The position numbers and the translations under genes were made by a program. A stretch of DNA of 64,000 bases from an uncultured Gemmatimonadales bacterium (GTDB lineage Bacteria > Gemmatimonadota > Gemmatimonadetes > Gemmatimonadales > GWC2-71-9). Of the stretch, positions 1 through 64,000 are shown one piece after another. Position 1 is the stretch's first letter, and each line of letters opens with the position of its first letter. Where the stretch lies: contig CAVQGA010000012.1 in assembly GCA_963711915.1 (NCBI GenBank), positions 31,841 to 95,840 of the forward strand, in the 5' to 3' direction. The notes beneath the pieces were generated by a model. The model was not told the origin of the DNA and made no database searches. It saw only the letters and a program-made list of their open reading frames with translations.

Positions 1-1
1 C

Positions 2-364
2 GACATCCTGCGCTTCATCACGCCCAGGGTGCGGATGATCGGCACCGGCTGGGTGGCGAGCGCCGGCGCGCTCATCTACGTCGCCGTACCCAAGGAGCGC
101 CGCTACTGCCTCCCGAACACGCGGTTCCTGCTGCACCAGCCGGCCGGGGGCGCCGGAGGCACCGCGAGCGACATCGACATCGAGGCGCGGGAGATCCTGC
201 GCATGCGCGATCGCCTCAATCGGATCTTCGCGCGCGAGACGGGACAGCCTCTCGAGCGGATCGAGGAGGACACCCACCGCAACTTCTGGCTCGGCGCGGA
301 GGCGGCGGTGCGCTATGGGTTGGTGGGACGGATCATCGACCACGCGGCGGACATGGACGCCTGA
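2..364 (+). CDS. clpP: ATP-dependent Clp protease proteolytic subunit, C-terminal part (5' end lies outside the window)
   Basis: The reading frame is open from the window edge. [11 protein letters not shown]...[24 protein letters not shown]...[20 protein letters not shown] matches the ClpP Ser/His region and C-terminus. Stop TGA at 362-364. Confidence 0.85.
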
Positions 365-708
365 GCGCCACCCGGGTCACACGCGGGGCGGGCGCCAGTT
401 GCCCGACGGACGGCGTCGAAGGTCTCCCTGAATGGCGCGTAAGACCCGGATCCGGCGTTCGCCGCTGGTCTCGCCGGGACGGTGTCCGGTGGAGCGGGCC
501 TGGGGTACGGTGGGCAAGCTTGATGGCGCCGGAACGGGCTCCGGCACTCTGGGCCGGCGCAGCGATAGCACTCTCAGCATCAATCCATACACGCCTGACC
601 CACCTGACATGTGGCACATCCGGGCAGAGGTGCCCCAATACTCTGGCGGGCGTGGCGCCTTCGCGGTGATTCGGGCCACACATCCGCGTCGGTAGGAAGG
701 ACCGCAGG

Positions 709-2427
709 CTACGTCCGCAGTTCGGGAAACTCCTCCTCCCGCCATTCCCATTCTCCCCGCGTCCCGTCGGCAGCCCGCTGCTGCTCGAGGGCCCGCAGCT
801 CCACCCGCCGGATCTTTCCGGAAATGGTCTTGGGGAGGTCGGCGAACTCGATGCGCCGGACGCGCACGTACGGCGCGAGCCGTCCGCGGATGAACCGGAA
901 GACCGCCAACGCGGTCTCCCGCGAGAGCGGAACGTCGCCGCGCAGGGCCAGAAACGCCTTCGGCACGCTGAGCCGCAGCGGGTCCGGGCAGGGCACGACC
1001 GCCGCTTCCGCCACATCCGGGTGCTCGACGAGCGCGCTCTCCAGCTCGAACGGACTGATCCGGTAGTCCGAGCTCTTGAACACATCGTCCGCCCGGCCGA
1101 CGTAGGTGATGTACCCGTCGGCGTCCCGCCGGGCGACGTCGCCGGTGTGGTACCAGCCGCCCCGGACCGCGTGGCCGGCGCGGGACTCGTCGTCGAGATA
1201 GCCGGCCATGAGGCCGAGCGGTGGAGGATCGAGCGAGAGGGCGATCTCGCCCTCGTCCACCTCCCGGTCTTCCTCGTCCAGCAGCGCCACGCGGTAGCCG
1301 GGGAGCGGGCGACCCATCGAGCCCGCCTTGACCGGCTGGCCGGGGGAGTTGCCGATCTGGGCGGTGGTCTCGGTCTGGCCGTAGCCGTCGCGGATCGTCA
1401 GGCCCCATGCCCGGCGCACACGCTCGATGACCTCTGGATTGAGCGGCTCACCCGCGCCAACCACCTCGCGCAGCCCCACGGTCCAGCGCCCCAGGTCCTC
1501 GCCCACCAGCATCCGCCAGACCGTGGGCGGGGCGCACAGCGTGGTCACGCCACAGCGGGCGATGGTATCGAGCACCCGGCGGGGATCGAACCGCTCGTAG
1601 TGGAATCCGAACACGGTGGCTCCCGCGTTCCACGGCGCGAAGAAGCTGCTCCACGCGTGCTTGGCCCACCCGGGGGAGCTGATGTTCCAGTGCAGGTCGC
1701 CCTCGCGCAGGCCGATCCAGTACATCGTCGAAAGATGACCGACGGGATAGCTCTCGTGCGTGTGCAGCACGAGCTTCGGGCGGGCGGTGGTGCCGGAGGT
1801 GAAGTAGAGCAGGAACGGGTCGCTCGCGCGGGTCTCCCCGTCGGGCGTGAATGCCGCGGGCTCGGTCGCGGTGTCCTCGTACGGCATCCAGTCGGCGACG
1901 CCGACCTCGGTCGCAATCCGGGAGTAGGATCCCGGCAGCTCGCGCAGCTTGGCGGCCCCGGCGGCGTCGGTCACGACGTGGCCGATCTCGCCGCGTTCCA
2001 TCCGGTCGGCCAGGTCGGCGCGGCTCAGTTGCGTGGTGGTCGGCACCACCACGAGGCCGAGCTTCATGGCCGCGAGCAGCGTCTCCCAGAGCGGGGCCAC
2101 GTTCGGAAGCATCAGCAGCAGCCGCTCACCGCGCCTGGCGCCAAGCGCGCGAAACCGGTTGGCGACGCGATTGCTTCGCTCGGACAGCTCGGCGAACGAG
2201 CGGCGGATCTCCGAGCCGTCCTCGGAGACGAGGCGAAGCGCCAGGCGCTGGTTGCCCGCGGCATACGGGTCGAACCAGTCCAGCGCCCAGTTGAACCGGT
2301 CGAGCGCCGGCCAGCGGAAATCCCGCGAGGCCGTGTCGTAGCGCTCACGCTGGGCGAGGAGGTACTCGCGGGCGTCGAGGAAGGGCTGTGCCGCGCGCAT
2401 GCGGGCTCCGTCGGTGGGGAAGGCCAT
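709..2427 (-). CDS. AMP-dependent acyl-CoA synthetase/ligase (medium-chain type)
   Basis: AMP-binding signatures are present: LLYFTSGTTARPKLV, DGYGQTE, GDVARRDADGYITYVGRADDVFK and C-terminal KTISGKIRR. Start set at ATG 2427 (MAFPTDG). The ORF-track 5' extension to 2556 is Arg-rich and judged spurious. Confidence 0.85.
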   Translation of the reverse strand: MAFPTDGARMRAAQPFLDAREYLLAQRERYDTASRDFRWPALDRFNWALDWFDPYAAGNQRLALRLVSEDGSEIRRSFAELSERSNRVANRFRALGARRGERLLLMLPNVAPLWETLLAAMKLGLVVVPTTTQLSRADLADRMERGEIGHVVTDAAGAAKLRELPGSYSRIATEVGVADWMPYEDTATEPAAFTPDGETRASDPFLLYFTSGTTARPKLVLHTHESYPVGHLSTMYWIGLREGDLHWNISSPGWAKHAWSSFFAPWNAGATVFGFHYERFDPRRVLDTIARCGVTTLCAPPTVWRMLVGEDLGRWTVGLREVVGAGEPLNPEVIERVRRAWGLTIRDGYGQTETTAQIGNSPGQPVKAGSMGRPLPGYRVALLDEEDREVDEGEIALSLDPPPLGLMAGYLDDESRAGHAVRGGWYHTGDVARRDADGYITYVGRADDVFKSSDYRISPFELESALVEHPDVAEAAVVPCPDPLRLSVPKAFLALRGDVPLSRETALAVFRFIRGRLAPYVRVRRIEFADLPKTISGKIRRVELRALEQQRAADGTRGEWEWREEEFPELRT

Positions 2428-2864
2428 CCTGCCCTGCGCCCGCTCTTTGCGGCGACCGGTAGCCGAAGACGACCGGCCGACGCCTGCGCTCCAGGGCGTT
2501 CGCCTCAATCGCACACGAGGCCAGCGCCTGGCCGGTCTGGAGTAGTCAAATTGCATCCTCGTCAGGGCACGATCCAGGGGTGCGGAGCCAAATGTCGGTG
2601 TCCGGGGAATGCGCGGAGTCGAGGGGGCGAACGGCCGGGTAGACGAGGAGAGGGGTGGGGAAACAGGTCCACGGACCGACGGCTATGTGCCGGGGAGGAC
2701 CCGGGATAGCCTTCGGTTCCCGGGCGTTCGAGCCCCCCGGTGGCGGCCTTGATGCCTGGGCCACCGCCGCAACGTGGGTCGCGTCACCGACCGGGTTTCG
2801 CCGAACCGTTAGTGTGTACGGTGATTTGCAGGCCGACGTCCTCACCCGTACGCTGGAGGCATGT

Positions 2865-3011
2865 ATGATTTGGCTAGCGGTGATCCTTCTGGTCGCATGG
2901 CTCCTTGGCTGGGGTGTGTTCCACGTGGCCGGGGGGTTGATTCACCTGCTGCTCGTGCTGGCGCTGGTGGTGTTCCTGTTCAACTTCATCAGCGGGCGGA
3001 GGACGGTGTAG
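2865..3011 (+). CDS. small membrane protein of the lmo0937 family (48 aa)
   Basis: MIWLAVILLVAWLLGWGVFHVAGGLIHLLLVLALVVFLFNFISGRRTV has the typical two-helix GGLIHLLLV...GRR signature. Start is an in-frame ATG within ORF 2655..3011. Confidence 0.7.
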   Translation: MIWLAVILLVAWLLGWGVFHVAGGLIHLLLVLALVVFLFNFISGRRTV

Positions 3012-3027
3012 AGCCACTGGACCTCGG

Positions 3028-3069
3028 ATGCAGGAAGGGCCGCCCCCCGGGGGGCGGCCCTTCCTGCAT
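3028..3069 (+). terminator. perfect 42-nt GC-rich palindrome immediately 3' of the lmo0937-like gene
   Basis: atgcaggaagggccgcccccc / ggggggcggcccttcctgcat has 21-nt perfectly complementary arms. There is no clear T-tract. Confidence 0.45.
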
Positions 3070-3622
3070 GTGCGAGCCGGTCGCGAATGAGGGATGGGCC
3101 GCGTGGTCCGCCGCTTTCCCCTTACGAGGGAGCCCGCCGGCCTGGCTCCGCGCTGGCGGCGCCGGCCCCCCCCCGGGTCACGAGCGGGGCGCCCGCGGCG
3201 TACGGTTGAGCTCCATTCCACCGAGGAGCCCGACCGTGCTGATAGCCTTCGGATCTTCACCCCCTCGCTCCCACCCTCCTCTGCGCGGTCGGTGCCCACG
3301 CCCAGTCGGTTGCCCGACCCGGCTCCTCCGCACTGTGGCGGCATTCTCCGACCGCCTGGGCGGATACCGCCGGACATCGGGATACGCTTGCGCCGGCGAC
3401 CAGGAAGTACCTGATCGGCGGCACGATCGGCGCACTGGTCGCGGCACTCTTCGCGAACCGGATCTGCCACGCCGGCGGCGGCGGGAGCTCGGATGGCTGC
3501 GCTGGCGATATGATTTGGTAGGCGGCCGTCGGTGGCATCGCAGGCGGCCTGATTGGCTCGTTCGGCGGCGGCGACGGCGATCGATGATCGTTCCGCAGGG
3601 CGCGGTGCACCGATTCGCCAGG

Positions 3623-4384
3623 TCATCGGGGGCCGGGCACGCGGGCGGGACCCGCCGCATCGTGGAAGATGATGCCCAGCGTGTGCCGTCGTCCCGACCT
3701 GATCCGGCTAACGCCGTGCCGGAGGTTGACGCGGTAGACTTCCCGACTGCCGCGGACCGGGCGCTGTCGCACGGTGAACACCACCCCGTCGCCCTGGCCG
3801 AGGGGCACCACCTCCGCCCGCGACTGCATGCGCGGCCGCTGCTCGGTCATGACGAACTCGCCGCCGGTGAAGTCGCGGCCGGGCTCGGACAGCAGAATCG
3901 CGAGCTGCAGCGGAAAGACCTCCTCGCCGTAGAGGTCCTGGTGCAGGCAGTTGTAGTCGTCCGCCCCATACTGCAGAAGCAGCGGCGTGGGTTGGGTCTG
4001 TCCCGTCGCGTGACAGCGAGCGAGGAACTCGGCGTGACCGGCGGGATAGTGCACCGCAACGCCCAGCGCCTCGTTCCACCGGTTGGCAACCGGCGCGAGC
4101 CTGGGATACGCCGCCGTTCGGATGGCGGCCACGACATCCGGCAGCGGGTAGCGGAAATACTGATACTCGCCGCGTCCGAACCCGTGCCGGGCCATCACGA
4201 TGCGGCTCCGGAAGGGCGGCTCGAGCGGATAGAGCGCGGCGAGCTCCCGGCACTCGCGCGGCGAGAGCAGCCGGTCGAGCACGGCGTTCCCGTGTGCGTC
4301 CAGGTCGCGGGCCACACGCCCCCAGTCGACCGTGCCGAACCGGTCTTCGACGCGCTCCGCCGGCGCCAGGGCCCCGGTGCTCAC
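3623..4384 (-). CDS. 2OG-Fe(II) oxygenase family protein, translationally coupled to ogt
   Basis: The C-terminal 253 aa of ORF 3623..5107 contain LHQDLYGEEVFPLQLAILLSEPGRDFTGGEF...RHGVSRIRSG, a HxD...H/RxS-like 2OG oxygenase core. The GTG start at 4384 overlaps the ogt stop (GTGA). Confidence 0.7.
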   Translation of the reverse strand: MSTGALAPAERVEDRFGTVDWGRVARDLDAHGNAVLDRLLSPRECRELAALYPLEPPFRSRIVMARHGFGRGEYQYFRYPLPDVVAAIRTAAYPRLAPVANRWNEALGVAVHYPAGHAEFLARCHATGQTQPTPLLLQYGADDYNCLHQDLYGEEVFPLQLAILLSEPGRDFTGGEFVMTEQRPRMQSRAEVVPLGQGDGVVFTVRQRPVRGSREVYRVNLRHGVSRIRSGRRHTLGIIFHDAAGPARVPGPR

Positions 4385-4920
4385 GCGCCCGCCTCGCGCC
4401 GGAGCAGCGCCCGCTTGCGGGCCGCCCCCCAGCGGTAGCCGGAGCGCGTCCCGTCGCCGCGGACGACCCGGTGGCAGGGGATGGCCACCGCGAGCGGATT
4501 CGCCGCGCACGCACCCGCCACGGCTCGGGCGGAGGCAGGCGCACCGATCCTGGCGGCGACCTCCGCATAGCTCGCCGTCGAGCCCGGGGGAATCTCGCGC
4601 AGCACCTGCCAGACCTGGCGCTGGAACACGGTGCCGCGCACGTCGAGGGGGGCGTCGAGTGAAAGGTGGGCGCCGTCTACGAAGGCGGCGACCCGCCGTG
4701 CGAGGCGGCCGATGCCATCCTCGCCGGCGGCGTCGGCGGCGTCGGGGAACCGCCGCCGGAGCTCGTGGATGAGGGCGGTGGGACTGTCGCCCAGCAATAT
4801 GGCGCAGATGCCGCGCTCGCTTGCCGCGACCAGGACGGTGCCCAGCGAGCACTCGCCGGTGCCGTAGCGGATCGCCGGCGAGCGGGGGAGATCGGTATCG
4901 TGCCTCGCTGTCGCGCGCAT
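4381..4920 (-). CDS. ogt: methylated-DNA--protein-cysteine methyltransferase
   Basis: Active-site IPCHRVV motif, preceded by TVFQRQVWQVLREIPPGSTASYAEVA and followed by GYRWG. Confidence 0.9.
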   Translation of the reverse strand: MRATARHDTDLPRSPAIRYGTGECSLGTVLVAASERGICAILLGDSPTALIHELRRRFPDAADAAGEDGIGRLARRVAAFVDGAHLSLDAPLDVRGTVFQRQVWQVLREIPPGSTASYAEVAARIGAPASARAVAGACAANPLAVAIPCHRVVRGDGTRSGYRWGAARKRALLRREAGA

Positions 4921-5115
4921 GTCGGGATCCTTTCGGTTGATGCTTCATTGCTGCACTGCGATGAAGCAGTCTAGCGCTCGCGGCCGACGCGCGCGCTCCG
5001 GATCTTGCGCCCAAACTGCTGCCCGGCGACGCCGTTTCCGTCGGCACTGCGGGCGGACCGCGGCGAGGTCGCCTGTCCTGAAAATGCAGGTGCCGCTCAT
5101 GCCCCACTGCCTGGC

Positions 5116-5595
5116 GTGAGGTCCGAGCACGTTCTCCGCACGAGGCTCCGCGTCGACCGCGCTCGCCCCGAGGTCTTCGCTTTCTTCGGGGAGGCCGCGA
5201 ACCTCGAGGCGATCACGCCGCCCGAGCTCCGGTTCCGGACTCTGACGCCGCTCCCGATCGCGATGCGGGTGGGGGCAGTGATCGACTACGCGCTCCGGCT
5301 CCACGGTGTTCGGATCCGCTGGCGGACCCGGATCAGTGAGTGGTCGCCCCACGATGGGTTCGAGGACGAGCAGATTGCCGGACCCTACGCCGTGTGGATC
5401 CATACGCACCGCTTCCGCGACGTCGGACCGGATAAGACCGAGATCGAAGACGAGGTGCGTTATGCCTTGCCGTTCGCCCCCATGGGCGAGCTGGCCGGCG
5501 CGCTCGTGGCGTGGCAGCTTCGGCGGATCTTTCGCTACCGCGCGGCACGGGTTCGGGAGCTACTCTCGCCGGAATCGCCCGCGAGGGCCGGTTGA
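5116..5595 (+). CDS. SRPBCC (cyclase/dehydrase-like) family protein
   Basis: VRSEHVLRTRLRVDRARPEVFAFFGEAANLEAITPP...ISEWSPHDGFEDEQIAGPYAVWIHTHRF is typical of the SRPBCC fold. The GTG start at 5116 was chosen and is uncertain. Confidence 0.55.
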   Translation: MRSEHVLRTRLRVDRARPEVFAFFGEAANLEAITPPELRFRTLTPLPIAMRVGAVIDYALRLHGVRIRWRTRISEWSPHDGFEDEQIAGPYAVWIHTHRFRDVGPDKTEIEDEVRYALPFAPMGELAGALVAWQLRRIFRYRAARVRELLSPESPARAG

Positions 5596-5855
5596 GCGGT
5601 GGATGGCGGGCCGGCGGACGCGGCCACGTCGATCGGCTGGTACCGGCGTGGCAAATGCCCCGGATCCCGGTACGCAGCACTCCGTCGCATCGACGTGTTC
5701 CGGCTGCTGGACGACCGCGGGGCCATTCGCGTGAAGCTGAGCCGCGGGGAGTGCGGCCCCGGACTCGTTTGCGGTCATTGTTTCGAGCCCGTAAGTTCTT
5801 CCCCGATGCCCCTCTCGAACAGCTCCCCGCACTCTCCGACCCGGAGCCCTGGCGA

Positions 5856-7193
5856 ATGACCCTGGCCCCGTTTCCTCCACCGATCGTTCCCAGCGACGTG
5901 ATCACGCAGGAGTTCCGCACCCCCCGCATGGTGCAGCGGGGGATCGTGGCCGGCGTCGTCGGCAACACGCTCGAGTGGTACGACTTCGCCCTGTTCGGGT
6001 TCTTCGCGCCGCAGATCGGCGCGCACTTCTTTCCCGCCCACGACCCGACCGCGTCGGTCCTGGCGGCATTCGGCACGTTTGCCGCGGGCTTCGTGATGCG
6101 GCCGGTGGGCGGCGCGTTGTTCGGCTGGATCGGCGATCGCTACGGGCGGAAACAGGCGCTCATCGGCTCCGTGATGGCGATGGCGTTCCCGTCCTTCCTG
6201 GTGGCCTTGCTGCCGGACGCGGCTCAGATCGGCCTCCTGGCGCCGGTGCTGCTGGTGTTGCTCCGCCTGATTCAGGGGATCGCCGTCGGGGGCGAGTACA
6301 TGGCCTCCGCGGTCTTCCTGGTCGAGGGTGCCGACTCGGGGCGGCGCGGCTGGATGGGCAGCTGGGGGCCGTTCGGCGCCTCGGCCGGGGTGCTGCTGGG
6401 CTCGGCGGCAGGCGCGGTCGTGAACCTGGCGCTGCCACCGGAGGCCGTGCTCGCGTGGGGGTGGCGCGTGCCCTTCGCGGTGGGTGTGCTCGTGGCGGTG
6501 GGCGGGCTCTGGATCCGGCGGCATTATGTGGAGCGCGTGCCGCAGCAGATGCCCGCCAAGTCGCCGGTCGGTGAGGCGTTCAAGGCCCACTGGCGGACGA
6601 TGGCCCATCTCGTCTTCCTGATCGCCGGTCTCAGCGTCGGCTTCTACACCACCTTCGTCTACTCCGCCACGTGGCTGCAGCAGATCGCCCAGGTTCCGGG
6701 GAGCCGGGCGCTCGGCATCAACACCGCGGCGATGGCGCTGCTGCTGGTGGTCAGTCCGATCGCGGGGTCGATGAGCGACCGCTACGGCCGCCGGCCCGTG
6801 CTCGCGTGGGCAGCCGGCGGATTGGCGCTGTTCGCCTACCCGCTCATGGCGCTCATGGCGCGCGCGACGCCGGTGAGCATCTTCGCGGGGCAGGCGGGGC
6901 TGGCGCTCCTGATCGGCACTGCCGGCGGAGCGCTCCCCGCCGCCATGGCGGAGCTGACGCCCTGGCGCGTCCGCTGCACGGTGTTGTCGGTGGGGTACAA
7001 CGTGGGGATGGCGGTGTTCGGTGGCAGCACGCCGATGGTCGCCACCTGGCTGCTCGCCAGGACCGGCCATCCCTTGGCACCCGCGGCTTACCTCGCCGCC
7101 GCGGGCGCGGCCGCGCTTGTCGCCGCCCTGCTCCTGCCCCGGGCGGCGCGGCACGGCATTACCCGGGAGTTCGCCGCCGCGCGATTGCGCTGA
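5856..7193 (+). CDS. MFS transporter, metabolite:H+ symporter (MHS/ProP-like) family
   Basis: LEWYDFALFGFFA, GWIGDRYGRKQALI and a second DRYGRRP motif are present. About 12 hydrophobic segments are seen by eye. Start ATG 5856 (MTLAPF). Confidence 0.8.
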   Translation: MTLAPFPPPIVPSDVITQEFRTPRMVQRGIVAGVVGNTLEWYDFALFGFFAPQIGAHFFPAHDPTASVLAAFGTFAAGFVMRPVGGALFGWIGDRYGRKQALIGSVMAMAFPSFLVALLPDAAQIGLLAPVLLVLLRLIQGIAVGGEYMASAVFLVEGADSGRRGWMGSWGPFGASAGVLLGSAAGAVVNLALPPEAVLAWGWRVPFAVGVLVAVGGLWIRRHYVERVPQQMPAKSPVGEAFKAHWRTMAHLVFLIAGLSVGFYTTFVYSATWLQQIAQVPGSRALGINTAAMALLLVVSPIAGSMSDRYGRRPVLAWAAGGLALFAYPLMALMARATPVSIFAGQAGLALLIGTAGGALPAAMAELTPWRVRCTVLSVGYNVGMAVFGGSTPMVATWLLARTGHPLAPAAYLAAAGAAALVAALLLPRAARHGITREFAAARLR

Positions 7194-7491
7194 TCGGCGT
7201 CCGGCGCGGCCGGGCGCCGGATTGGCTTCGACGCACCGCATCGATTCGCGCCGCTGCCGCTCCAGGCTCGCGCTCCCACCCGTGGCGTGTGCGGGCCGAC
7301 CTTTCGTCGGCCGTCCCTGGCTCTGACCCGGGCAGCGCCAGCATTCGCGGCGAGGATAGGAAGGCCACGCGCACCATCGGCTGTGATCCCGCCCGCTGCG
7401 GGCTGGACCTCGGGATGCTTGATTGGATGAGCAGAGCCCGCGGGGACAGGCCGCGCCCCGGGGCGCCACGCGAGTCGAGGAGCCACCGCAT

Positions 7492-7800
7492 ATGCCCAAT
7501 CCGGAGCAGGCCGACCCCATCAGGGGTCACACGATCCGCCTCACCTGGACCGACGGACCGACGAAGGGCAAGACGCATGAGCACGTCTTCGGCAAGGACG
7601 GCAAGGTCTCGTGGGGCCAGGAGCGTGTGCCGTACGGCGCCATGAAGGCGGGCGACGACGTCTACCTCATGTCCTACCTGTCGGCCTCCGGCTATACCCT
7701 CACGGTCGCGCTCAACTTCCGGGATCGAACGCAGGTGGGGTTCGCATCCAGCGCCGAAGAGTGGCATCCGGTGAAGGGGACATTCGAGGTGGCGGGTTGA
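7492..7800 (+). CDS. small MoaF / phenolic-acid-decarboxylase-like (calycin fold) protein
   Basis: GHTIRLTWTDGPTKGKTHEHVF...VYLMSYLSASGYTLTVALNFRDRTQVGF resembles the MoaF/PadC beta-barrel pattern. This is a weak assignment made by eye. Confidence 0.4.
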   Translation: MPNPEQADPIRGHTIRLTWTDGPTKGKTHEHVFGKDGKVSWGQERVPYGAMKAGDDVYLMSYLSASGYTLTVALNFRDRTQVGFASSAEEWHPVKGTFEVAG

Positions 7801-7876
7801 TGAGACCGCCCCGGGGGCGTACGAGGAGCACCGACGGCTCGGCGCTCGCGTTGGGACGGGACCGGCCACCCTCGTC

Positions 7877-8305
7877 ATGATCGTCCGGCGAGCCACCGTC
7901 GCCGACGCAAGCCGGATCGCCGAGCTGAGCGGTGTACTGGGCTATCCCGCGGATGCGGAGTCGATCGGCGCGCGGCTCGCCCGGTTGCTGGGACGGGACG
8001 AGCAGCTCGTCCTCGTCGCCGCGGCCGACGGCGGCGCGGCGGCCGCCTGGGTGCACGCGGCGGAGCAGGAGCTGATCGAGTCGGGTCGGCGCTGTGAGAT
8101 CGTGGGGCTCATCGTCGACCCGGAGCACCGGGGACAGGGCCTGGGGCGGGGGTTGGTGGCGGCAGTCGAAACCTGGGCCCGGCAGCGCGGCCTCCGGCTG
8201 ATCGCCGTCCGCAGCAACATCACCCGGACCGAGTCCCATCCCTTCTACGAACGGCTGGGCTACGTCCGGACCAAGACGCAGCACGCCTATCGCAAGCATC
8301 TCTGA
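7877..8305 (+). CDS. GNAT family N-acetyltransferase
   Basis: Acetyl-CoA binding motif IVDPEHRGQGLGRGLV and C-terminal FYERLGY. Confidence 0.85.
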   Translation: MIVRRATVADASRIAELSGVLGYPADAESIGARLARLLGRDEQLVLVAAADGGAAAAWVHAAEQELIESGRRCEIVGLIVDPEHRGQGLGRGLVAAVETWARQRGLRLIAVRSNITRTESHPFYERLGYVRTKTQHAYRKHL

Positions 8306-8312
8306 GGCAGCC

Positions 8313-8753
8313 ATGAGCGGCTTCTACGAGCCACCGCCGGCTTTCGGCTCTCCCTTCCGGGACCGCCTGCTCCACCCGAAGTGGGATCTCATCGCCGGCC
8401 GGCTCGGACGGCCCGCGCCGGAGATCCTGCAGGAGCTCTACGACCGCCAGGAGCTGGTGCTCCGATCCCACTTCCGGATCTCTCCGCCCGACGGCCGTGC
8501 GGAGCTGTGGCTCGACCTGTTCCTTCCGATGGACGAGGAGGCGCTCGAGCCCGACGGCCTCCGGCTCCCGCCGGGCGCCCTCGCCTTCGCGGACGACGAG
8601 CACGGCGACCCCTACTTCTACGTCCCCGACGCGACGGCAGCGGGCGATGGCCCGGTGTTCCTGCTGCAGCGCGCAGGCGGGAGCGAGACGGTGGTCGCGG
8701 TGGCACCGCTGCTCTCGGGCTTCCTGGAATGGGAGCGGCGCCAGAGCTCGTGA
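8313..8753 (+). CDS. SMI1/KNR4 (SUKH superfamily) protein
   Basis: APEILQELYDRQELV...ALAFADDEHGDPYFYVPD...GPVFLL fits the SUKH pattern. Confidence 0.5.
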   Translation: MSGFYEPPPAFGSPFRDRLLHPKWDLIAGRLGRPAPEILQELYDRQELVLRSHFRISPPDGRAELWLDLFLPMDEEALEPDGLRLPPGALAFADDEHGDPYFYVPDATAAGDGPVFLLQRAGGSETVVAVAPLLSGFLEWERRQSS

Positions 8754-8834
8754 GAGGAGTGGCGCCGGTTCGACGTCGTGCGCCTGTTCCGGCCGGGCCC
8801 TCCTCGTGGGGAGTCCAGCCGGAGACCGGTACGC

Positions 8835-9245
8835 TCAGGCGTCCGGCGGCCGGTAGAAGAACTGCTCCCGCACGATCTTCCCGTCCTGTACCGTGTACAG
8901 CGCCATCTCCGACATCCGGATCCGGCGGCCGGTCTGCCTGGAGGTCGCGTCGAAGTCGTACTGCACCGCGAACTGATGCTCGGCGATGAAGGGCCCGTTC
9001 ACTTCCACGGCATGCACCTCGTTGTTGGCGAGCCACCACTCGTTTTTCTGGCGGACGGCCTCGATGCCGGTCGTCTCCGCCGGCATCGTGTCGCTGCCGG
9101 CGGGCTCGATACTCACGATCTTGGTCGAGTACAGCTTGGCGATCGCGTCCAGATTCCGGCCGGCCCGGCACAGGGCCACGAGGTCGTGCGCGACGGCACC
9201 GGCGGCGGCTGGGGCTGCGGTTGGCATGGGTGTCTCCTCGGACAT
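8835..9245 (-). CDS. SnoaL-like / NTF2-fold protein
   Basis: 136-aa ORF with the NTF2-like pattern (LYSTKIVSIEP...EWWLANNEVHAVEVNGPF...YTVQDGKIVREQFFY). Confidence 0.6.
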   Translation of the reverse strand: MSEETPMPTAAPAAAGAVAHDLVALCRAGRNLDAIAKLYSTKIVSIEPAGSDTMPAETTGIEAVRQKNEWWLANNEVHAVEVNGPFIAEHQFAVQYDFDATSRQTGRRIRMSEMALYTVQDGKIVREQFFYRPPDA

Positions 9246-9304
9246 GGTGCCTCGGGACTAAATTAGGGCCTGTCCCGTCCACCGCCATGCCACGTGAGGT
9301 CACG

Positions 9305-9856
9305 ATGTCGGAATTTTCTGGTGCCGCCGCGACCGCCATCGCCGATGCCCGGTCCTATACCGCCGCCATCCTCGGTACCCTCGGCGAGCGCGATCCCATT
9401 GCGGTACTTCGCGCCACGCCGGGCGCCGTGCGCGAGGCGGTGGCCGGCGTTCCGGCGCCGCTCGTGTCGCTGCCCGAGCGGCCGGGGAAGTGGTCCATGC
9501 TCCAGGTGGCCCAGCACCTGGCCGACGCGGAGCTGGTCGGGGCGTTCCGCTATCGAATGATCCTCGCCCACGACCGTCCCAGCCTGCAGGGCTACGACCA
9601 GGATCGCTGGGCGGAGCGGCTCCGGTACGCCGAGGCCGATCTGGCCGGTGCGCTCGAGCAGTTCGGGGCGCTCCGCGCCGCCAACCTGCGATTGCTGGAT
9701 CGCACCACGCCCGCCGAGCGCGCGCGGGTCGGGGTCCATGCGGAGCGCGGCGAAGAGAGCATCGACCATCTGCTCCGGATGTACGCGGGCCACGATCTCG
9801 TGCACCTGCGGCAGCTCATGCGCATTCAGCGGGCGGTGGCTCCCGCCGGCACGTAG
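9305..9856 (+). CDS. DinB family protein
   Basis: WSMLQVAQHLADAELV...MYAGHDLVHLRQL shows a DinB-type His triad. Start ATG 9305 lies within ORF 9221..9856. Confidence 0.75.
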   Translation: MSEFSGAAATAIADARSYTAAILGTLGERDPIAVLRATPGAVREAVAGVPAPLVSLPERPGKWSMLQVAQHLADAELVGAFRYRMILAHDRPSLQGYDQDRWAERLRYAEADLAGALEQFGALRAANLRLLDRTTPAERARVGVHAERGEESIDHLLRMYAGHDLVHLRQLMRIQRAVAPAGT

Positions 9857-9868
9857 GTCGGCCGCACG

Positions 9869-10372
9869 ATGCACGGCCGCCGGGTGCTCTGGCTCGTCCC
9901 GCTCCTCCTCGCGCTGCACAACGCCGAGGAAGCCGTCTTCTTTCCCCGCTATCTGCCGTTCGTGCTCGCCCGGCTCCCTGCGGCCTGGCGGGCGGTCGCC
10001 GGCCCGGTTACTTCCGGCCAGGTGTGGCTCGCACTCGCGATCGTCACCGCCGGCGCGCTCGGTCTCGCGGTCTGGGCCCAGCGCCGGCCCGGGAGCGCCA
10101 CGGCGCTCTGGCTGCTGCTGCTGCTCCAGGCCACCGTCCTGCTCAACGTGCTGTGGCACATCGCTGCGGCCGTCGTGTTGTTCCGCGGCTATGCCCCCGG
10201 GCTGGTGACGGCCCTGCTGCTCAACCTGCCGTTCTCGCTCTATCTTCTGGCTCGCGCGGTCCGGGAGCGGTGGCTGAGCCGGGCCGCGCTCTGGTCGCTG
10301 GCGCCGGCGGCGCTCCTGGTGCACGGGCCCCTGTTGTCCGCGCTGCTGCTCGCCACCGAGCGGTGGCGATAG
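9869..10372 (+). CDS. HXXEE domain-containing membrane protein
   Basis: LHNAEEAVFF motif near the N-terminus, followed by hydrophobic helices. Confidence 0.65.
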   Translation: MHGRRVLWLVPLLLALHNAEEAVFFPRYLPFVLARLPAAWRAVAGPVTSGQVWLALAIVTAGALGLAVWAQRRPGSATALWLLLLLQATVLLNVLWHIAAAVVLFRGYAPGLVTALLLNLPFSLYLLARAVRERWLSRAALWSLAPAALLVHGPLLSALLLATERWR

Positions 10373-10384
10373 TGCCGTAGTTCC

Positions 10385-11617
10385 ATGGGCGCATCCGGTC
10401 CTCGCTGGCCCGTGGGGAGGATCGTATTGGTCGCCGTCGCGCTCGCGGCGGCGGCCGCGCTGTCGATCAGCCAGGGCGCCCACCAGCGGGTCGGGCAGGA
10501 CTTCCACGTCTTCTGGCAGGCCGGCCGCAACTTCTTCACCGGTCATCCGCTGTACCACGACTACCTGCCCGGCGCCCGGCCGCTCAAGTATCCGCCGTTC
10601 GCGGCCTTCGTGTTCCAGCCACTGGGCCTGTTCTCGCTTCAGACGGCCGGCGCGCTGTTCTCGTTCCTCAATCTGCTGCTGTGGGGGTGGTCGGTTTGGC
10701 TGACGCGCGACATTCTCGCGCGCCTGTGCCCCGATCGACCGCCTGGCGCGCTTCCGCTGGGGATCGCGCTCGTGCTCTCCGCTCAGTTCTTCCTGGACAA
10801 CTTCCACCACGCCCAGATGAACGGGGTGATCCTGACCCTCGTGCTGTTGGGGATCCGTGCGTACCTGCGGGGGGAGGACGGGCGGGCCGCCGCCGCCATC
10901 GTGGCGGCGACAGCCATCAAGATCACGCCCATCTTCTTCGTCGCCTGGCTGGTGCTCCGGGGCCGGCGGCGGAGCGCGCTCGCGGTCGTGCCGGTCGCGC
11001 TGGCCTGTGTCCTGGCTCCGCTGCTCCTCCGCGGGCCGGCCACCGGCGCGTCCGAGCTGGTCGAGTACTATCACACCTTTCTCCAGGGGCACCAGCACGG
11101 AGAGATCGACAGCTACACCGGCGGCCAGAACATCGCGGCATTCGTGAACCGGATGACGCGGCCGACCGAAAATGCGCGGGGGGTGTCATTCCGCTATCTC
11201 CCGCTTTCCGAGCCGGCCGCCCAGACCGCGTACCGCGCCCTCTGGACGGCCGTGCTCCTGGCGTTTCTCGCGCGGTTGGCGCTCCTCCGCCGCCGCCGAA
11301 CCGCGGTGTCGGCGCTCGAGCTGGCCCTCGTATTCCTCGCGGGCCTGCTGCTCTCGCCGATCACCTTCACCACCCATCTCGTGAGCCTGCTGTTCGTCTT
11401 CGCGGCGTTCCTGTCGGTGCCTCCGGGCTCACTCTCGCCGGCGACCCGGCCGGTCGCCGTCGTGCTGTGCACGGCGATGGCCGTGATCGGTCTCAGCGGG
11501 CGCGACCTCGGGGGCAACGCCGTCTACGAGGCGGTGGGCGGCTACAGCCTCTACGTCTGGACGATGCTCCTGCTGTTTGCCACCGCCGCCGTGGCCGCCC
11601 CGCGCGACTGCGCCTGA
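10385..11617 (+). CDS. GT87 / DUF2029-type polyprenol-dependent glycosyl(mannosyl)transferase-like membrane protein
   Basis: Polytopic membrane protein with DFHVFWQAG...PLYH...YPPFAAFVFQPL...AIKITPIFF, typical of DUF2029/GT87. Confidence 0.65.
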   Translation: MGASGPRWPVGRIVLVAVALAAAAALSISQGAHQRVGQDFHVFWQAGRNFFTGHPLYHDYLPGARPLKYPPFAAFVFQPLGLFSLQTAGALFSFLNLLLWGWSVWLTRDILARLCPDRPPGALPLGIALVLSAQFFLDNFHHAQMNGVILTLVLLGIRAYLRGEDGRAAAAIVAATAIKITPIFFVAWLVLRGRRRSALAVVPVALACVLAPLLLRGPATGASELVEYYHTFLQGHQHGEIDSYTGGQNIAAFVNRMTRPTENARGVSFRYLPLSEPAAQTAYRALWTAVLLAFLARLALLRRRRTAVSALELALVFLAGLLLSPITFTTHLVSLLFVFAAFLSVPPGSLSPATRPVAVVLCTAMAVIGLSGRDLGGNAVYEAVGGYSLYVWTMLLLFATAAVAAPRDCA

Positions 11618-11627
11618 TCGCCCCGCG

Positions 11628-13061
11628 CTACAGCGACTGCAGGAATGCCAGCAGCGCCGCCCGCTCGGCGGCCGAGAACCGGCGGACCCGATCCCGCGCG
11701 TTGGCGGCCTCGCCCCCGTGCCAGAGCACGGCCTCGAGCAGGGAGCGCGCTCGACCATCGTGCAGGAAGTTGGTATGGCCGTTCACCGTCTGCACCAGAC
11801 CGATGCCCCAGAGTGGCGGAGTCCGCCACTCGTTGCCCGAGGCCAGGAAGTCCGGGCGGTTGTCCGCGAGCCCATCGCCCATGTCGTGCAACAGGAGATC
11901 GGTGTACGGATGGATGATCTGGCCGGACACTTCGGGCACGCCGCGGAGGAATCCGGTGCGCTGCGTGGGCGTATGGCATCCCGTGCAGCCCGCGGCGTAG
12001 AACAGCCGCTCGCCCTTGGACGCGGTCGGATCGCTGAGGCTGCGCCGCGCCGGCACGCCGAGGGTCTGGGTGTAGAACGCCACGTCGCCGACGATCTGGG
12101 CGCTCACCTCCGGTGCATGCGCCTCACAGCCGGGGCGCCCCTCGCACGACTCCGACGGGAACAGCGGCGACGTGATTCCCATGTCGCCGTTGTACGCGCC
12201 GGCGGTCTGCTGAAACAGGGACGGCGCGCCGGCCTTCCAGCCGAAGCGACCCAGCACCGTGCGCTGCTGCACGGCGTCCCAGACGGAGTTGGCCCGTCCC
12301 GAGATGCCGTCGCGATTGCGATCCCGCGGGTCGGCGCGCGAGACGATATCCGCTTCGGGAATCGCCTCCAGCAGGCCGAGTCCGAAGTTCATCGGCGCCA
12401 CGCGCGGCGAGAAGAGCAGGTCGCCCGGCAGAGAAGTGTAGACGCCGGTAAGCGTGTAGTGCGGCACGCGCAGCGAGAACTTGCTGCCGTCGCTGAAGCT
12501 GCCCTGCCGCTCGACGTAGTCGATGACCGCCGTGATCTCGGGATCGAAGTTCGGCACCGCGTGCAGCTCGAGCTGGCCGCCGAACACGCCCGCCGGCTTC
12601 GGACCGCCGTTCGCGTCCTTGCCCGGCACGCTGGCCCGGTAGAGCAGCGAAGTGCCCTCGTCTCCTGGCAGCGGCGGACGCCCCCGACCGTCGCCCACGT
12701 GGCAGTCCTCGCAGGAAACGTTGTCGAACGCCGGTCCCAGGCCGCCATTCACCGCACCGGGCGCCGCCGGGATGAACTCGACCTCGAACTGCGCGTCGCC
12801 GGCCTCGTGGCGTGCGAGGCTCAGCCCGCTCAGGTTCGGAGCGGCGTGGGAAAAGGCGGCGGCGGTGGCGTCGAATACCGTGGTAGCACCGCCCGACAGC
12901 GCGGTGTGGGCGCTCAGGGTTGCGCGCGAGTCGAGCGCCAGCTCGAGCTCGGAGGCGGTGTCGGCCGGTGCGGCGGCATCCTGGGCGGGCGGAGACAGGT
13001 CGGTCTGATCGGCGCACGCCGCGAACAGCAGCGCCGAGGCGACAACGAGATAGCGCGACAT
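11628..13061 (-). CDS. di-haem oxidoreductase (DUF1111 family) lipoprotein
   Basis: Two CxxCH haem motifs (CEDCHVGDGRG and CTGCHTP), the ending GEA...ERAALLAFLQSL, and lipobox LLFAAC. Start ATG 13061 (MSRYLVV). Confidence 0.75.
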   Translation of the reverse strand: MSRYLVVASALLFAACADQTDLSPPAQDAAAPADTASELELALDSRATLSAHTALSGGATTVFDATAAAFSHAAPNLSGLSLARHEAGDAQFEVEFIPAAPGAVNGGLGPAFDNVSCEDCHVGDGRGRPPLPGDEGTSLLYRASVPGKDANGGPKPAGVFGGQLELHAVPNFDPEITAVIDYVERQGSFSDGSKFSLRVPHYTLTGVYTSLPGDLLFSPRVAPMNFGLGLLEAIPEADIVSRADPRDRNRDGISGRANSVWDAVQQRTVLGRFGWKAGAPSLFQQTAGAYNGDMGITSPLFPSESCEGRPGCEAHAPEVSAQIVGDVAFYTQTLGVPARRSLSDPTASKGERLFYAAGCTGCHTPTQRTGFLRGVPEVSGQIIHPYTDLLLHDMGDGLADNRPDFLASGNEWRTPPLWGIGLVQTVNGHTNFLHDGRARSLLEAVLWHGGEAANARDRVRRFSAAERAALLAFLQSL

Positions 13062-13493
13062 GAGTGCTCCTCTGTCGTGGAGACGGCGGTGAATCATCAC
13101 GCTCCGGCGTATCGCCGGGCGTAGCCAAGGGGCTGCGGCCGAGTGCTGGGGCCTACGAAGGGGGTTTGCTGAGGTACGCTGCGGAGTCGAGCAGATCGCG
13201 ATGGAATGGCCGCCGAGCCGGGTGCCATCTCGTTGTCGTGAGCTCGCGATGAGCCACGATGGGGAACCGGACCGCCGTTGTCAAGAGTAATGTGGTGCAT
13301 CAACTTGCAGTCATGACATTGCGCGCGCCTGGAGCGGTCGAATGCGTGCCGACGGAACCGGCTCGGTACGGAGAGGACCCGACGTGACCTGGAAGGGGTC
13401 GGCGGCGCGATACCATAGCCGCGGCGCTGCCCGTCCGTTACATTGAACGCTCCTGCCTCGGACGCCCGTGCACCATACCGCTAGTGTACCACC

Positions 13494-15278
13494 GTGAGCG
13501 AAAGCCTCCGCGCCCAACTCCAAGTCGCCCTGGGCGAGAGCCACGTCATCGAGCGGGAGCTCGGCGGCGGCGGGATGTCGCACGTGTTCCTGGCCCAGGA
13601 GCGCGCGCTCGGCCGCCTGGTCGTGGTGAAGGTGCTGCTGCCCGAGCTCGCGGCCGGGGTGAACGTGGAACGCTTCCGCCGCGAGATCAAGCTCGCGGCC
13701 CAGCTGCAGCATCCCCACATCGTGCCGCTGCTCTCCGCCGGTGAGGCGGACGGCCTCCCCTATTTCATCATGCCCTACGTGACCGGGGAGTCGCTCCGCG
13801 CGCGGATCGCGCGCGAGGGCGAGCTTCCCATCGCCGATACCGTGCGCGTGCTCCGCGACGTCGCATCGGCGCTGGCCTACGCGCACGCGCAGGGCGTGGT
13901 CCACCGCGACGTCAAGCCCGACAACGTGCTGCTCTCGAGCGGGGTCGCGGTGGTCACCGATTTCGGCGTGGCGAAGGCCGTCAGCGCGTCGTCCGAGCAC
14001 GGCGGCAGCTCGAACATCACCTCGCTCGGCGTCGCGCTCGGCACGCCAACCTACATGTCGCCCGAGCAGGCTTCGGCGAGTCCCCAGGCGGACCACCGCG
14101 CCGATCTCTACGCGCTCGGCGTGATGGCCTATGAGATGCTGACCGGCGTGCCCCCCTTCACCGGGCGTTCGCCGCAGGCGGTGCTGGCGGCCCACGTGAT
14201 GGAACAGCCGCAGCCGGTCGAGCGGCGCCGGGCCGCCGTGCCGGCGGCGCTCAGCATGCTGGTGACGGAGTGCCTCGCCAAGAGCGCGGCCGACCGGCCG
14301 CAGAGCGCCGTCGAGGTGATGCACGAGCTGGACGCCATCGCCACACCGAGCGGCGGCACCGCGCCTACGCTCGTGCGGATGTCCGCGGCCCGGACACTCC
14401 GGACGGCGGCTGCGGGCGCGCACCAGGCGCCGACGCGAAGCTGGCGGCTTCCCGTCGCTCTCGCGGCCGCGGCGCTCGTGCTGGTGGCGGGTGGCCTGTT
14501 CGTTCGACGCGACCGGACGTCGCCGGCGGGGCCGACGGCCGCGGCCCCTGCGCCCAAGGCGAGCGAATCCCCCGCCCCCGACGCGCGGAAGCCACCCCAG
14601 GCCGACACGACATCCCCGGCGTCGGCCCATCTTCCGATCGCTCCGACGCCTGCGCCGTCGGTGGTGGCGCCCGCGGATGTCGCCCGCCCCGGCGCCGCAC
14701 CCGCCGGCCCGCGCGACGACCGACGCCGGCCAGCGGCCGCCGCCACGACGCCGCGGCCTCGCCATCCGGCGGAGCCCTCTGACACCGTCTCGACCACCTC
14801 CGACACGGTCGTCACAGCCGCGGCTCCGCCGGTGCCCAGCGCGCCGGCCGAGGCCGCGCCAGCGCCGGCGCCCGTTCCTCCGTCAGCCGGCGTCGCCCCA
14901 CCGGCCGCACCCACGCCGCCGTCCGCGACCGCTCCCCCCACTCCTCCAGCCGACCCCCGGCCCGAGATCGGTGCGCTGATGTCGCGCTACGCGGCCGCCG
15001 TCGAATCCGGCAGCCTCGCGTCCCTGAAGCAGGTGTACCCGGGGATGACGCCGGAGCAGCAGCAGGGATGGGAACAGTTCTTTGGCCTCGTTCGCGACGT
15101 GAAGGCCGATCTCTCGGTGGGCCGACTCGACATCACGGGCGCTGCGGCCGAGGCGCTGGTTAGGGGGACTTACACCTACCTCAACACCAGCACGCAGCGC
15201 ATCGAGCGCACACCGGTGTCCTTCGCCGCCACCCTGCGGCGCGATGCCGGGGCGTGGCGCATTTCACAGATCCGCTGA
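13494..15278 (+). CDS. Ser/Thr protein kinase with a Pro/Ala-rich linker and a C-terminal SnoaL/DUF4440-like domain
   Basis: HRDVKPDN, TDFGVAK and YMSPEQ kinase motifs. One hydrophobic segment (LPVALAAAALVLVAGGLF). A Pro/Ala-rich linker runs to about 14950. GTG start. Confidence 0.9.
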   Translation: MSESLRAQLQVALGESHVIERELGGGGMSHVFLAQERALGRLVVVKVLLPELAAGVNVERFRREIKLAAQLQHPHIVPLLSAGEADGLPYFIMPYVTGESLRARIAREGELPIADTVRVLRDVASALAYAHAQGVVHRDVKPDNVLLSSGVAVVTDFGVAKAVSASSEHGGSSNITSLGVALGTPTYMSPEQASASPQADHRADLYALGVMAYEMLTGVPPFTGRSPQAVLAAHVMEQPQPVERRRAAVPAALSMLVTECLAKSAADRPQSAVEVMHELDAIATPSGGTAPTLVRMSAARTLRTAAAGAHQAPTRSWRLPVALAAAALVLVAGGLFVRRDRTSPAGPTAAAPAPKASESPAPDARKPPQADTTSPASAHLPIAPTPAPSVVAPADVARPGAAPAGPRDDRRRPAAAATTPRPRHPAEPSDTVSTTSDTVVTAAAPPVPSAPAEAAPAPAPVPPSAGVAPPAAPTPPSATAPPTPPADPRPEIGALMSRYAAAVESGSLASLKQVYPGMTPEQQQGWEQFFGLVRDVKADLSVGRLDITGAAAEALVRGTYTYLNTSTQRIERTPVSFAATLRRDAGAWRISQIR

Positions 15279-15284
15279 CCGCCG

Positions 15285-16619
15285 CTAGAAGTTGTATTCC
15301 AGGCCGAAGGTCCAGATCACGTCCGGCCGGAGGCCGCCCCGGTTCAGCGGCCACTCGGCATTGCCCACGACGGTGAGCCCGTTGGCCGCGGTGAGCTTGG
15401 CTCCGATCGAGCCGTCCACCAGGTCGTCCCGCGTATCGGGAATCGCACTGGGATGGATGGTACGGACGTAGGGCGACTGGATCACCACCGGGCCCGGTAC
15501 CTGGAGTGGACTGTCGCCCACCTGGAGTTGGGAGACCAGGTCGATCGCGAGCGTCGCCCACGGCGCCAGCAGATGGTCGAAGCCGAGGGTGCCCAGGACC
15601 TCGTCGGTCTCGAAGGCGCCGCCCCTATAGAGGTAGCCCAGGTTGGCGTGGGGTGAGAAGTTGCCGAAGCGGGACGAGAGGATGGCCAGCCCGCGGGCCG
15701 CGAACGAGCCCGAGCCCAGCAGATCGCTTTCGCTGCCCGTGGGAAACCTGACGTCGGCCAGGAGCCCGACCGAGAGCGGGTCGCTCCGCCGGACGTTGAC
15801 CTTCACCCGGGCGTCGACGTCGCCGATGCCGGTCGCCGAGCCGCGGACGAAGCGGGAGGCGGTCAGCACGGGGTTGTCCGGCGTACCGCCGAAGAAATGG
15901 ACGGCGGGGGGCGGCCCAAAGGGATTGATCTGCGCCTCGGTGGAGCCCTCGAGCGAGGTCGAGACCAGCGGCAGGACCACGCCGACATCGAGCCGGTCCG
16001 TCACACCGTAGGTCAGCAGGAACGAGGTCACCGTCAGCTTGACGTCCAGCGCCAGGTTGAGGCCGATGGTCTCGTTCTCCAGCGTGGGCACGCCAAGCAG
16101 CGAGCAGTCGCCCCCCGCGATGGAGTCGCACCCCTCGAAGTCGGAGTTCGCGTGCGTGAACGTGAAATTGAGGTTGTCGAGGTCCACGCCGCGAAGGGTC
16201 TTGAACTGCACCCCCGTCCGGCTCAGCCCCGCGAGCACGCGGCCCCGACCCAGCGTCTGGGCGCGCTCGCCGAACACCGGGCCGGCAGACGTGGAGGTGC
16301 GCACCGGCACCCCGCCCTCGAAGCTGAAGGTGGACCCGCCGCTCGTGGCGCTCACCGGAACGTTGGCGACGTTGCTGCCGATCGAGTTGGTCAGGAACGA
16401 GATGACCGTGCCGTTGCTGGCGACGGCGGCCGGCACGAAGTGATTGCCGTGGATCCGGACTGATTCGGGGTTGTTCGGATCGCCCGTGCCGCCGAGGAAC
16501 AGCGGATCCTGCCCCGCGCCGAAGATGAACAGGTCGGAAAGCTCGTCCCGGAGGTGCTGGGCGGCGAGGCGGGGAACGAGCGTCAGCAGGAGCGCGAGCA
16601 ACGCAAGATGGCGGGTCAT
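15285..16619 (-). CDS. outer membrane beta-barrel protein (transport-type, family unassigned)
   Basis: Signal peptide MTRHLALLALLLTLVPRLAAQ, an alternating beta-strand pattern, and C-terminal TFGLEYNF. Start ATG 16619. The longer ORF to 17195 is rejected. Confidence 0.6.
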   Translation of the reverse strand: MTRHLALLALLLTLVPRLAAQHLRDELSDLFIFGAGQDPLFLGGTGDPNNPESVRIHGNHFVPAAVASNGTVISFLTNSIGSNVANVPVSATSGGSTFSFEGGVPVRTSTSAGPVFGERAQTLGRGRVLAGLSRTGVQFKTLRGVDLDNLNFTFTHANSDFEGCDSIAGGDCSLLGVPTLENETIGLNLALDVKLTVTSFLLTYGVTDRLDVGVVLPLVSTSLEGSTEAQINPFGPPPAVHFFGGTPDNPVLTASRFVRGSATGIGDVDARVKVNVRRSDPLSVGLLADVRFPTGSESDLLGSGSFAARGLAILSSRFGNFSPHANLGYLYRGGAFETDEVLGTLGFDHLLAPWATLAIDLVSQLQVGDSPLQVPGPVVIQSPYVRTIHPSAIPDTRDDLVDGSIGAKLTAANGLTVVGNAEWPLNRGGLRPDVIWTFGLEYNF

Positions 16620-16761
16620 GACTGGGCTCCGGAAGGCGCGTGACCATGGAGTAGCGCGGGCGCGGTGTCTACATTGTCGGTGCGTATGCGGTTTCCGCAA
16701 CCTGGCTGGCGCCCGGCCGCCGCCCGGCCACCCCCCCGACCCCAGTTCCGAGAGAGCCCAG

Positions 16762-17034
16762 ATGCCCGACGCGAAGCTTCGTGCGGTGGTGGAAGAGATC
16801 CGCGGCCAGGTGGCCGGCGCGGCCGGGCTGAGCCCCGCCGCGCGCGGCTCCCTCGAGACGCTGGTCCGCGACCTCGAGCGGCTGCTCGACCGGCCGCCCG
16901 GCTCGTCGGCCGCCGACAGCGACTCGCTCCGCGACCGCGCCATCGACTCGGTCCGCCGGCTCGAGGCCTCCCACCCGAATCTGTCCACCGCCCTCGGCAA
17001 TCTCATCGACGCGCTGGCGTTCTTCGGCCTGTAG
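16762..17034 (+). CDS. DUF4404-like small protein
   Basis: MPDAKLRAVVEEIRGQV...RLEASHPNLSTALGNLIDALAFFGL. The ATG is in frame within ORF 16444..17034. Confidence 0.5.
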   Translation: MPDAKLRAVVEEIRGQVAGAAGLSPAARGSLETLVRDLERLLDRPPGSSAADSDSLRDRAIDSVRRLEASHPNLSTALGNLIDALAFFGL

Positions 17035-17127
17035 CCGGCCGCGGGCGCCGCCGCAGCGGTGCCGCCGGAGCGGGTGGCCGCCGAGTAGCTCTGGCGAGAG
17101 CCGGCGCCGCGGGCCACCTTCCGGTCC

Positions 17128-18825
17128 ATGATCCGGAGCATCGCCGGCGCCCTTGTCCTCGCCACCCTCGCCTGTCGCGGCGCCACGGTCGGCACCGCGG
17201 CAGGCGATGCCGTTTCCGCCGACCTCGTCTTCCGGAACGGAGCCGTCTACACCGTGGATGCGGCCCGAAGCTGGGCGGCTGCCGTGGCCGTCCGGAGCGG
17301 CAGGATTGTCTACGTGGGCACGGACAGCCTGCCGGCCGGCCTCGTCGGTGCGCGGACCGAGCTCGTGGATCTCCACCGCGGGATGCTGCTGCCGGCGTTC
17401 CAGGACGCGCACGTCCATCCGATCACCAGCGGGGTGGACCTCGGCGAGTGCAACCTCGACGCGGCGACGAGCGTCGGGGAGGCCGCGGATTCGATCCGCG
17501 CCTACGCCCGGGCGCATCCTGGCCTGACCTGGATCCGGGGCGCCGGGTGGCAGTTGACGCTCTTTCCCGCCGCCAATCCCTCCAGGCGGCTGCTCGACAC
17601 CCTGGTGCCGGACCGGCCGGTGGTCCTCTGGTCGGCGGACGGCCACTCCATGTGGGTCAACTCTCGGGCGCTCTCCCTCGCGGGGATCGAGCGCGGGACT
17701 CCGGATCCGCACAACGGGCGGATCGAGCGCGACCCGCGCACCGGTGAGCCGAGCGGAACGCTCCGGGAGTCGGCGACCGATCTGGTCGAGCGGGTGCTGC
17801 CGCCACGCTCGGCCGCCGAGCTGGCGGCGGGCCTCCAGCGCTCTGAGCGGCTGGCGAACTCGTTCGGCCTCACGACCCTGTTCTCGGCGCTGACCGACGA
17901 GGACGAGCTTCGGACGTTCACCCAGGCCGACCGAGCCGGGACCCTCTCGATACGGATCATCGCCGCACTGGAGGCCGAAGGCGAGTTCGGCGACAGCATG
18001 CTCGCCCGGCTGGCGGACTGGCGCCGGCGGTACGCCACTCCCCGGGTCCACCCGGTCGCCGTCAAGTTGTTCCAGGACGGCGTCATCGAGGCCCGAACGG
18101 CCGCCCTGCTCGCCCCCTATCTCGACCGGCACGGTGATGCCGGCCAGCCGCGGCGTGACCAGGCCGAGCTCGACCGGATGACGGCGGCGCTCGATCGCGC
18201 GGGCTTCCAGATCCACATCCACGCCATCGGCGATCGCGCCATTCGGATGTCTCTCGACGCCTTGGCCCGCGCGCGGACCGCCAACGGCGAGCGCGACGCC
18301 CGGCCCAGCATCGCGCACCTGCAGCTGATCGATCCGGCAGACATTCCGCGCTTCCGCTCGCTCGGCGTCGTGGCGAACTTCGAGCCCCGGTGGTCCAATG
18401 GTGACGAATACCTGACCAAGCTGGCCGAGCCGGCGCTCGGGCCGGCTCGGTCGCGCTGGCAGTACCCCATCGCTAGCGTGGTGCGGACCGGCGCGGTGGT
18501 CTCGGCCGGAAGCGACTGGTCGGTCAGCTCGCTCAATCCGCTCGAGGGCATCGAGACCGGCATCACCCACCGCGAGCCCGGGGACACCATCTCGCCGGCA
18601 TGGAATCCGCCCGAGCGCGTCGACCTCCCGACGATGATCTCCCTCTACACCATCAATGCCGCCTGGGCGCACCATTTGGATCGGATGACGGGCTCGATCG
18701 AGGTCGGCAAGCTGGCGGACCTGGTCGTGCTGGACCGGAATCTCTTCGAGATCCCCGTGGACAGGATTCACGAGGTGCGCGTGGACCGGACCCTGCTGGA
18801 GGGGAAGACGGTGTATCGGAGGTAG
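17128..18825 (+). CDS. amidohydrolase-3 family (YtcJ-like) metal-dependent hydrolase, exported
   Basis: FQDAHVHP (HxH), IHIHAIGDRA and AGSDWSV motifs, plus an N-terminal signal/lipobox-like LATLAC. Confidence 0.8.
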   Translation: MIRSIAGALVLATLACRGATVGTAAGDAVSADLVFRNGAVYTVDAARSWAAAVAVRSGRIVYVGTDSLPAGLVGARTELVDLHRGMLLPAFQDAHVHPITSGVDLGECNLDAATSVGEAADSIRAYARAHPGLTWIRGAGWQLTLFPAANPSRRLLDTLVPDRPVVLWSADGHSMWVNSRALSLAGIERGTPDPHNGRIERDPRTGEPSGTLRESATDLVERVLPPRSAAELAAGLQRSERLANSFGLTTLFSALTDEDELRTFTQADRAGTLSIRIIAALEAEGEFGDSMLARLADWRRRYATPRVHPVAVKLFQDGVIEARTAALLAPYLDRHGDAGQPRRDQAELDRMTAALDRAGFQIHIHAIGDRAIRMSLDALARARTANGERDARPSIAHLQLIDPADIPRFRSLGVVANFEPRWSNGDEYLTKLAEPALGPARSRWQYPIASVVRTGAVVSAGSDWSVSSLNPLEGIETGITHREPGDTISPAWNPPERVDLPTMISLYTINAAWAHHLDRMTGSIEVGKLADLVVLDRNLFEIPVDRIHEVRVDRTLLEGKTVYRR

Positions 18826-18914
18826 GGAGGGCGGCGGAGAGGGCGGAGAGACGGTCGGACGGGTAGACGGTCGCACGGTCGGACGAGTCGGTGGGGCGAA
18901 GCCGAGCCACCGAT

Positions 18915-18998
18915 GTCATCCCGAGCGCAGCGAGGGACCTGGCCGGGGAACGGTTCGAGCCATTCCCAGGCCAGGTCCCTCGCTACGCTCGGGATGAC
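18915..18998. repeat. REP-like palindromic element, copy 1
   Basis: GTCATCCCGAGCGCAGCGAGGGACCTGGCC ... GGCCAGGTCCCTCGCTACGCTCGGGATGAC inverted repeat. The same family occurs at 48905-48986 and 53078-53158. Confidence 0.85.
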
Positions 18999-19010
18999 AG
19001 CGTTACCCTT

Positions 19011-19132
19011 CGCACCGCGCACCGCGCACCGCGCACCGCGCACGCGCACGCGCACACCACGCGCACCGCGCACCGCGCACCGCGCACCGCGCACCGCGCA
19101 CCGCGCATCGCGCACCGCGCACCGCGCACCGC
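19011..19132. repeat. heptanucleotide microsatellite (CGCACCG)n with a few degenerate units
   Basis: Direct reading shows 4 perfect units, a degenerate CGCACG/CACCACG stretch, then about 10 more units with one CGCATCG variant. It ends 60 nt upstream of the SDR ATG. Confidence 0.9.
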
Positions 19133-19191
19133 CTGTCCGCCCGTGGACATCCACACGGGGCGCGCTTACGGTGCAGGAAAGGAGATACCGC

Positions 19192-19986
19192 ATGGATCTG
19201 GGGATCGGGCGGAGGCGCGCGCTGGTGACGGGCTCGACCGCCGGGATCGGCTTCGCCGTGGCACGGGCGCTGGCGCGCGAAGGCGCCATGGTGGTGGTGA
19301 ACGGACGGACACAGGCGCGGGTGGACGCGGCGGTGGCGGCGCTCCACCGCGAGCTGCCGCACGGTCACATCGGGGGTGTAGCCGCGGACCTCGGCACCGC
19401 AACGGGGTGCGCCGCACTCGTCGAGCAAGTGCCCGACGTCGAGATCCTGGTGAACAACCTCGGGGTCTTCGAGCCGCTGCCGTTCGAGGCCATCCCCGAC
19501 CAGGACTGGATCCGGCTGTTCGAGGTGAACGTGTTGAGCGGCGTGCGCCTCACCCGCGCCTACCTGCCGGGCATGCGTGCCCGGGACTGGGGGCGGGTGG
19601 TCTTCGTCTCCAGCGAGTCGGCGGTGCAGATCCCCACCGAAATGATCCACTATGGTGTGACCAAGACCGCGCAGTTGGCGCTCGCACGTGGACTCGCCGA
19701 GACGCTTGCCGGGACCGGCGTGACGGTGAACAGCGTGCTCCCGGGTCCTACGGCATCCGAAGGGGTGGGCAAGTTTGTCGCGGATCTCGCCGCCGCGCGC
19801 GGCGTGGACGTTCCGACGGTCGAGCGGGAGTTCTTCGCGACCGCCCGGCCGTCGTCAGTGATCCAGCGATTCGCCACGCCCGACGAGGTCGCGGCGATGA
19901 TTGTTTACGTGTGCAGCGCGCTGGCCTCGGCCACGACGGGGGCGGCGCTCCGAGTGGATGGTGGCGTGGTGCGCTCCATCGTCTAG
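19192..19986 (+). CDS. SDR family oxidoreductase
   Basis: TGSTAGIGFAVARAL, NNLG and YGVTKTA (YxxxK) motifs. RBS aggaaaggag precedes ATG 19192. The ORF-track N-terminal extension crosses the repeats and is rejected. Confidence 0.9.
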   Translation: MDLGIGRRRALVTGSTAGIGFAVARALAREGAMVVVNGRTQARVDAAVAALHRELPHGHIGGVAADLGTATGCAALVEQVPDVEILVNNLGVFEPLPFEAIPDQDWIRLFEVNVLSGVRLTRAYLPGMRARDWGRVVFVSSESAVQIPTEMIHYGVTKTAQLALARGLAETLAGTGVTVNSVLPGPTASEGVGKFVADLAAARGVDVPTVEREFFATARPSSVIQRFATPDEVAAMIVYVCSALASATTGAALRVDGGVVRSIV

Positions 19987-20098
19987 GCGCCTGGCCACGA
20001 CGCAGACCGGCCGTCGGAGCGCCGCCCGGTTCACCGAGCACGCCCGGCCGCCACTCACGTGGCGAGTCCGGTACGGTCTCGGATTGGATCGCCTCGCT

Positions 20099-21604
20099 CT
20101 ACGGGGCCGGCGGGGAGCGCTCGGGGACCTCGCCGCCCAGCGCCTTGAACAGCGCGGCATAGGACGTCGCGGCATCGGTGTGCGCCTGGGCCAGCTGGTC
20201 CTCGGCGTCGAGCTGGGTGCGCTCGGCGTCGAGCACCTGGAGAAAGTCCGCCACGCCGCCCTCGAACCGGAGCCGCGCCAGATCGGCGGCGCGGGCACTG
20301 GCCGAGGCGGCGTCCTGGATCCGATCCACCCGCGAGCGCGCGGTCCGGTAGCGCACCAGCCCCGTCTCCACGTCCTGCAACGCCCTGAGCACCGTTTGGG
20401 CGTACTGTGCCTCCGCCTCCGCCGCCCGGGAACGGCTGGCATCCACCCTGGCCTTGACGCGGCCGAGGTTGAGCGCCGGCCACGAAATCACCGGGCCCAC
20501 GGCGTAGCGGAACGTGCCCGGATCGCCCAGGCCGCTCAGCGCCCCCGCCGTATATCCGGCGCTCCCGCCGACCGTGATCCGCGGCAGGTACTCCGCCTTG
20601 GCCGAGCCGACGAAGGCGCGCTCGGCCGCCACCTGCCGCTCGGCGGAGGCGACATCGGGGCGGTGGCGGATGAGCGAGTCGGGAGTCGCGACCGCGACGT
20701 CCGCGGGCAGGGTCGGGATGGCGGCGGTGGCCCCGAGCTCGTCGGCCAGGCCCGCGGGCGGCCGGCCCACCAGCACCCCGACCTGGAACTGGGCCGACGC
20801 CACCTGCGCTTCCAGCGTCGGGATCGAGGCGAGGGTGAAGCCGAGCTGGGTGCGGGCCCGCTCGGTGTCGAAGGCGGTGCCCCGGCCGGCGTCGAGCCGC
20901 TGCTGGGTCACCTCGAGCGTCCGGCGCTGGTTCTCCGCGTTGCGGCGGGCGACCGCGAGCCGCTCCTGCGCGCCGCGCAGCTCGAAGTAGGTGCGCGCCA
21001 GCTCGGCCGTGAGCGCCACCTGCACGTCCCTCAGATCCTCGGCGGCGGCGCCCACCAGCGCGCCCCGCGCCTGCACGTCCCGCCGCACCCGTCCGAACAG
21101 GTCCAGCTCCCACGACGCGTCGAATCCGCCGTCCCAGAGATCCTGGTCCGGGAAGCTGCCGCTCCCGATCGGAAAGGTCGCGCCCGAGAGTCGCTGGCGG
21201 GTGTAGCCGCCGCCGACCGTGACCGTCGGGGCCAGGTCGAAGCCCGCCTCCGAACGCGCCGCCCGTGCGCCGCGCACCCGGGCCGCGGCGGCCTGCACGT
21301 CGAGATTGGCGCGCACCAGCTCGGCCATCAGCCGGTCGAGCGTCGTGTCGCCCAGCGCGCGCCAGTATGACGCCTGATCCACCGTGCCGACCGCCCGCTC
21401 GGGGGCCGACGGGACCATCGGCGGGACGGTGTCGGTCGTGCCGGCGGCTGGTGGCGGTGGGACCGGCGCGATGGAGGTCGTATCTCGGGCGGACTCACGG
21501 AAGTTCGAGGGCACGGCCACGCCGGACGCACGGTAGCCGGGCGAGGTGGCGCACGCGGCCAGGAGGAAGCTCATCAGGGTCGAAAGATTCCGCGGGCTAC
21601 GCAT
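20099..21604 (-). CDS. RND efflux outer membrane factor lipoprotein (NodT family)
   Basis: Lipobox FLLAAC. Two OEP repeats, with the typical ...LDAGRGTAFD.. and ..ALGGE.. ending. Confidence 0.9.
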   Translation of the reverse strand: MRSPRNLSTLMSFLLAACATSPGYRASGVAVPSNFRESARDTTSIAPVPPPPAAGTTDTVPPMVPSAPERAVGTVDQASYWRALGDTTLDRLMAELVRANLDVQAAAARVRGARAARSEAGFDLAPTVTVGGGYTRQRLSGATFPIGSGSFPDQDLWDGGFDASWELDLFGRVRRDVQARGALVGAAAEDLRDVQVALTAELARTYFELRGAQERLAVARRNAENQRRTLEVTQQRLDAGRGTAFDTERARTQLGFTLASIPTLEAQVASAQFQVGVLVGRPPAGLADELGATAAIPTLPADVAVATPDSLIRHRPDVASAERQVAAERAFVGSAKAEYLPRITVGGSAGYTAGALSGLGDPGTFRYAVGPVISWPALNLGRVKARVDASRSRAAEAEAQYAQTVLRALQDVETGLVRYRTARSRVDRIQDAASASARAADLARLRFEGGVADFLQVLDAERTQLDAEDQLAQAHTDAATSYAALFKALGGEVPERSPPAP

Positions 21605-24600
21605 GGATTTCCTCGGGCGTACGGCGCTCGACCGGCGCGGTGGCAGCCGTGCGCCGACGCCGCTCGAGCAGGTGCTGGATGACGACGTAGAACACCGGCG
21701 TGAGCACGAGACCGAAGAACGTCACGCCGAGCATGCCGGAGAACACGGCCACGCCCATCGCGTGCCGCATCTCGGCGCCCGCACCGCTCGAAAACACCAG
21801 CGGCAGCACGCCCATGATGAAGGCGAACGAGGTCATCAGGATCGGCCGGAGCCGGATCCGGCAGGCCTCGAGCGCCGCCTCGACCGCGGAGCGGCCCTGC
21901 AGGTGGAGCTCGCGCGCGAACTCGACGATCAGGATCGCGTTCTTGCAGGCGAGGCCGATGAGCACGAGAAACCCGATCTGCGTGAAGATGTTGTTGTCGC
22001 CCTTGGTGAGCCACACGCCCGTGATGGCGCAGAGCAGGGACATGGGCACGATCAGGATGACCGCGAGCGGCAACGACCAGCTCTCGTACTGTGCCGCGAG
22101 CACCAGGAACGCGAGCAGCACGCAGAGCGGGAAGATGAAGACCGCGGTGTTGCCGGACAGCCGCTGCTGATAGCTGAGGTCGGTCCACTCGTAGCCGATG
22201 CCGTTGGGCAAGACCTCCTGCGCCAGCCGTTCGATGGCGGCCTCCGCCTGGCCCGAGCTCGCGCCAGGGGCCGGGCCGCCGTTGATGTCGGCCGCCGGAT
22301 AGCCGTTGTAGCGCAACCCCTGGTCCGGTCCGTGCGACTGCTTCACCTGGACCACCGAGCCGAGCGGCACCATGGCGCCCTGCGCGTTCCGCACCTTGAG
22401 CTGCGCGATGTTGTCGGCGGTGGCGCGGTACTGCGCGTCCGCCTGCACCTTGACCTGGTAGGTGCGGCCGAACCGGTTGAAGTCGTTGGCGTACACCGAT
22501 CCGAGGTAGACCTGCATGGTCTGGAACAGATCGGTGAGCGAGATGCCCTCGCGCTTCACCTTCTCCCGGTCCACCTCGACTTCGAGCTGGGGCACGTTGA
22601 TCCGGTAGCTCGAGAACAGGCCGGTGAGCTCCGGGGTCTGGTACGCCCGCCCGAGCAGCGCCTGGGTGGCGTCGTTGAGCGCGGCCTCGCCCAGCCCGGC
22701 CCGGTCCTCGAGCTCGAGCTTGAAGCCGCCGACCTGGCCCAGTCCGTTGACCGGGGGCGGCGGGAACACGGCCACGAACGCGTCCTGGATCGCCGAGAAC
22801 TTCCCGTTGAGCGCCCCGGCGATGTTGAGGCCGTACTGGTCCTTCCCGTGACGCTTATCGAACGGCTTCAGGGTGACGAAGACGATGCCGGCGTTCGGGG
22901 CGTTGACGAACCCGTTGATGGAGAGGCCGGGAAACTGCACGGCGTTCTCGACGCCCGGCTGCTTGAGGGCGATGTCGGCCATCTGCCGGATGACGCGCGT
23001 CGTCCGGTCGAGCGTCGCCGCGTCGGGCAGCTGCGCGAAGGCCACCAGGTACTGCTTGTCCTGCGTCGGCACGAAGCCGTGCGGCACCTTGTTGAACCCG
23101 AACACGGTGAGGGCGACGAGCCCGGCGTATACCGCGAGCACGATCCCCCCGCTCCGGATGACGCGAGCCACGGCGGAGCCATAGCGCTCGGAGCCCCGCC
23201 TGAAGGCCCGGTTGAACGGCCGGAAGATCCACCCGAGCGTGCGATCGAGCACACGGGTCAACCGGTCGGGCGGCGCCTCGCGGGACTTGAGCAGGATCGC
23301 GCTCAGGGCCGGGCTCAGGGTGAGCGAGTTCACGGCCGAGATTACGGTCGAGAACGCGATCGTCAGCGCGAACTGGCGGTAGAACTCGCCCGTGAGGCCG
23401 CTCAGGAACGCCACCGGCACGAACACGGCGCACAGGACCAGGCCGATGGCGATGATCGGACCGCTGACCTCTTCCATGGCCTTGTAGGAGGCATCGCGGG
23501 GCGAGAGCCCGGCTTCGATGTTGCGCTCGACGTTCTCGACCACCACGATGGCGTCGTCCACCACGATGCCGATGGCGAGCACCAGCCCGAACAGCGACAG
23601 GGTGTTGATCGAGAACCCGAAGCCGAGCAGGACCGCGAACGTTCCGACGATGGAGATCGGGACCGCCACCAGCGGAATGATCGACGCCCGCCAGGTCTGG
23701 AGGAACAGGACCACGACGATCACCACCAGCAGGATCGCCTCGAACAGCGTCTTGACCACCTCGCGAATGCCGTCCCGGACGTTGATCGTCGGGTCGTAGA
23801 CGATCCGGTACTCCACGCCTTCGGGGAAGTTCTGCTTGAGCTCCTCCATCGTCCGCCGCACGGTGGACGAGAGCTGCAGGGCATTCGATCCGGGGGCCTG
23901 GAAGACGCCGATGCCCACGGCGTCCTGGTTGTCGAGCAGGGAGCGGAGCGCGTAGTCGCCGGCGGCAAGCTCGATGCGCGAAACGTCGCGGAGCCGCGTG
24001 ATCTCGCCGTCGGCGCCGGCCTTGAGGATGATGTCGCCGAACTCCTTCTCGTCGAGCAGGCGCCCGCGCGCGTTCACGCTGAGCTGGTAGTCGACCGGGA
24101 CGGGCATCGGTGGTGCGCCGATCACGCCGGCCGCGACCTGCACGTTCTGCTCGCGGATGGCGCTCACGACGTCGCCCGCGGTCAGGCCGCGGGCCGCGAC
24201 CTTCCCGGGATCCAGCCAGATCCGCATGGCGTAGTCGCCGCCCCCGAAGACCTGGACCTGCCCGACCCCGGGAATGCGGCCGATCACGTCCTTGATCTGC
24301 AGCAGGCCGTAGTTCCTGAGATAGACGTCGTTGTACCGGTGGTCCGGCGAGACCAGGTGCACGACCATGATGAAATTGGGGGAGCTCTTGACGGTCGTGA
24401 CGCCGAGTTGCCGGACCTCGTCCGGCAGGCGGGGCAGGGCCTGGCTCACGCGGTTCTGCACCTGTACCTGCGCCTTGTCGACGTCGCTGCCGACGCGGAA
24501 GGTGACGGTGAGCGTGAGGACGCCGTCCGACGTGGCCTGGGACGACATGTACAGCATGTTCTCGACGCCGTTGATCTGCTCCTCGAGCGGCGTCGCGACG

Positions 24601-24785
24601 GCCTCGGACAGCGTGCGTGGGTTGGCGCCGGGGTACACGGCGCGGACCACGACCGACGGCGGCACGACTTCCGGGTACTCGCTGACCGGCAGCGTGAGCA
24701 TCGCGATCAGGCCCGCGATGAAGACCACGATCGACAGCACGGCCGCGAAGATCGGCCGGTCGATGAAGAAGCGTGACAGTCGCAT
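21597..24785 (-). CDS. RND (HAE1, AcrB/MexB-like) efflux permease
   Basis: MRLSRFFIDRPIFAAVLSIVVFIAGL... 1062 aa, with conserved AcrB-type N-terminus and TM4 region (VLAIGIVVDDAIVVVENVER). Confidence 0.95.
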   Translation of the reverse strand: MRLSRFFIDRPIFAAVLSIVVFIAGLIAMLTLPVSEYPEVVPPSVVVRAVYPGANPRTLSEAVATPLEEQINGVENMLYMSSQATSDGVLTLTVTFRVGSDVDKAQVQVQNRVSQALPRLPDEVRQLGVTTVKSSPNFIMVVHLVSPDHRYNDVYLRNYGLLQIKDVIGRIPGVGQVQVFGGGDYAMRIWLDPGKVAARGLTAGDVVSAIREQNVQVAAGVIGAPPMPVPVDYQLSVNARGRLLDEKEFGDIILKAGADGEITRLRDVSRIELAAGDYALRSLLDNQDAVGIGVFQAPGSNALQLSSTVRRTMEELKQNFPEGVEYRIVYDPTINVRDGIREVVKTLFEAILLVVIVVVLFLQTWRASIIPLVAVPISIVGTFAVLLGFGFSINTLSLFGLVLAIGIVVDDAIVVVENVERNIEAGLSPRDASYKAMEEVSGPIIAIGLVLCAVFVPVAFLSGLTGEFYRQFALTIAFSTVISAVNSLTLSPALSAILLKSREAPPDRLTRVLDRTLGWIFRPFNRAFRRGSERYGSAVARVIRSGGIVLAVYAGLVALTVFGFNKVPHGFVPTQDKQYLVAFAQLPDAATLDRTTRVIRQMADIALKQPGVENAVQFPGLSINGFVNAPNAGIVFVTLKPFDKRHGKDQYGLNIAGALNGKFSAIQDAFVAVFPPPPVNGLGQVGGFKLELEDRAGLGEAALNDATQALLGRAYQTPELTGLFSSYRINVPQLEVEVDREKVKREGISLTDLFQTMQVYLGSVYANDFNRFGRTYQVKVQADAQYRATADNIAQLKVRNAQGAMVPLGSVVQVKQSHGPDQGLRYNGYPAADINGGPAPGASSGQAEAAIERLAQEVLPNGIGYEWTDLSYQQRLSGNTAVFIFPLCVLLAFLVLAAQYESWSLPLAVILIVPMSLLCAITGVWLTKGDNNIFTQIGFLVLIGLACKNAILIVEFARELHLQGRSAVEAALEACRIRLRPILMTSFAFIMGVLPLVFSSGAGAEMRHAMGVAVFSGMLGVTFFGLVLTPVFYVVIQHLLERRRRTAATAPVERRTPEEIHA

Positions 24786-24787
24786 GG

Positions 24788-25987
24788 CTAGCGCTCCGCG
24801 ACGGCGGCGCTATCGCGCCTCATGCCCGAGTCCTGCGTCGTGGACGTGTCCGGAACCATCGCGACCAGCTTCGGGGCGACCTTCACCCCCGGCCGCACCC
24901 GCATGAGTCCGTTGACGACGACCTTGTCGCCGGCCGCGACGCCCTTGCGCACGATGCGAAGACCATCGTCGGACAGGCGACCGAGCTCGACCGGGCGGTA
25001 CTCGAGGCTGTCGCCCTTGCCGAGGACGAGCAGGAACTTGCGATCCTGGTCCGTACCCACGGCCGCATCGCGCACCAGCAGGGCGGGAGCGCGCTGGCTG
25101 CCCACCAGCTTCACCCGGGCGAACAGCCCCGGCGTGAACTGGCGGTTGCGATTGGAGAAGATGGCGCGGGTGCGGATCGTCCCACTAGCCGGGTCGATCC
25201 GGTTGTCCACGAAGTCCAGCCGACCCTCGTGCGGGAACCCGGTCTCGTTGGCTAGGCCGAGATAGACCGGGAAGCGCGCGTCGCGCCAGCCCCGGGTGCC
25301 CGCCGCGGCGGCGCGCCCGGAGTAGCGCAGATAGGTCTGCTCGTCGCTGTCGAAGTACAGATAGACGGAGTCGAGCGCCACGACGGTGGTGAGCAACGTG
25401 GCGTCGGGCGGCCCGGCCTGCACCAGGTTGCCCTCGGTCACCTCGGCGCGGCTCACGCGGCCGGCGATCGGCGACCGGACCTGGGTCCACCCGAGGTTGA
25501 GCCGCGCGGTCTCGACGGCGGCCTCCGCGGCACGTACCGCTGCGACGCTGTTGGCCTGCGCGCTGGTCCGGCTGTCGAACTCCTCGCGCGAAATCGCCTG
25601 CACGTTCACCAGCTTCTCGGCGCGGGCCACCTCCCGCTGGGCGAGCTCGGCCGCGGTGCGCGCCTGCTCCAGCTGCGCCTGGGCGCGGTCGAGGTCGGCC
25701 TGATAGGGTCGGGGATCGATCTCGAAGAGCACCTCGCCCTTCCGGACCTCACGCCCCTCGGTGAATGTCAGGCGCCGGATGTAGCCCGAGACCCGGGGCC
25801 GGATCTCCACGTGGTCCACCGCTTCGAGGCGGCCACTGAACTCGTCCCACTCCGCGATGTCGCGCTCCAGGACGGGGGCGACGCTGACGGTGGGTGGGGG
25901 CGGGGGTGCCGGCGGCTTGGGGTCGCAGCCGAGGGCCGGGCCGACGAGCCAGACCGAACTGAGCAGCGCGAGGTGGCGGGACCGCAT
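24788..25987 (-). CDS. RND efflux periplasmic adaptor (MFP)
   Basis: Lipobox-like PALGC, a coiled-coil hairpin (DLDRAQAQLEQARTAAELAQREVARAEKL) and beta-barrel domains. Its stop lies 3 nt upstream of the RND start. Confidence 0.9.
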   Translation of the reverse strand: MRSRHLALLSSVWLVGPALGCDPKPPAPPPPPTVSVAPVLERDIAEWDEFSGRLEAVDHVEIRPRVSGYIRRLTFTEGREVRKGEVLFEIDPRPYQADLDRAQAQLEQARTAAELAQREVARAEKLVNVQAISREEFDSRTSAQANSVAAVRAAEAAVETARLNLGWTQVRSPIAGRVSRAEVTEGNLVQAGPPDATLLTTVVALDSVYLYFDSDEQTYLRYSGRAAAAGTRGWRDARFPVYLGLANETGFPHEGRLDFVDNRIDPASGTIRTRAIFSNRNRQFTPGLFARVKLVGSQRAPALLVRDAAVGTDQDRKFLLVLGKGDSLEYRPVELGRLSDDGLRIVRKGVAAGDKVVVNGLMRVRPGVKVAPKLVAMVPDTSTTQDSGMRRDSAAVAER

Positions 25988-26079
25988 CTCAATCCTCCGG
26001 TGTTACAATAGTTTTACAACCGTCTAACATATTTGTCGCTCGAGGGCCTGACGCTTCGCGCCCGCCCCGGGTTCGCTGC

Positions 26080-26394
26080 CTAGGACTCCGACGACCCCAT
26101 CCGGCGCCGCAGCTCGGCCGTGTAGGCGTCCAGCACGTCCCGCCGGACCTGGCAGTTGAGGTGCTGGCCCTCGCGCCGCGCGTCCACCAGCCCGGCACGC
26201 ACCAACTCCTTGATATGATGGGAGATCGTGGCCTTGGACACGGGGAACTGATCGCGCAGGCGCTGACACGGGCACGCGCGCTCGCTGGCGATCGTCTCGA
26301 GCAGCGCCATGCGCCTGGGATCCGAGAGCGCCTTGGCGATGAGCTCGAACTGCCGACCGGTAAGCCGGGTCCGGGGTAGGGGTCGTGAGGTCAC
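26080..26394 (-). CDS. ArsR/SmtB family transcriptional regulator
   Basis: LSDPRRMALLETI...VSKATISHHIKELVRAGLV winged-HTH. It lies 92 nt upstream of the efflux operon on the same strand. Confidence 0.85.
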   Translation of the reverse strand: MTSRPLPRTRLTGRQFELIAKALSDPRRMALLETIASERACPCQRLRDQFPVSKATISHHIKELVRAGLVDARREGQHLNCQVRRDVLDAYTAELRRRMGSSES

Positions 26395-26585
26395 AGTTCA
26401 ATGATTATCGAACTACCATGGGCTGTCAACCCCGAGCGCTCGCGGTCGGTGCCCCGCACCTGTCATCTCGAGCCGGCGAGGAGCCGCCCCCAGAGTGCGG
26501 GTGAGCCTCGATTCACAGCACGAGCCGATCGGTTCGGGGAGCCATGAGCGAAGCGAACGACGCTCGGCATATCGCGGTGTGCCGC

Positions 26586-27842
26586 CTAGCGGAACGTCCC
26601 CGGGCTCACCTCGTAGGTGAGATGGTACGCGCCCGCCTCCTCTTCCGCCGCCCAGAAGCCCAGTTGCTCCGTCCACCGCGTGGTCTGCAGTCGGCGGCCG
26701 CGAAGTGTGAGGAACCCGCCGGCGCGCGTCGTCACCACGCCGAGCCCCCGCAGGTCCTTGAGCCCGCGGAGCGTAACGCCGGTGCGTTCGTTCACCAGCC
26801 GCCGGGCGGCCACCGGGCCGATGCCCGGCACCCTGAGGAGCGTCTCGTAGTCCGCCCGCAGGATCTCCACCGGAAACCGTTCCGGATGCGCCAGCGCCCA
26901 CGCCGTCTTCGGATCCACCGAGAGCGGCAGATTCCCGTTGCGCTCGAACACCACCTCGTCCGCCGTGAAGCCGTAGTCGTTGAGCAGGTAATCCGCCTGA
27001 TACAGCCGGTGCTCGCGCAGCGCCGGTGCCGCGGGCGTGTGCTCCATCGGCGTGTCGGCGATCGGCCGGAACGCGCTGAAGTGCGCGTGATGGATGCCGC
27101 CACCGTTCTGCAGGCGCGCGACCGTCTCGATCAGCGTGCGATCGGTGTCGGGTGTGGCGCCGACCACGAACTGCATGGTCATGCCGGCGACGCCGCCGGG
27201 GTGCAGTGGATCCGGCGGCCGCCCGTGGGCCCGCGCCGTCCGCTCGCCCAGCACCAACGAACGCACCCGCTCCAGGTTCTCCAGCGACACCGCCAGGCTC
27301 TTCTCCGGCGCGATCCGGGTGAGCGTCTGCCCGCAGGGAGCCTCGAGGTTGAGGGACACACGCGTAGCGAGCGCCGTGAGCCGCTCGATCTGCGCCGGCT
27401 CCGCGCCGGCCACCAGCTTGACGTGGATGTAGCCCGCGAAACGGTGACGTTCCCGCAGGAGTTCGAGCGCGGTGATGAGATTGTCCATCACCTTGACCGG
27501 ACTGCTCGGAATGCCGGTGGTCACGAACAGCCCGTCGACCCATCCGCGACGGACCGCGCCGAGAAAGATGCGCACCAGCTCTTCGGGCTTGAGCAGGGTC
27601 CGAGGCAGATCGCGGTCCCGCCGCATCGGGCAGTAATGGCAGTTGTAGCTGCACGCGTTGGTCATGAGAATCCGGAGGAGCCGGGTCTCCCGGCCGCTCG
27701 AGCGCAGGCGGCGGATGTTGAGCGGTCCGAGCGATCCGGATCGGCGGGCGTGGCGGAGGCGGGGCGGGGGGCCGTCGCGATCGTCCCGGGCCAGTGACAT
27801 GAGAGTATCGAGCTTCTGGTCGAGATCGGGCACGTGCAGCAT
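26586..27842 (-). CDS. putative DNA modification/repair radical SAM protein (TIGR03916-like) with a C-terminal HhH
   Basis: CSYNCHYC (CxxxCxxC) cluster motif and C-terminal LLRVPGIGPVAARRL helix-hairpin-helix. Start ATG 27842 (MLHVPDLDQKLD). Confidence 0.7.
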   Translation of the reverse strand: MLHVPDLDQKLDTLMSLARDDRDGPPPRLRHARRSGSLGPLNIRRLRSSGRETRLLRILMTNACSYNCHYCPMRRDRDLPRTLLKPEELVRIFLGAVRRGWVDGLFVTTGIPSSPVKVMDNLITALELLRERHRFAGYIHVKLVAGAEPAQIERLTALATRVSLNLEAPCGQTLTRIAPEKSLAVSLENLERVRSLVLGERTARAHGRPPDPLHPGGVAGMTMQFVVGATPDTDRTLIETVARLQNGGGIHHAHFSAFRPIADTPMEHTPAAPALREHRLYQADYLLNDYGFTADEVVFERNGNLPLSVDPKTAWALAHPERFPVEILRADYETLLRVPGIGPVAARRLVNERTGVTLRGLKDLRGLGVVTTRAGGFLTLRGRRLQTTRWTEQLGFWAAEEEAGAYHLTYEVSPGTFR

Positions 27843-28005
27843 CGGCACCTCTCGGAGGACGTGCTCCCACAGTACCCGAAGATATCCCGAAACACAAGTC
27901 CGACAGAACCTCGCGCTCATGCGCGCGCGCCCGTTCGACATCATGACGACGGCCGCGCAGTCATGAACCTCGAGTGGGACATGGCCGGCGGGCTAAATTG
28001 CTCTG

Positions 28006-28482
28006 ATGGACACCACCTTCCGCGACTACGTCGCCCGCCTGCTCGACTGGGAGGAGGCCCACGCCGGGTTCGCCGCCGCCGTCGACGGACTGCCGCAGCC
28101 GCTCCGCGGCCGGACCCCCGAGGGCCTCCCCTACTCGCCGTGGCAGCTCGTCGAGCATCTCCGCATCACCCAGCACGACATCCTCGACTTCTGCGTGAAC
28201 CCGGCCTACCAGGAGCTGGACTGGCCGAAGGACTACTGGCCGCCCTCGGCCGCCCCGCCGTCGCCCGGCGCGTGGGACGAGAGTCTGCGCCGGTTCGGCG
28301 AGGACACGGCGGAGCTCCAGCGGCTCGCGCGCGACCCCACGGTGGATCTCAGCGCCCGGATTCCGCACGGCAGCGGGCAGACCTATTTGCGGGAGCTGCT
28401 GCTCGTAGCCGACCACACCGCCTACCACATCGGCGAGCTGATCGTGGTCCGGCGCCTGCTCGGCGCGTGGCCGAAGCGCTGA
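28006..28482 (+). CDS. DinB family protein
   Basis: WQLVEHLRITQHDIL...ADHTAYHIGELIVVRRLLG. Confidence 0.75.
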   Translation: MDTTFRDYVARLLDWEEAHAGFAAAVDGLPQPLRGRTPEGLPYSPWQLVEHLRITQHDILDFCVNPAYQELDWPKDYWPPSAAPPSPGAWDESLRRFGEDTAELQRLARDPTVDLSARIPHGSGQTYLRELLLVADHTAYHIGELIVVRRLLGAWPKR

Positions 28483-28555
28483 ACGACTCGCGCGCCCCTT
28501 CTGGCCGCTGCAGCCCAGCCGATGAGGCCTGGGGCGCGAGGTCCAGGGAGACCCG

Positions 28556-29401
28556 GTGAAGCCGATCCATCTCGCGCTCGTCGCCCTGGCCGCCGGCGCC
28601 GGCCTGCTGCTCGCCGCCGCGCGTAGGTGGCGGGCGAATACGGACGCGCTGGTCGCCCACCTGCGCGCCTCATCGGCCGAAACCCGACGTCCGTCCGTCG
28701 CCGAAGCCGATCTCGCGGGGCTGCCCGGTCCCGTCGCCCGCTACCTACGGATGGTGCTTCCCGCGTCCGCCCTGTCGATCGCCTGCGCCCGACTGACCCA
28801 GCGCGGAGAATTTCTCCTTCGCCCGGGACCGAGAGGCTGGCGTCCTTTCACCGCGGTCGAACACCTCACCGCTCAACCGCCGGGCTTCGTCTGGGACGCG
28901 CGCATCAGAATGGCTCCGGGGATGAGCGTCCTGGTGCGGGACGCCTTGGCCGCGGGGGCCGGGTCGCTCGAGGCGAGCATCATGGGAATCCGGCGGATCG
29001 TTTGGACAGCGGGCACACCGGCAATCACCGCAGGGCAGCTCCAGCGTTATCTCGCGGAGGCGGTCTGGATCCCCACGGCGTTCCTGCCCGGCGCCGGCGT
29101 GAGCTGGTCGGCGCTCGGCCCCGACTCGGCCCGCGCCTCGATCGCGACCGGCGGCACGAGGGTCTCGGTGGATTTCTTCTTCGGCGCCGATGGTCTCGTG
29201 GAGCGGGTCTTCACCGAAGCGCGCGAGCGCGACATCGGCGGCGGACGGACCGCCCCAACGCCGTGGCAGGGGCGTTTCTTCCGCTACGAATCGCGCGATG
29301 GATACCGGATCCCGATCACCGGCGAGGTGGAGTGGCTCCTTCCGGACGGTCCCCAACCGTATTGGCGTGGCGAAGTCACCGCCGTCACGTTTGAGACCTA
29401 G
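28556..29401 (+). CDS. hypothetical protein with an N-terminal TM/signal segment (DUF6544-like)
   Basis: GTG start. MKPIHLALVALAAGAGLLLAAARRW..., then a long soluble domain. The family call is from memory only. Confidence 0.45.
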   Translation: MKPIHLALVALAAGAGLLLAAARRWRANTDALVAHLRASSAETRRPSVAEADLAGLPGPVARYLRMVLPASALSIACARLTQRGEFLLRPGPRGWRPFTAVEHLTAQPPGFVWDARIRMAPGMSVLVRDALAAGAGSLEASIMGIRRIVWTAGTPAITAGQLQRYLAEAVWIPTAFLPGAGVSWSALGPDSARASIATGGTRVSVDFFFGADGLVERVFTEARERDIGGGRTAPTPWQGRFFRYESRDGYRIPITGEVEWLLPDGPQPYWRGEVTAVTFET

Positions 29402-29488
29402 CGGTAGTGATTGGCGGGGCAGGTGAGTCGGGCGGTCGCAGCGGCGGGCGGATGGCTCGGGGAATGGCGTCGATATCAGGTTTCCACC

Positions 29489-29507
29489 TGTCATCCGCTC
29501 GGGATGA
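29489..29507. repeat. collapsed REP-like palindrome (arm termini only)
   Basis: GTCATCCGCTCGGGATGAC retains only the outer arms of the GTCATCCCGAGCG...CGCTCGGGATGAC family. It is followed by TCCTCCGTCCTCCGTCC short repeats. Confidence 0.4.
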
Positions 29508-29607
29508 CATCGCGGCTTCCCCCCTTGCCCTCCAGGATGCCGTCGTCCTCCGTCCTCCGTCCCATGCTAGCTTTCCACCCAACATCCGACTCCGGACGGC
29601 GCACCAC

Positions 29608-31233
29608 GTGACGACCGACGTAATCGACAAGCCAGCCGCCCGCCGACCCGCCGCCGCCGAGGAGGCGGAGGGCATCGGCGGCACCCGGTGGCTGATCCTG
29701 CTGGGCCTCATCACCGCGGCGATCATGGAGGTGCTCGACACCACCATCGTGAACGTCGCCCTGCCGCAGATGGCCGGGAATCTCGGCGCCACCCAGCAGG
29801 AGATCAGTTGGGTCGCCACCGGCTACATTCTCTCCAACGTCATCTTCCTTCCGATGACCGCGTTCTTCACCGAGCGGTTCGGCCGGCGGCGGTACCTCAC
29901 GGCCTCGATCATCCTGTTCGCCGTCGCCTCGTTCCTCTGCGGCACGTCGCATTCGCTGGTCGAGCTGGTGGTCTGGCGCATCATCCAGGGGGCCGGCGGG
30001 GCCGCGCTGCTCTCGACCGCTCAGGCCACGATCCGGCAGATCTTCCCGCGCGAGCAGCAGGGCTTCGTCCAGGCGGTCTTCCTCCTCGGCATCATCGTGG
30101 CCCCGACGCTGGGCCCGACCCTCGGCGGCTGGATCACCGACAACTACACCTGGAACTGGTGCTTCTTCATCAACGTCCCGATCGCCATGCTGTCGACTTT
30201 TCTGGTGACGACGTTTCTGAAGGACCCGCCCGACCACAAGCGCAGCACCGCCGGCGTGGACTGGCTCGGCATCACCCTGCTCACCGTGGGGCTCGGCGCT
30301 CTGCAGTACGTGCTCGAAGAGGGCAACGCCGACGACTGGTTCAATGACGCCTGGATTCTCCGACTCTCGATCGTGGCGGGCGTCTGTCTGGTGGGCATGG
30401 TCTGGTGGGAGCTCTCACCCCGGAATCCGCATCCCGTGGTGAACTTCCGGGTGCTCAAGAACCGCGAGCTGGCCGCCTCCATCTTTCTCTTCGTCGCACT
30501 GGGCTTCGGCCTCTACGGCGGCGTGTTCATCTTCCCGCTCTTCACCCAGAGCCTGCTGCACTTCACGCCGACCGAGACCGGACTCGCGCTGCTGCCCGGC
30601 GGGCTGGCCACGGCCACGAGCGCGCTGATCTGCGGCCGGCTGCTCACCGGCGCTCGGCCCCTGGTGGATCCGCGGATCCTGATCGCGCTCGGCGTCGCGA
30701 TCTTCGTCGTGGCCATGTGGGATCTGGGGCACCTGACGACCAACTCGGGCGAGCCCGACGTCCGCATCGCGCTCATCGTGCGCGGCGCCGGACTCGGCTT
30801 CCTGTTCACGCCGATCAACAACGTGGCCTACGCCAGCCTCAAGCCGAGCGAGGCGCAGCAGGCTTCGGGCCTCATCAACCTCGCCCGCCAGCTCGGCGGG
30901 TCGTTCGGCATCGCCATCCTCGCGACCTACGTGACGGTGCACACCCAGATCCACCGGGTGAACCTGCTGAGCTACGTGTACGCGGGCCGGCCTGAGGTGA
31001 ACGAGCGGGTGAACGCGCTGACCGCGAATCTGGTCGCGCACGGCTACGGTCCCGATGCCGCCCACCGGGGCGCCATGGCCATCCTCGACCAGCAGCTGAT
31101 GCGGCAGGCCTCGATGCTGAGCTACAACGACGCCTGGATGCTCCTGCTGCTGACCTTTGTCGCCGTCTCACCCGCGATCCTGCTGCTGCGGGCGCACCGC
31201 GGCGCGGCCGCGGGACCCGTGGACGCCCATTGA
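29608..31233 (+). CDS. DHA2 (EmrB/QacA) family MFS efflux transporter
   Basis: MEVLDTTIVNVALPQMAGNLGA..., FGRRRY, and about 14 hydrophobic segments. The GTG start at 29608 was chosen and is uncertain. The upstream part of ORF 29407.. crosses repeat DNA. Confidence 0.85.
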   Translation: MTTDVIDKPAARRPAAAEEAEGIGGTRWLILLGLITAAIMEVLDTTIVNVALPQMAGNLGATQQEISWVATGYILSNVIFLPMTAFFTERFGRRRYLTASIILFAVASFLCGTSHSLVELVVWRIIQGAGGAALLSTAQATIRQIFPREQQGFVQAVFLLGIIVAPTLGPTLGGWITDNYTWNWCFFINVPIAMLSTFLVTTFLKDPPDHKRSTAGVDWLGITLLTVGLGALQYVLEEGNADDWFNDAWILRLSIVAGVCLVGMVWWELSPRNPHPVVNFRVLKNRELAASIFLFVALGFGLYGGVFIFPLFTQSLLHFTPTETGLALLPGGLATATSALICGRLLTGARPLVDPRILIALGVAIFVVAMWDLGHLTTNSGEPDVRIALIVRGAGLGFLFTPINNVAYASLKPSEAQQASGLINLARQLGGSFGIAILATYVTVHTQIHRVNLLSYVYAGRPEVNERVNALTANLVAHGYGPDAAHRGAMAILDQQLMRQASMLSYNDAWMLLLLTFVAVSPAILLLRAHRGAAAGPVDAH

Positions 31234-31739
31234 GCGAGCCGCCGCCGGCCCGCCCGGACCGCCGTGCGCGGCGTCCGAACGTCAGCGCCGGCCTGCTGCT
31301 CTATCGCCACGGCGGGCGGGGGCTCGAGCTGTTCCTCGCCCATCCCGGCGGCCCGTTCTGGCGCGATCGGGAGGCGGGCGCGTGGACCATTCCCAAGGGG
31401 GCGGTGGACGACGGCGAGGGGTTGCTGGACGCCGCATGCCGGGAATTCGAGGAGGAGACCGGGATCCGTCCGAGCGGGCCGTTCCAGCCGCTGGGCAGCA
31501 TCCGGCAGAAGGCCGGCAAGCTGGTCCACGCCTGGGCCTGGGAGGGCGACGCCGACGCCGAGCGGATCACCAGCAACTCCGCACGCACCGAATGGCCGCC
31601 GGGCTCGGGCCGGTGGCTCACGTATCCCGAGGTGGACCGCTGTGCCTGGTTCGATCCCGCGGCCGCGCGCGCCAGGATCAACCCGGCGCAGGCGGAGCTG
31701 ATCGGTCGTCTGGAGCAGTGGCTCGCCGAACAGCCCTGA
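31230..31739 (+). CDS. NUDIX hydrolase
   Basis: Nudix box GAVDDGEGLLDAACREFEEETGI. The TTG start overlaps the MFS stop (ATTGA). Confidence 0.8.
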   Translation: MSEPPPARPDRRARRPNVSAGLLLYRHGGRGLELFLAHPGGPFWRDREAGAWTIPKGAVDDGEGLLDAACREFEEETGIRPSGPFQPLGSIRQKAGKLVHAWAWEGDADAERITSNSARTEWPPGSGRWLTYPEVDRCAWFDPAAARARINPAQAELIGRLEQWLAEQP

Positions 31740-31812
31740 CCGTGCGGATCCTTCGCGGCCACGCTGCTCGATGATGCGGGATCGAAGGGTGCGGAAGTGC
31801 TCCGGGACCGAA

Positions 31813-32157
31813 TCAGCGATTGGGCAGCTCGTCCATGCCGCAATAATTGAGGAACGCCACCAGCTGCTCCGCCTCCTGAGGCGTCGAGACCATCACCACG
31901 GTGCCGCCCCGCTGCACGAGCGGGATGTAGTCGAGCCCGCCGCGTCCCGGCTTCTTGAGCGGGCGCGTTCCCACCTTCCACGGTCCGCCCTGCAGATGCT
32001 CGGTCCGCTGGTTTCCCGACAGCACCTCGGTGACGAAGCGGCGCAGCAGCGCCGAGTCCGAGCGCTGTCGCCCGCGGGGACGGCGCTGATGGGACACGAT
32101 CGCCGCGAGCTCGAGCGCCGCGCGCTGACAGTAGGTCTGCGTACCCAGCTCTTCCAT
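31813..32157 (-). CDS. hypothetical protein
   Basis: 114-aa ORF with plausible coding composition. No family recognised. Confidence 0.35.
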   Translation of the reverse strand: MEELGTQTYCQRAALELAAIVSHQRRPRGRQRSDSALLRRFVTEVLSGNQRTEHLQGGPWKVGTRPLKKPGRGGLDYIPLVQRGGTVVMVSTPQEAEQLVAFLNYCGMDELPNR

Positions 32158-32330
32158 AGAACTCCCCGCTATGTGACGACCCTCACGCGGGTGGAAAACC
32201 CGTGAGCAGGATGTGAGTTGGAACCCGGCACGGCTCGTTGGCTTTGGGTTACGGTGAATGCAGAGGCCTGGGTCAAGATCGTACGGTGAACCTGCAGGCT
32301 AGAACGGCGGATGACAAGGGGAATGACGCG

Positions 32331-32891
32331 GTGACGCTCGCAAACGTGAGTCTCGCAGGAGTGGTCGAGCCGGCGTTGGTGGGTCTCGCGGGCTCGTGGA
32401 TCGCCCTGCTGGTGCACGAGCTGGGGCACGGCTTCGCCGCGCTCGTCCTCGGCGTACGGATCTGGGGCATCCGGCTGGGCATCGGACCGACCGTATGGCA
32501 GGGGCGGTGCGGGGAGTGCCGGGTGCATGTGCGGCTGCTCCCGTTCCTCGGGTCCGTCCAGCTCGTGGACGAAGACGCCTGCGCCATCGGCTACCGCGAC
32601 ATCGTCGCCGGCACGTGGCGCTTCGAGTGGGTGCCAGGGGCCTGGCGCGCACCCATCATCTCGGCCGCCGGCGGGCTCAGTAACCTCGCCGGGCTCATCA
32701 TGTTGCTCGCCTGGTGGAACTGCCTCGGCCGGCCTGCTCTCGGCACGCCGATGGGCGACCTGCTGCTCTTCGCCGTCACGTCCAACTTCGCCGGCTACCT
32801 CAACCTGCTGCCGTGCTTCCGCTCGGACGGCATCCACCTGCTGGCCCATATCCAGGCCGTCCGCTTCCGGCTTCAGCCCGCTGCGGCGTGA
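32331..32891 (+). CDS. M50 (site-2 protease-like) membrane metalloprotease, short form
   Basis: LVHELGHGF (HExxH within a helix) and NLLPCFRSDGIHLL (NxxPxxxxDG) motifs. Start uncertain: GTG 32331 was chosen, while the ORF opens at TTG 32238. Confidence 0.6.
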   Translation: MTLANVSLAGVVEPALVGLAGSWIALLVHELGHGFAALVLGVRIWGIRLGIGPTVWQGRCGECRVHVRLLPFLGSVQLVDEDACAIGYRDIVAGTWRFEWVPGAWRAPIISAAGGLSNLAGLIMLLAWWNCLGRPALGTPMGDLLLFAVTSNFAGYLNLLPCFRSDGIHLLAHIQAVRFRLQPAAA

Positions 32892-33222
32892 GCCGTCCCA
32901 TCGCCGGATTCTGACGGCGCATGGGGCCTCGGGCGCCGCCTCCCGACGCCCACCCGTCAGTGACAATTCCTGCACTCCCGACGTCCCTACCATTATTCAT
33001 GCGGCTCGCAGATCCCGCCGCCGCGCGTGGCGCGCCAGTTGCCGAATCCTGCCGGGTCGAGCCCTAGGCGCATCGTGAAGGTTCAGCGACTCAACGGCTT
33101 CCGTGAGCCAGGCGTGATCCCGGTGATCTCCGCGCCGTCCCGCGGTTCGCCGCGTCGTGGCAGATCGCCGGGCGATTGATGCCACCGTGCTATCCGTTGG
33201 ACGTCTCTTGCCGCGTGGACGC

Positions 33223-35385
33223 ATGATCAGATCCCATCGCCTGCTCCCCGTTCTCGTGGCCGCGCTCGTCGCCTGCGGCGGCGACCCGACGGGTCCCACC
33301 ACCGGCAGCCTGTCCGTCATCGTGAACGGTCTGCCGTCCGGCACCTCCGGGCAGGTCACGGTCACCGGTCCCGGCGGGTACAGTCATGACGTGGCGGCGT
33401 CGGAGACGCTGGCCGATCTCACGCCGGGCGCCTATGCCGTCGCGGCCCAGGCCGTGAGCGATGCCGGTCAGGCGTACCAGCCGGCGCTGAGCATGCAGTC
33501 GGTCAGTGTCGGCGCGAGCACCGTCGCGGCGTCGGCTCTCGTGGCCTACGGCCTGGTGGGAGCGAGCCTCACGGTCACCGTGGCCGGCCTTCCGCCGGGG
33601 GTCGCGGCGGCCATCGCGGTCACCGGGCCCGGAGGCTACGACCATCCGGTCACGGCCACCACCACCTTGAGCGCGCTTCCCGCGGGCGTCTACACCATCA
33701 CGGCGCAGAGCGTGACGCCGGCCGGCGTGCAGTACGACCCGAGCCCGTCGACCCAGACCGTCAATCTCACGACCGGCTCGGGAGGCGCGGCGGGCGTGAG
33801 CTACACCTCCGCCGCGTCGCCCGGACTCAACCTGCGCATCGACGGCATGTACCTCACGCAGAGCGTCCAGACCTACGGCGGTGCGGTGCCGCTGGTGAAG
33901 GATCGGGACGGCTTCCTCCGCGTGTTCGTCACCGCCAGCCAGTCCAACGCCGCGGCACCCCAGGTGCGCGTCCGGTTCTACTCCGGCGCTACGCTGGTCT
34001 CCACCAGCACCATTCCCGCCCCGGCCGCCTCCGTGCCGCTTTCCCCCAACGAGGGGAGCCTGACGGCGTCGTGGAACGTGCCGGTGCCCAAGGCCCTCAT
34101 CCAGCCGAACCTGTCGATTCTGGCGGATGTCGATCCGGCCAACGCCGTGGCGGAGACCGACGAGGCCGACAACGCGTTTCCCGCGTCCGGCACACCGCTC
34201 CCCATGGACGTGCGCACCGCGTCGGTGTTCTCGGTCCGCTTCGTCCCGGTGGTTCAGACGAATGGCCTGCAGGGCAACGTGACCAACGCCAACAAGGCCA
34301 CCTTCATGGCTGCCGCCATGAGCATCCACCCGCTACCGGGCTACGACGCCGATATGCACGCGCCCTGGAACACCTCCCGGCCGGTGGTGGACAAGGACAA
34401 CACCAACAACGCGTGGACCAACATCCTCGGCGACCTCGACGCGCTCCGGGTCACCGAAGGCACCTCGCGCCACTACTTCGGCGTCATCGACCCGACGTAC
34501 ACCTCCGGCATCGCCGGCATCGGGTATGTCGGTGGCAAGACCGCGCTGGGCTGGGACAAGGGGCAGAACGATTTCGTCGCGGCGCACGAGTGGGGACACA
34601 ACTGGGGCCGGCAGCATGCGCCCTGCGGATCGGCCGGCAACCCCGACACGCAATACCCGTACGCCGGCGGCGCCATCGGCGTCTACGGCCTGGACGTCGC
34701 CGCGCAGGCGCTTAAGCCGCCCACCAGTCACGACCTCATGGGCTACTGCAACAACGAGTGGATCAGCGATTACACCTACACAGGTGTGCTGAACTACCGC
34801 TCCGCCCATCCCGACGTCGCGCCGGCGTTCGCGGAGGCCATGCAGCCGTGCCTGCTGGTGTGGGGGCAGATCATCGATGGACAGGCCGTACTCGAGCCGG
34901 TCTTCCAGATCGTCACCCGGCCCAGCTTGCCGGCCCGCGCCGGGCAGTACCGGGTCGAGGGCCGGGCCGCGGACGGCTCCCGGCTGTTCGGCCTGGACTT
35001 CACTCCCGAGCAGGTGGCCGACGATCCGCGCGGCGCACAGCACTTCGCCTTCGCGGTGCCGCTGCAGCCCGACCGCGCGGCCCGGCTGCAGGCGGTCCGG
35101 CTGACGGCGCCGGGCCGTCCGGTGGTGACCCTCCGCGCGGCCACCGGCGTTCAGGCGGCCGATGCCGGTCTGGTGCACACCACCCGCACGAGCCCCGGCC
35201 GGGTCTCCCTCCGCTGGAACGCCGGGGCGCATCCGATGCTCATGGTTCGCGACCCGTCCACCGGCCAGGTCCTCTCGTTCGCGCGGGGCGGACAGGTCGA
35301 CCTGGCCACCGATCGCGCCGAGCTCGACGTGCAGCTCTCCGACGGCATCGGCGGCCGCCGGATGCGCGTGGCGGTGCCGCGGTGA
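33223..35385 (+). CDS. secreted zinc metalloprotease lipoprotein (HExxHxxGxxH, metzincin/M66-like) with two N-terminal Ig-like repeats
   Basis: Lipobox LVACGG. Tandem repeats of about 95 aa (VTVTGPGGYSHDV... / IAVTGPGGYDHPV...). Catalytic motif AHEWGHNWGRQHAPC. Confidence 0.7.
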   Translation: MIRSHRLLPVLVAALVACGGDPTGPTTGSLSVIVNGLPSGTSGQVTVTGPGGYSHDVAASETLADLTPGAYAVAAQAVSDAGQAYQPALSMQSVSVGASTVAASALVAYGLVGASLTVTVAGLPPGVAAAIAVTGPGGYDHPVTATTTLSALPAGVYTITAQSVTPAGVQYDPSPSTQTVNLTTGSGGAAGVSYTSAASPGLNLRIDGMYLTQSVQTYGGAVPLVKDRDGFLRVFVTASQSNAAAPQVRVRFYSGATLVSTSTIPAPAASVPLSPNEGSLTASWNVPVPKALIQPNLSILADVDPANAVAETDEADNAFPASGTPLPMDVRTASVFSVRFVPVVQTNGLQGNVTNANKATFMAAAMSIHPLPGYDADMHAPWNTSRPVVDKDNTNNAWTNILGDLDALRVTEGTSRHYFGVIDPTYTSGIAGIGYVGGKTALGWDKGQNDFVAAHEWGHNWGRQHAPCGSAGNPDTQYPYAGGAIGVYGLDVAAQALKPPTSHDLMGYCNNEWISDYTYTGVLNYRSAHPDVAPAFAEAMQPCLLVWGQIIDGQAVLEPVFQIVTRPSLPARAGQYRVEGRAADGSRLFGLDFTPEQVADDPRGAQHFAFAVPLQPDRAARLQAVRLTAPGRPVVTLRAATGVQAADAGLVHTTRTSPGRVSLRWNAGAHPMLMVRDPSTGQVLSFARGGQVDLATDRAELDVQLSDGIGGRRMRVAVPR

Positions 35386-35891
35386 GCCGGAGGCTGGGCC
35401 TCCTCACCGCCGCCGTGCTGTCCGCCGCCTGCGCACGCCCCTCGTCCGGCGCGCCCGCCGACGATGCCCATCCCGCCCCCGACTCCGGTGCCGACGCCAG
35501 CGTCTCGCTGGAGCGCCGCCCCTGCTTCGGCACCTGCCCGGTGTACACCGTCACGGTCGACGGCTCGGGCGCCGTGCGCTTCGAGGGCCGCCGCTTCGTC
35601 GCTGACTCCGGCGTGTCCACGGCCACCATCCCCCAGGCGCGGGCGGACAGTCTGCTGACCGAGCTGGAGCAGGCGGGGATCTTCGACCTGGCCGACCGCT
35701 ACGCCGTGGGCGCGGCCGGCTGCGAGCGCTACGCCACCGATCTGCCCACCGTGGTCACCGAGGTACACCTCCGGGGCCGCGCCAAGCGCGTCGAGCACGA
35801 TCACGGCTGCGCCGGCGCCCCCGAGATGCTCGATTCGCTTGAGCACCGGATCGACGAGGTAGCCGGCGTCGCGCAATGGGTGGGGCGATAA
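35382..35891 (+). CDS. DUF6438-like lipoprotein
   Basis: The GTG start overlaps the upstream stop (GTGA). Lipobox LSAAC. RRPCFGTCPVYTVTVDGSGAVRFEG is the hallmark of that family. Confidence 0.55.
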   Translation: MSRRLGLLTAAVLSAACARPSSGAPADDAHPAPDSGADASVSLERRPCFGTCPVYTVTVDGSGAVRFEGRRFVADSGVSTATIPQARADSLLTELEQAGIFDLADRYAVGAAGCERYATDLPTVVTEVHLRGRAKRVEHDHGCAGAPEMLDSLEHRIDEVAGVAQWVGR

Positions 35892-36003
35892 GGCGTCGCC
35901 TGCCCCGGAACAACCCGCGGCGTTCCCAAGTCTGTCTGTCCACGCTGGTGCGGAGGATCCCTCGATCACGCATCCCGATATGAGCAGAAGCGGCGGCGCG
36001 GAC

Positions 36004-36110
36004 CCCGCAGGGAGCGTCAGTGCGCCTACAGGTCCCTGCGAGATGCCCACGTTCGAAGCGCACAGCAGCGACCGAAGGGGCTGCCGCGCCGCCGCTGCTG
36101 CGGCAGCATG
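36004..36110 (-). repeat. approximately 107-nt structured repeat, copy C (reverse orientation), 30 nt 3' of the permease stop
   Basis: Its reverse complement aligns with 44277-44383 and 44455-44561 (CATGC(C/T)GCCGCAGC...TTCGGTCGCTGC(G/T)GTGCGCTTCGA...CGCAGGGACCTG...GCTCCCTGCGGG). Confidence 0.8.
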
Positions 36111-36139
36111 CCCCGATCCCCCCAGCGACAGACGACCGC

Positions 36140-36991
36140 TCAGCCCACCTTGCCCGGATCCAGCCGGTCCCGCACCGCATCCCCCAGCAGTGTCGCGGCC
36201 ACGACCACCAGCACCAGCGCCATCCCCGGTGCTGCCGCCACCCAGGGCGCATTGATCAGCGTGTCCCGTCCCGACGCGATGAGGTTGCCCCATGACGGCG
36301 TCGGCGGCTGGACCCCCAGCCCGAGAAACGAGAGCCCCGCCTCGAGCAGAATCGCGTTGCCCAGGCCGAGCGCGGCGGCCACGATGACCGGTGTCCACGC
36401 GTTGGGCAGGATGTGCCGCAGGAGGATGCGGAGCCCCGGCACGCCGAGCCCCACCGCGCTTTCGACGAACGGCCGTCCCGCCAGCCCCCGCACTTCCGCG
36501 TAGACCAGCCGGGCGATCGCCATCCAGCCCGTCAACCCGAGCACCACGATCACGAGCCCCGCGCTCGGCTGCCACAGCGAGGCGAGCAGCAGCAACAGCA
36601 CCACCCGTGGCAGCGCCAGCGCGAAATCGGTGAGCCCGAGCAGCGTCGCGCCGAGCCACCCGCGCCAGAAGCCCGCCGCCGCGCCCACCGCGACGCCGAC
36701 GATCACCGACAGCGCCGTCGCCAGCGCGCCCACGCCCAGCGACACCCGCGCGCCGTAGATCAGCCGGGCCCACACGTCCCGGCCAAACCGGTCGGTGCCG
36801 AGCAGGTGAAACGCGCCGAGCGGATCGGTGGCGAGCGGCGGCAGGAAGCGCGTGGCGACGATCGCCCGCTGGGCGAGGGGGTCGCCCGCGAGCAGCGGCG
36901 CGAGCAGCGCGGCGAGCACCGCCAGCGCCAGGATGGCGGCGCCGGCCACCGCCCGGCGATCGCGGAACAGCCGGCGGGTATCCGCGCTCAT
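36140..36991 (-). CDS. ABC transporter permease (DppC/OppC type)
   Basis: MSADTRRLFRDRRAVAG..., conserved GTDRFGRDVWARLIYGARVSL, and a BPD_transp_1 core. Start ATG 36991. Confidence 0.9.
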   Translation of the reverse strand: MSADTRRLFRDRRAVAGAAILALAVLAALLAPLLAGDPLAQRAIVATRFLPPLATDPLGAFHLLGTDRFGRDVWARLIYGARVSLGVGALATALSVIVGVAVGAAAGFWRGWLGATLLGLTDFALALPRVVLLLLLASLWQPSAGLVIVVLGLTGWMAIARLVYAEVRGLAGRPFVESAVGLGVPGLRILLRHILPNAWTPVIVAAALGLGNAILLEAGLSFLGLGVQPPTPSWGNLIASGRDTLINAPWVAAAPGMALVLVVVAATLLGDAVRDRLDPGKVG

Positions 36992-37941
36992 CGGGCCCTG
37001 GGGTCCACCCAGCTCACCAGCACCTCCGCCAGCAGGTTCCCGAGCACCACCAGCACGGCGCTCACGGCCGTGGCCGCCATGACGACCGGGTAGTCGCGCG
37101 CCTGCACGCCCTCGACCAGGATGCGCCCCACACCGGGCCAGGCGAAGATCGCCTCGATGAACACCGCGCCCGAGAACAGGGTGGGGAGCGAGAGGCCGAG
37201 CAGGGTGACGACGGGGATGAGCGCGTTCCGGAGGATGTGGTGCAGGGTGATGCGGATCTCGGAGAGTCCCTTGGCCCGCGCGACGGTCACATACGGCGCG
37301 CCCGCCACGTCGAGCATGGCGCCCCGGACGAACCGCGCGGTGCCGCCGATACCCACGAGCGTGAGCGTCGCCAGCGGCAGCGCCAGGTGGCGGAGCCGGT
37401 CCGCCAGTTGCGCCGCCGGCGGCAGGAAATCGGCGTCGAACCCCGCGGCCCCGAACGCCGGCAGCCACCGGAGCCGGTAGGTGAACACCATCACCAGCAT
37501 GAGGCCGAGCCAGTAGCCGGGCAGCGCGAACAGGGTGACGCTCGCGACCGAGAGCGCCGTGTCGAGCCGCCCGCCGCGCACCGCCTGCACCGCGCCGACG
37601 GCGATGCCGATGAGGTAGCTCAGCACCAGCGAGACGCCCACCAGCCGGACCGTCGCAGGCCACGCCTGGCCCAGCATCGCCCGCACCGGCCGGCCGGTCG
37701 CGATGCTCGTGCCCCAGTCCCCGCGGGCGAACCGCCCGAGCCAGGTCACGTACTGCTCGGCGACCGGCCGGTCGAGCCCGAGCGCATGGCGCTGCGCCGC
37801 CACCTGGTCGGCCGTCGCGGCGGGGCCGACCAGCAGCAGGGCGGGGTCGCCGGGCGCGAGGCGGAGCAGCGCGAACATCAGCGTCACCACGCCGAGCACC
37901 ACGCCGAGGCCGCTGAGCGCGCGGCGAGCGAGCGGGAACAT
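36988..37941 (-). CDS. ABC transporter permease (DppB/OppB type)
   Basis: MFPLARRALSGLGVVLGVVTLMFALLRLAPGDP... Its stop overlaps the next permease's start (ATGA). Confidence 0.9.
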   Translation of the reverse strand: MFPLARRALSGLGVVLGVVTLMFALLRLAPGDPALLLVGPAATADQVAAQRHALGLDRPVAEQYVTWLGRFARGDWGTSIATGRPVRAMLGQAWPATVRLVGVSLVLSYLIGIAVGAVQAVRGGRLDTALSVASVTLFALPGYWLGLMLVMVFTYRLRWLPAFGAAGFDADFLPPAAQLADRLRHLALPLATLTLVGIGGTARFVRGAMLDVAGAPYVTVARAKGLSEIRITLHHILRNALIPVVTLLGLSLPTLFSGAVFIEAIFAWPGVGRILVEGVQARDYPVVMAATAVSAVLVVLGNLLAEVLVSWVDPRAR

Positions 37942-39388
37942 GCGGTGCAAGATACCTTTCGCCGTGCTCCGTCGCCCGCCCGTTGGGACGATTCTCCTCG
38001 CCGCCCTGCTCGCGTGCCAGCCCGTCGCATCGCGGCGTGGCGCCACGGTGCTGTTCGCGTCCGGCGCCGACCTCCAGAGCATGAACCCGCTGGTGACACT
38101 CCATCCGCTCGCCCGCCAGGTCCAGCGCTACGTCCTGCTCACGACGCTCGCCCGCTACGACTCGGCGCTCGTCCCGCGCCCCTACCTGGCGCGCGCCTGG
38201 AGCTGGTCGCCCGACCGGCGCGCGCTGACCTTTCATCTCGTGCCGGGCGTGCCGTGGGCCGACGGCGCGATCACGACCTCACGCGACGTCCGCTGGACGC
38301 TCGAGGCCGCTCGCGACCCGGCGGTCGGCTACCCGCGCGCGACCGAGCTCGCCGGTCTCGTGCAGATCGACACGCCCGACGACTCGACCGCGACCCTCCG
38401 CTTCACGTCGCCGCCCGCGCGCTTCCCCGACGTGCTTACCGATCTCGCGATCCTCCCGGCCCACCTGCTCGACACCGTCCCCCGGGACCGCCTGCGGCAG
38501 GCGGCGTGGAACGAGGCGCCCGTCGGGAACGGGCCGTTCCGGTTCGTGGCGCACGAGCCCAATCGCCGCTGGGTTTTCGCCGCCAACCCCGACTTTCCCG
38601 CCGCGCTCGGCGGGCCGCCCGCGCTCGAGCGCCTCATCATCGTGGTGGTGGACGAGCCCGCCACCAAGCTCGCGGCACTCACCGCCGGCGAGCTCGACTT
38701 CGCCGGGATCCAGCCCGCGCACGCGACGTTCGTCGCCCGCGATCCCGCGCTCGCCGTGCTGAGCTATCCGCTGCTCCTCACGTACGGCATCGTGCTCAAC
38801 ACCCGCCGCGCGCCGTTCGGCTTGCTCGCCGCGCGGCGGCGGCTCGATGCGGCGCTCGACCGGCGCGAGATCGTGGACGGCTATCTCTACGGCTTCGGAA
38901 CGCCCGCGCGCTCGCCGGTGCCGCCCGATGTCCCCGGCTATGTTCCGGTGTCCGGCGACAGCGACGCGCCCGCTCCCTCGGGTGGGCCGCTCCGGTTCGA
39001 GCTGCTCACGGTCGGGAGTGGCGAGGCGCCGCTCGAGCAGATGGTCCAGGCGCAGCTTCGCCCGGTCGGGATCGAGGCCACCATCCGCCAGCTCGAGCTG
39101 TCGGCGTTCCTCGCGCGAGTGTACGGTCCGGCGCACGACTTCGACGCCGCCGTGCTGGGCATCCCGGGCGACCCCGGACTCGGCTACCTTGGTCCGCTGG
39201 CCGCGCTCGCCGGCCTCGTGGCGCCTGGGGATCCGGCCGCGGCGCAGCGGCTGTTCGCCGATTCGCTGCCGGTGGTCGTGCTCTATCACGCGCGAGGGCT
39301 GCAGGGGATGAACCGACGGGTGCGCGGGGTCACGATGGATGTGCGCGGAGAGCTGCCCACGGTGCACGAGTGGCGGGTGGCGCCGTGA
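37940..39388 (+). CDS. ABC transporter substrate-binding lipoprotein, family 5 (peptide/nickel/oligosaccharide)
   Basis: Lipobox LLAALLAC, with the SBP_bac_5 pattern (GNGPFRFV..., YHARGLQGMNRRV). ATG 37940 overlaps the divergent permease ATG (CATG). An alternative GTG start is at 37964. Confidence 0.85.
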   Translation: MRCKIPFAVLRRPPVGTILLAALLACQPVASRRGATVLFASGADLQSMNPLVTLHPLARQVQRYVLLTTLARYDSALVPRPYLARAWSWSPDRRALTFHLVPGVPWADGAITTSRDVRWTLEAARDPAVGYPRATELAGLVQIDTPDDSTATLRFTSPPARFPDVLTDLAILPAHLLDTVPRDRLRQAAWNEAPVGNGPFRFVAHEPNRRWVFAANPDFPAALGGPPALERLIIVVVDEPATKLAALTAGELDFAGIQPAHATFVARDPALAVLSYPLLLTYGIVLNTRRAPFGLLAARRRLDAALDRREIVDGYLYGFGTPARSPVPPDVPGYVPVSGDSDAPAPSGGPLRFELLTVGSGEAPLEQMVQAQLRPVGIEATIRQLELSAFLARVYGPAHDFDAAVLGIPGDPGLGYLGPLAALAGLVAPGDPAAAQRLFADSLPVVVLYHARGLQGMNRRVRGVTMDVRGELPTVHEWRVAP

Positions 39389-40380
39389 GCGGCGCGTTCC
39401 GCGCGGCCGCGCCGGTACGGCTCGACTTCGCCGGCGGCTGGACCGACGTGCCGCCGTTCTCCGCACGCGAAGGCGGCGTGGTCGTCTCGGCCGCGATCGG
39501 CCTCCTGGCCCACGCCGAGGTGCGGCCCGGCGGGACCGGGCTCCGGCTCGTTGCCGACGACCTCGGCGCGAGGCTCGATCTGCCCGGCGACGCCGTGCCG
39601 TCGCCCACCGGCCCGCTGGCGCTGCTGCAGGCCGGGCTGCACCTGCTGCCGGTCGGGCCCTGCGCCCTCACTACCCGGTCGGACGCGCCGCCCGGCTCGG
39701 GGCTCGGCAGCTCGGGCGCGCTCGATGTCGCTATTGTAAGCGCGCTCACGGCCGCGCGCGGCGAGACGCTGGACACCAGCGGCGTGGCCCGCCTCGCCTG
39801 CCGGCTCGAGAACGTGGAGGCCGGCATCCCCGGCGGCCGACAGGACCAGTTCAGCGCCGCCTTCGGCGGTTTTCTCCGGCTCGCGTTCCACGACCCGGCC
39901 GTGACGGTCGAGCCGCTGAGCCTCGACCCCGCGCTCGCCGCCGAGCTCGAGCGCCGCATGCTGCTGGTCTACACCGGGGCGTCTCGCTTCTCGGGCGACA
40001 CCATCGGCCGCGTGATGCGCGCCTACGAGCGCCACGACCGCGGCGTCACCGCCGCGCTGCACGGTCTCCGCGAAGTCGCCGAGCGGATGACCGGTGCGCT
40101 CGGCGCGGGAGAGCTCGCCGCCGTCGGCGCGCTGCTCGACGCCAACTGGGCGCACCAGCGAACGCTCGACCCCGGCATGTGCACCCCGCGCATGGACCAG
40201 CTCAGCCGCGCGATGCGCGACGCCGGCGTGCTCGGCGGCAAGGCCGCCGGCTCGGGCGCCGGCGGCTGCATGTTCTTCCTGGGCCCCGACGATCCCGCCG
40301 CCGCCCGCGCGGCGGTCTCGTCGCTGGGGATGACCATCCTGCCGGTCCGCTGGTCGGCCGAGGGGGTGCGCCCGTGCTGA
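39385..40380 (+). CDS. GHMP-family sugar kinase (HddA/fucokinase-like)
   Basis: APVRLDFAGGWTDVPPF and PPGSGLGSSGA motifs. The GTG start overlaps the SBP stop (GTGA). Confidence 0.8.
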   Translation: MSGAFRAAAPVRLDFAGGWTDVPPFSAREGGVVVSAAIGLLAHAEVRPGGTGLRLVADDLGARLDLPGDAVPSPTGPLALLQAGLHLLPVGPCALTTRSDAPPGSGLGSSGALDVAIVSALTAARGETLDTSGVARLACRLENVEAGIPGGRQDQFSAAFGGFLRLAFHDPAVTVEPLSLDPALAAELERRMLLVYTGASRFSGDTIGRVMRAYERHDRGVTAALHGLREVAERMTGALGAGELAAVGALLDANWAHQRTLDPGMCTPRMDQLSRAMRDAGVLGGKAAGSGAGGCMFFLGPDDPAAARAAVSSLGMTILPVRWSAEGVRPC

Positions 40381-43103
40381 CCGCCGCGGAGCTGGACGCC
40401 CGGCGCGAGCTGCTCGGCGAATCGGCCGACCTCGCCGCGCTCGCCCGCCGGCTCGCCGAGCGCGCCGCGCCGCTGCTCGCGCGCCCGCCGATCATTCCGT
40501 CGGCCAAGGCGCTCCTCACGGCGGACGGCGGCGTCTGCCCCGACGACGGCGCCCCGCTCGAGTTCGACCCCTGGAGCCCCGCGGCCCACCGCTGCCCGCG
40601 CTGCGGCCGGAGCTTCTCCGGCGAGCGGCACGATCGCGCCTGGGCCCGGTTCCAGCACCTGTGGCTCGCCGAGCGCGCCGCGACGCTGGCCGCGCTGGCC
40701 GGTCTCGCGGGCCACGACGGCGCGGCCGCCCGCGCCGGCGAGATCCTCTCCGCCTACGCGTCGTCCTATGTCCAGTTCCCCAACCGCGACAACGTGCTCG
40801 GCCCGAGCCGGCTGTTCTTCTCCACCTACCTCGAGTCGATCTGGCTCACCAACTACCTCGCGGCCGCGGTGCTGCTCCGGGAGAGCGGCCGGCTCGCCGA
40901 CGCCGTGGCGGAGGGCGTGGCCGTCGTCGCCGACGAGGCCGCGAACGTCATCGGCGAGTTCGACGAGGGCTTCTCCAACCGGCAGACCTGGCACAACGCC
41001 GCGCTCGCGGCGATCGCCGTCTGGTTCGAGGACGAGGAGCTGCTGACCCGCGCGGTACAGAGCCCCACCGGCATGCTGGCGCACCTGGTGCAGGGCTTCG
41101 GCCCCGACGGTATGTGGTACGAGGGCGAGAACTATCATCTCTTCGCGCTCCGCGGCCAGCTCACCGCCATGGGCTGGGCGCGGCAGGCGGCCGTGGACCT
41201 GCTGGAGGACGAGCGGCTCGCCGCCCAGCTTGCCGCGGCCCTCCGCGCGCCGGCCCTGAGCGCGCTGCCCGACCACACCTTTCCCGCGCGCAAGGACTCG
41301 CGCTTCGGCGTCTCGCTCGCGCAGCCGATGTATCTCGAGCTCTGGGAGGTGGGCCTCGCCCGACTGGGCGACATGGAGTCCGATCTCTGGACCTGGCTCC
41401 GCGAGCTCTACGCCGCGCCGGCGCCGCCCGCGGGGACCTTCGACTCGTACCTGCACGAGGCCGGCGCGCCCGCGCCTTCGGCCCCGCGCACCCGCGCGGA
41501 TCTCTCGTGGTGGTCGTTGCTCGAGATGCTTCCCGAGCTGACCTCGGAGAGCCCGCCGTGGACGCCCGGCTCCGTGCTGCTCGAAGGGCAGGGGCTCGCG
41601 ATCCTCCGCGCCGGGGATCGCTACGCCAGCCTCGAGTGCGGCCGCTACGGCGGCGGCCACGGCCACCCCGACCGGCTGCATCTGACGCTCCACGCCGCCG
41701 GGCATCACTGGCTCGCCGATCCCGGGACCGGCTCCTACGTGAGTCCCGATCTCCTCTGGTATCGCTCGACCCTGGCCCACAACGCGCCCCGGCTGGACGA
41801 GCGCTCCCAGGCGCCGGGCGACGCGGAGTGCGACGCCTTCGAAGTGCGGGACGCCTGGAGCTGGACGCGCGGCCGCTACGGCGAGCTCTCCCGCACGCTG
41901 GTGGCGGGCGCGTACCTGCTCGACGTGGTCGAGCTCAACGCTCCGGAGGAGCGGACGCTGGAGCTGCCGTGGCACCCCGAGGGCCGGGTCGAGGTGGTGT
42001 CGGCCGGCGCGTGGGTCGCCGGCCGGCTGGACGACGGGTCGGTCGCGGAGGTCGAGCGGTTTGCCGCCTCCGGCGCCGGCGCCGTCGTGTTGCGCGCGCA
42101 CGCGGAGGACGGCGCGACGCTGACGCTGCAGCTCCTTTTCGACGGCGAGCTCTTCCGGGCGAGCGCCCCGGGCCGGCCCGACCGCGGCGGCCGGGAGACG
42201 TTCTACCTGATCCGGACCCGGGGCCGTGCCGCGCGCGTGATCGCGGCGCTCGAGAGCACGCGCGGCGTGCCGGCGCTGCGCGCGCTGCGCGCCGCGGGGC
42301 AGGTGATCGAGGTCGAGACCGCGAGCGGGGTGGACCGACACCTCGGCACGCCCGCCGGATGGGAGATCGAGGGCCCAGCGGGAAGCGTGCGCCTGGCCGG
42401 GCTCCGCCGCGCCGTCGCCGTGCCGCGGCCGCTGCTCGATCTCGACCGGCCCCAGCGGGCGGCGGGGATGGCGCCGCACGTGAATCCCGCCCCCGGGCTC
42501 GACGGCACCCTCGACGCATTCGACGCGCGGGCGCCGCTCACGCTCGACTACGAGGACCAGTACCGTCGGAGCGAGGAGCCCTACGGCGGCCCCGAGGAGT
42601 TCTCCGCCACGGCCGTCCTCAACTGGGACGAGGACGGCCTCTACCTCGGCGTGGACGTCGTGACGGCCGAGGTGATCGTGCGCGCCGGCGACGCGCCGCC
42701 GCTCCGGCTCGACAACGAGCCGGACGACATCCACGCCGACGGCCTCCAGGTCTATCTGCGGCCCGATCCGGCGGGCCCGGTCTACGGCTTTCTCGTCGTG
42801 CCGGCCGACGACGCGGGCCGGATCCGCGTCCGCCCCACCACCGGCGAGGCCGGCCGGCCCGAGATGGTGACGGGCGCCTGGCAGCCGACCGGGACCGGGT
42901 GGTCGATGTCGCTCCGCATCGCGCTCCCCGACTGGAGCCCGCGCGGCGGCGACATCCTCGGCTTCGATCTGCTGGTGAACGAGATGCACCCGGACCGGCT
43001 CCGCCGGGCGGGCCAGCTCGTCTGGAGCGGCGGCGGCGGATGGGCCTACCTCCGCGGCGACCGCCAGCCGGTCGACGCGTTCGGCACGGTCGAGCTCGGA
43101 TGA
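40374..43103 (+). CDS. heparinase II/III-like protein with an N-terminal Cys/His cluster and a C-terminal CBM9-like domain
   Basis: (alpha/alpha) toroid-like N-terminal half, GHGHPDRLHLTLHAAGHHWLADPGTGSY (heparinase II/III C-domain hallmark), and a C-terminal LDGTLDAF...LNWDEDGLYLGVDV...GFDLLVNE CBM9-like module. The GTG start overlaps the kinase end by 7 nt. Confidence 0.75.
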   Translation: MLTAAELDARRELLGESADLAALARRLAERAAPLLARPPIIPSAKALLTADGGVCPDDGAPLEFDPWSPAAHRCPRCGRSFSGERHDRAWARFQHLWLAERAATLAALAGLAGHDGAAARAGEILSAYASSYVQFPNRDNVLGPSRLFFSTYLESIWLTNYLAAAVLLRESGRLADAVAEGVAVVADEAANVIGEFDEGFSNRQTWHNAALAAIAVWFEDEELLTRAVQSPTGMLAHLVQGFGPDGMWYEGENYHLFALRGQLTAMGWARQAAVDLLEDERLAAQLAAALRAPALSALPDHTFPARKDSRFGVSLAQPMYLELWEVGLARLGDMESDLWTWLRELYAAPAPPAGTFDSYLHEAGAPAPSAPRTRADLSWWSLLEMLPELTSESPPWTPGSVLLEGQGLAILRAGDRYASLECGRYGGGHGHPDRLHLTLHAAGHHWLADPGTGSYVSPDLLWYRSTLAHNAPRLDERSQAPGDAECDAFEVRDAWSWTRGRYGELSRTLVAGAYLLDVVELNAPEERTLELPWHPEGRVEVVSAGAWVAGRLDDGSVAEVERFAASGAGAVVLRAHAEDGATLTLQLLFDGELFRASAPGRPDRGGRETFYLIRTRGRAARVIAALESTRGVPALRALRAAGQVIEVETASGVDRHLGTPAGWEIEGPAGSVRLAGLRRAVAVPRPLLDLDRPQRAAGMAPHVNPAPGLDGTLDAFDARAPLTLDYEDQYRRSEEPYGGPEEFSATAVLNWDEDGLYLGVDVVTAEVIVRAGDAPPLRLDNEPDDIHADGLQVYLRPDPAGPVYGFLVVPADDAGRIRVRPTTGEAGRPEMVTGAWQPTGTGWSMSLRIALPDWSPRGGDILGFDLLVNEMHPDRLRRAGQLVWSGGGGWAYLRGDRQPVDAFGTVELG

Positions 43104-44263
43104 GAGACGCCGTCGCGGGCTTCACGTCGACCGGCAGCAAGCGGCCCGAGGCGCTCTTCGGGGGCGCGGCGGCGGGCGTGCCCGACGCGATGCTACGCTC
43201 GTCGGGCTGCCGGGTGTGGGACGCCGAAGGCCGGGAGTATCTCGATCTCGTGATGGCGCTCGGCGCGGTGGCGCTGGGCTACGCGCACCCGGCGGTGACC
43301 GAGGCGGCGGTGCGCGCGGTCCGGGACGGCGCGGTCGGCTCGCTCCCGCCGGTGCTCGAGGCGGAGGTCGCGGCGGAGCTCCGGCGGCTGATCCCGTGGC
43401 TCGAGCGCGTGCGCTTCCTCAAGAGCGGCGCCGAGGCGATGGCGGCGGCGGTGCGCCTGGCGCGGACCGCGACCGGACGGGAGCGGGTGCTGGGTTGCGG
43501 CTACCACGGCTGGCTCGACTGGTGCCAGGCCGACACGAAGGGCGTGCCGGGCTCGACGCGCGCGCTCTATGCCGAGCTGCCGTTCAACGACGCCGCGCGC
43601 ACCCGCGAGCTGATCCGCACCGCCGGCGACTCGCTCGCGGCGGTGGTGTTCGAGCCGGTGATCCTGGCGGCGCCCGATCCCGACTGGCTCGCCGTGCTCC
43701 GCGAGGAGACCGCGCGCGCCGGCGCGATCCTGATCGCCGACGAGATCAAGACCGTCGGCCGCCTGGCCGTGGGGGGCGCGTGCGAGCGCTACGGCGTGCG
43801 GCCCGATCTCGTCGTCGTCGGCAAGGCGATCGCCAACGGCTTTCCGCTCGCCGCCGTCGGCGGTCGGGCGGAGATCATGGACGCGGTCGGGCGAACGTGG
43901 ATCTCGTCGACGCTCGCCACCGAGTGGGTGTCGCTCGCCGCCGCGCAGGCCACGCTGGGGGTGCTCTCGTCCGAGCGGGTGCCCGAGCATCTCGGCCGCG
44001 TGGGAAGCCGGCTGCTCGCTGGGTTTGGTGGGCTGGCGGAGCGGCACGGGAGGGTGGTGAGCGGGGTGGCGGGGGTGCCGGAGATGTGCTGTCTCGTGTT
44101 TCACCGGGAGAGCGCGGGAGCGGCGGTCGCGGTCGAGGCCGCGCGAAGGGGGCTGCTGTTCAAGCGCGGGGCGTACAACTTCGTGTCGTTGGCGCATGAC
44201 GAAGCTGCGGTGGATCGCGCGTTGGAGGTGCTGGAGGAGGCACTCGGCGCGGTGGCGCGCTGA
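43100..44263 (+). CDS. class-III (GSA-aminomutase-like) PLP aminotransferase
   Basis: LKSGAEAMAAAVRLAR, IADEIKT and VVGKAIANGFP (candidate Schiff-base Lys). The ATG overlaps the upstream stop (ATGA). Confidence 0.85.
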   Translation: MRDAVAGFTSTGSKRPEALFGGAAAGVPDAMLRSSGCRVWDAEGREYLDLVMALGAVALGYAHPAVTEAAVRAVRDGAVGSLPPVLEAEVAAELRRLIPWLERVRFLKSGAEAMAAAVRLARTATGRERVLGCGYHGWLDWCQADTKGVPGSTRALYAELPFNDAARTRELIRTAGDSLAAVVFEPVILAAPDPDWLAVLREETARAGAILIADEIKTVGRLAVGGACERYGVRPDLVVVGKAIANGFPLAAVGGRAEIMDAVGRTWISSTLATEWVSLAAAQATLGVLSSERVPEHLGRVGSRLLAGFGGLAERHGRVVSGVAGVPEMCCLVFHRESAGAAVAVEAARRGLLFKRGAYNFVSLAHDEAAVDRALEVLEEALGAVAR

Positions 44264-44276
44264 TCGGAGATGTGGG

Positions 44277-44383
44277 CATGCCGCCGCAGCTCGCCGTCGC
44301 GCGGCGGGCCCTTCGGTCGCTGCGGTGCGCTTCGAGCGCTGGGATCGCGCAGGGACCTGAGGGCGCACCGACGCTCCCTGCGG
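44277..44383 (+). repeat. approximately 107-nt structured repeat, copy A
   Basis: Starts 14 nt after the aminotransferase stop. See copies B and C. Confidence 0.8.
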
Positions 44384-44454
44384 GACCACCGCGCGCCGGC
44401 GGCTGCTCGCCTTTGTCCGATTCGCCGGGCGCGTCGCTTGAGCGAGGATGCGGC

Positions 44455-44561
44455 CATGCCGCCGCAGCTCGCCGGCACGCGGCGGGCCCTCCGGTCGCTG
44501 CGGTGCGCTTCGATGGTTGGATCGCGCAGGGACCTGGGGGCGCACCGACGCTCCCTGCGGG
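44455..44561 (+). repeat. approximately 107-nt structured repeat, copy B
   Basis: Direct repeat of copy A, 178 nt downstream. Mismatches are few and counted by eye only. Confidence 0.8.
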
Positions 44562-44738
44562 GCCACGCGAGTCATCCTGGCCCCGACTCGGGCGACCACC
44601 TCGCCGTCCCCTCCGGCGAGGCCGTGGACCGACGCCCGCGCGAGCCATCTCCATTCGTGCCGACCGCGTTAGATTGGGAAAACGGCATCCCGGCGCCCCG
44701 CCGCGCGCGAGCCATGCACGCATACACTTGGAGGTCCG

Positions 44739-44948
44739 ATGTCCCCGAGAAAGCCGACCGTCGACGATGCCGACGACGTGGACGATGAGGATGGCTTGGT
44801 GGAGGAGGAGGCCGAGGAGGAGACCGACCTGAGCCTGGAGACGCATGACGAGGACGAGGTCGGCCTGGGAGGCAGGCACGGCGACGACGAGGACGCGGAG
44901 GAGGACGAGCCGTTTCCGCCGGAGGATGACGACGATCTCGAGAGTTGA
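44739..44948 (+). CDS. hyper-acidic small protein (69 aa, about half Asp/Glu)
   Basis: GGAGG lies 5 nt upstream of the ATG. Mostly G/C-ending codons. The stop is 6 nt before the next gene's GTG. No family recognised. Confidence 0.5.
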   Translation: MSPRKPTVDDADDVDDEDGLVEEEAEEETDLSLETHDEDEVGLGGRHGDDEDAEEDEPFPPEDDDDLES

Positions 44949-44954
44949 CCGCCC

Positions 44955-45755
44955 GTGCTGATCGACGTCCACGCGCACTTCCTGCACGACCGCACGCCCC
45001 GCGCCGACTGGGACGCCCGGAACGCGAGCCGGCTCCGCGCGGGGGAGCGCGTGGGGATCACGGTCCACGTCGCCTCCATTCTCGGAAGCTGGGGCGCGAC
45101 GTCGCCCACCTACTTTCCCTCGCCTGCCGACCTCCGCTACGGCAACGACCGCCTGCTCGCGCTCCAGCGCGAGCACCCCTCGCGCATCCGCGGCTACGCC
45201 GCCGTCAACCCCAACTACACCGAATCGGCGCTCGCGGAGATCGCGCGCTGTCTCGACGCGGGCATGATCGGGATCAAGCTCGCCGCCAGCCGGCGGGCCG
45301 ACGATCCGCTGCTCGACCCGATCTGCCGGGTGGCCGCGGCGCGCGGCGTGCCCGTGCTGCAGCACGTCTGGCAGCATCGCCGGCGCGACTACCCGGGCCA
45401 GGAGGCGTCCGACGCCCATGAGCTCGGCGCCCTGGCGGCCCGCCATCCCGACGTCGCCTTCCTGCTGGCCCACATCGGCGGCGGCGGGGACTGGCTGCAC
45501 TCGCTCCCGGCCATCCGTCCGCTCGCCAACGTGTACGTGGACCTGTCGGGCAGCGGCGTGGACGGCGGGATGCTGGAGGCGTGCATCGACGCCGTGGGCG
45601 TGGGCCGGCTGCTCTGGGGGTGCGACCTCACCATCGAGACCGGCTGGGCCAAGCTCCGCTATCTCGAGCACCTGCTGCCGGCGGAGGAACAGGAGCGCGT
45701 CCGCTGGCGGAATGCCGCCGGCATCTTCCCGTCAGGCGCCTTTCCCTCCGACTGA
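44955..45755 (+). CDS. amidohydrolase-2 (PF04909-like) TIM-barrel hydrolase
   Basis: N-terminal LIDVHAHFL (HxH), LLAHIGGGGDW and LLWGCDL motifs. GTG start. Confidence 0.75.
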   Translation: MLIDVHAHFLHDRTPRADWDARNASRLRAGERVGITVHVASILGSWGATSPTYFPSPADLRYGNDRLLALQREHPSRIRGYAAVNPNYTESALAEIARCLDAGMIGIKLAASRRADDPLLDPICRVAAARGVPVLQHVWQHRRRDYPGQEASDAHELGALAARHPDVAFLLAHIGGGGDWLHSLPAIRPLANVYVDLSGSGVDGGMLEACIDAVGVGRLLWGCDLTIETGWAKLRYLEHLLPAEEQERVRWRNAAGIFPSGAFPSD

Positions 45756-46528
45756 TGCGCATCGACGTCAACGCCTTCGTCGGCTCGTATCCCTACCGCC
45801 GCGTGCCGGGCACGTCGCCCCGGGCGGTGCTCGCGGCCATGGATCGGGTCGGCGTGGACGAGGCCTGGGTCACGCACCTCCCCGGCGTGTTCTGGCGCGA
45901 TCCGACCGAGGGCAACGCCTGGCTGCTCGAGGCCACCCGCGAGGAGCGGCGCCTCCGCCCCGTGCCGGCGGTGCATCCGGGCCTCGCAACCTGGCGCGAC
46001 GCGCTTCGCGCGGCGGTGGATGCCGGCGTGCCTGCCGTCCGCGCCGATCCCACGTTCTACGGGCTCGATCCCGCCGGCGCCGCGATGCGCGCGCTCGCCG
46101 CGGCCTCTGGCGAGGCCGGCATGCCGCTCGCGCTCGCCGTGCGGTTCGAGGACGGGCGCCAGCGGCACCCGAACGACGGCGCGAGCGAGCTTCCGGCCGC
46201 CGCCGTCCGGGCGCTCATCCGGAGCGACCCGCGGGTCCGCCTGCTCGTGACCCACGCCGACCGGCCGTTCATCGAGGAGGTGCATTTCGGCTCGACGCCC
46301 GCGGAGGCGGCCCGGATCTGGTGGGACATCTGCTGGATCTGGGGACCGCCCGAGGACCACCTGCAGACGCTGCTCGGCACGGTCGGCGCCGCGCGGTTCG
46401 TCCTCGGCACCGGCCAGCCGCTCCGGCTGCCGGAGAACGCCGGCGCCAAGCTCGACCTGCTCGAGATCTCCGCGGCCGACCGCGCCGCGATCGAGAGCGC
46501 CAACGCGCTCGCCCTCGGCGCCCGGTGA
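45755..46528 (+). CDS. amidohydrolase-2-like paralogue lacking the N-terminal HxH motif
   Basis: MRIDVNAFVGSYPYRRVP occupies the position of IDVHAH. It keeps the TIM-barrel-like pattern (LLVTHAD..., FVLGTGQPL). The ATG shares 1 nt with the upstream TGA. Confidence 0.6.
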   Translation: MRIDVNAFVGSYPYRRVPGTSPRAVLAAMDRVGVDEAWVTHLPGVFWRDPTEGNAWLLEATREERRLRPVPAVHPGLATWRDALRAAVDAGVPAVRADPTFYGLDPAGAAMRALAAASGEAGMPLALAVRFEDGRQRHPNDGASELPAAAVRALIRSDPRVRLLVTHADRPFIEEVHFGSTPAEAARIWWDICWIWGPPEDHLQTLLGTVGAARFVLGTGQPLRLPENAGAKLDLLEISAADRAAIESANALALGAR

Positions 46529-46860
46529 TGCCGCTCGATCGCGAGCGGGAGCACTACCGCATCAGGTACCCCACCGGGGCGCGCCCCAGGTTCGTCAGCG
46601 AAACGCTCGACCGGCAGGTGATCGACCTCTGCGAGCAGGGCCTGCGCTACCGCATGTGCGACGGTGAGATCCGGGCCCTCGGCGACGAGGTGGAAGGCCT
46701 TGTCCGGCTTCGCCGCGGGGAGGAGATCCGGGTGCTCGGCACCGTCGTGCGGATGAGCGAGCGCGAGGTGGCGCTCCGGCTCCCGGTGGGCGTGCCGCTC
46801 CGGATCGTGCTCGAGGAGCAGCGCTACCTCCGTGAGCATCATCGGGGCTCGGCGTGGTGA
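46528..46860 (+). CDS. stand-alone PilZ domain protein
   Basis: RxxxR (REHYR), followed about 20 aa later by DLCEQG (a D-x-S/A-x-x-G variant with Cys). 110 aa. The ATG shares 1 nt with the upstream TGA. Confidence 0.6.
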   Translation: MPLDREREHYRIRYPTGARPRFVSETLDRQVIDLCEQGLRYRMCDGEIRALGDEVEGLVRLRRGEEIRVLGTVVRMSEREVALRLPVGVPLRIVLEEQRYLREHHRGSAW

Positions 46861-46864
46861 GCGC

Positions 46865-47743
46865 GTGAGCGTCGCGGATCGTCTGGCCGGTGGGCTCGTT
46901 CCCGCGGTGCCGGTCCCGTTCCGCGGCACGGCGCTCGACGAGGCCGCCCAGCGCGGCTACGCCCGCTGGATGGCGGCGCAGCCCGTGGCCGGCGTCGCGG
47001 TCTGGTCGCATACCGGGCGCGGCCCGCACCTCGCCGCCGACCAGCGGCGCGAGGTGCTCGACGTCTGGCGCGAGGCGCTGCCCGACCGGCTGGTCATCGC
47101 CGGCGCGCGCGACGTCACCATGGCGATCGAGGCCCGCCGCGGCCGGGCCGACGCGCTGCTCGCCTTCCCCGAGCGGAGCGACCCGGTGGGCTACCATCGC
47201 CGGCTGAGCAGGGAGCTGCCGGTCCTCGCCTTCTGGCTGTACGAGGCCGCGGGCGGCGTGGCCTACGACGACGCCACGCTGCACGCCATTCTCGATCTCC
47301 CGGACGTAGTCGGCATCAAGGTGGCGACGCTCGACTCGGTCATGACTTTCCAGCGGCTCGCGGCCCTCCTCCGCGCGCATCCCGACAAGCTGCTGGTCAC
47401 CGGCGAGGACCGCTTCCTCGGCTACTCGATCATGCTCGGCGCGCGGGCCGCGCTCGTGGGGATGGGGGCCGCGCTTCCCGACATGCAGGCCGGCCTGCTG
47501 CGCGCGCACGCCGAGCGCGACTGGCACACGTTCCACACGCTCTCCGAGCTGTGCGACCGGCTCGCCGAGGTCACCTTCATCCCGCCGATGGAAGGCTACG
47601 TGCGCCGCATGCTCTGGGCGGCGGCGGCCGACGGGGCGCTGCCCCCCGAGGCCTGCGACGATCCCTGGGGCCCCGCGCTCCCGGCCGAGGAGCGCGCGGC
47701 CGTCGAGCGCGTGGTGCGCGATGCCCGGCCGGCTCGCGCGTGA
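46865..47743 (+). CDS. dihydrodipicolinate synthase/N-acetylneuraminate lyase family (DapA-like) protein
   Basis: LVPAVPVPF..., VVGIKVATLD (candidate Schiff-base Lys). GTG 46865 is 4 nt after the PilZ stop. Confidence 0.7.
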   Translation: MSVADRLAGGLVPAVPVPFRGTALDEAAQRGYARWMAAQPVAGVAVWSHTGRGPHLAADQRREVLDVWREALPDRLVIAGARDVTMAIEARRGRADALLAFPERSDPVGYHRRLSRELPVLAFWLYEAAGGVAYDDATLHAILDLPDVVGIKVATLDSVMTFQRLAALLRAHPDKLLVTGEDRFLGYSIMLGARAALVGMGAALPDMQAGLLRAHAERDWHTFHTLSELCDRLAEVTFIPPMEGYVRRMLWAAAADGALPPEACDDPWGPALPAEERAAVERVVRDARPARA

Positions 47744-48863
47744 TTTCGAGCGGTTCGGCGACGCGCCCCCGCGCGACCCGGCCGCGTACGTGCGCGAGAC
47801 CTACGGCATCGACCTGACGGCGCGCTACCTGGGCTACGCGATTCCGCATCCGATCGGCAAGGGGTCGGGCCAGCTCTCGCTCAACGCCGACCAGCTCGAG
47901 AGCGATCGCGCGTCGGGGCTCGCGTTCGTGGTGCTCAAGACCGTGATCGCCGAGGATGCCGCCGGCGAGCGCAGCATGGGCGCCTGGGCCGTCCACGAGA
48001 CGAAGATGCGGGTCGAGCCCCGGCCCTCCGCCGCGGGCCGGGCGGGGTGGACCGTGACCTGGAAGGGTCGGGGCTGGGACCGCTCGTTCGACGACTACCT
48101 GGCGCTGGTCCGCGTCGCCGGCGACCTCACGCGGAGCGGCGCGATGCTCGCCGTGCCGTCGGTCAAGTACCACCTGCCGACGCTCGACCAGCCGTTCCGC
48201 GAGGCCGAGTACCGCCATACCACCCGGGGCCTGGCCCGCGCGTGGGGCGCGGGCGACCTGCCGATCGAGAAGGACTTCTCGCCCACGCTCGCGGGCGATG
48301 CGCTGGCCGACGAGCGCGATCGGATCCTGCGCTGGCTCAAGGAGGTCCCCGGCCAGATCCGCTCGGCGGCCGGACCCACCGCCGTCCGCCTCGCGCTCAA
48401 ACTGATGAACGCCCGGTTCGACGACGGCTTCCAGCGCGAGATGATGGCCGCCGCCGCCGCCGCCGACGCGCTGGTGTGCTTCAACCGGCTCTGGGACCCG
48501 GAGGCGGGCGTGGCCTATGGCGGCTGGGACCTGAGCGAGCGCAACCTGCGCGTGCTCGCCTCCGCGCGGGTCGACGGCGGGCACGCGCCGCTCGTGGGCA
48601 CCGGCAACGTCTGCTCCGGCCGCCTCGTGCTCGACTACGCCCGCGCCGGGTGCGAGAGCGTCGAGCTGCACACCTTTTTCCAGCTCCCCCTCACCGAATA
48701 CCCCGCCGCCGCCGGTACCCGCACCCAGCGCGCCCTGCACGCGCTGCTGTTTCACCCGGCGGACGGTTTGGTGGCCGGCATGCTGGAGCTCGAGCGCGAG
48801 GGGGTGCTGCATCGGAGGGGCGGGGAGCTGAGGTTTCTGGATGTGTGTGGGGGAGGAGCGTGA
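47721..48863 (+). CDS. dihydroorotate-dehydrogenase-like (FMN TIM-barrel) family protein
   Basis: YGIDLTARYLGYAIPHPIGKGSGQLS and VVLKTV are reminiscent of the DHOD/DHPD N-terminus. The rest is divergent. The start overlaps the DapA-like gene by 23 nt. Confidence 0.5.
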   Translation: MPGRLARDFERFGDAPPRDPAAYVRETYGIDLTARYLGYAIPHPIGKGSGQLSLNADQLESDRASGLAFVVLKTVIAEDAAGERSMGAWAVHETKMRVEPRPSAAGRAGWTVTWKGRGWDRSFDDYLALVRVAGDLTRSGAMLAVPSVKYHLPTLDQPFREAEYRHTTRGLARAWGAGDLPIEKDFSPTLAGDALADERDRILRWLKEVPGQIRSAAGPTAVRLALKLMNARFDDGFQREMMAAAAAADALVCFNRLWDPEAGVAYGGWDLSERNLRVLASARVDGGHAPLVGTGNVCSGRLVLDYARAGCESVELHTFFQLPLTEYPAAAGTRTQRALHALLFHPADGLVAGMLELEREGVLHRRGGELRFLDVCGGGA

Positions 48864-48904
48864 TGGTGCGCGGAATGGTGTTGGAGGTGGAAGGTGGCGC
48901 TCCT

Positions 48905-48986
48905 GTCATCCCGAGCGCAGCGAGGGATCTTGCCCGGGAATGGTTCGAACGCCGCGACCAAGATCCCTCGCTGCGCTCGGGATGAC
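48905..48986. repeat. REP-like palindromic element, copy 2
   Basis: GTCATCCCGAGCGCAGCGAGGGATCTTGCCCGGG...CAAGATCCCTCGCTGCGCTCGGGATGAC. Confidence 0.85.
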
Positions 48987-49007
48987 AGCGGCTGCACTCG
49001 GGCCCAG

Positions 49008-49050
49008 TCTCCCGCTCCGTCCTCTCCGTCCTCTCCGCCCTCTCCGTCCT
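49008..49050. repeat. short tandem repeat (CTCTCCGYC-like units) flanking REP copy 2
   Basis: TCTCCCGCTCCGTCCTCTCCGTCCTCTCCGCCCTCTCCGTCCT. Its complement (GGCGGAGAG units) lies upstream of REP copy 1 at about 18824-18850. Confidence 0.7.
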
Positions 49051-49054
49051 GACT

Positions 49055-50186
49055 ATGCGCCTGACCCACATCGACCTCCACGAGCTCGCCCTCCCCCTCA
49101 GCGAGCCGTTCACGATCAGCGGCGGCACCATGACCGTCCGCCGCTCGCTCGTCGTGGTGCTCCACGACGCCGACGGCCACGTGGGCTACGGCGAGTCCCC
49201 GCCGTTCGAGCTGCCGTTCTACTCCGAGGAGACGCTCGGCTCCGCGCGGCTGCTGCTGGCGGAGCTCCTGATCCCGCGCCTGCTCAACCGCGAGCTCGAG
49301 GGGCCCGAGGCGGTGGACGCGCTGCTGCGCGAGGGCGTCCGCGGCAATCCGTTCGCCCGCGCGGCGCTCGAGACCGCGGCCTGGGATCTCGAGGCGCATC
49401 GCCGCGGCCTCGGGCTCGCCGCGCTGCTCGCCGAGCGGCTGGGCGTCACGCCGGCGGCGCGGATCGTCTGCGGCGTGGCGCTCGGCATCCCGGCCGACCG
49501 TTCGACCGGGACGCTCCGCCGCTGGATCGCCGACGCGCTCGGCCACGGCTACCGGCGGGTCAAGATCAAGGTCGCCCCCGGCTGGGACGCGGAGCCGGTC
49601 GCGGGCGGCGCGCGCCGCGCTCGCCGGCACCGGCATCCCGCTCACCGTGGACGCGAACGGCGGCTACGCGTGGCCGGAGCACGAGTCCAACCTGCGCGCG
49701 CTGGACGAGGCCGAGCTGCTGTACATCGAGCAGCCGCTCGCGCCCGACGAGCTGGTGGGTCACGCACGTCTGGACGAGACGCTCCGGACGCCGGTGTGCG
49801 TGGACGAGACGCTGCACGATGCCGGCTGGGCGCGCCAGCTCGTGGCGCTCGGCGGACCCAAGGTCTGGAACGTGAAGGTGCACCGGATGGGCGGGCTCAC
49901 CGAGGTGTGCCGCGTCGTCCGGATCGCGCGCGAGGCGGGCGTCCGGCTCTGGGCCGGGACGATGCCCGAATCCGGCCTCGGCTCGCAGGCCGCCCTCGCC
50001 GCCGCGGCGCTGCCGGGCTTCGTCTTCCCGTCCGACCTGGAGCCGAGCACCCGCTGGTTCGGCCCGGGCGTGGACGTGATCGAGCTCCGGATGGACGCCG
50101 ACGGGACCATGGAGGTGCCGGGCAGCTCGATCGCCGGGCGGCTGGACCAGGCGGTGTTCCGCCGGGCGAGCCGGCGGTTACATTAG
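49055..50186 (+). pseudogene. enolase-superfamily (OSBS / N-acylamino-acid racemase / dipeptide epimerase-like) gene with one frameshift near 49603
   Basis: The N-terminal part is in the frame of ORF 49055 (..YRRVKIKVAPGWDAEPV). The continuation ..AARAALAGTGIPLTVDANGGY...LLYIEQPL...VCVDETL... is in the frame of ORF 49647..50186. The switch falls in the gcGGGcggc run. Confidence 0.7.
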
Positions 50187-50194
50187 AAGGACCC

Positions 50195-50359
50195 ATGGTC
50201 GAATACGCGTTCCTCCTCGCCAACTCCTCGCTCCACAGCTTCGCCGTCAATGCGGCGGTCTGGGCCTCCGCAATCGACTGGCAGAAGCTGAGTTATGCGC
50301 TCCTGGGGCTGATCGGGCTGAGGCTCGCCTTCTGGGCGTTCCGCCCCTCGAATCGCTGA
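50195..50359 (+). CDS. small hydrophobic protein (54 aa) with an Flp-pilin-like VEYAFLLA start
   Basis: ATG preceded by gaagga. MVEYAFLLANSS...LLGLIGLRLAFWAF. It lies between the enolase-like gene and GH38. Confidence 0.35.
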   Translation: MVEYAFLLANSSLHSFAVNAAVWASAIDWQKLSYALLGLIGLRLAFWAFRPSNR

Positions 50360-50370
50360 GCGGCCGGGGG

Positions 50371-53016
50371 GTGGCCGGGCGGACCATCCACCTCATTCCG
50401 CACACCCACTGGGACCGGGAGTGGTACCTCCCCCGCGCCGCCTTCGTCGCCCGCCTGGTCCCCGCACTCGACGACCTGCTCGACCGCCTCGACGGCTCCC
50501 CCGACTTTCGCAGCTTCTTTCTCGACGGCCAGACCGTGCTGCTGGAGGACTACCTCCGCATCCGCCCCGAGCAGCGCGACCGGGTCGCCGCCTTCGTGCG
50601 CGCCGGCCGGCTCCAGGTCGGCCCCTGGTACGTGCTCGCCGACGAGCTGGTGCCCTCGGGCGAGTCGCTGGTCCGGAATCTCCTGCTCGGCCGGGACGAC
50701 GCCGAGCGGCTGGGCGGGCGGGCCGACGTGCTGTACTCGCCCGACGCGTTCGGGCATCCGGCCGTCTGGCCCGCGCTCGCGCTCGAGTTCGGCATCCGGT
50801 ACGGCGTGCTCTGGCGCGGGCTCGGCGGCGAGCCGGGGCAGGAGGGCGATCTCTATCCGCTGGCACGCGCCCGACGGCCGCGCGATCCTGCTGCACCACC
50901 TGCCGCCCGACGGGTACGAGGCGGGGTCGGGACTGGTCGACGATCCGCCCGCCTGCGCCAGGCGTGGCCGGCGCTCGCGGCCGTGCTGGCGGGCCGCGCG
51001 GCCACGTCGCATCTGGCCGTCCCGGTGGGCGCGGACCACCACGCCGCGCCCGCCGCGATCGGCCGCGTGCGCGACCTGGTCGCCGCGCTCGCGCCCGACG
51101 CGGAGGTCCGGGTCTCGCGCTTCGACGAGTACTTCCGCGCCGCCGAGGCGGAGGCGGGCGGCGTGCCCGCGCTCCACGGCGAGCTGCGCTGGAGCTACGG
51201 CTACACCTGGACGCTGCAGGGCGTGCACGGGACCCGCGCGGCGCTCAAGCGCCGCCACGCCGAGGCCGAGCTGCTGCTCGAGCGCACGGCCGAGCCGCTC
51301 GCGGCGCTGGCCGCGGCGGACGGCCGGGGCGACCGGCGGCCGCTGCTCCGGGACGCGTGGCGCGCGCTCGTGCGCTCGCAGTTCCACGACTCGATCGGCG
51401 GCTGCACGTCGGACGCGGTGGCGCGCCGCGTGGCGGTGCGGCTGGGCGACGCGGCGGAGGCGGCGGGCGAGATCGCGCGCGCGAGCCTCGACGCGCTCAC
51501 CGGCAACGCGCCCGACCGCGCCCGCGACCGCCCCGAGGACACCGCGCCCCGGCTCGTGCTCTGGAATCCCGCCGCGCGCCCGCGCGACGGCGGCGTGGTG
51601 ATCACCGACCTCACCTGGTTCCGGCGCGACGTGCTGGTCGGGCCGCCGGGCGCCCGCGAGCCGCGGACCGGCGAGGGCGCGCGGGCGATCTCCCTCCTCG
51701 GTCCTGACGGGCCGATCATGCTGCAGCCGCTCGGCCGACGATCCGCGCACGAGCGGCTCGACGCGCCGCGGCACTACCCCGACCAGGACGAGGTGGACGT
51801 GGTGCGGGTGGCGTTCCGCGCGCCGCCGCTCCCGGGGCTCGGCGTCGCGGTGCTGAGTCCGGTCGAGCGGGAGCGCCAGGCCGCCGAGTCCGGCGTCCGC
51901 GCGGGGTCGCGGAGCCTCGACAACGGTCTGGTCGCGCTCACGGTCGGCCGCGACGGCACGGTGACGCTGGCCGACCGCCGCACGGGTCTGCTCTATCCCG
52001 CGCTGCTCGGCCTCGAGTCCGCCGGCGACGCCGGCGACACCTACACCTGGGCGCCACCCGCGCGCGACCGGGTCCGCCGGCTCGGCGCGCCGGTCGCCGT
52101 GCGCATGCTGGCGCGCGGGCCGCTGGTCGGGGCGCTCGACGTGCGCGGCCGGCTCGCCTGCGCCAACGGCTGGGTGGACGCGCGGCTCGTGCTCAGCCTG
52201 CATGCCGGAAGTCCCGCCCTCCGCTGCACGCTCCACCTCGACAACCGCGCGACCGGCCACCGGCTCCGGCTCCGGGTGCCGACCGGCGTGCCGTCGATCG
52301 CGGCCGTGGCGGGGAGCCAGTTCGGCGCCGCCGAGCGCCCGGCCGTCGCGGTCGAGCCCGGGCGCTATCCGCGGGAGACGCCGGTGGCCACCGCGCCGGC
52401 GCAGCGCTACGTCGCCGTGGCGCGCGGACCGCGGGGCCTCGCCCTGCTGGCGCCGGGGTTCTTCGAGTACGAGCTGGCCCCGAACGGCGATCTGCGCGTG
52501 ACGCTGCTCCGCGCCGTGGGCGAGCTCTCCCGGCCCGACCTGCCGACCCGCCCCGGCCACGCGGGCTGGCCCGCGGCCACGCCCGAAGCCCAGTGCCCCG
52601 GCCCCGACCGGCTCCAGCTCGCCGTCGCTCCGGTCGAGGCCGCCGCCCTCGGCGCGGGGAGCGCGCTGCCCGAGCTGTGGGAGGATCTCTTCCTCCCGCC
52701 GCGCGCGCTCTGGCTGCGGCAGGCCACGCCGCTGAGCGTGCCCGCGTGGGACGTCCGGCTCGAGGGGGCGGGCCTGGTGTTCTCCTCGGCCAAGCCCGCC
52801 GACGTGGGGGATGGGCTCGTGCTCCGGTGCTACAACGCCCGCGCGGAGGCGGCCGACGGCACCTGGCGGCTCGGCCGGCGGATCGCGCGGGCGGTGCTGG
52901 CGCGGGCCGACGAGCGCGACGGACGCGATCTCCCGCTGGCGTCCGACGGCCGGTCGGTCCGCTTCCGGGCGGGGCCTCGGGGGATCGCCACGGTGATCGT
53001 GTCGGTGTGGGGCTGA
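50371..53016 (+). CDS. GH38 alpha-mannosidase-like protein (contains an internally frame-shifted segment of about 95 nt)
   Basis: LIPHTHWDREWY N-terminal GH38 motif, PDAFGHP and QFHDSIGG. GTG start. See the finding on 50857-50953. Confidence 0.85.
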   Translation: MAGRTIHLIPHTHWDREWYLPRAAFVARLVPALDDLLDRLDGSPDFRSFFLDGQTVLLEDYLRIRPEQRDRVAAFVRAGRLQVGPWYVLADELVPSGESLVRNLLLGRDDAERLGGRADVLYSPDAFGHPAVWPALALEFGIRYGVLWRGLGGEPGQEGDLYPLARARRPRDPAAPPAARRVRGGVGTGRRSARLRQAWPALAAVLAGRAATSHLAVPVGADHHAAPAAIGRVRDLVAALAPDAEVRVSRFDEYFRAAEAEAGGVPALHGELRWSYGYTWTLQGVHGTRAALKRRHAEAELLLERTAEPLAALAAADGRGDRRPLLRDAWRALVRSQFHDSIGGCTSDAVARRVAVRLGDAAEAAGEIARASLDALTGNAPDRARDRPEDTAPRLVLWNPAARPRDGGVVITDLTWFRRDVLVGPPGAREPRTGEGARAISLLGPDGPIMLQPLGRRSAHERLDAPRHYPDQDEVDVVRVAFRAPPLPGLGVAVLSPVERERQAAESGVRAGSRSLDNGLVALTVGRDGTVTLADRRTGLLYPALLGLESAGDAGDTYTWAPPARDRVRRLGAPVAVRMLARGPLVGALDVRGRLACANGWVDARLVLSLHAGSPALRCTLHLDNRATGHRLRLRVPTGVPSIAAVAGSQFGAAERPAVAVEPGRYPRETPVATAPAQRYVAVARGPRGLALLAPGFFEYELAPNGDLRVTLLRAVGELSRPDLPTRPGHAGWPAATPEAQCPGPDRLQLAVAPVEAAALGAGSALPELWEDLFLPPRALWLRQATPLSVPAWDVRLEGAGLVFSSAKPADVGDGLVLRCYNARAEAADGTWRLGRRIARAVLARADERDGRDLPLASDGRSVRFRAGPRGIATVIVSVWG

Positions 53017-53077
53017 GGGGACGGCGTGTTCGGGGTTGGTGTCGTCCGGTCATCTGTCATCCCGACCGGACTGTCAT

Positions 53078-53158
53078 GTCATCCCGAGCGGAGCGAGGGA
53101 TCTTGCCGGGCCGAGTGCGATGCCGGTCGAGTAGATCCCTCGCTTCGCTCGGGATGAC
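53078..53158. repeat. REP-like palindromic element, copy 3
   Basis: GTCATCCCGAGCGGAGCGAGGGATCTTGCCGGG...GTAGATCCCTCGCTTCGCTCGGGATGAC. It is preceded by a partial extra arm, TGTCATCCCGACCGGAC. Confidence 0.85.
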
Positions 53159-53218
53159 ACGCCGCTCGCGCGAGATGACACGCCGCCAACCACCACCCAT
53201 GATCCCCACGAGGAATCC

Positions 53219-53890
53219 ATGACCCAGGAGCGTTGGGCCGCGGTCGACCGCTACATCGCGGACTTGCTGGTGGACTCGGACGCGGCGCTCGACGCGGCGC
53301 TGGAGGCGAGCGACGCGGCGGGGCTGCCGGCGATCAGCGTCTCGCCCACCCAGGGGAAGTGGCTGCACCTGCTCGCGCGGGCGATGGGGGCGCGCCGGAT
53401 CCTCGAGATCGGCACGCTCGGCGGCTACAGCACCATCTGGCTCGCGCGGGCGCTCGGGCCCGGCGGCCGTCTGGTCACGCTGGAGCTCGAGCCCAGGCAT
53501 GCGGAGGTGGCGCGCGCCAACCTCGCGCGGGCCCGTCTGGACCAGGTCGTCGACCTCCGGCTCGGCCGGGCCTCGGACACGCTGAAGCGGCTGGCCGCCG
53601 AGCGCGGGGATCCGTTCGATTTCGTGTTCATCGACGCCGACAAGCCGAGCATCCCGGAGTACTTCACCCGTGCGCTCGAGCTCGCGCGGCGCGGCAGCCT
53701 CATCGTGGTGGACAACGTCGTGCGCGACGGCGCCGTGATCGACGCCGCCAGCGAGGACCCGAACGTGCGGGGCGTGCGCCGGCTGAACCAGCTCATGGCC
53801 GCGGAGCCGCGGGTGAGCGCCACGGTGCTCCAGACGGTGGGCGGCAAGGGCTACGACGGCTTCGCGCTCGCGCTGGTCACCGCAGACTGA
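53219..53890 (+). CDS. class I SAM-dependent O-methyltransferase (caffeoyl-CoA OMT-like)
   Basis: ILEIGTLGGYST SAM motif, FDFVFIDADK, and LIVVDNV. Confidence 0.85.
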   Translation: MTQERWAAVDRYIADLLVDSDAALDAALEASDAAGLPAISVSPTQGKWLHLLARAMGARRILEIGTLGGYSTIWLARALGPGGRLVTLELEPRHAEVARANLARARLDQVVDLRLGRASDTLKRLAAERGDPFDFVFIDADKPSIPEYFTRALELARRGSLIVVDNVVRDGAVIDAASEDPNVRGVRRLNQLMAAEPRVSATVLQTVGGKGYDGFALALVTAD

Positions 53891-53925
53891 CCCGGCGAGA
53901 CTCGCGGCGGCAGGAGCAACGACCG

Positions 53926-54027
53926 ATGACCGAGAACGACACTATCGAGCTCCGCCGGCTGGCGGACGAGCTCTTCCTCACCACCGACGTCAAGGACTGG
54001 CCCGCGGCGCGCGCCCACGCGGGGTGA
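53926..54027 (+). pseudogene. 33-codon remnant of a SnoaL/NTF2-like gene
   Basis: MTENDTIELRRLADELFLTTDVKDWPAARAH is the usual N-terminus of NTF2-like proteins of 120-140 aa. Here it stops after 33 codons and is followed by non-coding DNA. Confidence 0.4.
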
Positions 54028-54745
54028 CGCCCCGGGCGGCGAGCGTCGACGCTCGGGCTCGCCGCTGCGTGCGCCGGCACGGGGTCGTGCCGCGTCACTG
54101 TCCTCTTCAGTGCACACTTCGAATATCCAACTGTCCACGTTTGGTGTCACTCGCGACGCTCACGGCGATCGGATGGATCGCGCGACGGGCACGCGCGGCG
54201 CCGCGGAGCGCGCTCGTGCGCCGACGGCGAACGCATCCGGCCCGACAGCCTCATGATTGTCCCGGCGGCGCACGCCTCGGCCCGGGCGGTGAACGCCTTC
54301 GCGCCGGTGGCGTCCAGTTCCTCCCCGGCGGCGCACGCACCGGCGCGGCGGAGCACGCCGTTTCCCCGGCGGCGGCCGTAGCGCGCCGGCGGCGGACACC
54401 CGCACTCGAGCGGTGTACGTGCGTGACGCAACGGAGCTCGCATCGGTCGCGGATGCGACAGGATTTCGCCGGCGGCGTCCACTTCTCCGCCAGCGGCGCA
54501 CGCATCGCGACCGGCAGGGTTCGGGTCGCGGCGGCGGAATCTGAATGGAAACTGACGGCGTTCACTTCCGTGCGGCGCCGTTCATCTTCATTCCGGCGGC
54601 GTCCCGATCTTGTCGGCGGAGCAGACCTCGTCCGATGCGGCGTCCGTGTTGCCCGCGCGGAGCGCACCGCGCGCCCGACGACGACCCCATTTCGACAACG
54701 GGATGTGCTTCACGCGCGACGACGCTCCCACCGGTCGCGCAACGT

Positions 54746-54760
54746 TGGCACACTCTCTGC
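54746..54760 (+). promoter_or_regulatory. candidate sigma-54 (-24/-12) promoter
   Basis: TGGCAC-ACTCT-CTGC compared with the consensus TGGCAC-N5-TTGC. It lies 115 nt upstream of ATG 54875. Confidence 0.3.
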
Positions 54761-54874
54761 CTCTCGCCCCTCCCGACCGGCCGCGGTCGGTGAGCGTCCG
54801 TGTCAGATCGTCATTCGTGTGTCCACGCGCCGGCGCGGCGCCCGACCGCCTGCCGGCCGACAAGTGAGGACCGT

Positions 54875-55579
54875 ATGGAAGCGAGATCGCGCAGGAAGTA
54901 CGAGATGGGGGCGAGCGCCCGCGACTTCAGTCGCGCGCACCCCGACGAGAGCCCGGGCTACGTCGCCGCCCTGGAACGGCTGGCGGACCGGCTCGAGCGC
55001 ATCGACCACCTGGCCGACCAGCAGCGCGAGGGACAGCTCGCCGTCCGCGCGAGCAGCGCGCGGAAGCACGAGCTGAAGCAGAGCATGCGGCAGGCGCACC
55101 TGGCGCATTTGGCGGAGGTGGCCAAGGCCGCCGCGAAGGAAGTGCCGGAGCTGGCGCAGAAGCTGGTGCCCAAGCCCGGCATCACGACCTACGTCGCGTT
55201 CCGGACCGCCGCGCGCGGCATGGCGGCGGAGGCGGAGAGCCAGAAGGCCGTGCTGGTGAGGTACGGGCTGGTGGAGACGGTGCTGGAGAACCTGAGCCAG
55301 ACGCTCGACCAGTTCGACGTCGCCGTGGAGCAGGGGCGAGCCGGCCGGCAGGCGCACGTCGGTGCCAGTGCGGAGCTCAAGGCCGTCGCCGACGAGATCG
55401 TCCAGATCGTCCGTGTGATGGACGGACTCAACCGCTACCGGTTCATGAACGACGGTGAGCTCCTGGCCGCGTGGGAGAGCGCCAGCAGCATCGCGGCGAC
55501 GCCTCGCGCCGCGGCGGAGCCCAAGCCCGCGCCCGAGCCGGCGCCGCCGACGGGCGGCGAGGAGCGGCCGGCGGCATGA
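54875..55579 (+). CDS. hypothetical all-alpha protein
   Basis: ATG with gtgagga upstream. 234 aa, with heptad-like Ala/Glu/Leu-rich composition and a Pro-rich tail. No family recognised. Confidence 0.5.
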   Translation: MEARSRRKYEMGASARDFSRAHPDESPGYVAALERLADRLERIDHLADQQREGQLAVRASSARKHELKQSMRQAHLAHLAEVAKAAAKEVPELAQKLVPKPGITTYVAFRTAARGMAAEAESQKAVLVRYGLVETVLENLSQTLDQFDVAVEQGRAGRQAHVGASAELKAVADEIVQIVRVMDGLNRYRFMNDGELLAAWESASSIAATPRAAAEPKPAPEPAPPTGGEERPAA

Positions 55580-55607
55580 GGCGGTATGAGGTGGCAGGGT
55601 GGGAAGG

Positions 55608-55643
55608 CGAAAGCGCCGGCAAGTGGGACTGCCGGCGCTTTCG
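55608..55643 (+). terminator. stem-loop terminator candidate
   Basis: cgaaagcgccggca-agtgggac-tgccggcgctttcg forms a 14-bp stem, followed by tgt. Confidence 0.5.
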
Positions 55644-55860
55644 TGTAGGCTGTGGCCGAGCTGCTGGCGGAGCCATGACCCGACGCATGCCCCCTTCGCG
55701 GAGTTTACCCTGAGCGTAGCGAACGGGCTCAGGGTGACTCCCACTGAGCGTCGACCGGCGCGCGGTGCGCGGCTTGGCACGCCCGATGCGAGTGGGCTCC
55801 CCACTCGTGAGCACGATCAGGCAGGTGAACCTCACCGACACTTCACGCCGGAGGCTGGAT

Positions 55861-56892
55861 ATGTCGCGCACGTGTACCGTCCCATTGCTGCTGCTCGCGC
55901 TCGCGGGCCCCGCGGCCGCCGTCCAGACGGCGGGCCCGACCGCCTGGACCATCGCGAGCGGCGAGTACACCATCTACGGCCACACCGATTATCTGCCCGT
56001 GCTCACCCTGCTGCCGCGCGTCGTGTACGACACGGCGAGCCGGCTCGACAGCGCGCGCGTGGTCGACAGCGTCGGCCTGACTCGGGCGAGCGCCGCCGCC
56101 GGGCTCGCGGCCGGCCTCACCGGCTGGCCGGCCGGGTCCTACTGCGACGGCGTCGCCTCGGCCACGATGCAGACGCTCGAGCCGCGGCTGCTGCTGGCCA
56201 GGATCCAGCTCGCGGCTCGGTGCGGCGTCCGGCTGGTGCTGGTGGCGCCCCGGCGGCTGCTCACGACCAACGGCCAGCCCCAGGGCGTGTTCTCGGTGGA
56301 CAGTGCCAAGCGGCTCACCGACCGCTACGCGGCGGTGCTGCCGGCGGACACGATCCGGAAGTACCGCGCGACCATCCTCGGGATGAACCTGGCGGACGAC
56401 TACAACTGCACCACCTGCTGGGGCGGGCGGGTCATCACCCAGGCGCAGATCGCCGCGTGGGCGGCGTACGCGCGCACCCGGCTGCCCGGTCTCCCGCTCG
56501 GCGTCCGGAAGACGCCCGACTGGGTCGCGGCGTATCCCGCGCTCGCGCCGGTGCTCGACTACACCTGGGCGCAGTACGACACCGGCCGAGGCGATCCGCA
56601 GGCGTACTACGACGACGCGGCGCGGATCGCGTCGCGGCTCGGGCTGCGCGTGGTCATGGGGATCAACGTCGTCCACTGCTACGGCGCCGACTCGGCCACG
56701 TGCACCGCGGCCGATCTGGTCCGGCTCGGGACGCTGGCGGTGACCCATCCGGCGAGCTGCGCGTTCCTCAACTGGCAGTACGTGGAGGCGACGTGGCAGC
56801 AGCCGGACATCCGGGCGGCGTGGGACGGGTTGCTGGCGCGGGCGAAGGCGCGGCCGGCGCGGGAGTGCCGGCGGGGGGAGAGTGGGGCGTGA
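55861..56892 (+). CDS. secreted hypothetical protein
   Basis: ggagg RBS. Signal peptide MSRTCTVPLLLLALAGPAAA. Several Cys pairs. No family recognised. Confidence 0.5.
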   Translation: MSRTCTVPLLLLALAGPAAAVQTAGPTAWTIASGEYTIYGHTDYLPVLTLLPRVVYDTASRLDSARVVDSVGLTRASAAAGLAAGLTGWPAGSYCDGVASATMQTLEPRLLLARIQLAARCGVRLVLVAPRRLLTTNGQPQGVFSVDSAKRLTDRYAAVLPADTIRKYRATILGMNLADDYNCTTCWGGRVITQAQIAAWAAYARTRLPGLPLGVRKTPDWVAAYPALAPVLDYTWAQYDTGRGDPQAYYDDAARIASRLGLRVVMGINVVHCYGADSATCTAADLVRLGTLAVTHPASCAFLNWQYVEATWQQPDIRAAWDGLLARAKARPARECRRGESGA

Positions 56893-57187
56893 CTGGCGCC
56901 GCGGGCGCCGCGGGCGTGCCGGCGGGTGGGGAGCGGGGCCTGATGGTCCGCGGCCGCCGGCGAGGCCGATGCCGCGTGGCCTCGCGGTGGGCCGACCCTG
57001 GCCAGGCGTGCGGGCATGAGGTGATGCGGTGGGGCGGTCGTCCGTTGCGCTGTTGCCGGCGCAGCGAGCGTCGAGCCCTGGCGGCCAGGTCCCGCCGAGG
57101 CGGCGGCGCCGCAAGGCCACGGACCCTGGATCGCGGCACCGCCGCGACGCGAGGCCGACGATTGGTCTGTCTTCGATCTCTCTGCAT

Positions 57188-58264
57188 ATGAGGCCGTACC
57201 CGCGCGCGATTCGGACACGGGCCGCGCGCCGGGGGCTTTCGACCCCGACGTACGGGGAGGCAGCGTGCGGCGTGTCCTCCCAGATTCCGCCGGCTCCGCC
57301 GCCGGGCGCGCCCCGGCTCCTGAGCCGGCTGCGGTCGGCGCTCCATCTTCGGCACTACAGCATCAGGACCGTCCAGGCCTATACCGGGTGGGTGCGCCGG
57401 TTCATCCGGTTTCACGACCTTCGCCATCCCGCCGAGCTCGCCGAGCCGGAGGTCACGCGGTTTCTCTCGTGGCTGGCGGAGGACGGCCGCGTGAGCGCGG
57501 CGACCCAGACGCAGGCGGCGAGCGGGCTGGTCTTTCTCTATCGCGACGTGCTGGACCGGCCGCTGGGGCGGTTCGAGCACCTGATCCGGGCGAAGCAGCC
57601 GCGCCGGCTGCCGGTGGTGCTCACGCGCGCGGAGGTGTCGAGCGTGCTGGCCGAGCTCAGCGGGCCGCCCCGGCTCGTGTGCGGCCTGCTCTACGGCAGC
57701 GGCCTTCGCCTGCTGGAGGCGCTCCGGCTCCGGGTGAAGGACGTCGACTTCGGGCTGGGCGAGGTGGTGGTGCGGCGGGGCAAGGGGGAGAAGGACCGGG
57801 TGACCGTGCTGCCGCAGGTGGCGAAACCCGGTCTGATCGAACATCTCGCCCGGGTCCAGGCGCGGCACCGACGGGACCTGGCCAGTGGCGCGGGGCGCGT
57901 GCTCCTGCCCGGCGCGCTGGCCCGGAAGCTCCCCGGCGCGGACCGCGCGTGGCCGTGGCAGTGGGTCTTTCCGGCGACGCGGCTGAGCCTGCTCGACGGC
58001 GCGGAATGCCGGGGCCGGCACCATATGCACGAGTCGGTCGTCCAGCGCGCGATGCAGCAGGCGGTGCGGGCCGCCGGGCTCCCGAAGCGCGCCACCTGCC
58101 ACACGCTCAGGCACTCGTTCGCCACCCACCTGCTGGAGGACGGCTACGACATCCGGACGGTGCAGGAGCTGCTCGGGCACCGGGACGTGAGCACGACCAT
58201 GATCTACACGCACGTGCTCAACCGGGGCGGGCTGGCGGTGCGGAGCCCGGCGGATCGGCGGTGA
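57188..58264 (+). CDS. intI: integron integrase (tyrosine recombinase IntI)
   Basis: [24 protein letters not shown]-domain. Catalytic context [28 protein letters not shown] and [14 protein letters not shown]. IntI-specific insertion [20 protein letters not shown]...GRHHMHE. Start ATG 57188 is uncertain. Confidence 0.9.
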
Positions 58265-58648
58265 GGTGGGTGGAGGGGGTGACGCAGGTCGGTCACGGGG
58301 AGGGAATGTCGCGATTCGGGCCCTGCGTGTCGCAAACGAGGCCTGTCGGGGGGTGGGGCGGAGGGTGGAGATTACTGCGGGAGGGGTCTGAGTGGGTGCG
58401 GCGGTAGGGGAAGGGACACGGGTGGTGGCGGCGCGGGCGCGGCGGTGCTATGCGGTCGAACCATGTGAAGCGATATTAGGCTGCAGGGCTCGCAGCGCCA
58501 ATCTGACAGGTCGGCGAAGGACGCGTGTAAGTGGGTTGTCTGCTGGGAGGTGGGCGGTGCGAGGTGGGGGTCGCACTGACAGGGGTGGATTAGGCTGCGA
58601 GGGGGATGGGGTTGTGGGGGTGGGCATGCAATCGAATAAGGGTTAGGC
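58265..58648 (+). other. attI region (G-rich) ending in the GTTAGGC crossover core
   Basis: The core at 58642-58648 is followed 2 nt later by the first cassette ATG. ATTAGGCTGC direct repeats start at 58475 and 58589. A G4-type motif lies at 58601-58624. Confidence 0.55.
58503..58531 (+). promoter_or_regulatory. weak sigma-70-like promoter candidate facing the cassettes
   Basis: CTGACA-17 nt-TGTAAG. This is a match by eye only. Confidence 0.2.
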
Positions 58649-58650
58649 CG

Positions 58651-59130
58651 ATGCACCACCATATGCCCTGGACCGGAGATCTTCTGAAGAATCGACGACG
58701 TCGAACACGTATCCGCTGGGCTGAACGGATAGTTGCAAACTCATGTCGTTTATACCTGACACGACCGCGACAAGCTTACGATGCGGACGAATTGTTGGGC
58801 ATCGCCAAGTCTGTACTTCAGTTGAGCCTCGTATTCCTACTGGACGCCTGGCGGCTCGTCGGGCCGGGCCACCTTCGTGGGGTTTGGCCAGCTGAGGTTG
58901 ATCTCACGGCTGTAGAGGACGACGGATCCGTCGTTAGGGTCTGGGGCAAGGTCGCGTGGAGACGCACGGTCGGCGGAGTTGATCAAGATCGTATCGAAAG
59001 CTTCCGAATGGATTGGCGGCTACCGAGCCGATGCCACGCTACCGGAGACTTCCGAGTCCTGTACTTGTCCTCGGTGTTTCGGATCGCCGCACGGCCTAAC
59101 CCGCTAATGCAGCCGACAAACGCGGGTTAA
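58651..59130 (+). CDS. cassette 1: hypothetical protein (159 aa)
   Basis: The ATG lies 2 nt after the attI core. The ORF ends inside attC1. GC is visibly lower than in the backbone. No family recognised. Confidence 0.5.
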   Translation: MHHHMPWTGDLLKNRRRRTRIRWAERIVANSCRLYLTRPRQAYDADELLGIAKSVLQLSLVFLLDAWRLVGPGHLRGVWPAEVDLTAVEDDGSVVRVWGKVAWRRTVGGVDQDRIESFRMDWRLPSRCHATGDFRVLYLSSVFRIAARPNPLMQPTNAG

Positions 59131-59221
59131 TCATAGGCCCGCTCACATCCGGGCCTCCGCGCGGAGATAAGGACCATAGGTTTTCACAGGTCGTTTGCAG
59201 CTGATTAGCCATTCGTTAGGC
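59094..59221 (+). repeat. attC 1 (class A)
   Basis: GCCTAAC-CCGCTAATGCAGCCGACAAACGCGGG ... CGTTTGCAGCTGATTAGCCATTC-GTTAGGC. Confidence 0.85.
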
Positions 59222-59289
59222 AGACTCGCACGACCTGAGCCGTTGGACGACCACGACCCAGTCTAGTCCTCCGCGACAAGCACAGAAGC

Positions 59290-59454
59290 TCAAGCCTTGT
59301 GAGATGTCTTCGCAAAGAACGGGGTCAGGAGTTGCTCCACGTTCTTGCTCTTACACTTGGGGCAGCCTGGATGTTTGTCGCCATGTTCCGCGAGCGGCTC
59401 GACGCGATCAAACACATGGTGGCAGTCGCGACAACGATATTCGTAGGTAGGCAT
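59290..59454 (-). CDS. cassette 2 (reverse orientation): FmdB-type CxxC...CxxC zinc-ribbon protein (54 aa)
   Basis: MPTYEYRCRDCHHVFDRVEPLAEHGDKHPGCPKCKSKNVEQLL... has the MPxYEYxCxxC hallmark. It is below the ORF-track length cutoff. Confidence 0.75.
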   Translation of the reverse strand: MPTYEYRCRDCHHVFDRVEPLAEHGDKHPGCPKCKSKNVEQLLTPFFAKTSHKA

Positions 59455-59572
59455 TGGGCCCTCCACATCCGACTCCGAGCCAAGGGCTGGCTCCTGCTGG
59501 CCCGGTCGGGCGGCAACAGGTAAGGCCCAAGCTAGCCTGGTGGTCCGCTCGCGTCTATCGCGCCGGCTCGCT

Positions 59573-59700
59573 GCCTAACCCGCTAATGCAGCCGACAAAC
59601 GCGGGCGGCGCGACCCTCCTAGGCTGACGCCGTTCCCAGCGAGGCTGTGGACCATAAGGTTGTAAAGGGTCGTTTGCAGCTGATTAGCCAGTCGTTAGGC
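59573..59700 (+). repeat. attC 2 (class A)
   Basis: Same 33-nt 5' end as attC1, and 3' end CGTTTGCAGCTGATTAGCCAGTC-GTTAGGC. Confidence 0.85.
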
Positions 59701-59994
59701 AACTCTCGACCTTGGTCTCACAACGAGCTTCACATGGGTGCCTGCGTGGCCGAGCATGGCCACCAGGGTGTCCACGCTGAACCGGTCGATCTTGCCGCGG
59801 ACAAGATCACTGATGCGGGGCTGAGTAACCCCAAAAAGGGTGGCCGCCTTGGCTTGGGTAAGCCGGCGGGCCTTGATCACCTTGCTCAGCTCGATCATGA
59901 GGTCGGCGCGCAGCTTCAGGTTCTCGGACTCCTCAGTTGAGAACCCGAGGTCTTGAAACACATTCCCGGTGGAGCGGCGGATCTTGGTGGCCAT
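59695..59994 (-). CDS. higA: cassette 3 (reverse): HigA-like XRE-family HTH antitoxin
   Basis: LTQAKAATLFGVTQPRISDLVRGKIDRFSVDTLVAML. Its TAA stop is formed by the TTA of the attC2 R' core. Confidence 0.8.
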   Translation of the reverse strand: MATKIRRSTGNVFQDLGFSTEESENLKLRADLMIELSKVIKARRLTQAKAATLFGVTQPRISDLVRGKIDRFSVDTLVAMLGHAGTHVKLVVRPRSRVA

Positions 59995-60001
59995 GGTAAG
60001 C

Positions 60002-60336
60002 CTACTTTCTCCGGCGAGAGCGGATCACATCGGCCAAGCGCTTGGTAGCCAGCTTTAGGTCGGCTTGCCGAGTCTGGCGGGTGCGCTTCTCAAAGGCGTG
60101 GAGCACGTAAACAGCTTCCTCGTACTTCGCCACGTAGAAGACTCGGTGTTCCACGCCCGAGTGAATGCGGATTTCGGCCACTCCCGGCCCCACGGAGATG
60201 ATTGGCTTCCAGTCACCGGGGAGAAGCCCTTGTTGAAGGCGCCGCAGCTGATACCCGGCCTCGCGCCGGGCGGCCTCGGGGAAGGCTCTGAGATCCCGAA
60301 GGGAAGCCCGACCCAACGGAGCGGCTTGTCAGCCAT
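60002..60336 (-). pseudogene. higB: cassette 3 (reverse): HigB/Gp49-like (RelE/ParE superfamily) toxin with a 5' frameshift
   Basis: MADKPLRWVG (ATG 60336) is in one frame. SLRDLRAFPEAARREAGYQL...VYVLHAFEKRTRQT continues in the -1 frame (ORF 60002..60316 from TTG). The switch falls in the CCC/GGG run at 60307-60309. Confidence 0.7.
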
Positions 60337-60376
60337 AGGGCAGTATATAAGTAGGTATATATCGCGCGCAAGAGTT

Positions 60377-60516
60377 GCCTAACCCGCGCATGCAGCCGAC
60401 GGGCCGGAAGGGCGCGGGCCTCCGCTCGGCCACAGCGCGTCGTGAGTGCGCTGTGGAACGTAGGTTTGTGCGGGGGCCGGCTTGAGGGCCCGCAGCTGAT
60501 GCGCATGTCGTTAGGC
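60377..60516 (+). repeat. attC 3 (class B)
   Basis: GCCTAAC-CCGCGCATGCAGCCGACGGGCCGG ... CCCGCAGCTGATGCGCATGTC-GTTAGGC. Confidence 0.85.
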
Positions 60517-60539
60517 CGACAGCACCGGAGGAGGTCGCT

Positions 60540-61199
60540 ATGACCGGCGTTGCAGTCGCGCGGCCAAGGGCCCTAGCCGTCTGCGGGGCGGTAGCACCCA
60601 TCGTGTTCACCGTCGCGATGATTGCCGCAAGCCTCCAGCACCCCGCGTACAGTCATGCCAAGAACTTCATCAGCGAGCTGGGAGCTACTGGAGCTCCTGG
60701 TGCGACCGTTATGAACTTTGCCGGCTTTCTCCCTTACGGTATCCTGATGATGGCGTTTGCGGCGGCGGTCCACCGAGGAATCCGAGCGGATGCGGGAGGA
60801 TGGCTCGGCCCGAGCCTTCTCGCCCTCTACGGCCTCGCCTATGTGGGAGTAGCCATGGCACCTTGCGATCCGGGCTGCCAGGCGGCGACCCCATCCGTGC
60901 ATCATCGACTGCACTTGCTGATCGGGGATGTTGTCTTACTGACTGCTGTTCTCGCCCCATTCACGCTTTACGCGCGGATGTTGAGAGACCCGGCTTGGCG
61001 GTCGCTCGGCGTCGCGACACTGGTGTTGCCGGGTGCATCGTGGCTGATTCTGGAGTTGAGCGGGCTGGGAGTCTCCGGCGCTCTCCGGCAACGACTTTGG
61101 CTCCTGCTGCTATTTGTGTGGATAGAACTGGTGGCTATGCGCCTTCTCCGTGTGGGCGCTGAGCCCACCAGACAGCCGGCACCACACGCTGCCGCCTAA
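60540..61199 (+). CDS. cassette 4: DUF998-like polytopic membrane protein
   Basis: ggaggagg RBS. ...HPAYSHAKNFISELGA... is typical of DUF998. The TAA stop lies inside the R'' box of attC4. Confidence 0.65.
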   Translation: MTGVAVARPRALAVCGAVAPIVFTVAMIAASLQHPAYSHAKNFISELGATGAPGATVMNFAGFLPYGILMMAFAAAVHRGIRADAGGWLGPSLLALYGLAYVGVAMAPCDPGCQAATPSVHHRLHLLIGDVVLLTAVLAPFTLYARMLRDPAWRSLGVATLVLPGASWLILELSGLGVSGALRQRLWLLLLFVWIELVAMRLLRVGAEPTRQPAPHAAA

Positions 61200-61323
61200 C
61201 CCGCTAATGCAGCCGACAAACGCGGGCGGATCAACACGCCGCCCGCGTCCGACTCTCCCAGCGACGACAATGGACCGTAGGTTATCTCAGGTGGTTTGCA
61301 GCTGATTAGCATTTTCGTTAGGC
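61194..61323 (+). repeat. attC 4 (class A)
   Basis: GCCTAAC-CCGCTAATGCAGCCGACAAACGCGGG ... GGTTTGCAGCTGATTAGCATTTTC-GTTAGGC. Confidence 0.85.
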
Positions 61324-61378
61324 CGCAGCCATTGAGATCACGCTTGCGCCGGCACGGGCCGAGAGGCAGCTTCCAACT

Positions 61379-61606
61379 ATGACCAATCCGCATCTCGACG
61401 AGCTGCTGCGCCTGCCGCCTTCAGAGCGACTGCAAGCGATTGCCGAGCTGTGGGATAGCCTGGAAAGCCAGGCCGATCTCTTTCCGCTCTCAGATGAGGA
61501 GCGGGCGGAGCTGGACCGACGGGTCGCCGAGGATGAGGCCGATCTCCGACCTGGGGTGTCCTGGCCGGAGCTGCGCCGCCGCCTTGAAGGCGGGCAGGCA
61601 GGCTGA
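61379..61606 (+). CDS. cassette 5: putative addiction-module antitoxin component (TIGR02574-like)
   Basis: LLRLPPSERLQAIAELWDSLES...LSDEERAELDRR. Confidence 0.7.
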   Translation: MTNPHLDELLRLPPSERLQAIAELWDSLESQADLFPLSDEERAELDRRVAEDEADLRPGVSWPELRRRLEGGQAG

Positions 61607-61893
61607 CCCCGGTCATTCGGCCGGCCGCCGCTCGCGACATCACCGAGGCGGACGTCTGGTATCGAGAGCGGAATCCGGGCATCGCTGCCGCGTTTCGGGA
61701 CGCGCTCACCGCGAATCTCGCCATCATTGAACGCAGCCCAACCGCCTTTTCGGTGGTGCATGGGGACGTCCGGCGGTGCCTGCTCGGGCGCTTTCCCTAC
61801 GCGCTTTACTTTCGGCTGCTGCCCAGCGAACTCCGGGTGATTGCCTGCACCCATCTGCGGCGGCACGCCCGACGGTGGCAGCGACGGTGCTGA
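61603..61893 (+). CDS. parE: cassette 5: RelE/ParE-family toxin with no canonical start codon (CTG overlapping the antitoxin stop)
   Basis: (L)TPVIRPAAARDITEADVWYRERNPGIAAAFRDAL...RFPYALYFRLLPSELRVIACTHLRRH. The frame opens at 61588, and there is no ATG, GTG or TTG before 61753. The gene is absent from the ORF track. Confidence 0.65.
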   Translation: MTPVIRPAAARDITEADVWYRERNPGIAAAFRDALTANLAIIERSPTAFSVVHGDVRRCLLGRFPYALYFRLLPSELRVIACTHLRRHARRWQRRC

Positions 61894-61913
61894 GGGGTTC
61901 GCGCGGGGCTGCG

Positions 61914-62052
61914 GTCTAACCCGCGCATGCAGCCGACAGGCCGGAGGGGCGCGGGCTCCGCGCGGGCGCAGCGCTCCTCGAGCGCGCTGTGGAACATTGG
62001 TTGGTGCAGGCGCGGGCCTGAGGGCCTGCCGCTGATTTGCCTTTCGTTAGGC
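61914..62052 (+). repeat. attC 5 (class B)
   Basis: GTCTAAC-CCGCGCATGCAGCCGACAGGCCGG ... CTGCCGCTGATTTGCCTTTC-GTTAGGC. Confidence 0.85.
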
Positions 62053-62130
62053 GGTCCTGTGCTCGTGGAGTGATTGGTTCGGTGAGTCGGGGCTTCAGCG
62101 TCAAATCACATCCTAGTGGAGGGTGACACC

Positions 62131-62565
62131 ATGAATGCCAAGCGGCTCGTGGTTGGAACGCTCGTCGGCGGGGTCGTGCTGTACGTAGTGGGCTACGTCA
62201 TTTTCACTAGGGCCTTCGCGGCCTTCTATGCCGCCAACGCCGGCACGGCGACAGGCGTGGATCGAGGCGGCGAATTGTTCTGGGCGGTAGCGCTAGCGAA
62301 CCTGGCGTATGCCGCCCTCGTCACGTTCGCGATGGGGAATCGAGCTGACTCTTTGTCGATCGTCGAAGGCGCCACGATCGGAGCGATCGTGGGTTTTCTT
62401 CTGTGGGTTACTGCGGACTTCATCTTCTACGGCACCACAAACACCGCGAACTTGACGAGGACGGTCGTGGACCCTCTCCTCGAGATCGTGCACGGCGGCC
62501 TCGGCGGCGCCGCCATCGCGGCGGTGCTGAGGGGAATGCCTGCGTCGGCTCGTAGTCCCGCGTGA
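62131..62565 (+). CDS. cassette 6: hypothetical membrane protein (144 aa, about 4 helices)
   Basis: ggaggg RBS before ATG 62131. Hydrophobic segments LVVGTLVGGVVLYVVGYVIF, FWAVALANLAYAALVTFAM, GAIVGFLLWVTADFIFY and GGLGGAAIAAVL. No family recognised. Confidence 0.55.
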   Translation: MNAKRLVVGTLVGGVVLYVVGYVIFTRAFAAFYAANAGTATGVDRGGELFWAVALANLAYAALVTFAMGNRADSLSIVEGATIGAIVGFLLWVTADFIFYGTTNTANLTRTVVDPLLEIVHGGLGGAAIAAVLRGMPASARSPA

Positions 62566-62570
62566 CGGCC

Positions 62571-62710
62571 GCCTAACCCGCGCATGCAGCCGGCAGGCCG
62601 GTTGGTCGCCAGGCTCCATGCCGGCGGCACACTCCCAGCGCGCGCAGTGGAACGTAAGTTGGTGCGGGCGCCGGCTTGGGGGCCTGCAGCTGATTTGCAA
62701 TCCATTGCAC
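62571..62710 (+). repeat. attC 6 (class B) with a degenerate R' box
   Basis: GCCTAAC-CCGCGCATGCAGCCGGCAGGCCGG ... CTGCAGCTGATTTGCAATCC-ATTGCAC. Every other site has GTTAGGC in that position. Confidence 0.7.
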
Positions 62711-62724
62711 GCGTAGCTTTCATC

Positions 62725-63000
62725 ATGGCCTTCACCTTTGAGTGGGACGTTCGCAAAGCCGTCGGGAACGAACGGAAGCACGGGGTCGCCTTCGATGAGA
62801 CAGCCACTTGCCTTCGCTGATCCCTACGGACTAGTCGTTGACGACCCGCGGCACTCAGTCGGCGAGGTCCGCGTCGCCCTTCTCGGCCATGCCGAATCTG
62901 GTCGTCTCCTTGCGGTCATGTTCACCGAGCGCGGTGACCGCACATCAGCGCTCGGAAAGCGACTCGTCGCGAGCATCGCCAATATGAAGAAGCCCGCTAA
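62725..63000 (+). pseudogene. brnT: cassette 7: BrnT (DUF497) toxin interrupted by two frameshifts
   Basis: MAFTFEWDVRKAVGNERKHGVAFDETAT is in frame 1. AFADPYGLVVDDPRHSVGEVRVALLGHAESGRLLAVMFTERGDR is in frame +1. ISARKATRREHRQYEEAR-stop returns to frame 1. Confidence 0.75.
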
Positions 63001-63246
63001 GCGCTCGACCCGGGTTGGTTCCGACGACATCCTGAGGGAGTATGACTTCCGCAAGGTCGGCGGAACCCGTACGCGGCTCGGATGGCGGCTGGCAGTCACA
63101 TCATCGTCCTGGAGCCCGATGTGGCGGCGGTATTCCCAGATGCCGCGGCCGTCAACGGCGCGTTACGAGCACTCGCGGGCATCATCCGCGAACGCCGGTC
63201 AAAGGCGAGCCGCCCCCGCCGGAGATTCAGCCGCGGTAGCGTCTAA
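62984..63246 (+). pseudogene. brnA: cassette 7: BrnA-like antitoxin interrupted by one frameshift
   Basis: MKKPAKRSTRVGSDDILREYDFRKVGG, then in the -1 frame NPYAARMAAGSHIIVLEPDVAAVFPDAAAVNGALRALAGII... The TAA stop lies inside the R'' box of attC7. Confidence 0.7.
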
Positions 63247-63343
63247 CCCGCAATTGCAGCCGACAGGCCGGACGGTGCCGCGCTCCCCGGATTGGTGCGG
63301 GCGCGAAGATGATTGCCTGCAGCTGATTTGCAATCCGTTAGGC
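63241..63343 (+). repeat. attC 7 (class B, short)
   Basis: GTCTAAC-CCGCAATTGCAGCCGACAGGCCGG ... CTGCAGCTGATTTGCAATCC-GTTAGGC. Confidence 0.85.
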
Positions 63344-63358
63344 GGCTTGCATCCAGAT

Positions 63359-63601
63359 TTATTCGCTGGCCTCGAGGCGGCCGACATCAGCCCGGCGCCC
63401 ATGGACAATCGCGAGGACCTCGACGCGCTCCGTGCGCACACGGCAAATCACGCGGTAGGGACCTTCGAGGACTTCACGGAGGGCGGGATCGGCGCGCTCG
63501 GGTACGTGACGGCGGGCGCGGGCAAGGTCGTCTGCAACTGATTTGCCAGTCGTTAGTCCGCTGCGAATGGCACCCAGGCCCCGCTTGGCGCGCTCGCGCA
63601 T
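63359..63601 (-). pseudogene. cassette 8 (reverse): RelE/ParE-like toxin remnant without an antitoxin
   Basis: The C-terminal ...RRHVPERADPALREVLEGPYRVICRVRTERVEVLAIVHGRR is ParE-like. The central helices seem missing, and no upstream antitoxin ORF is present. Confidence 0.45.
63532..63557 (+). repeat. attC-like 3' half-site (L'/R' only)
   Basis: CTGCAACTGATTTGCCAGTC-GTTAGTC compared with the class-B CTGCAGCTGATTTGCAATCC-GTTAGGC. No RYYYAAC/L'' partner is evident upstream. Confidence 0.45.
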
Positions 63602-63695
63602 ATGCCCATTTCTTCTGACCTTGGCGTAAGTTGAGGGCGCATGTTGTGCCTCCGCCCACCCCTTGTCCGCCAGTGCCGCTGGCCTGGAGTCTCCT

Positions 63696-63899
63696 ATGTC
63701 CGTCGCCAAAATCACCGAAATCCAATCCTCCTCCTCCAAGAGCTTCGAGGACGCGATTCAAAAGGGCATTGCCCGAGCCGATAAGACCCTTCGCAACCTG
63801 AGTGGTGCGTGGATCAAGAGTCAGAAGGTCGTGATCGAGAAGGGGAAGATCACGGAATATCGGGTCCTGCTAAAGGTCACGTTCGTCTTGCAGGACTAG
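63696..63899 (+). CDS. cassette 9: dodecin-family protein
   Basis: MSVAKITEIQSSSSKSFEDAIQKGIARADKTLRNLSGAWIKSQKVVIEKGKITEYRVLLKVTFVLQD. ggag RBS. Confidence 0.8.
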   Translation: MSVAKITEIQSSSSKSFEDAIQKGIARADKTLRNLSGAWIKSQKVVIEKGKITEYRVLLKVTFVLQD

Positions 63900-63931
63900 C
63901 CCTAGCAGGTCGGCCTCTGCGCCGCGCACCA

Positions 63932-64000
63932 GCCTAAGCCGCGCATGCAGCCGACAGGCCGCACGGGCGCAGGACTCCGCTCGGGCGGCGCCCTCCGATG
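63932..64000 (+). repeat. attC 9 (class B), truncated by the window end
   Basis: GCCTAAG-CCGCGCATGCAGCCGACAGGCCGCACGGGCG... The R'' box has G instead of the final C. Confidence 0.7.

Follow-up and report, generated by a model that had tools for sequence, protein, structure and literature searches.

A gene cluster of an uncultured Gemmatimonadales bacterium (GWC2-71-9) is real and conserved in this order, most likely as an accessory catabolic locus, and it is arranged as at least three or four linked blocks, not as a single operon. There is about an even chance that its products take up an oligosaccharide containing uronate and mannose and degrade it in the cytoplasm by a non-canonical lower pathway; which genes and gene families are present, and that their linkage is conserved, is observed, and from this we infer the mechanism, including the substrate and the order of the steps. 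The window, meaning the whole stretch of DNA analysed, comprises 64,000 nt (GCA_963711915.1, contig CAVQGA010000012.1, positions 31,841-95,840).

Organisation of the cluster

Gene calls have been supported by a GC3 frame plot together with Pfam and NCBIfam scans. These have borne out the gene order and domain calls of the original prediction for 37940-53016, with every gene on the plus strand and with the enolase region corrected. The features are as follows.

36140-36985, minus strand: permC, DppC/OppC-type ABC permease (Pfam BPD_transp_1 1.9e-23 and OppC_N)
36988-37941, minus strand: permB, DppB/OppB-type ABC permease (Pfam BPD_transp_1 9e-39 and BPD_transp_1_N)
37940-39388, plus strand: family-5 binding lipoprotein (SBP), lipobox LLAC (Pfam SBP_bac_5 6.6e-57)
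39385-40380, plus strand: GHMP sugar kinase, HddA/WcbL/fucokinase branch (Pfam GHMP_kinases_N and _C)
40374-43103, plus strand: PL17-like protein (Pfam Alginate_lyase, Hepar_II_III_C and CBM9-like)
43100-44263, plus strand: class-III aminotransferase (AT3), GSA-aminomutase-like or aminoglycoside C-6' aminotransferase-like (Aminotran_3 2e-48)
44261-44566, no strand: tandem repeat, two copies of a unit of ~130 nt (repeat search families D2/D4, inverted pairs I1-I3)
44739-44948, plus strand: acidic ORF, 69 aa, highly acidic, with a coding-type GC3 signal
44955-45755, plus strand: AH2a, Amidohydro_2 (PF04909 1.6e-24)
45755-46528, plus strand: AH2b, divergent Amidohydro_2 paralog without the HxH motif
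46528-46860, plus strand: PilZ, stand-alone domain gene (PF07238 1.5e-5)
46865-47743, plus strand: DapA-like, DHDPS/N-acetylneuraminate-lyase family, class-I aldolase-type (PF00701 1.7e-6)
47721-48863, plus strand: DHOD-like, DHOD/DPD-like FMN TIM-barrel
48894-48997, no strand: REP-like palindrome (inverted repeats I5 and I15), each arm 39 nt long, between the DHOD-like and racemase-type genes
49055-50186, plus strand: enolase-superfamily gene of NSAR/OSBS (MLE subgroup) type, frameshifted (MR_MLE_N, MR_MLE_C)
50371-53016, plus strand: GH38, cytoplasmic alpha-mannosidase-family enzyme, MngB-like (four GH38 Pfam domains)

The predicted tight junctions have all been verified in the sequence: GTGA (39385) and ATGA (43100), overlaps of 7 nt (40374), 1 nt (45755 and again 46528) and 23 nt (47721), and a gap of 4 nt (46861-46864). 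The proposal of one 15-kb translationally coupled operon is contradicted by junction statistics and by three spacers, and it is on these grounds that the cluster is divided into SBP-GHMP-lyase, the aminotransferase, AH2a-AH2b-DapA-DHOD-racemase, and a movable GH38. Within blocks, the overlapping kinase and lyase genes lie within 30 nt of each other in all 57 loci compared and AH2a and AH2b in 46 of 47, while the DapA/DHOD overlap equals the median across loci. The first spacer (475 nt, 44264-44738) separates the aminotransferase from the acidic ORF and contains the repeats, a third copy of which lies inverted beyond permC (36003-36089); the tandem repeat is missing from most relatives, and the gap between aminotransferase and AH2a is 30 nt or less in 23 of 52 loci. 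The second (191 nt, 48864-49054), between the DHOD-like and racemase-type genes, contains a 30-bp perfect hairpin (RNA fold -108 kcal/mol, z = -6.18), and a second copy of the REP-like palindrome occurs 3' of GH38 (53077-53159). The third, between the enolase-superfamily gene and GH38, measures 184 nt, not ~11 nt.

The MR_MLE_N and MR_MLE_C domains have been detected in different frames, the former in that of 49055 and the latter in that of 49647-50186, with one extra base near 49600 relative to five orthologs, all of which carry both parts in one frame. By this comparison the real gene spans 49055-50186 (377 aa ignoring the extra base) and is frameshifted here; the 434-aa ORF assigned to it was a misreading, and the "small hydrophobic ORF" is no gene. 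The PilZ gene, the acidic ORF and a SpoU methylase gene found in relatives are lineage-specific inserts. Of about 80 relatives, about 5 (L051, L067, L079, L084, L106) have PilZ directly 3' of AH2b, and in L085 and L099 a homolog is found several kb further downstream. The N-terminus of the acidic ORF (MSPRKPTVDD..DDVDDEDG) is kept in 13 loci, and a read-through extension has been ruled out, since its frame relative to AH2a varies among loci.

Conservation and the encoded proteins

Lack of conservation in related genomes had been set beforehand as what would refute the proposal, and this test does not refute it: the full or core arrangement has been found in about 80 species-level loci, and many soil Gemmatimonadales retain it. 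The lyase-like gene is present in 55 of 61 relatives, and a distant locus, whose lyase is 39% identical, still has DapA-DHOD-racemase. Across 300 good genomes the PL17-like family occurs in 145, patchily and in one order only, which fits an accessory catabolic trait. GH38 stands at the cluster end in the genus of the window and beyond permC in other lineages, and coupling is never seen, the gap exceeding 180 nt in each of 13 loci. Being always linked, on either side, it argues for selection on linkage rather than for inherited order.

The uptake function claimed for the operon stands as regards the binding protein, but the permeases lie on the minus strand at 36140-37941 and the genome's sole pair of Opp-type ATPase genes lies on another contig (C18). 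The likely ATG of permB at 37941 overlaps that of the SBP gene as CATG, and permC and permB stand side by side in every locus of sufficient length to include both. In other bacteria, oligosaccharides are known ligands of family-5 binders. Downstream of the SBP, the GHMP kinase matches NCBIfam HddA (1.6e-36, below cut-off) and the structures 4usk (5e-41) and 3k85 (1e-36).

The PL17-like protein has a Cys/His ribbon at its N-terminus and a CBM9-like domain at its C-terminus. Its AlphaFold model (pLDDT 76.5) has the PL17 enzymes Alg17c and AlyA3 as top Foldseek matches (4e-20, target-normalised TM 0.69), with very low sequence similarity to PL17 (phmmer 4e-7, 14-19% identity). Using residue roles taken from PMC8600288, Alg17c N201, Y258, Y450 and H413 align to invariant N202, Y254, Y455 and H429, and the metal ligands H415/D433/H464 to invariant H431/D449/H469. 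Analysis of N-termini and starts has revealed no signal peptide in this protein or in GH38, and therefore the substrate must enter as an oligomer. The lyase-like protein is predicted to be cytoplasmic, and its PL17 fold retains the metal site together with the two catalytic tyrosines.

AH2a has a full, invariant metal-ligand set (D4, H6, H8, H137, H173, D224), and its nearest PDB relatives by profile are ACMSD-type decarboxylases, at only 2.5e-7. AH2b, an obligate neighbour of AH2a, has no Pfam match, yet hhalign relates it to AH2a (probability 96%, E 2.9e-9) and PF04909 occurs in 27-44% of the members of its ESM Atlas clusters. Fused AH2a-AH2b proteins exist in metagenomes and on haloarchaeal megaplasmids, and in other lineages separate adjacent pairs have a GH2-like or a TonB receptor gene as neighbour; the fusions and the glycan-gene neighbours argue that the two may work together and on sugars. 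The DapA-like protein matches DHDPS/NAL structures at 1e-7 and keeps invariant K152 (in GIKVATLD) and Y126. The DHOD-like protein has no Pfam family match, and its AlphaFold model (pLDDT 89.8) resembles the DPD FMN domain (5e-14) and DHODs (4e-12) at 13-19% identity in Foldseek.

Judged by its PDB matches (2e7u 1e-50, 7lm0 5e-46), the aminotransferase is equally close to GSA aminomutase and to the aminoglycoside sugar-6'-aminotransferases, and it falls below every NCBIfam cut-off. A housekeeping HemL role has been rejected, the true HemL being encoded on contig C13 (592 bits, above cut-off). The original argument relied on an enolase member of sugar-acid dehydratase type; its intact ortholog (L021:6046-7173) instead matches PDB 3mwc (2e-80) and NSAR/OSBS entries (1e-54 to 1e-62), which makes it a racemase/OSBS type.

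Proposed breakdown route and its alternatives

Breakdown of a glycan or amino-sugar acid, as originally suggested, remains the best reading because of the PL17 fold and catalytic residues, the GH38 linkage and the recurrence of the AH2a/AH2b pair in unrelated lineages, where its neighbours are genes of glycoside hydrolase, TonB receptor, sulfatase and amino-sugar type; the sugar-acid argument from the enolase member has fallen away. The family-5 lipoprotein and the two DppBC-type permeases, with ATPases borrowed from another locus, would import an oligosaccharide in which a 4-linked uronic acid is combined with residues that are alpha-mannosyl or manno-configured. Inside the cell, the uronate would be removed through beta-elimination by the PL17-like enzyme, or acted on by it via the same carbanion chemistry, GH38 would take off the mannoside, and the HddA-like kinase would phosphorylate a released sugar. 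For the open-chain 4-deoxy-5-keto-uronate, or for an analogue bearing an amino group, processing may then follow a non-canonical lower pathway made up of the aminotransferase, AH2a/AH2b, the DapA-family protein (a class-I aldolase or dehydratase), the flavoprotein of DHOD/DPD type and the enzyme of NSAR/OSBS type. Neither the KDPG/KHG aldolase Eda (PF01081) nor KduI was found in the 99.6%-complete genome, hence the need for another lower route, and a literature search turned up no described pathway that combines these enzymes, in agreement with the original prediction. Against this reading, the carboxylate-neutralising His202 of Alg17c is Arg in the PL17-like family, the fold is one that epimerases have too (DS-epimerase 1, 1.6e-15, Foldseek), three members (the racemase-type enolase, the Opp/Dpp-type binder and the aminotransferase) would suit the metabolism of peptides or N-acyl amino acids just as well, the racemase-type gene is frameshifted in this genome, family f2 has no GHMP kinase and a SpoU methylase inside the core, and all NCBIfam family-level matches in the cluster lie below curated cut-offs.

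A rather unlikely alternative is a mosaic of functionally separate modules with different substrates, namely a glycan core (GH38, transporter, GHMP kinase, lyase-like protein), AH2a/AH2b with the aminotransferase, and DapA-DHOD-racemase for amino-acid or N-acyl-amino-acid chemistry. The repeat spacers and the strong hairpin of the window fall exactly on block borders, the enolase member is of racemase/OSBS type, AH2a/AH2b pairs stand alone in other lineages, and about 10 loci have the core without them, which also counts against the glycan route. Families f2/f3 have the core and AH2a/b followed by alternative complex III genes; DapA-DHOD-racemase, the DHOD-like protein included, was not found in five complete genomes of these families, and therefore the lower pathway is not obligatory. 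The blocks nevertheless always occupy, where present, the same site, order and orientation, even in the distant L125, and in haloarchaeal loci a fused AH2 again occurs together with an MR/MLE gene and a class-III aminotransferase. The short median gaps (AH2b-to-DapA 6.5 nt, DHOD-to-racemase 17 nt) likewise indicate probable co-transcription of AH2 with the last three genes.

Salvage of peptides, glycopeptides or N-acyl amino acids is improbable; here a modified peptide, such as an O-mannosylated peptide or cell-wall fragment, would enter by Opp/Dpp-type import and be deglycosylated by GH38, with the amidohydrolases, NSAR-type racemase, aminotransferase and DapA-like protein handling D-/L-amino-acid parts. 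The best NCBIfam matches of the binder, weak and below cut-off, are to oligopeptide, dipeptide and nickel binders (Opp/Dpp/Nik), although such binders elsewhere take oligosaccharides; among solved structures, N-acylamino-acid racemases come closest to the enolase member, although the cluster has no peptidase, succinyl-/acetyltransferase or M20 deacylase, the usual NSAR partners. DHDPS-family enzymes also serve hydroxyproline and amino-acid catabolism, and an M14 peptidase and carbon-nitrogen hydrolases occur in the haloarchaeal loci, but AH2 pairs adjoin GH2, sulfatase and sugar-modifying genes, and the PL17 fold of the largest, most conserved protein would go unexplained. Slightly less probable still is turnover or remodelling of the cell's own envelope or exopolysaccharide glycan, or of a mannosyl compatible solute (mannosylglycerate), instead of foraging. 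GH38 is most like the mannosylglycerate hydrolase MngB (NCBIfam 1.6e-100, below cut-off), the HddA-like kinase branch builds activated heptose and fucose precursors, a PilZ gene (c-di-GMP receptor type) is repeatedly inserted at the cluster, and the cluster is vertically retained in most genera of the order. Pfam scans, however, revealed no nucleotidyltransferase, glycosyltransferase or exporter in or adjoining the cluster; its conserved partner is an importer, and the family is absent from a quarter to a third of good same-family genomes and from whole genera, which is unusual for envelope housekeeping.

Comparison with known systems

The PL17 exolytic oligoalginate lyases Alg17c (Saccharophagus degradans) and AlyA3 (Zobellia galactanivorans) share with the cluster lyase the two-domain alpha-toroid and beta-sandwich, and, like other importer-coupled cytoplasmic oligo-uronide lyases, the logic of an imported oligomer. 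The cluster lyase differs by its additional ribbon and CBM9-like domains and the His-to-Arg change, and the cluster lacks the usual PL17 partners (DEH reductase, KdgK, Eda).

The fused AH2 genes of five haloarchaeal megaplasmids (Halomontanus rarus, Haloprofundus salinisoli, Natronosalvus, Natrononativus and Halosolutus) encode proteins of ~560 aa whose two halves, ordered as in the cluster, are 29-35% identical to AH2a and 27-36% identical to AH2b, whereas the cluster has two separate genes. They lie among ABC transporters and sugar-modifying enzymes; two of the five loci carry an MR/MLE gene with a class-III aminotransferase, as in the cluster, the latter 33-36% identical to its counterpart (E 1e-57 and 7e-70). 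PL17-like, GH38, GHMP, DapA-like and DHOD-like genes are missing there, with sulfatases, DegT, RidA and PIG-L instead, along with Gfo/Idh/MocA. These loci add context for the cluster, not function.

With the GenB family (7lm0/7lld), NeoN (6cbk) and GSA aminomutase, the aminotransferase has the class-III fold in common, at comparable scores; at 387 aa it is shorter than HemL, and its context looks catabolic. In aminoglycoside pathways such aminotransferases use a sugar aldehyde made by a flavoenzyme. The intact enolase ortholog resembles NSAR/OSBS enzymes (1sja, 2zc8, 1wue, 3mwc) over its full length, the KxK motif is present, and the two halves summed reach about 198 bits against TIGR01928, just under the 200.65 cut-off. 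A menaquinone OSBS has been ruled out, as MenB was not found in the genome. Unlike in NSAR/OSBS settings, where an acyltransferase is also a usual partner, the coupled partners of the gene here are those for the DHOD-like flavoprotein and the DapA-like enzyme.

The oxidative hexuronate pathway of Agrobacterium tumefaciens proceeds through Udh, Gli, Gci, KdgD and KGSA dehydrogenase (PMC6353982). It draws on the same three superfamilies as the cluster, with the amidohydrolase-superfamily lactone isomerase Gli, the MLE-subgroup enolase-superfamily cycloisomerase Gci and the DHDPS-family dehydratase/decarboxylase KdgD. The cluster enolase member resembles NSAR/OSBS entries (1e-54 to 1e-80) much more closely than 4ggb/4hpn (2.4e-14), presumably the A. 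tumefaciens Gci, and no Gli structure is among the PDB matches of AH2a. In place of the uronate dehydrogenase and KGSA dehydrogenase of that pathway, the cluster has a class-III aminotransferase and a DHOD-like flavoprotein.

Gene models and linked blocks

The genes of the cluster and their order on the plus strand, as listed in the original prediction, were borne out by a GC3 frame plot and by Pfam and NCBIfam scans, raw ORF lists being useless because the window has a GC content of about 75%. The cluster runs from a family-5 SBP through a GHMP kinase, a lyase-like protein, a class-III aminotransferase, a small acidic ORF, two adjacent amidohydrolase-2-type genes (AH2a and AH2b) and a PilZ gene to DapA-like, DHOD-like, enolase-superfamily (racemase-type) and GH38 genes. 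Every junction quoted in that prediction was also recovered when the sequence was read directly. The 434-aa enolase-superfamily ORF and the "small hydrophobic ORF" listed after it proved to be frameshift artefacts, since the N-terminal domain lies in the frame of position 49055 and the C-terminal domain in the frame of 49647-50186 (Pfam), while both parts share one frame in five orthologs and the window carries one extra base near 49600 (49580-49620). The true enolase stop is at 50186, and the space ahead of GH38 is 184 nt rather than the approximately 11 nt previously given. From the sequence, the extra base could represent either a pseudogene or an assembly error, and the latter is plausible because tblastn maps of several related MAGs contain genes split in a comparable way. 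Similar split matches to other cluster genes were detected in three related loci (L022, L023 and L026), and indel errors seem common in these assemblies.

The stretch 37940-53016 had been proposed to form a single, translationally coupled operon of 15 kb, a proposal which does not hold, with spacers of 475, 191 and 184 nt present and with gaps across 80 species-level loci being bimodal or always long at the lyase/aminotransferase, aminotransferase/AH2a and racemase/GH38 junctions. As judged from these distances, the cluster consists of linked blocks and not of one coupled operon.

Distances between neighbouring genes in 80 species-level loci
SBP/GHMP kinase: median 8 nt
GHMP kinase/lyase: median -7 nt, 57 of 57 within 30 nt
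Lyase/aminotransferase: bimodal
Aminotransferase/AH2a: bimodal
AH2a/AH2b: median -1 nt, 46 of 47 within 30 nt
AH2b/DapA-like: median 6.5 nt
DapA-like/DHOD-like: median -23 nt
DHOD-like/racemase: median 17 nt
Racemase/GH38: median 614 nt, above 180 nt in every case

In the window, the 475-nt spacer, filled with repeats, and a perfect hairpin of 30 bp are located at the block borders. The following repeated elements have been located.

48894-48997: REP-like palindrome with 39-nt arms, after the DHOD-like gene
53077-53159: the same palindrome, after GH38
44261-44566: two tandem copies of a repeat of about 130 nt, after the aminotransferase gene
36003-36089: one inverted copy of that repeat, after the permease gene permC

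The palindrome folds as RNA into a perfect stem of 30 bp (-108 kcal/mol, z = -6.2), lacks a U-tract and has short repeats with a purine or pyrimidine skew on its flanks. The spacer between the aminotransferase gene and the acidic ORF shows structure no stronger than that of shuffled sequences (z = -1.36). Given their tandem and inverted placements, all copies of the 130-nt repeat are oriented alike relative to their upstream gene.

Uptake had been assigned to the same operon, and of this the SBP stands, while the DppC/DppB-type permease genes beside it (permC and permB) are divergent, on the minus strand, and the only Opp-type ATPase pair of the genome is found on another contig:

C18:295450-296814: Opp/Dpp-type ATPase gene pair (oligo_HPY domain), the sole such pair in the genome

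The ATPase-less permeases of the cluster presumably share this pair. The likely permB ATG (37941, minus strand) and SBP ATG (37940, plus strand) overlap as CATG (37939-37942), leaving zero intergenic DNA for two promoters, with the corresponding distance in relatives being about 20-200 nt. The overlap suggests that the promoters lie within the adjacent gene, that the transcripts are leaderless or that the SBP gene starts further on, at the GTG of 37964. Scans for sigma-70 promoters and terminators were uninformative in DNA of 75% GC.

Distribution and arrangements among relatives

The original prediction was to be given up if the neighbourhood was absent from related genomes; when all window proteins were placed on 20 regions of 20 kb and on the 80 species-level loci, it was found to be conserved, in the following arrangements.

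Arrangements of the cluster
Type 1 (the window): permC-permB, divergent from SBP-GHMP kinase-lyase-aminotransferase-AH2a-AH2b-DapA-DHOD-racemase-GH38
Type 2: the genes of Type 1 with GH38 beyond the permeases; includes the distant lineage L125, whose lyase is 39% identical
Type 3: core stops at AH2b, with alternative complex III genes after it; seen in families f2 and f3
Type 4: core stops at the aminotransferase, with a two-component system and pqq genes after it

The GHMP kinase is absent from the clusters of family f2, and a search of five complete f2/f3 genomes gave no DHOD-like protein. A SusC/SusD-type PUL was considered for the large downstream genes in these two families and was ruled out, these being the alternative complex III genes. 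Loci without AH2a and AH2b carry a histidine kinase, a sigma-54 regulator and pqqBCDE after the aminotransferase, which give no clue to a pathway. A SpoU-type RNA methyltransferase gene separates the lyase-like and aminotransferase genes in f2 and in several other lineages (L032:7681-8436, L064:12745-13554), within a block that is otherwise metabolic. In one locus (L053, CAWHZQ010000010.1), a second, inverted set of DHOD, DapA, AH2b and AH2a matches has been observed past DapA-DHOD-racemase(N), which may reflect either misassembly or a duplication in inverted orientation.

Both the PilZ gene and the acidic ORF are inserted at fixed positions in some loci only. A stand-alone PilZ gene (46528-46860 in the window) directly follows AH2b in about five species-level loci (L051, L067, L079, L084 and L106), its homologues being 46-75% identical; the copies in L085 and L099 are several kb further downstream, and most loci have none. 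The N-terminus of the acidic ORF (69 aa, 44739-44948), MSPRKPTVDD..DDVDDEDG, is conserved across 13 species-level loci, and the ORF is always placed directly ahead of AH2a. An in-frame read-through extension of AH2a was ruled out, the frame varying across these 13 loci, and from its sequence the ORF looks like a real small gene.

The lyase-like protein was detected in 55 of 61 relatives and, across the phylum, in 145 of 300 surveyed genomes at least 90% complete. Matches were found in families f1 (95/125), f2 (46/71) and f3 (3/3), with none in the 101 genomes of the nine other families in this survey, which indicates that the trait is confined to one order and is patchy within it. Three unpublished genomes (G102, G217 and G194), each with a match, are counted here; without them the count is 142 of 297 and the picture is unchanged. 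Protein-homologue searches retrieved only close Gemmatimonadales relatives, labelled "hypothetical" or "heparinase II/III family", and a search for related loci in genome contigs kept only Gemmatimonadota loci.

Enzyme families of the cluster

The functions of the cluster proteins were inferred from homology and context. For the lyase-like protein, the ten best Foldseek matches of the AlphaFold model (pLDDT 76.5) are all PL17 (4e-20 to 4e-19), the PL17 oligoalginate lyases being closest, and the model contains the (alpha/alpha)6 toroid and antiparallel beta-sandwich of that fold. In the PL17 enzyme Alg17c, Y450 serves as the tyrosine base, Y258 as the tyrosine acid and H415, D433 and H464 as the metal site, with an N201-H202 pair neutralising the uronate carboxylate (PMC8600288). 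Residues Y450, Y258, H415, D433 and H464 align with Y455, Y254, H431, D449 and H469, which are invariant in 11 orthologs, and in a profile alignment N201 and H413 also map onto invariant residues. Of the Asn-His pair the asparagine is kept as N202, and the position of H202 is taken by an invariant arginine, R203, which could serve the same role in carboxylate neutralisation. The protein may be a beta-eliminative uronate lyase, in a fold which also houses dermatan-sulfate epimerase 1, the next match (1.6e-15). It has no signal peptide, and its additions include an invariant C55...C74xxC77 cluster and a CBM9-like tail. A second Hepar_II_III_C protein is encoded elsewhere in the genome (C19:9691-10419, 150 bits, ORF of 729 aa).

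GH38 has the N-terminal, middle and C-terminal domains of its family; it exceeds the cut-offs for PF01074, PF09261 and PF07748 and falls just below that for PF17677 (18.6 bits, cut-off 22). Its N-terminus, which reads HLIPHTHWDREWY, contains the HxHxD metal motif, and the protein is MngB-like yet under the MngB equivalog cut-off (337 versus 1138 bits). Sequence comparison places the GHMP kinase in the WcbL/HddA/fucokinase branch, its score of 126 bits being below the HddA NCBIfam equivalog cut-off of 600. For the aminotransferase, the scores against GSA aminomutases and against aminoglycoside C-6' aminotransferases are equal; HemL itself was ruled out, the true HemL being located on contig C13.

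In the DapA-like protein (PF00701, 27.4 versus a cut-off of 22.1), the Schiff-base lysine K152 (GIKVATLD) and the catalytic Y126 are invariant in 13 orthologs, and the GTTGE motif is replaced by HTGRG. The model of the DHOD-like protein (pLDDT 89.8) matches the FMN barrels of DPD (5e-14) and DHOD (4e-12), with 13-19% identity to the solved DHOD/DPD structures, and its conserved GTGNVCSGR...GCESVQLHT aligns to the DHODH C-terminus, which holds the FMN-phosphate binding motifs. The protein has no Pfam match at E 0.01, PF01180 included, and PF01180 occurs in only 11-19% of the members of its own ESM Atlas clusters. It resembles the DHOD/DPD family in predicted fold and is not a recognised member; no match to it was found in 72,556 plasmids. 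For the enolase-superfamily member, an intact ortholog matches 3mwc (2e-80) and NSAR entries (1e-54 to 1e-62) over its full length and with both enolase domains, which assigns it to the NSAR/OSBS type; in the window, the domains sit in different frames. A role as MenC, the OSBS of menaquinone synthesis, was ruled out since the genome has no MenB above the cut-off (best 141 versus 343 bits).

AH2a carries the invariant metal ligands H6, H8, H137, H173 and D224 of Amidohydro_2 (PF04909), and its nearest solved relatives are ACMSD-type decarboxylases, at only 2.5e-7. AH2b is a remote paralog of AH2a (hhalign 96%) without a Pfam match and with DVNAF in place of HxH. A profile search with AH2b gave 1883 representative clusters, fused AH2a-AH2b proteins among them. 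In metagenome loci of a distant AH2b relative, the AH2a-AH2b pair is kept beside a GH2-like gene and a LamG protein, or beside a TonB-dependent receptor. Five haloarchaeal megaplasmids carry the fused gene (about 560 aa) among sulfatases, DegT aminotransferases, RidA, PIG-L deacetylase and Gfo/Idh/MocA oxidoreductases, along with ABC transporters, SIS genes and KbaZ-type genes, and two of the five loci also encode an MR/MLE protein and a class-III aminotransferase 33-36% identical to that of the cluster (E 1e-57 and 7e-70). On a Halomontanus rarus plasmid (L139, 7302-10689), two fused amidohydrolases, AH2a-AH2b and AH2b-like-then-AH2a-like, are adjacent to one another; genes for a class-III aminotransferase and an MR/MLE protein adjoin them, and SIS, KbaZ and BadF-type kinase genes are also present at this locus. 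Judged by their gene content, the haloarchaeal and metagenome neighbourhoods independently tie AH2a to AH2b, and the pair to aminotransferases of this kind and to the catabolism of glycans or amino sugars.

Predicted pathway and comparison with known systems

The Gemmatimonadales are abundant in soil, and their carbon metabolism is almost without experimental definition. The cluster is among the most conserved accessory loci of this order, and a literature search gave nothing relevant on its enzyme combination. In the general reading, for which we judge the prospects to be roughly even, the cluster would serve the uptake and cytoplasmic breakdown of an oligosaccharide with uronate and alpha-mannosyl residues, followed by a non-canonical lower route. 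The PL17-like enzyme and GH38, two carbohydrate-active enzymes both predicted from sequence to be cytoplasmic, would dismantle the imported oligosaccharide, the GHMP kinase would trap a released sugar, and the other enzymes would convert the unsaturated uronate or an amino analogue, replacing the canonical KduI/KduD/KdgK/Eda steps. Neither Eda (PF01081) nor KduI was found in the 99.6%-complete genome.

A more specific version, in which the cluster encodes a route not yet described that handles unsaturated uronates or amino-uronates in the cytoplasm, is put forward tentatively and is rather unlikely. Exolytic beta-elimination would yield 4-deoxy-5-keto-uronate, which would be processed by the GSA-aminomutase-like transaminase, the amidohydrolase, the DHOD/DPD-like flavoprotein, the NSAR/OSBS-type enzyme and the DapA-family aldolase or dehydratase, a set that would stand in for KduI/KduD or the DEH reductase, for KdgK and for Eda. 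AH2a and AH2b would form a two-subunit amidohydrolase with a metal-bearing and a metal-less half, and their core with the transaminase would recur in haloarchaeal sulfated or amino-glycan loci.

Three rival explanations bear on these readings. The locus may be a mosaic of unrelated modules. It may instead serve peptide or N-acyl-amino-acid salvage, or the turnover of a glycan or compatible solute of the cell's own.

The new elements of this analysis are the frameshift and corrected gene model, the block structure obtained from junction statistics, the finding that the lyase family is limited to one order, the comparison with PL17 at residue level, the absence of Eda and KduI, and the fused AH2a-AH2b forms with their haloarchaeal contexts. 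At least four families of the cluster have no assigned activity: the Zn-ribbon PL17-like protein, AH2a/AH2b, the Pfam-less DHOD-like flavoprotein and the NSAR/OSBS relative, the last found here in a context of neither menaquinone synthesis nor racemase action. On the practical side, the analysis provides a corrected gene model, a division into blocks and a few candidate enzyme activities open to testing in cultured relatives. If the lower pathway were a new funnel of lyase products into central metabolism, it would constitute a fourth route of hexuronate catabolism, and families recurring in haloarchaeal glycan loci would gain functions.

For the lower part, the closest precedent is the Udh-Gli-Gci-KdgD pathway, in which the same three superfamilies are used (PMC6353982). 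When compared to this pathway, with KGSADH as its further member, the specific subfamilies of the cluster differ and both dehydrogenases, for uronate and for KGSA, are missing, Pfam scans having detected no SDR or aldehyde dehydrogenase in the cluster. In the oxidative hexuronate pathway the enolase-superfamily enzyme is of the Gci type, whereas that of the cluster is of the NSAR/OSBS type.

Follow-up and report, generated by a model that had tools for sequence, protein, structure and literature searches.

Integrons in which the integrase gene and the cassette array point in the same direction (the inverted layout) are a recognised type (PMC4889954, PMC3607928, PMC13323075), and an inverted group of chromosomal integrons has been described from Treponema denticola and others (Boucher 2007; Cury 2016, PMC4889954; Wu 2013, PMC3607928). 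The group is paraphyletic (Cury 2016, PMC4889954), and hence a shared layout does not imply membership in one clade. A bottom-strand geometry of attC sites, with extrahelical bases at defined positions, has been described, and base 16 is usually G (PMC5027507). The window, i.e. the whole stretch of 64,000 nucleotides that was analysed, contains a genuine integron whose intI gene is co-oriented with its cassette array (Table 1). With a probability of roughly 0.9, it is a sedentary member of the known inverted integron-integrase type, located on the chromosome or a megaplasmid of a GC-rich diderm genome. Since the same-direction layout is already known and is usual among the closest soil relatives, the locus adds an example to a known kind of system and does not represent a new one.

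Table 1. Features of the integron, numbered from the first letter of the window; for cassettes, the strand is that of the genes
Feature	Position	Strand	Description	Evidence
intI, integron integrase	57188..58264	+	358 aa from ATG 57188	TIGR02249, Pfam, PDB 2a3v
Spacer intI-attI	58265..58641	+	377 nt	Composition, repeats, G4 motif
Candidate attI core	58642..58648	+	GTTAGGC, single core	378 nt past intI stop
Cassette 1	58643..59215	+	ORF 58651-59130, 159 aa; attC1	No family match
Cassette 2	59216..59694	-	Zn_ribbon_8 protein 59290-59454, 54 aa; attC2	Pfam E=2e-14
Cassette 3	59695..60510	-	Toxin-antitoxin pair; attC3	Pfam E=7e-22 and 4e-23
Cassette 4	60511..61317	+	DUF998 membrane protein 60540-61199; attC4	Pfam E=3e-24
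Cassette 5	61318..62046	+	Toxin-antitoxin; attC5	Pfam
Cassette 6	62047..62704	+	144-aa membrane protein 62131-62565; attC6 with degenerate R'	
Cassette 7	62705..63337	+	BrnT-like toxin from 62725, BrnA-like ORF 63082-63246; attC7	
Cassette 8 (remnant)	63338..63552	-	C-terminal half of ParE toxin ~63362-63532; attC 3' half only	
Cassette 9	63553..64000	+	Dodecin 63696-63899; attC9 cut	PF07311
attC1	59094-59221	+	Intact, 128 nt	
attC2	59573-59700	+	Intact, 128 nt	
attC3	60377-60516	+	Intact, 140 nt	
attC4	61194-61323	+	Intact, 130 nt	
attC5	61914-62052	+	Intact, 139 nt	Model R1, 40 bits
attC6	62571-62710	+	R' degenerate (ATTGCAC, 62704-62710)	Model R1, 16 bits, E=0.057
attC7	63241-63343	+	Intact, 103 nt	
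Orphan attC 3' half of cassette 8	End GTTAGTC 63552-63558	+		Alignment of attC sites
attC9	Start 63932 (GCCTAAG)	+	Cut by window end; complete, 141 nt, in L088	

The product of intI is an integron integrase and its ORF is intact. The protein scores 425.2 bits with TIGR02249 (cut-off 265), contains the Pfam domains Phage_integrase and Phage_int_SAM_4 and aligns end to end with VchIntIA (PDB 2a3v; E=1e-85). In this alignment the catalytic R, K, HxxR, H and Y are all matched, as are the IntI-specific insertion (ALKEKYPNAPYEFRWHYLFP in VchIntIA), including W219, H240 and H241, and the EHB-contacting residues. The first-pass annotation had recognised the tyrosine-recombinase context and the insertion from the letters of the sequence, and both were borne out, together with the position of the gene. 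It had also named grouping with XerC/D as the outcome that would count against an integron integrase; this identity was ruled out, as the XerC and XerD models reach 150 and 135 bits, far under their cut-offs of ~330, while TIGR02249 passes. Three start codons are possible (GTG 57029, ATG 57188 and GTG 57272), the frame being open from GTG 57029 to its end at 58264. GTG 57272 has GGGAGG in front of it and would give a product of ~330 aa; the 358-aa ATG version is the form recorded elsewhere.

Six attC sites are intact, one is degenerate and one is cut, and the earlier count of at least eight palindromes of 103-140 nt was thus fair. The arms of the sites are strongly conserved in the alignment, and their cores are clustered: GTTAGGC is found seven times and GCCTAAC five times in 58001-64000, and neither is found in 1-58000. 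In the folded sites the R box spans 7 bp, the internal loop is 5x2, and bases bulge out at positions 16 and 23. On the - strand, the two bulged bases (a C, then a T past a 6-bp stem) lie on the arm opposite the AAC triplet, with the numbering (16 and 23) starting from the 3' end. Because the extrahelical bases of the - strand occupy the canonical positions, the - strand is the recombined bottom strand, and the array is consequently co-oriented with intI.

A covariance model (R1) was trained exclusively on attC sites outside this locus, 23 in all; its base pairs are 91% paired, compared with 78% in shuffles, and double-sided changes are seen in 12 pairs. In the window, R1 detects six + strand sites with 40-56 bits (E 1e-8 to 1e-12), the highest score on the - strand being 13.7 bits, and in the first 58 kb it finds nothing better than E=0.55. 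This independent model, which is not that of IntegronFinder, accepts the sites on the + strand only, and the suspicion that the repeats might be scattered and unlinked to intI was dispelled by their absence from the first 58 kb. The structure of the sites, their strand and their confinement to the array are established.

A different origin of the array was considered, namely that it is part of a classical integron with intI and attI located past the right window end, the present intI being a stray or unrelated integrase at the distal end of the array and the - strand the top strand of the cassettes. The attC sites are near-palindromic, so that RYYYAAC and GTTRRRY cores look alike whichever strand is read, genes lie on the - strand in three of the nine cassettes (on the + strand in six), and the array runs past the window end, as this origin would allow. 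However, at each of the intact sites R1 scores the + strand 27-42 bits higher, and when applied to a class 1 integron as control it matches the cassette-coding strand, upstream of intI1, so that the strand is called correctly. Furthermore, between intI and cassette 1 there is a single GTTAGGC that lacks an inverse core upstream, as expected of an attI junction, and relatives with the same layout include complete records with 10 kb on either side. A classical integron beyond the window is thus extremely improbable, and the co-oriented integron is retained: intI and all intact attC sites share the + strand, and the sites follow intI downstream. That the sites read R'' to R' on this strand, and that the arrangement is not the classical one, had been proposed from the outset; extrahelical bases, class 1 control and gene orientation all agree with it.

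In a survey of 80 relatives of IntI, 29 loci were found to be inverted (attC downstream, +) and 7 classical (attC upstream, -). A rough neighbour-joining tree of 82 IntIs, without support values and without Treponema, places the window IntI among Gemmatimonadales IntIs, all of inverted layout, while the classical-layout IntIs cluster elsewhere; this phylogeny had been suggested as a check. The first-pass annotation had assigned the layout to a minority clade, which holds in that the type is published but not as regards rarity among the relatives. The significance had been overstated, as the layout is also already present in the cultured, GC-rich Gemmatirosa kalamazoonensis. From the IntI tree, the attC type and the GC content, the host is probably a member of the Gemmatimonadota.

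The GTTAGGC core lies exactly where it was first placed, with ATG 58651 starting 2 nt after it, and no partner RYYYAAC was found upstream. In relatives, a single GTTAGGC occupies an analogous position 85-270 nt past the intI stop. At this putative attI, the extent of which can be given only provisionally, crossover would be expected between G58642 and T58643. By homology with known integrases, IntI, a tyrosine recombinase, would bind attC hairpins folded from the bottom (-) strand; cassettes would be excised by attC x attC recombination and inserted at the attI core G|TTAGGC, downstream of intI rather than upstream.

The spacer that separates intI from attI is odd in consisting of 50% G. It has 17% C, a GC skew of +0.49 and 25 G-runs. 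Two ATTAGGCTGC direct repeats in it precede the core (58475-58484 and 58589-58598), and a G-quadruplex motif (58601-58624) lies 18 nt short of the crossover point. An Rfam search of the spacer gave no match, and no intrinsic terminator was found between intI and attI. It is doubtful that the spacer serves as a functional module specific to the lineage rather than as filler. If it did, its G-rich, C-poor RNA, a poor Rho substrate, could pass intI transcripts into the cassettes, and the spacer could halt the antisense transcripts of reverse-oriented cassettes, their RNA being C-rich; alternatively, it could modulate attI recombination. Integrase and cassette expression would then be coupled in a way that only the inverted layout permits.

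Most cassette genes lie on the intI strand, and their transcription probably depends on read-through from the intI promoter, on a promoter in the G-rich spacer that went unrecognised, or on both; any array-wide cassette promoter would have to lie in the spacer or upstream of intI. The reverse-oriented cassettes (the zinc-ribbon gene and the toxin-antitoxin pair) would need to bring their own promoters. A search of 56700-59300 and of the array for promoters of the sigma-70 consensus gave none; the consensus of the host may differ.

At least nine cassettes lie in the window and at least two more in the sister contig L088. They are 0.21-0.82 kb long, in line with the 0.2-0.8 kb first estimated, and the lower GC content noticed earlier was measured as 63-65% in the array against 70-76% in the backbone. 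The two stop codons reported inside R'' boxes were confirmed (61197-61199 in cassette 4 and 63244-63246 in cassette 7), and a third att-box stop codon lies on the - strand at 59695-59697, in R' of attC2. The Zn_ribbon_8 ORF of cassette 2 is open from GTG 59466 (58 aa). Toxin-antitoxin content amounts to three modules and one remnant: cassette 3 has a Gp49/HigB-like toxin (60002-60316) and an HTH_37 antitoxin (59695-59994), both on the - strand; cassette 5 has an Unstab_antitox antitoxin (61379-61606) and a ParE-like toxin (~61603-61893) without a standard start codon; the BrnT-like gene of cassette 7 is frameshifted near 62810, BrnT_toxin being recorded on the L088 homologue; and cassette 8 matches Pfam ParE_toxin at profile positions 41-88 only.

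L088, otherwise 99% identical, differs by an additional cassette whose insertion point is precisely G|TTAGGC. Its array runs on for at least 2.4 kb beyond the window end (attC at 9382-9522 and 10056-10154), and the array was thus rightly described as unfinished where attC9 is cut. The zinc-ribbon protein of cassette 2 has identical copies within other arrays, with different neighbours, in 50 collection blocks, and the Dodecin of cassette 9 in 120 collection blocks, again with different neighbours. In eight other arrays with the zinc-ribbon cassette, DNA homology ends at 59700 or 59701, which is the attC2 boundary. The cassette-precise difference and the identical proteins in many arrays demonstrate that the cassettes move within the population, each as a separate unit with its boundaries at G|TTRRRY.

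Part of the array is fossil, as indicated by the degenerate R' of attC6, by which cassettes 6 and 7 are probably fused, the frameshifted BrnT and the ParE remnant. It might be supposed that the entire element is fossil, with an intI intact in sequence but inactive and a decaying array held by toxin-antitoxin cassettes; the half attC of cassette 8, the irregular start of the ParE gene in cassette 5 and the lack of a recognisable promoter would fit such a state. This is unlikely, given the intact intI with all its catalytic residues, the six intact and well-scored attC sites and the cassette-precise insertion or deletion relative to L088.

Regarding the genomic setting, RND efflux, metabolic and transport genes were found in the backbone, and a scan of ORFs over the 57 kb upstream revealed none for transposases, resolvases, tni functions, conjugation or replication. 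This argues against a mobile integron on a transposon or plasmid, which might be suspected from the 54% identity of IntI to IntI1, the cassettes common to many arrays and the Gemmatirosa homologue on a replicon annotated as a plasmid. The GC content of intI is also like that of the backbone, NF011946 (a class 1-type equivalog model) gives 338 bits, under its cut-off of 435, and at least 11 cassettes with several toxin-antitoxin modules are typical of sedentary integrons, so that a mobile element is very unlikely. Membership in mobile integron classes 1-5 was rejected on the NF011946 score, the identity to IntI1 and the lack of transposition genes nearby. A sedentary integron of the inverted type remains the preferred reading; the array shows the length, the homogeneous attC sites and the toxin-antitoxin cassettes that characterise such integrons, and the toxin-antitoxin cassettes probably stabilise it.

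Among known systems, the Vibrio cholerae superintegron is likewise sedentary, with fairly homogeneous long attC sites (~130 nt), many toxin-antitoxin cassettes and an integrase to which the window IntI aligns over its whole length. It differs in its classical divergent layout and much larger array, in the three extrahelical bases of VCR sites (G16, T20, T24) and in the regulation of its intI by LexA and CRP, whereas no LexA-box-like motif was found upstream of the window intI. The class 1 mobile integron uses the same recombination machinery, and the window attC geometry equals that of attCaadA7 (positions 16 and 23, 6-bp spacing; PMC5027507), but base 16 is C instead of G and the arm-side spacer has 8 nt instead of 6. 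In class 1, intI1 is divergent from the cassettes in the classical manner, Pc lies within intI1, and short resistance arrays are carried on Tn402-type transposons or plasmids; the window has no resistance genes. The closest cultured relative found is on plasmid 1 of Gemmatirosa kalamazoonensis KBS708 (NZ_CP007129.1, ~846.8-867.7 kb, a record without annotation), a 1.1-Mb replicon annotated as a plasmid. Its IntI shows 62.7% identity across 84% of the query and groups with the window IntI in the tree. The layout is likewise inverted, 18 attC sites following intI on its own strand, in a high-GC Gemmatimonadota genome; its attC sites are mostly ~95 nt, compared with 103-140 nt in the window. With the inverted group typified by T. 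denticola, the integron has in common the array 3' of intI, the sedentary nature and cassettes mostly of unknown function, and it differs in its host, a GC-rich soil diderm, probably of the Gemmatimonadota.

The motif GTTAGGC occurs exactly seven times in positions 58001-64000 and not at all in 1-58000; GCCTAAC occurs five times in the former region and is likewise absent from the latter. Six complete imperfect palindromes of 103-140 nt with edges G(C/T)CTAAC and GTTAGGC were recovered there, together with three incomplete sites. These were examined with a covariance model of attC (R1), which had been built from 23 attC-like hairpins adjoining IntI genes at eight loci in other genomes, none from the window, and including one classical-layout Verrucomicrobial array entered as its reverse complement. 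In the R1 alignment, 91% of the cells are paired, compared with 78% for shuffles and 25-38% after sliding the partner, and twelve pairs carry changes on both sides. On searching the whole 64 kb with filters off, the six intact sites scored 40-56 bits on the + strand (E 3.5e-8 to 3e-12), the degenerate site at 62571-62710 gave E=0.057 and the top score on the - strand was 13.7 bits. A single match lay outside the array, with E=0.55, which is chance level. Because R1 scores on the + strand only, with one chance-level match elsewhere, the six sites are real attC sites, strand-specific and confined to the array. The first-pass annotation, which had described imperfect palindromes following intI, is thus upheld by an independent model. 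The minimum-energy fold of attC5 leaves its R boxes unpaired, and this site was therefore missed by regex-plus-fold detection; R1 recovers it.

The layout depends on which strand of the sites is the top strand. In a class 1 integron used as control, the attC matched by R1 is on the strand that encodes the cassettes and lies upstream of intI1, which diverges from it; therefore, the "+" of R1 is the conventional top strand. The - strand of the window sites folds into a 7-bp R box and a 5x2 internal loop, with an extrahelical C at position 16 and T at position 23 from the 3' end and a 6-bp stem between them. The bottom strand of attCaadA7 has G16, T23, the same 6-bp spacing and its bases opposite the AAC arm, a geometry that the window sites match exactly, the sole difference being C rather than G at 16 (PMC5027507). 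Extrahelical base 16 is "usually" G (PMC5027507); it is C in every attC site of the window (e.g. 59094-59221, - strand) and in relatives of either layout examined by eye (L005, a classical locus; L018, an inverted one). As the classical Verrucomicrobial array also has C16/T23, this pattern is a property of the attC type rather than of the inverted layout. Genes lie on the + strand in six of the nine cassettes. The distance from cassette junction to gene start is 8-85 nt, or 84-143 nt for cassettes 6 and 9, and the R'' boxes enclose the stop codons of two such genes, as noted in the first pass. Since R1 strand, bottom-strand folds and gene orientation agree, the top strand is that of intI, which places attI 3' of the gene, with all sites reading R'' to R' on + as originally proposed.

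The intI ORF ends at 58264 (+), with candidate starts at GTG 57029, ATG 57188 and GTG 57272. Its product scores 425.2 bits against NCBIfam TIGR02249 "integron integrase" (curated cut-off 265), while the XerC, XerD and XerA models give 135-161 bits, far under their own cut-offs; the protein is IntI and not XerC/D. Pfam assigns a SAM-like N-terminal domain and a catalytic domain. VchIntIA (PDB 2a3v) aligns with it end to end (E=1e-85), the alignment covering the IntI-specific insertion, the catalytic R, K, HxxR, H and Y, and also W219, H240 and H241, residues that touch the extrahelical bases in the 2a3v structure. IntI1 is 54% identical to the window protein. By homology, IntI would insert cassettes by recombining the attC - strand, once folded, with the attI core at 58642 in its double-stranded form, and would excise them by recombining attC with attC.

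Sites and cassettes of the array, numbered from attI
Feature	Coordinates	Strand	Description
attC1	59094-59221	+	Intact
attC2	59573-59700	+	Intact
attC3	60377-60516	+	Intact
attC4	61194-61323	+	Intact
attC5	61914-62052	+	Intact
attC6	62571-62710		Incomplete; R' degraded to ATTGCAC (62704-62710)
attC7	63241-63343	+	Intact
Orphan 3' half-site	63552-63558		Incomplete; terminal GTTAGTC
attC at window end	63932-		Incomplete; cut at window end
Cassette 1			159-aa ORF without family match
Cassette 2		-	Zn_ribbon_8 protein
Cassette 3		-	Gp49/HigB-like toxin and HTH_37 antitoxin
Cassette 4			DUF998 membrane protein
Cassette 5			Unstab_antitox antitoxin and ParE-like toxin without standard start codon
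Cassette 6			144-aa membrane protein; probably joined with cassette 7 through the degenerate R' of attC6
Cassette 7			BrnT-like gene, frameshift near 62810; BrnA-like ORF
Cassette 8	63338-63558		214-nt remnant: C-terminal half of ParE gene, half attC
Cassette 9			Dodecin

With its toxin-antitoxin modules, small proteins without assigned function and decayed cassettes, the array has the look of a sedentary integron. It is visibly poorer in GC than the backbone, as had been remarked (63-65% vs 70-76%). The ParE-like ORF of cassette 5 (61603-61893) has no ATG, GTG or TTG before codon position 61753, and a CTG shares bases with the stop codon of the antitoxin (GGCTGACC); the gene has either a rare start, or translational coupling, or has been inactivated. 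The frameshift of the BrnT-like toxin (62725-63010) is also present in L088, a sister contig from another sample (ENA ERZ25039564 contig_51682).

The GTTAGGC core at 58642-58648 was confirmed to lie 378 nt past the intI stop, with an ATG close behind at 58651. The spacer between intI and attI (58265-58641) is 50% G and 17% C, with a GC skew of +0.49 (background mean -0.004, sd 0.078, maximum 0.277), and holds 25 G-runs of at least three as well as a canonical G-quadruplex motif at 58601-58624, 18 nt 5' of the attI core. It is 98.4% conserved in L088; the spacers of other relatives show no such G-richness. Exact direct repeats of ATTAGGCTGC at 58475-58484 and 58589-58598 (-167 and -53 from the attI core) resemble the core half-site and could serve as accessory sites for IntI binding, comparable to DR1 and DR2 of attI1; several relatives carry ATTAGGC 5' of their core. 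A scan around intI, attI and the array gave no sigma-70 consensus promoter, a consensus that may not be that of the host, and no intrinsic terminator between intI and attI, so that read-through is possible. No LexA box (CTGT-N8-ACAG, GAAC-N4-GTTC and related motifs) was found 5' of intI. Rfam gave no match in the array region or the whole window, which holds no tRNA or rRNA.

Comparison with other loci indicates that cassettes of this integron move. L088 matches window positions 59092-64000 at 99.0%, adds 2.4 kb to the array, including two or more further attC sites, and carries one extra cassette between cassettes 1 and 2, joined exactly at G|TTAGGC. The exact 54-aa zinc-ribbon protein is recorded in 50 collection blocks and the exact 67-aa dodecin protein in 120, in different cassette arrays at every place among the matches listed; DNA homology of the zinc-ribbon cassette (84-92%) ends at the attC2 boundary, 59700. 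Logan contigs of 2.6 kb and 1.6 kb match the window at 99.9-100% identity. In L088, attC1 is split inside its L' box by an insertion sequence of ~2.1 kb (~1925-4010), which is not in the window. The ends of this element are inverted repeats of 20 nt, its target is duplicated over 8 bp (CTGATTAG), and its transposase is fragmented, with a weak match to the IS1595 family (PF12762).

The intI of L088 (1-990 vs window 57281-58264) is 85.7% identical, against 98-100% for spacer and array. An exchange of the array block between diverged integrase lineages was considered and dropped, because the divergence lies only in the central 500 nt (window 57581-58080; 71-83% identical, flanks 94-96%), the substitutions by codon position (31/41/58) are without third-position bias, and the gene, with 12 indels and three reading frames, sits at the contig end. 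Possible explanations of the divergent copy are an allelic mosaic, a pseudogene and an artefact of assembly.

A genome collection yielded 80 related IntI loci with 52-65% identity, mostly from soil metagenome-assembled genomes. By R1, attC lies downstream on the intI strand in 29 loci and upstream on the opposite strand (classical) in 7, a ratio that is biased since R1 was built mainly from co-oriented arrays; many other contigs end within a few hundred bases on the expected array side. Even with this bias, the inverted layout is clearly not rare among the relatives. A rough neighbour-joining tree places the window IntI among Gemmatimonadales proteins, all of inverted layout; proteins of classical layout group with Verrucomicrobia, Burkholderiales and Rhodocyclales, Bacteroidota and some cyanobacteria. 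Genes for an RND efflux system with outer-membrane factor lie in the backbone, and hence the host is a diderm; this, the 70-76% GC and the attC type shared with the Gemmatimonadales locus L023 point to Gemmatimonadota as the probable host group. In several genome bins of Coriobacteriia (Actinomycetota; L014, L016, L052 and L069), where binning errors are possible, IntI is followed by attC arrays downstream on the same strand. According to published surveys, integrons are nearly absent from Actinomycetota. In L063 (Blastocatellia), attC matches lie on + at 615-2893 and 9717 and on - at 5361 and 8314, and in L039 they lie on + both upstream and downstream of intI, which suggests rearranged or multiple arrays.

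The inverted layout had been attributed in the first-pass annotation to a minority clade. It is an established category: an inverted integron-integrase group has been described and found paraphyletic (Cury et al. 2016, PMC4889954), Treponema integrons have intI transcribed toward attI (Wu et al. 2013, PMC3607928), and a 2026 permafrost study counts inverted among the two layouts to be expected from IntegronFinder (PMC13323075). Among the relatives of this IntI it is not a rarity, with 29 inverted against 7 classical loci. Integrons in Gemmatimonadota have also been reported already (PMC8618304). The first-pass account of the locus is correct in both observation and interpretation. The element is one more representative of an integron type already known, which is the norm in its lineage, and the general understanding of how integrons work is unchanged by it. 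What it adds is one well-resolved co-oriented integron in a GC-rich soil lineage, a clean locus that would make a reasonable test case for cassette expression with intI pointing into the array. Among annotated plasmids, the best match to the window IntI comes from the cultured Gemmatirosa kalamazoonensis KBS708, at 62.7% identity; its integron shows the same layout, with 18 attC downstream on the intI strand. Co-orientation is the prevailing layout in the nearest IntI relatives, which come from Gemmatimonadota, Acidobacteriota, Planctomycetota, Eisenbacteria and Coriobacteriia, and is therefore less unusual than one would gather from the older literature, centred on Treponema.
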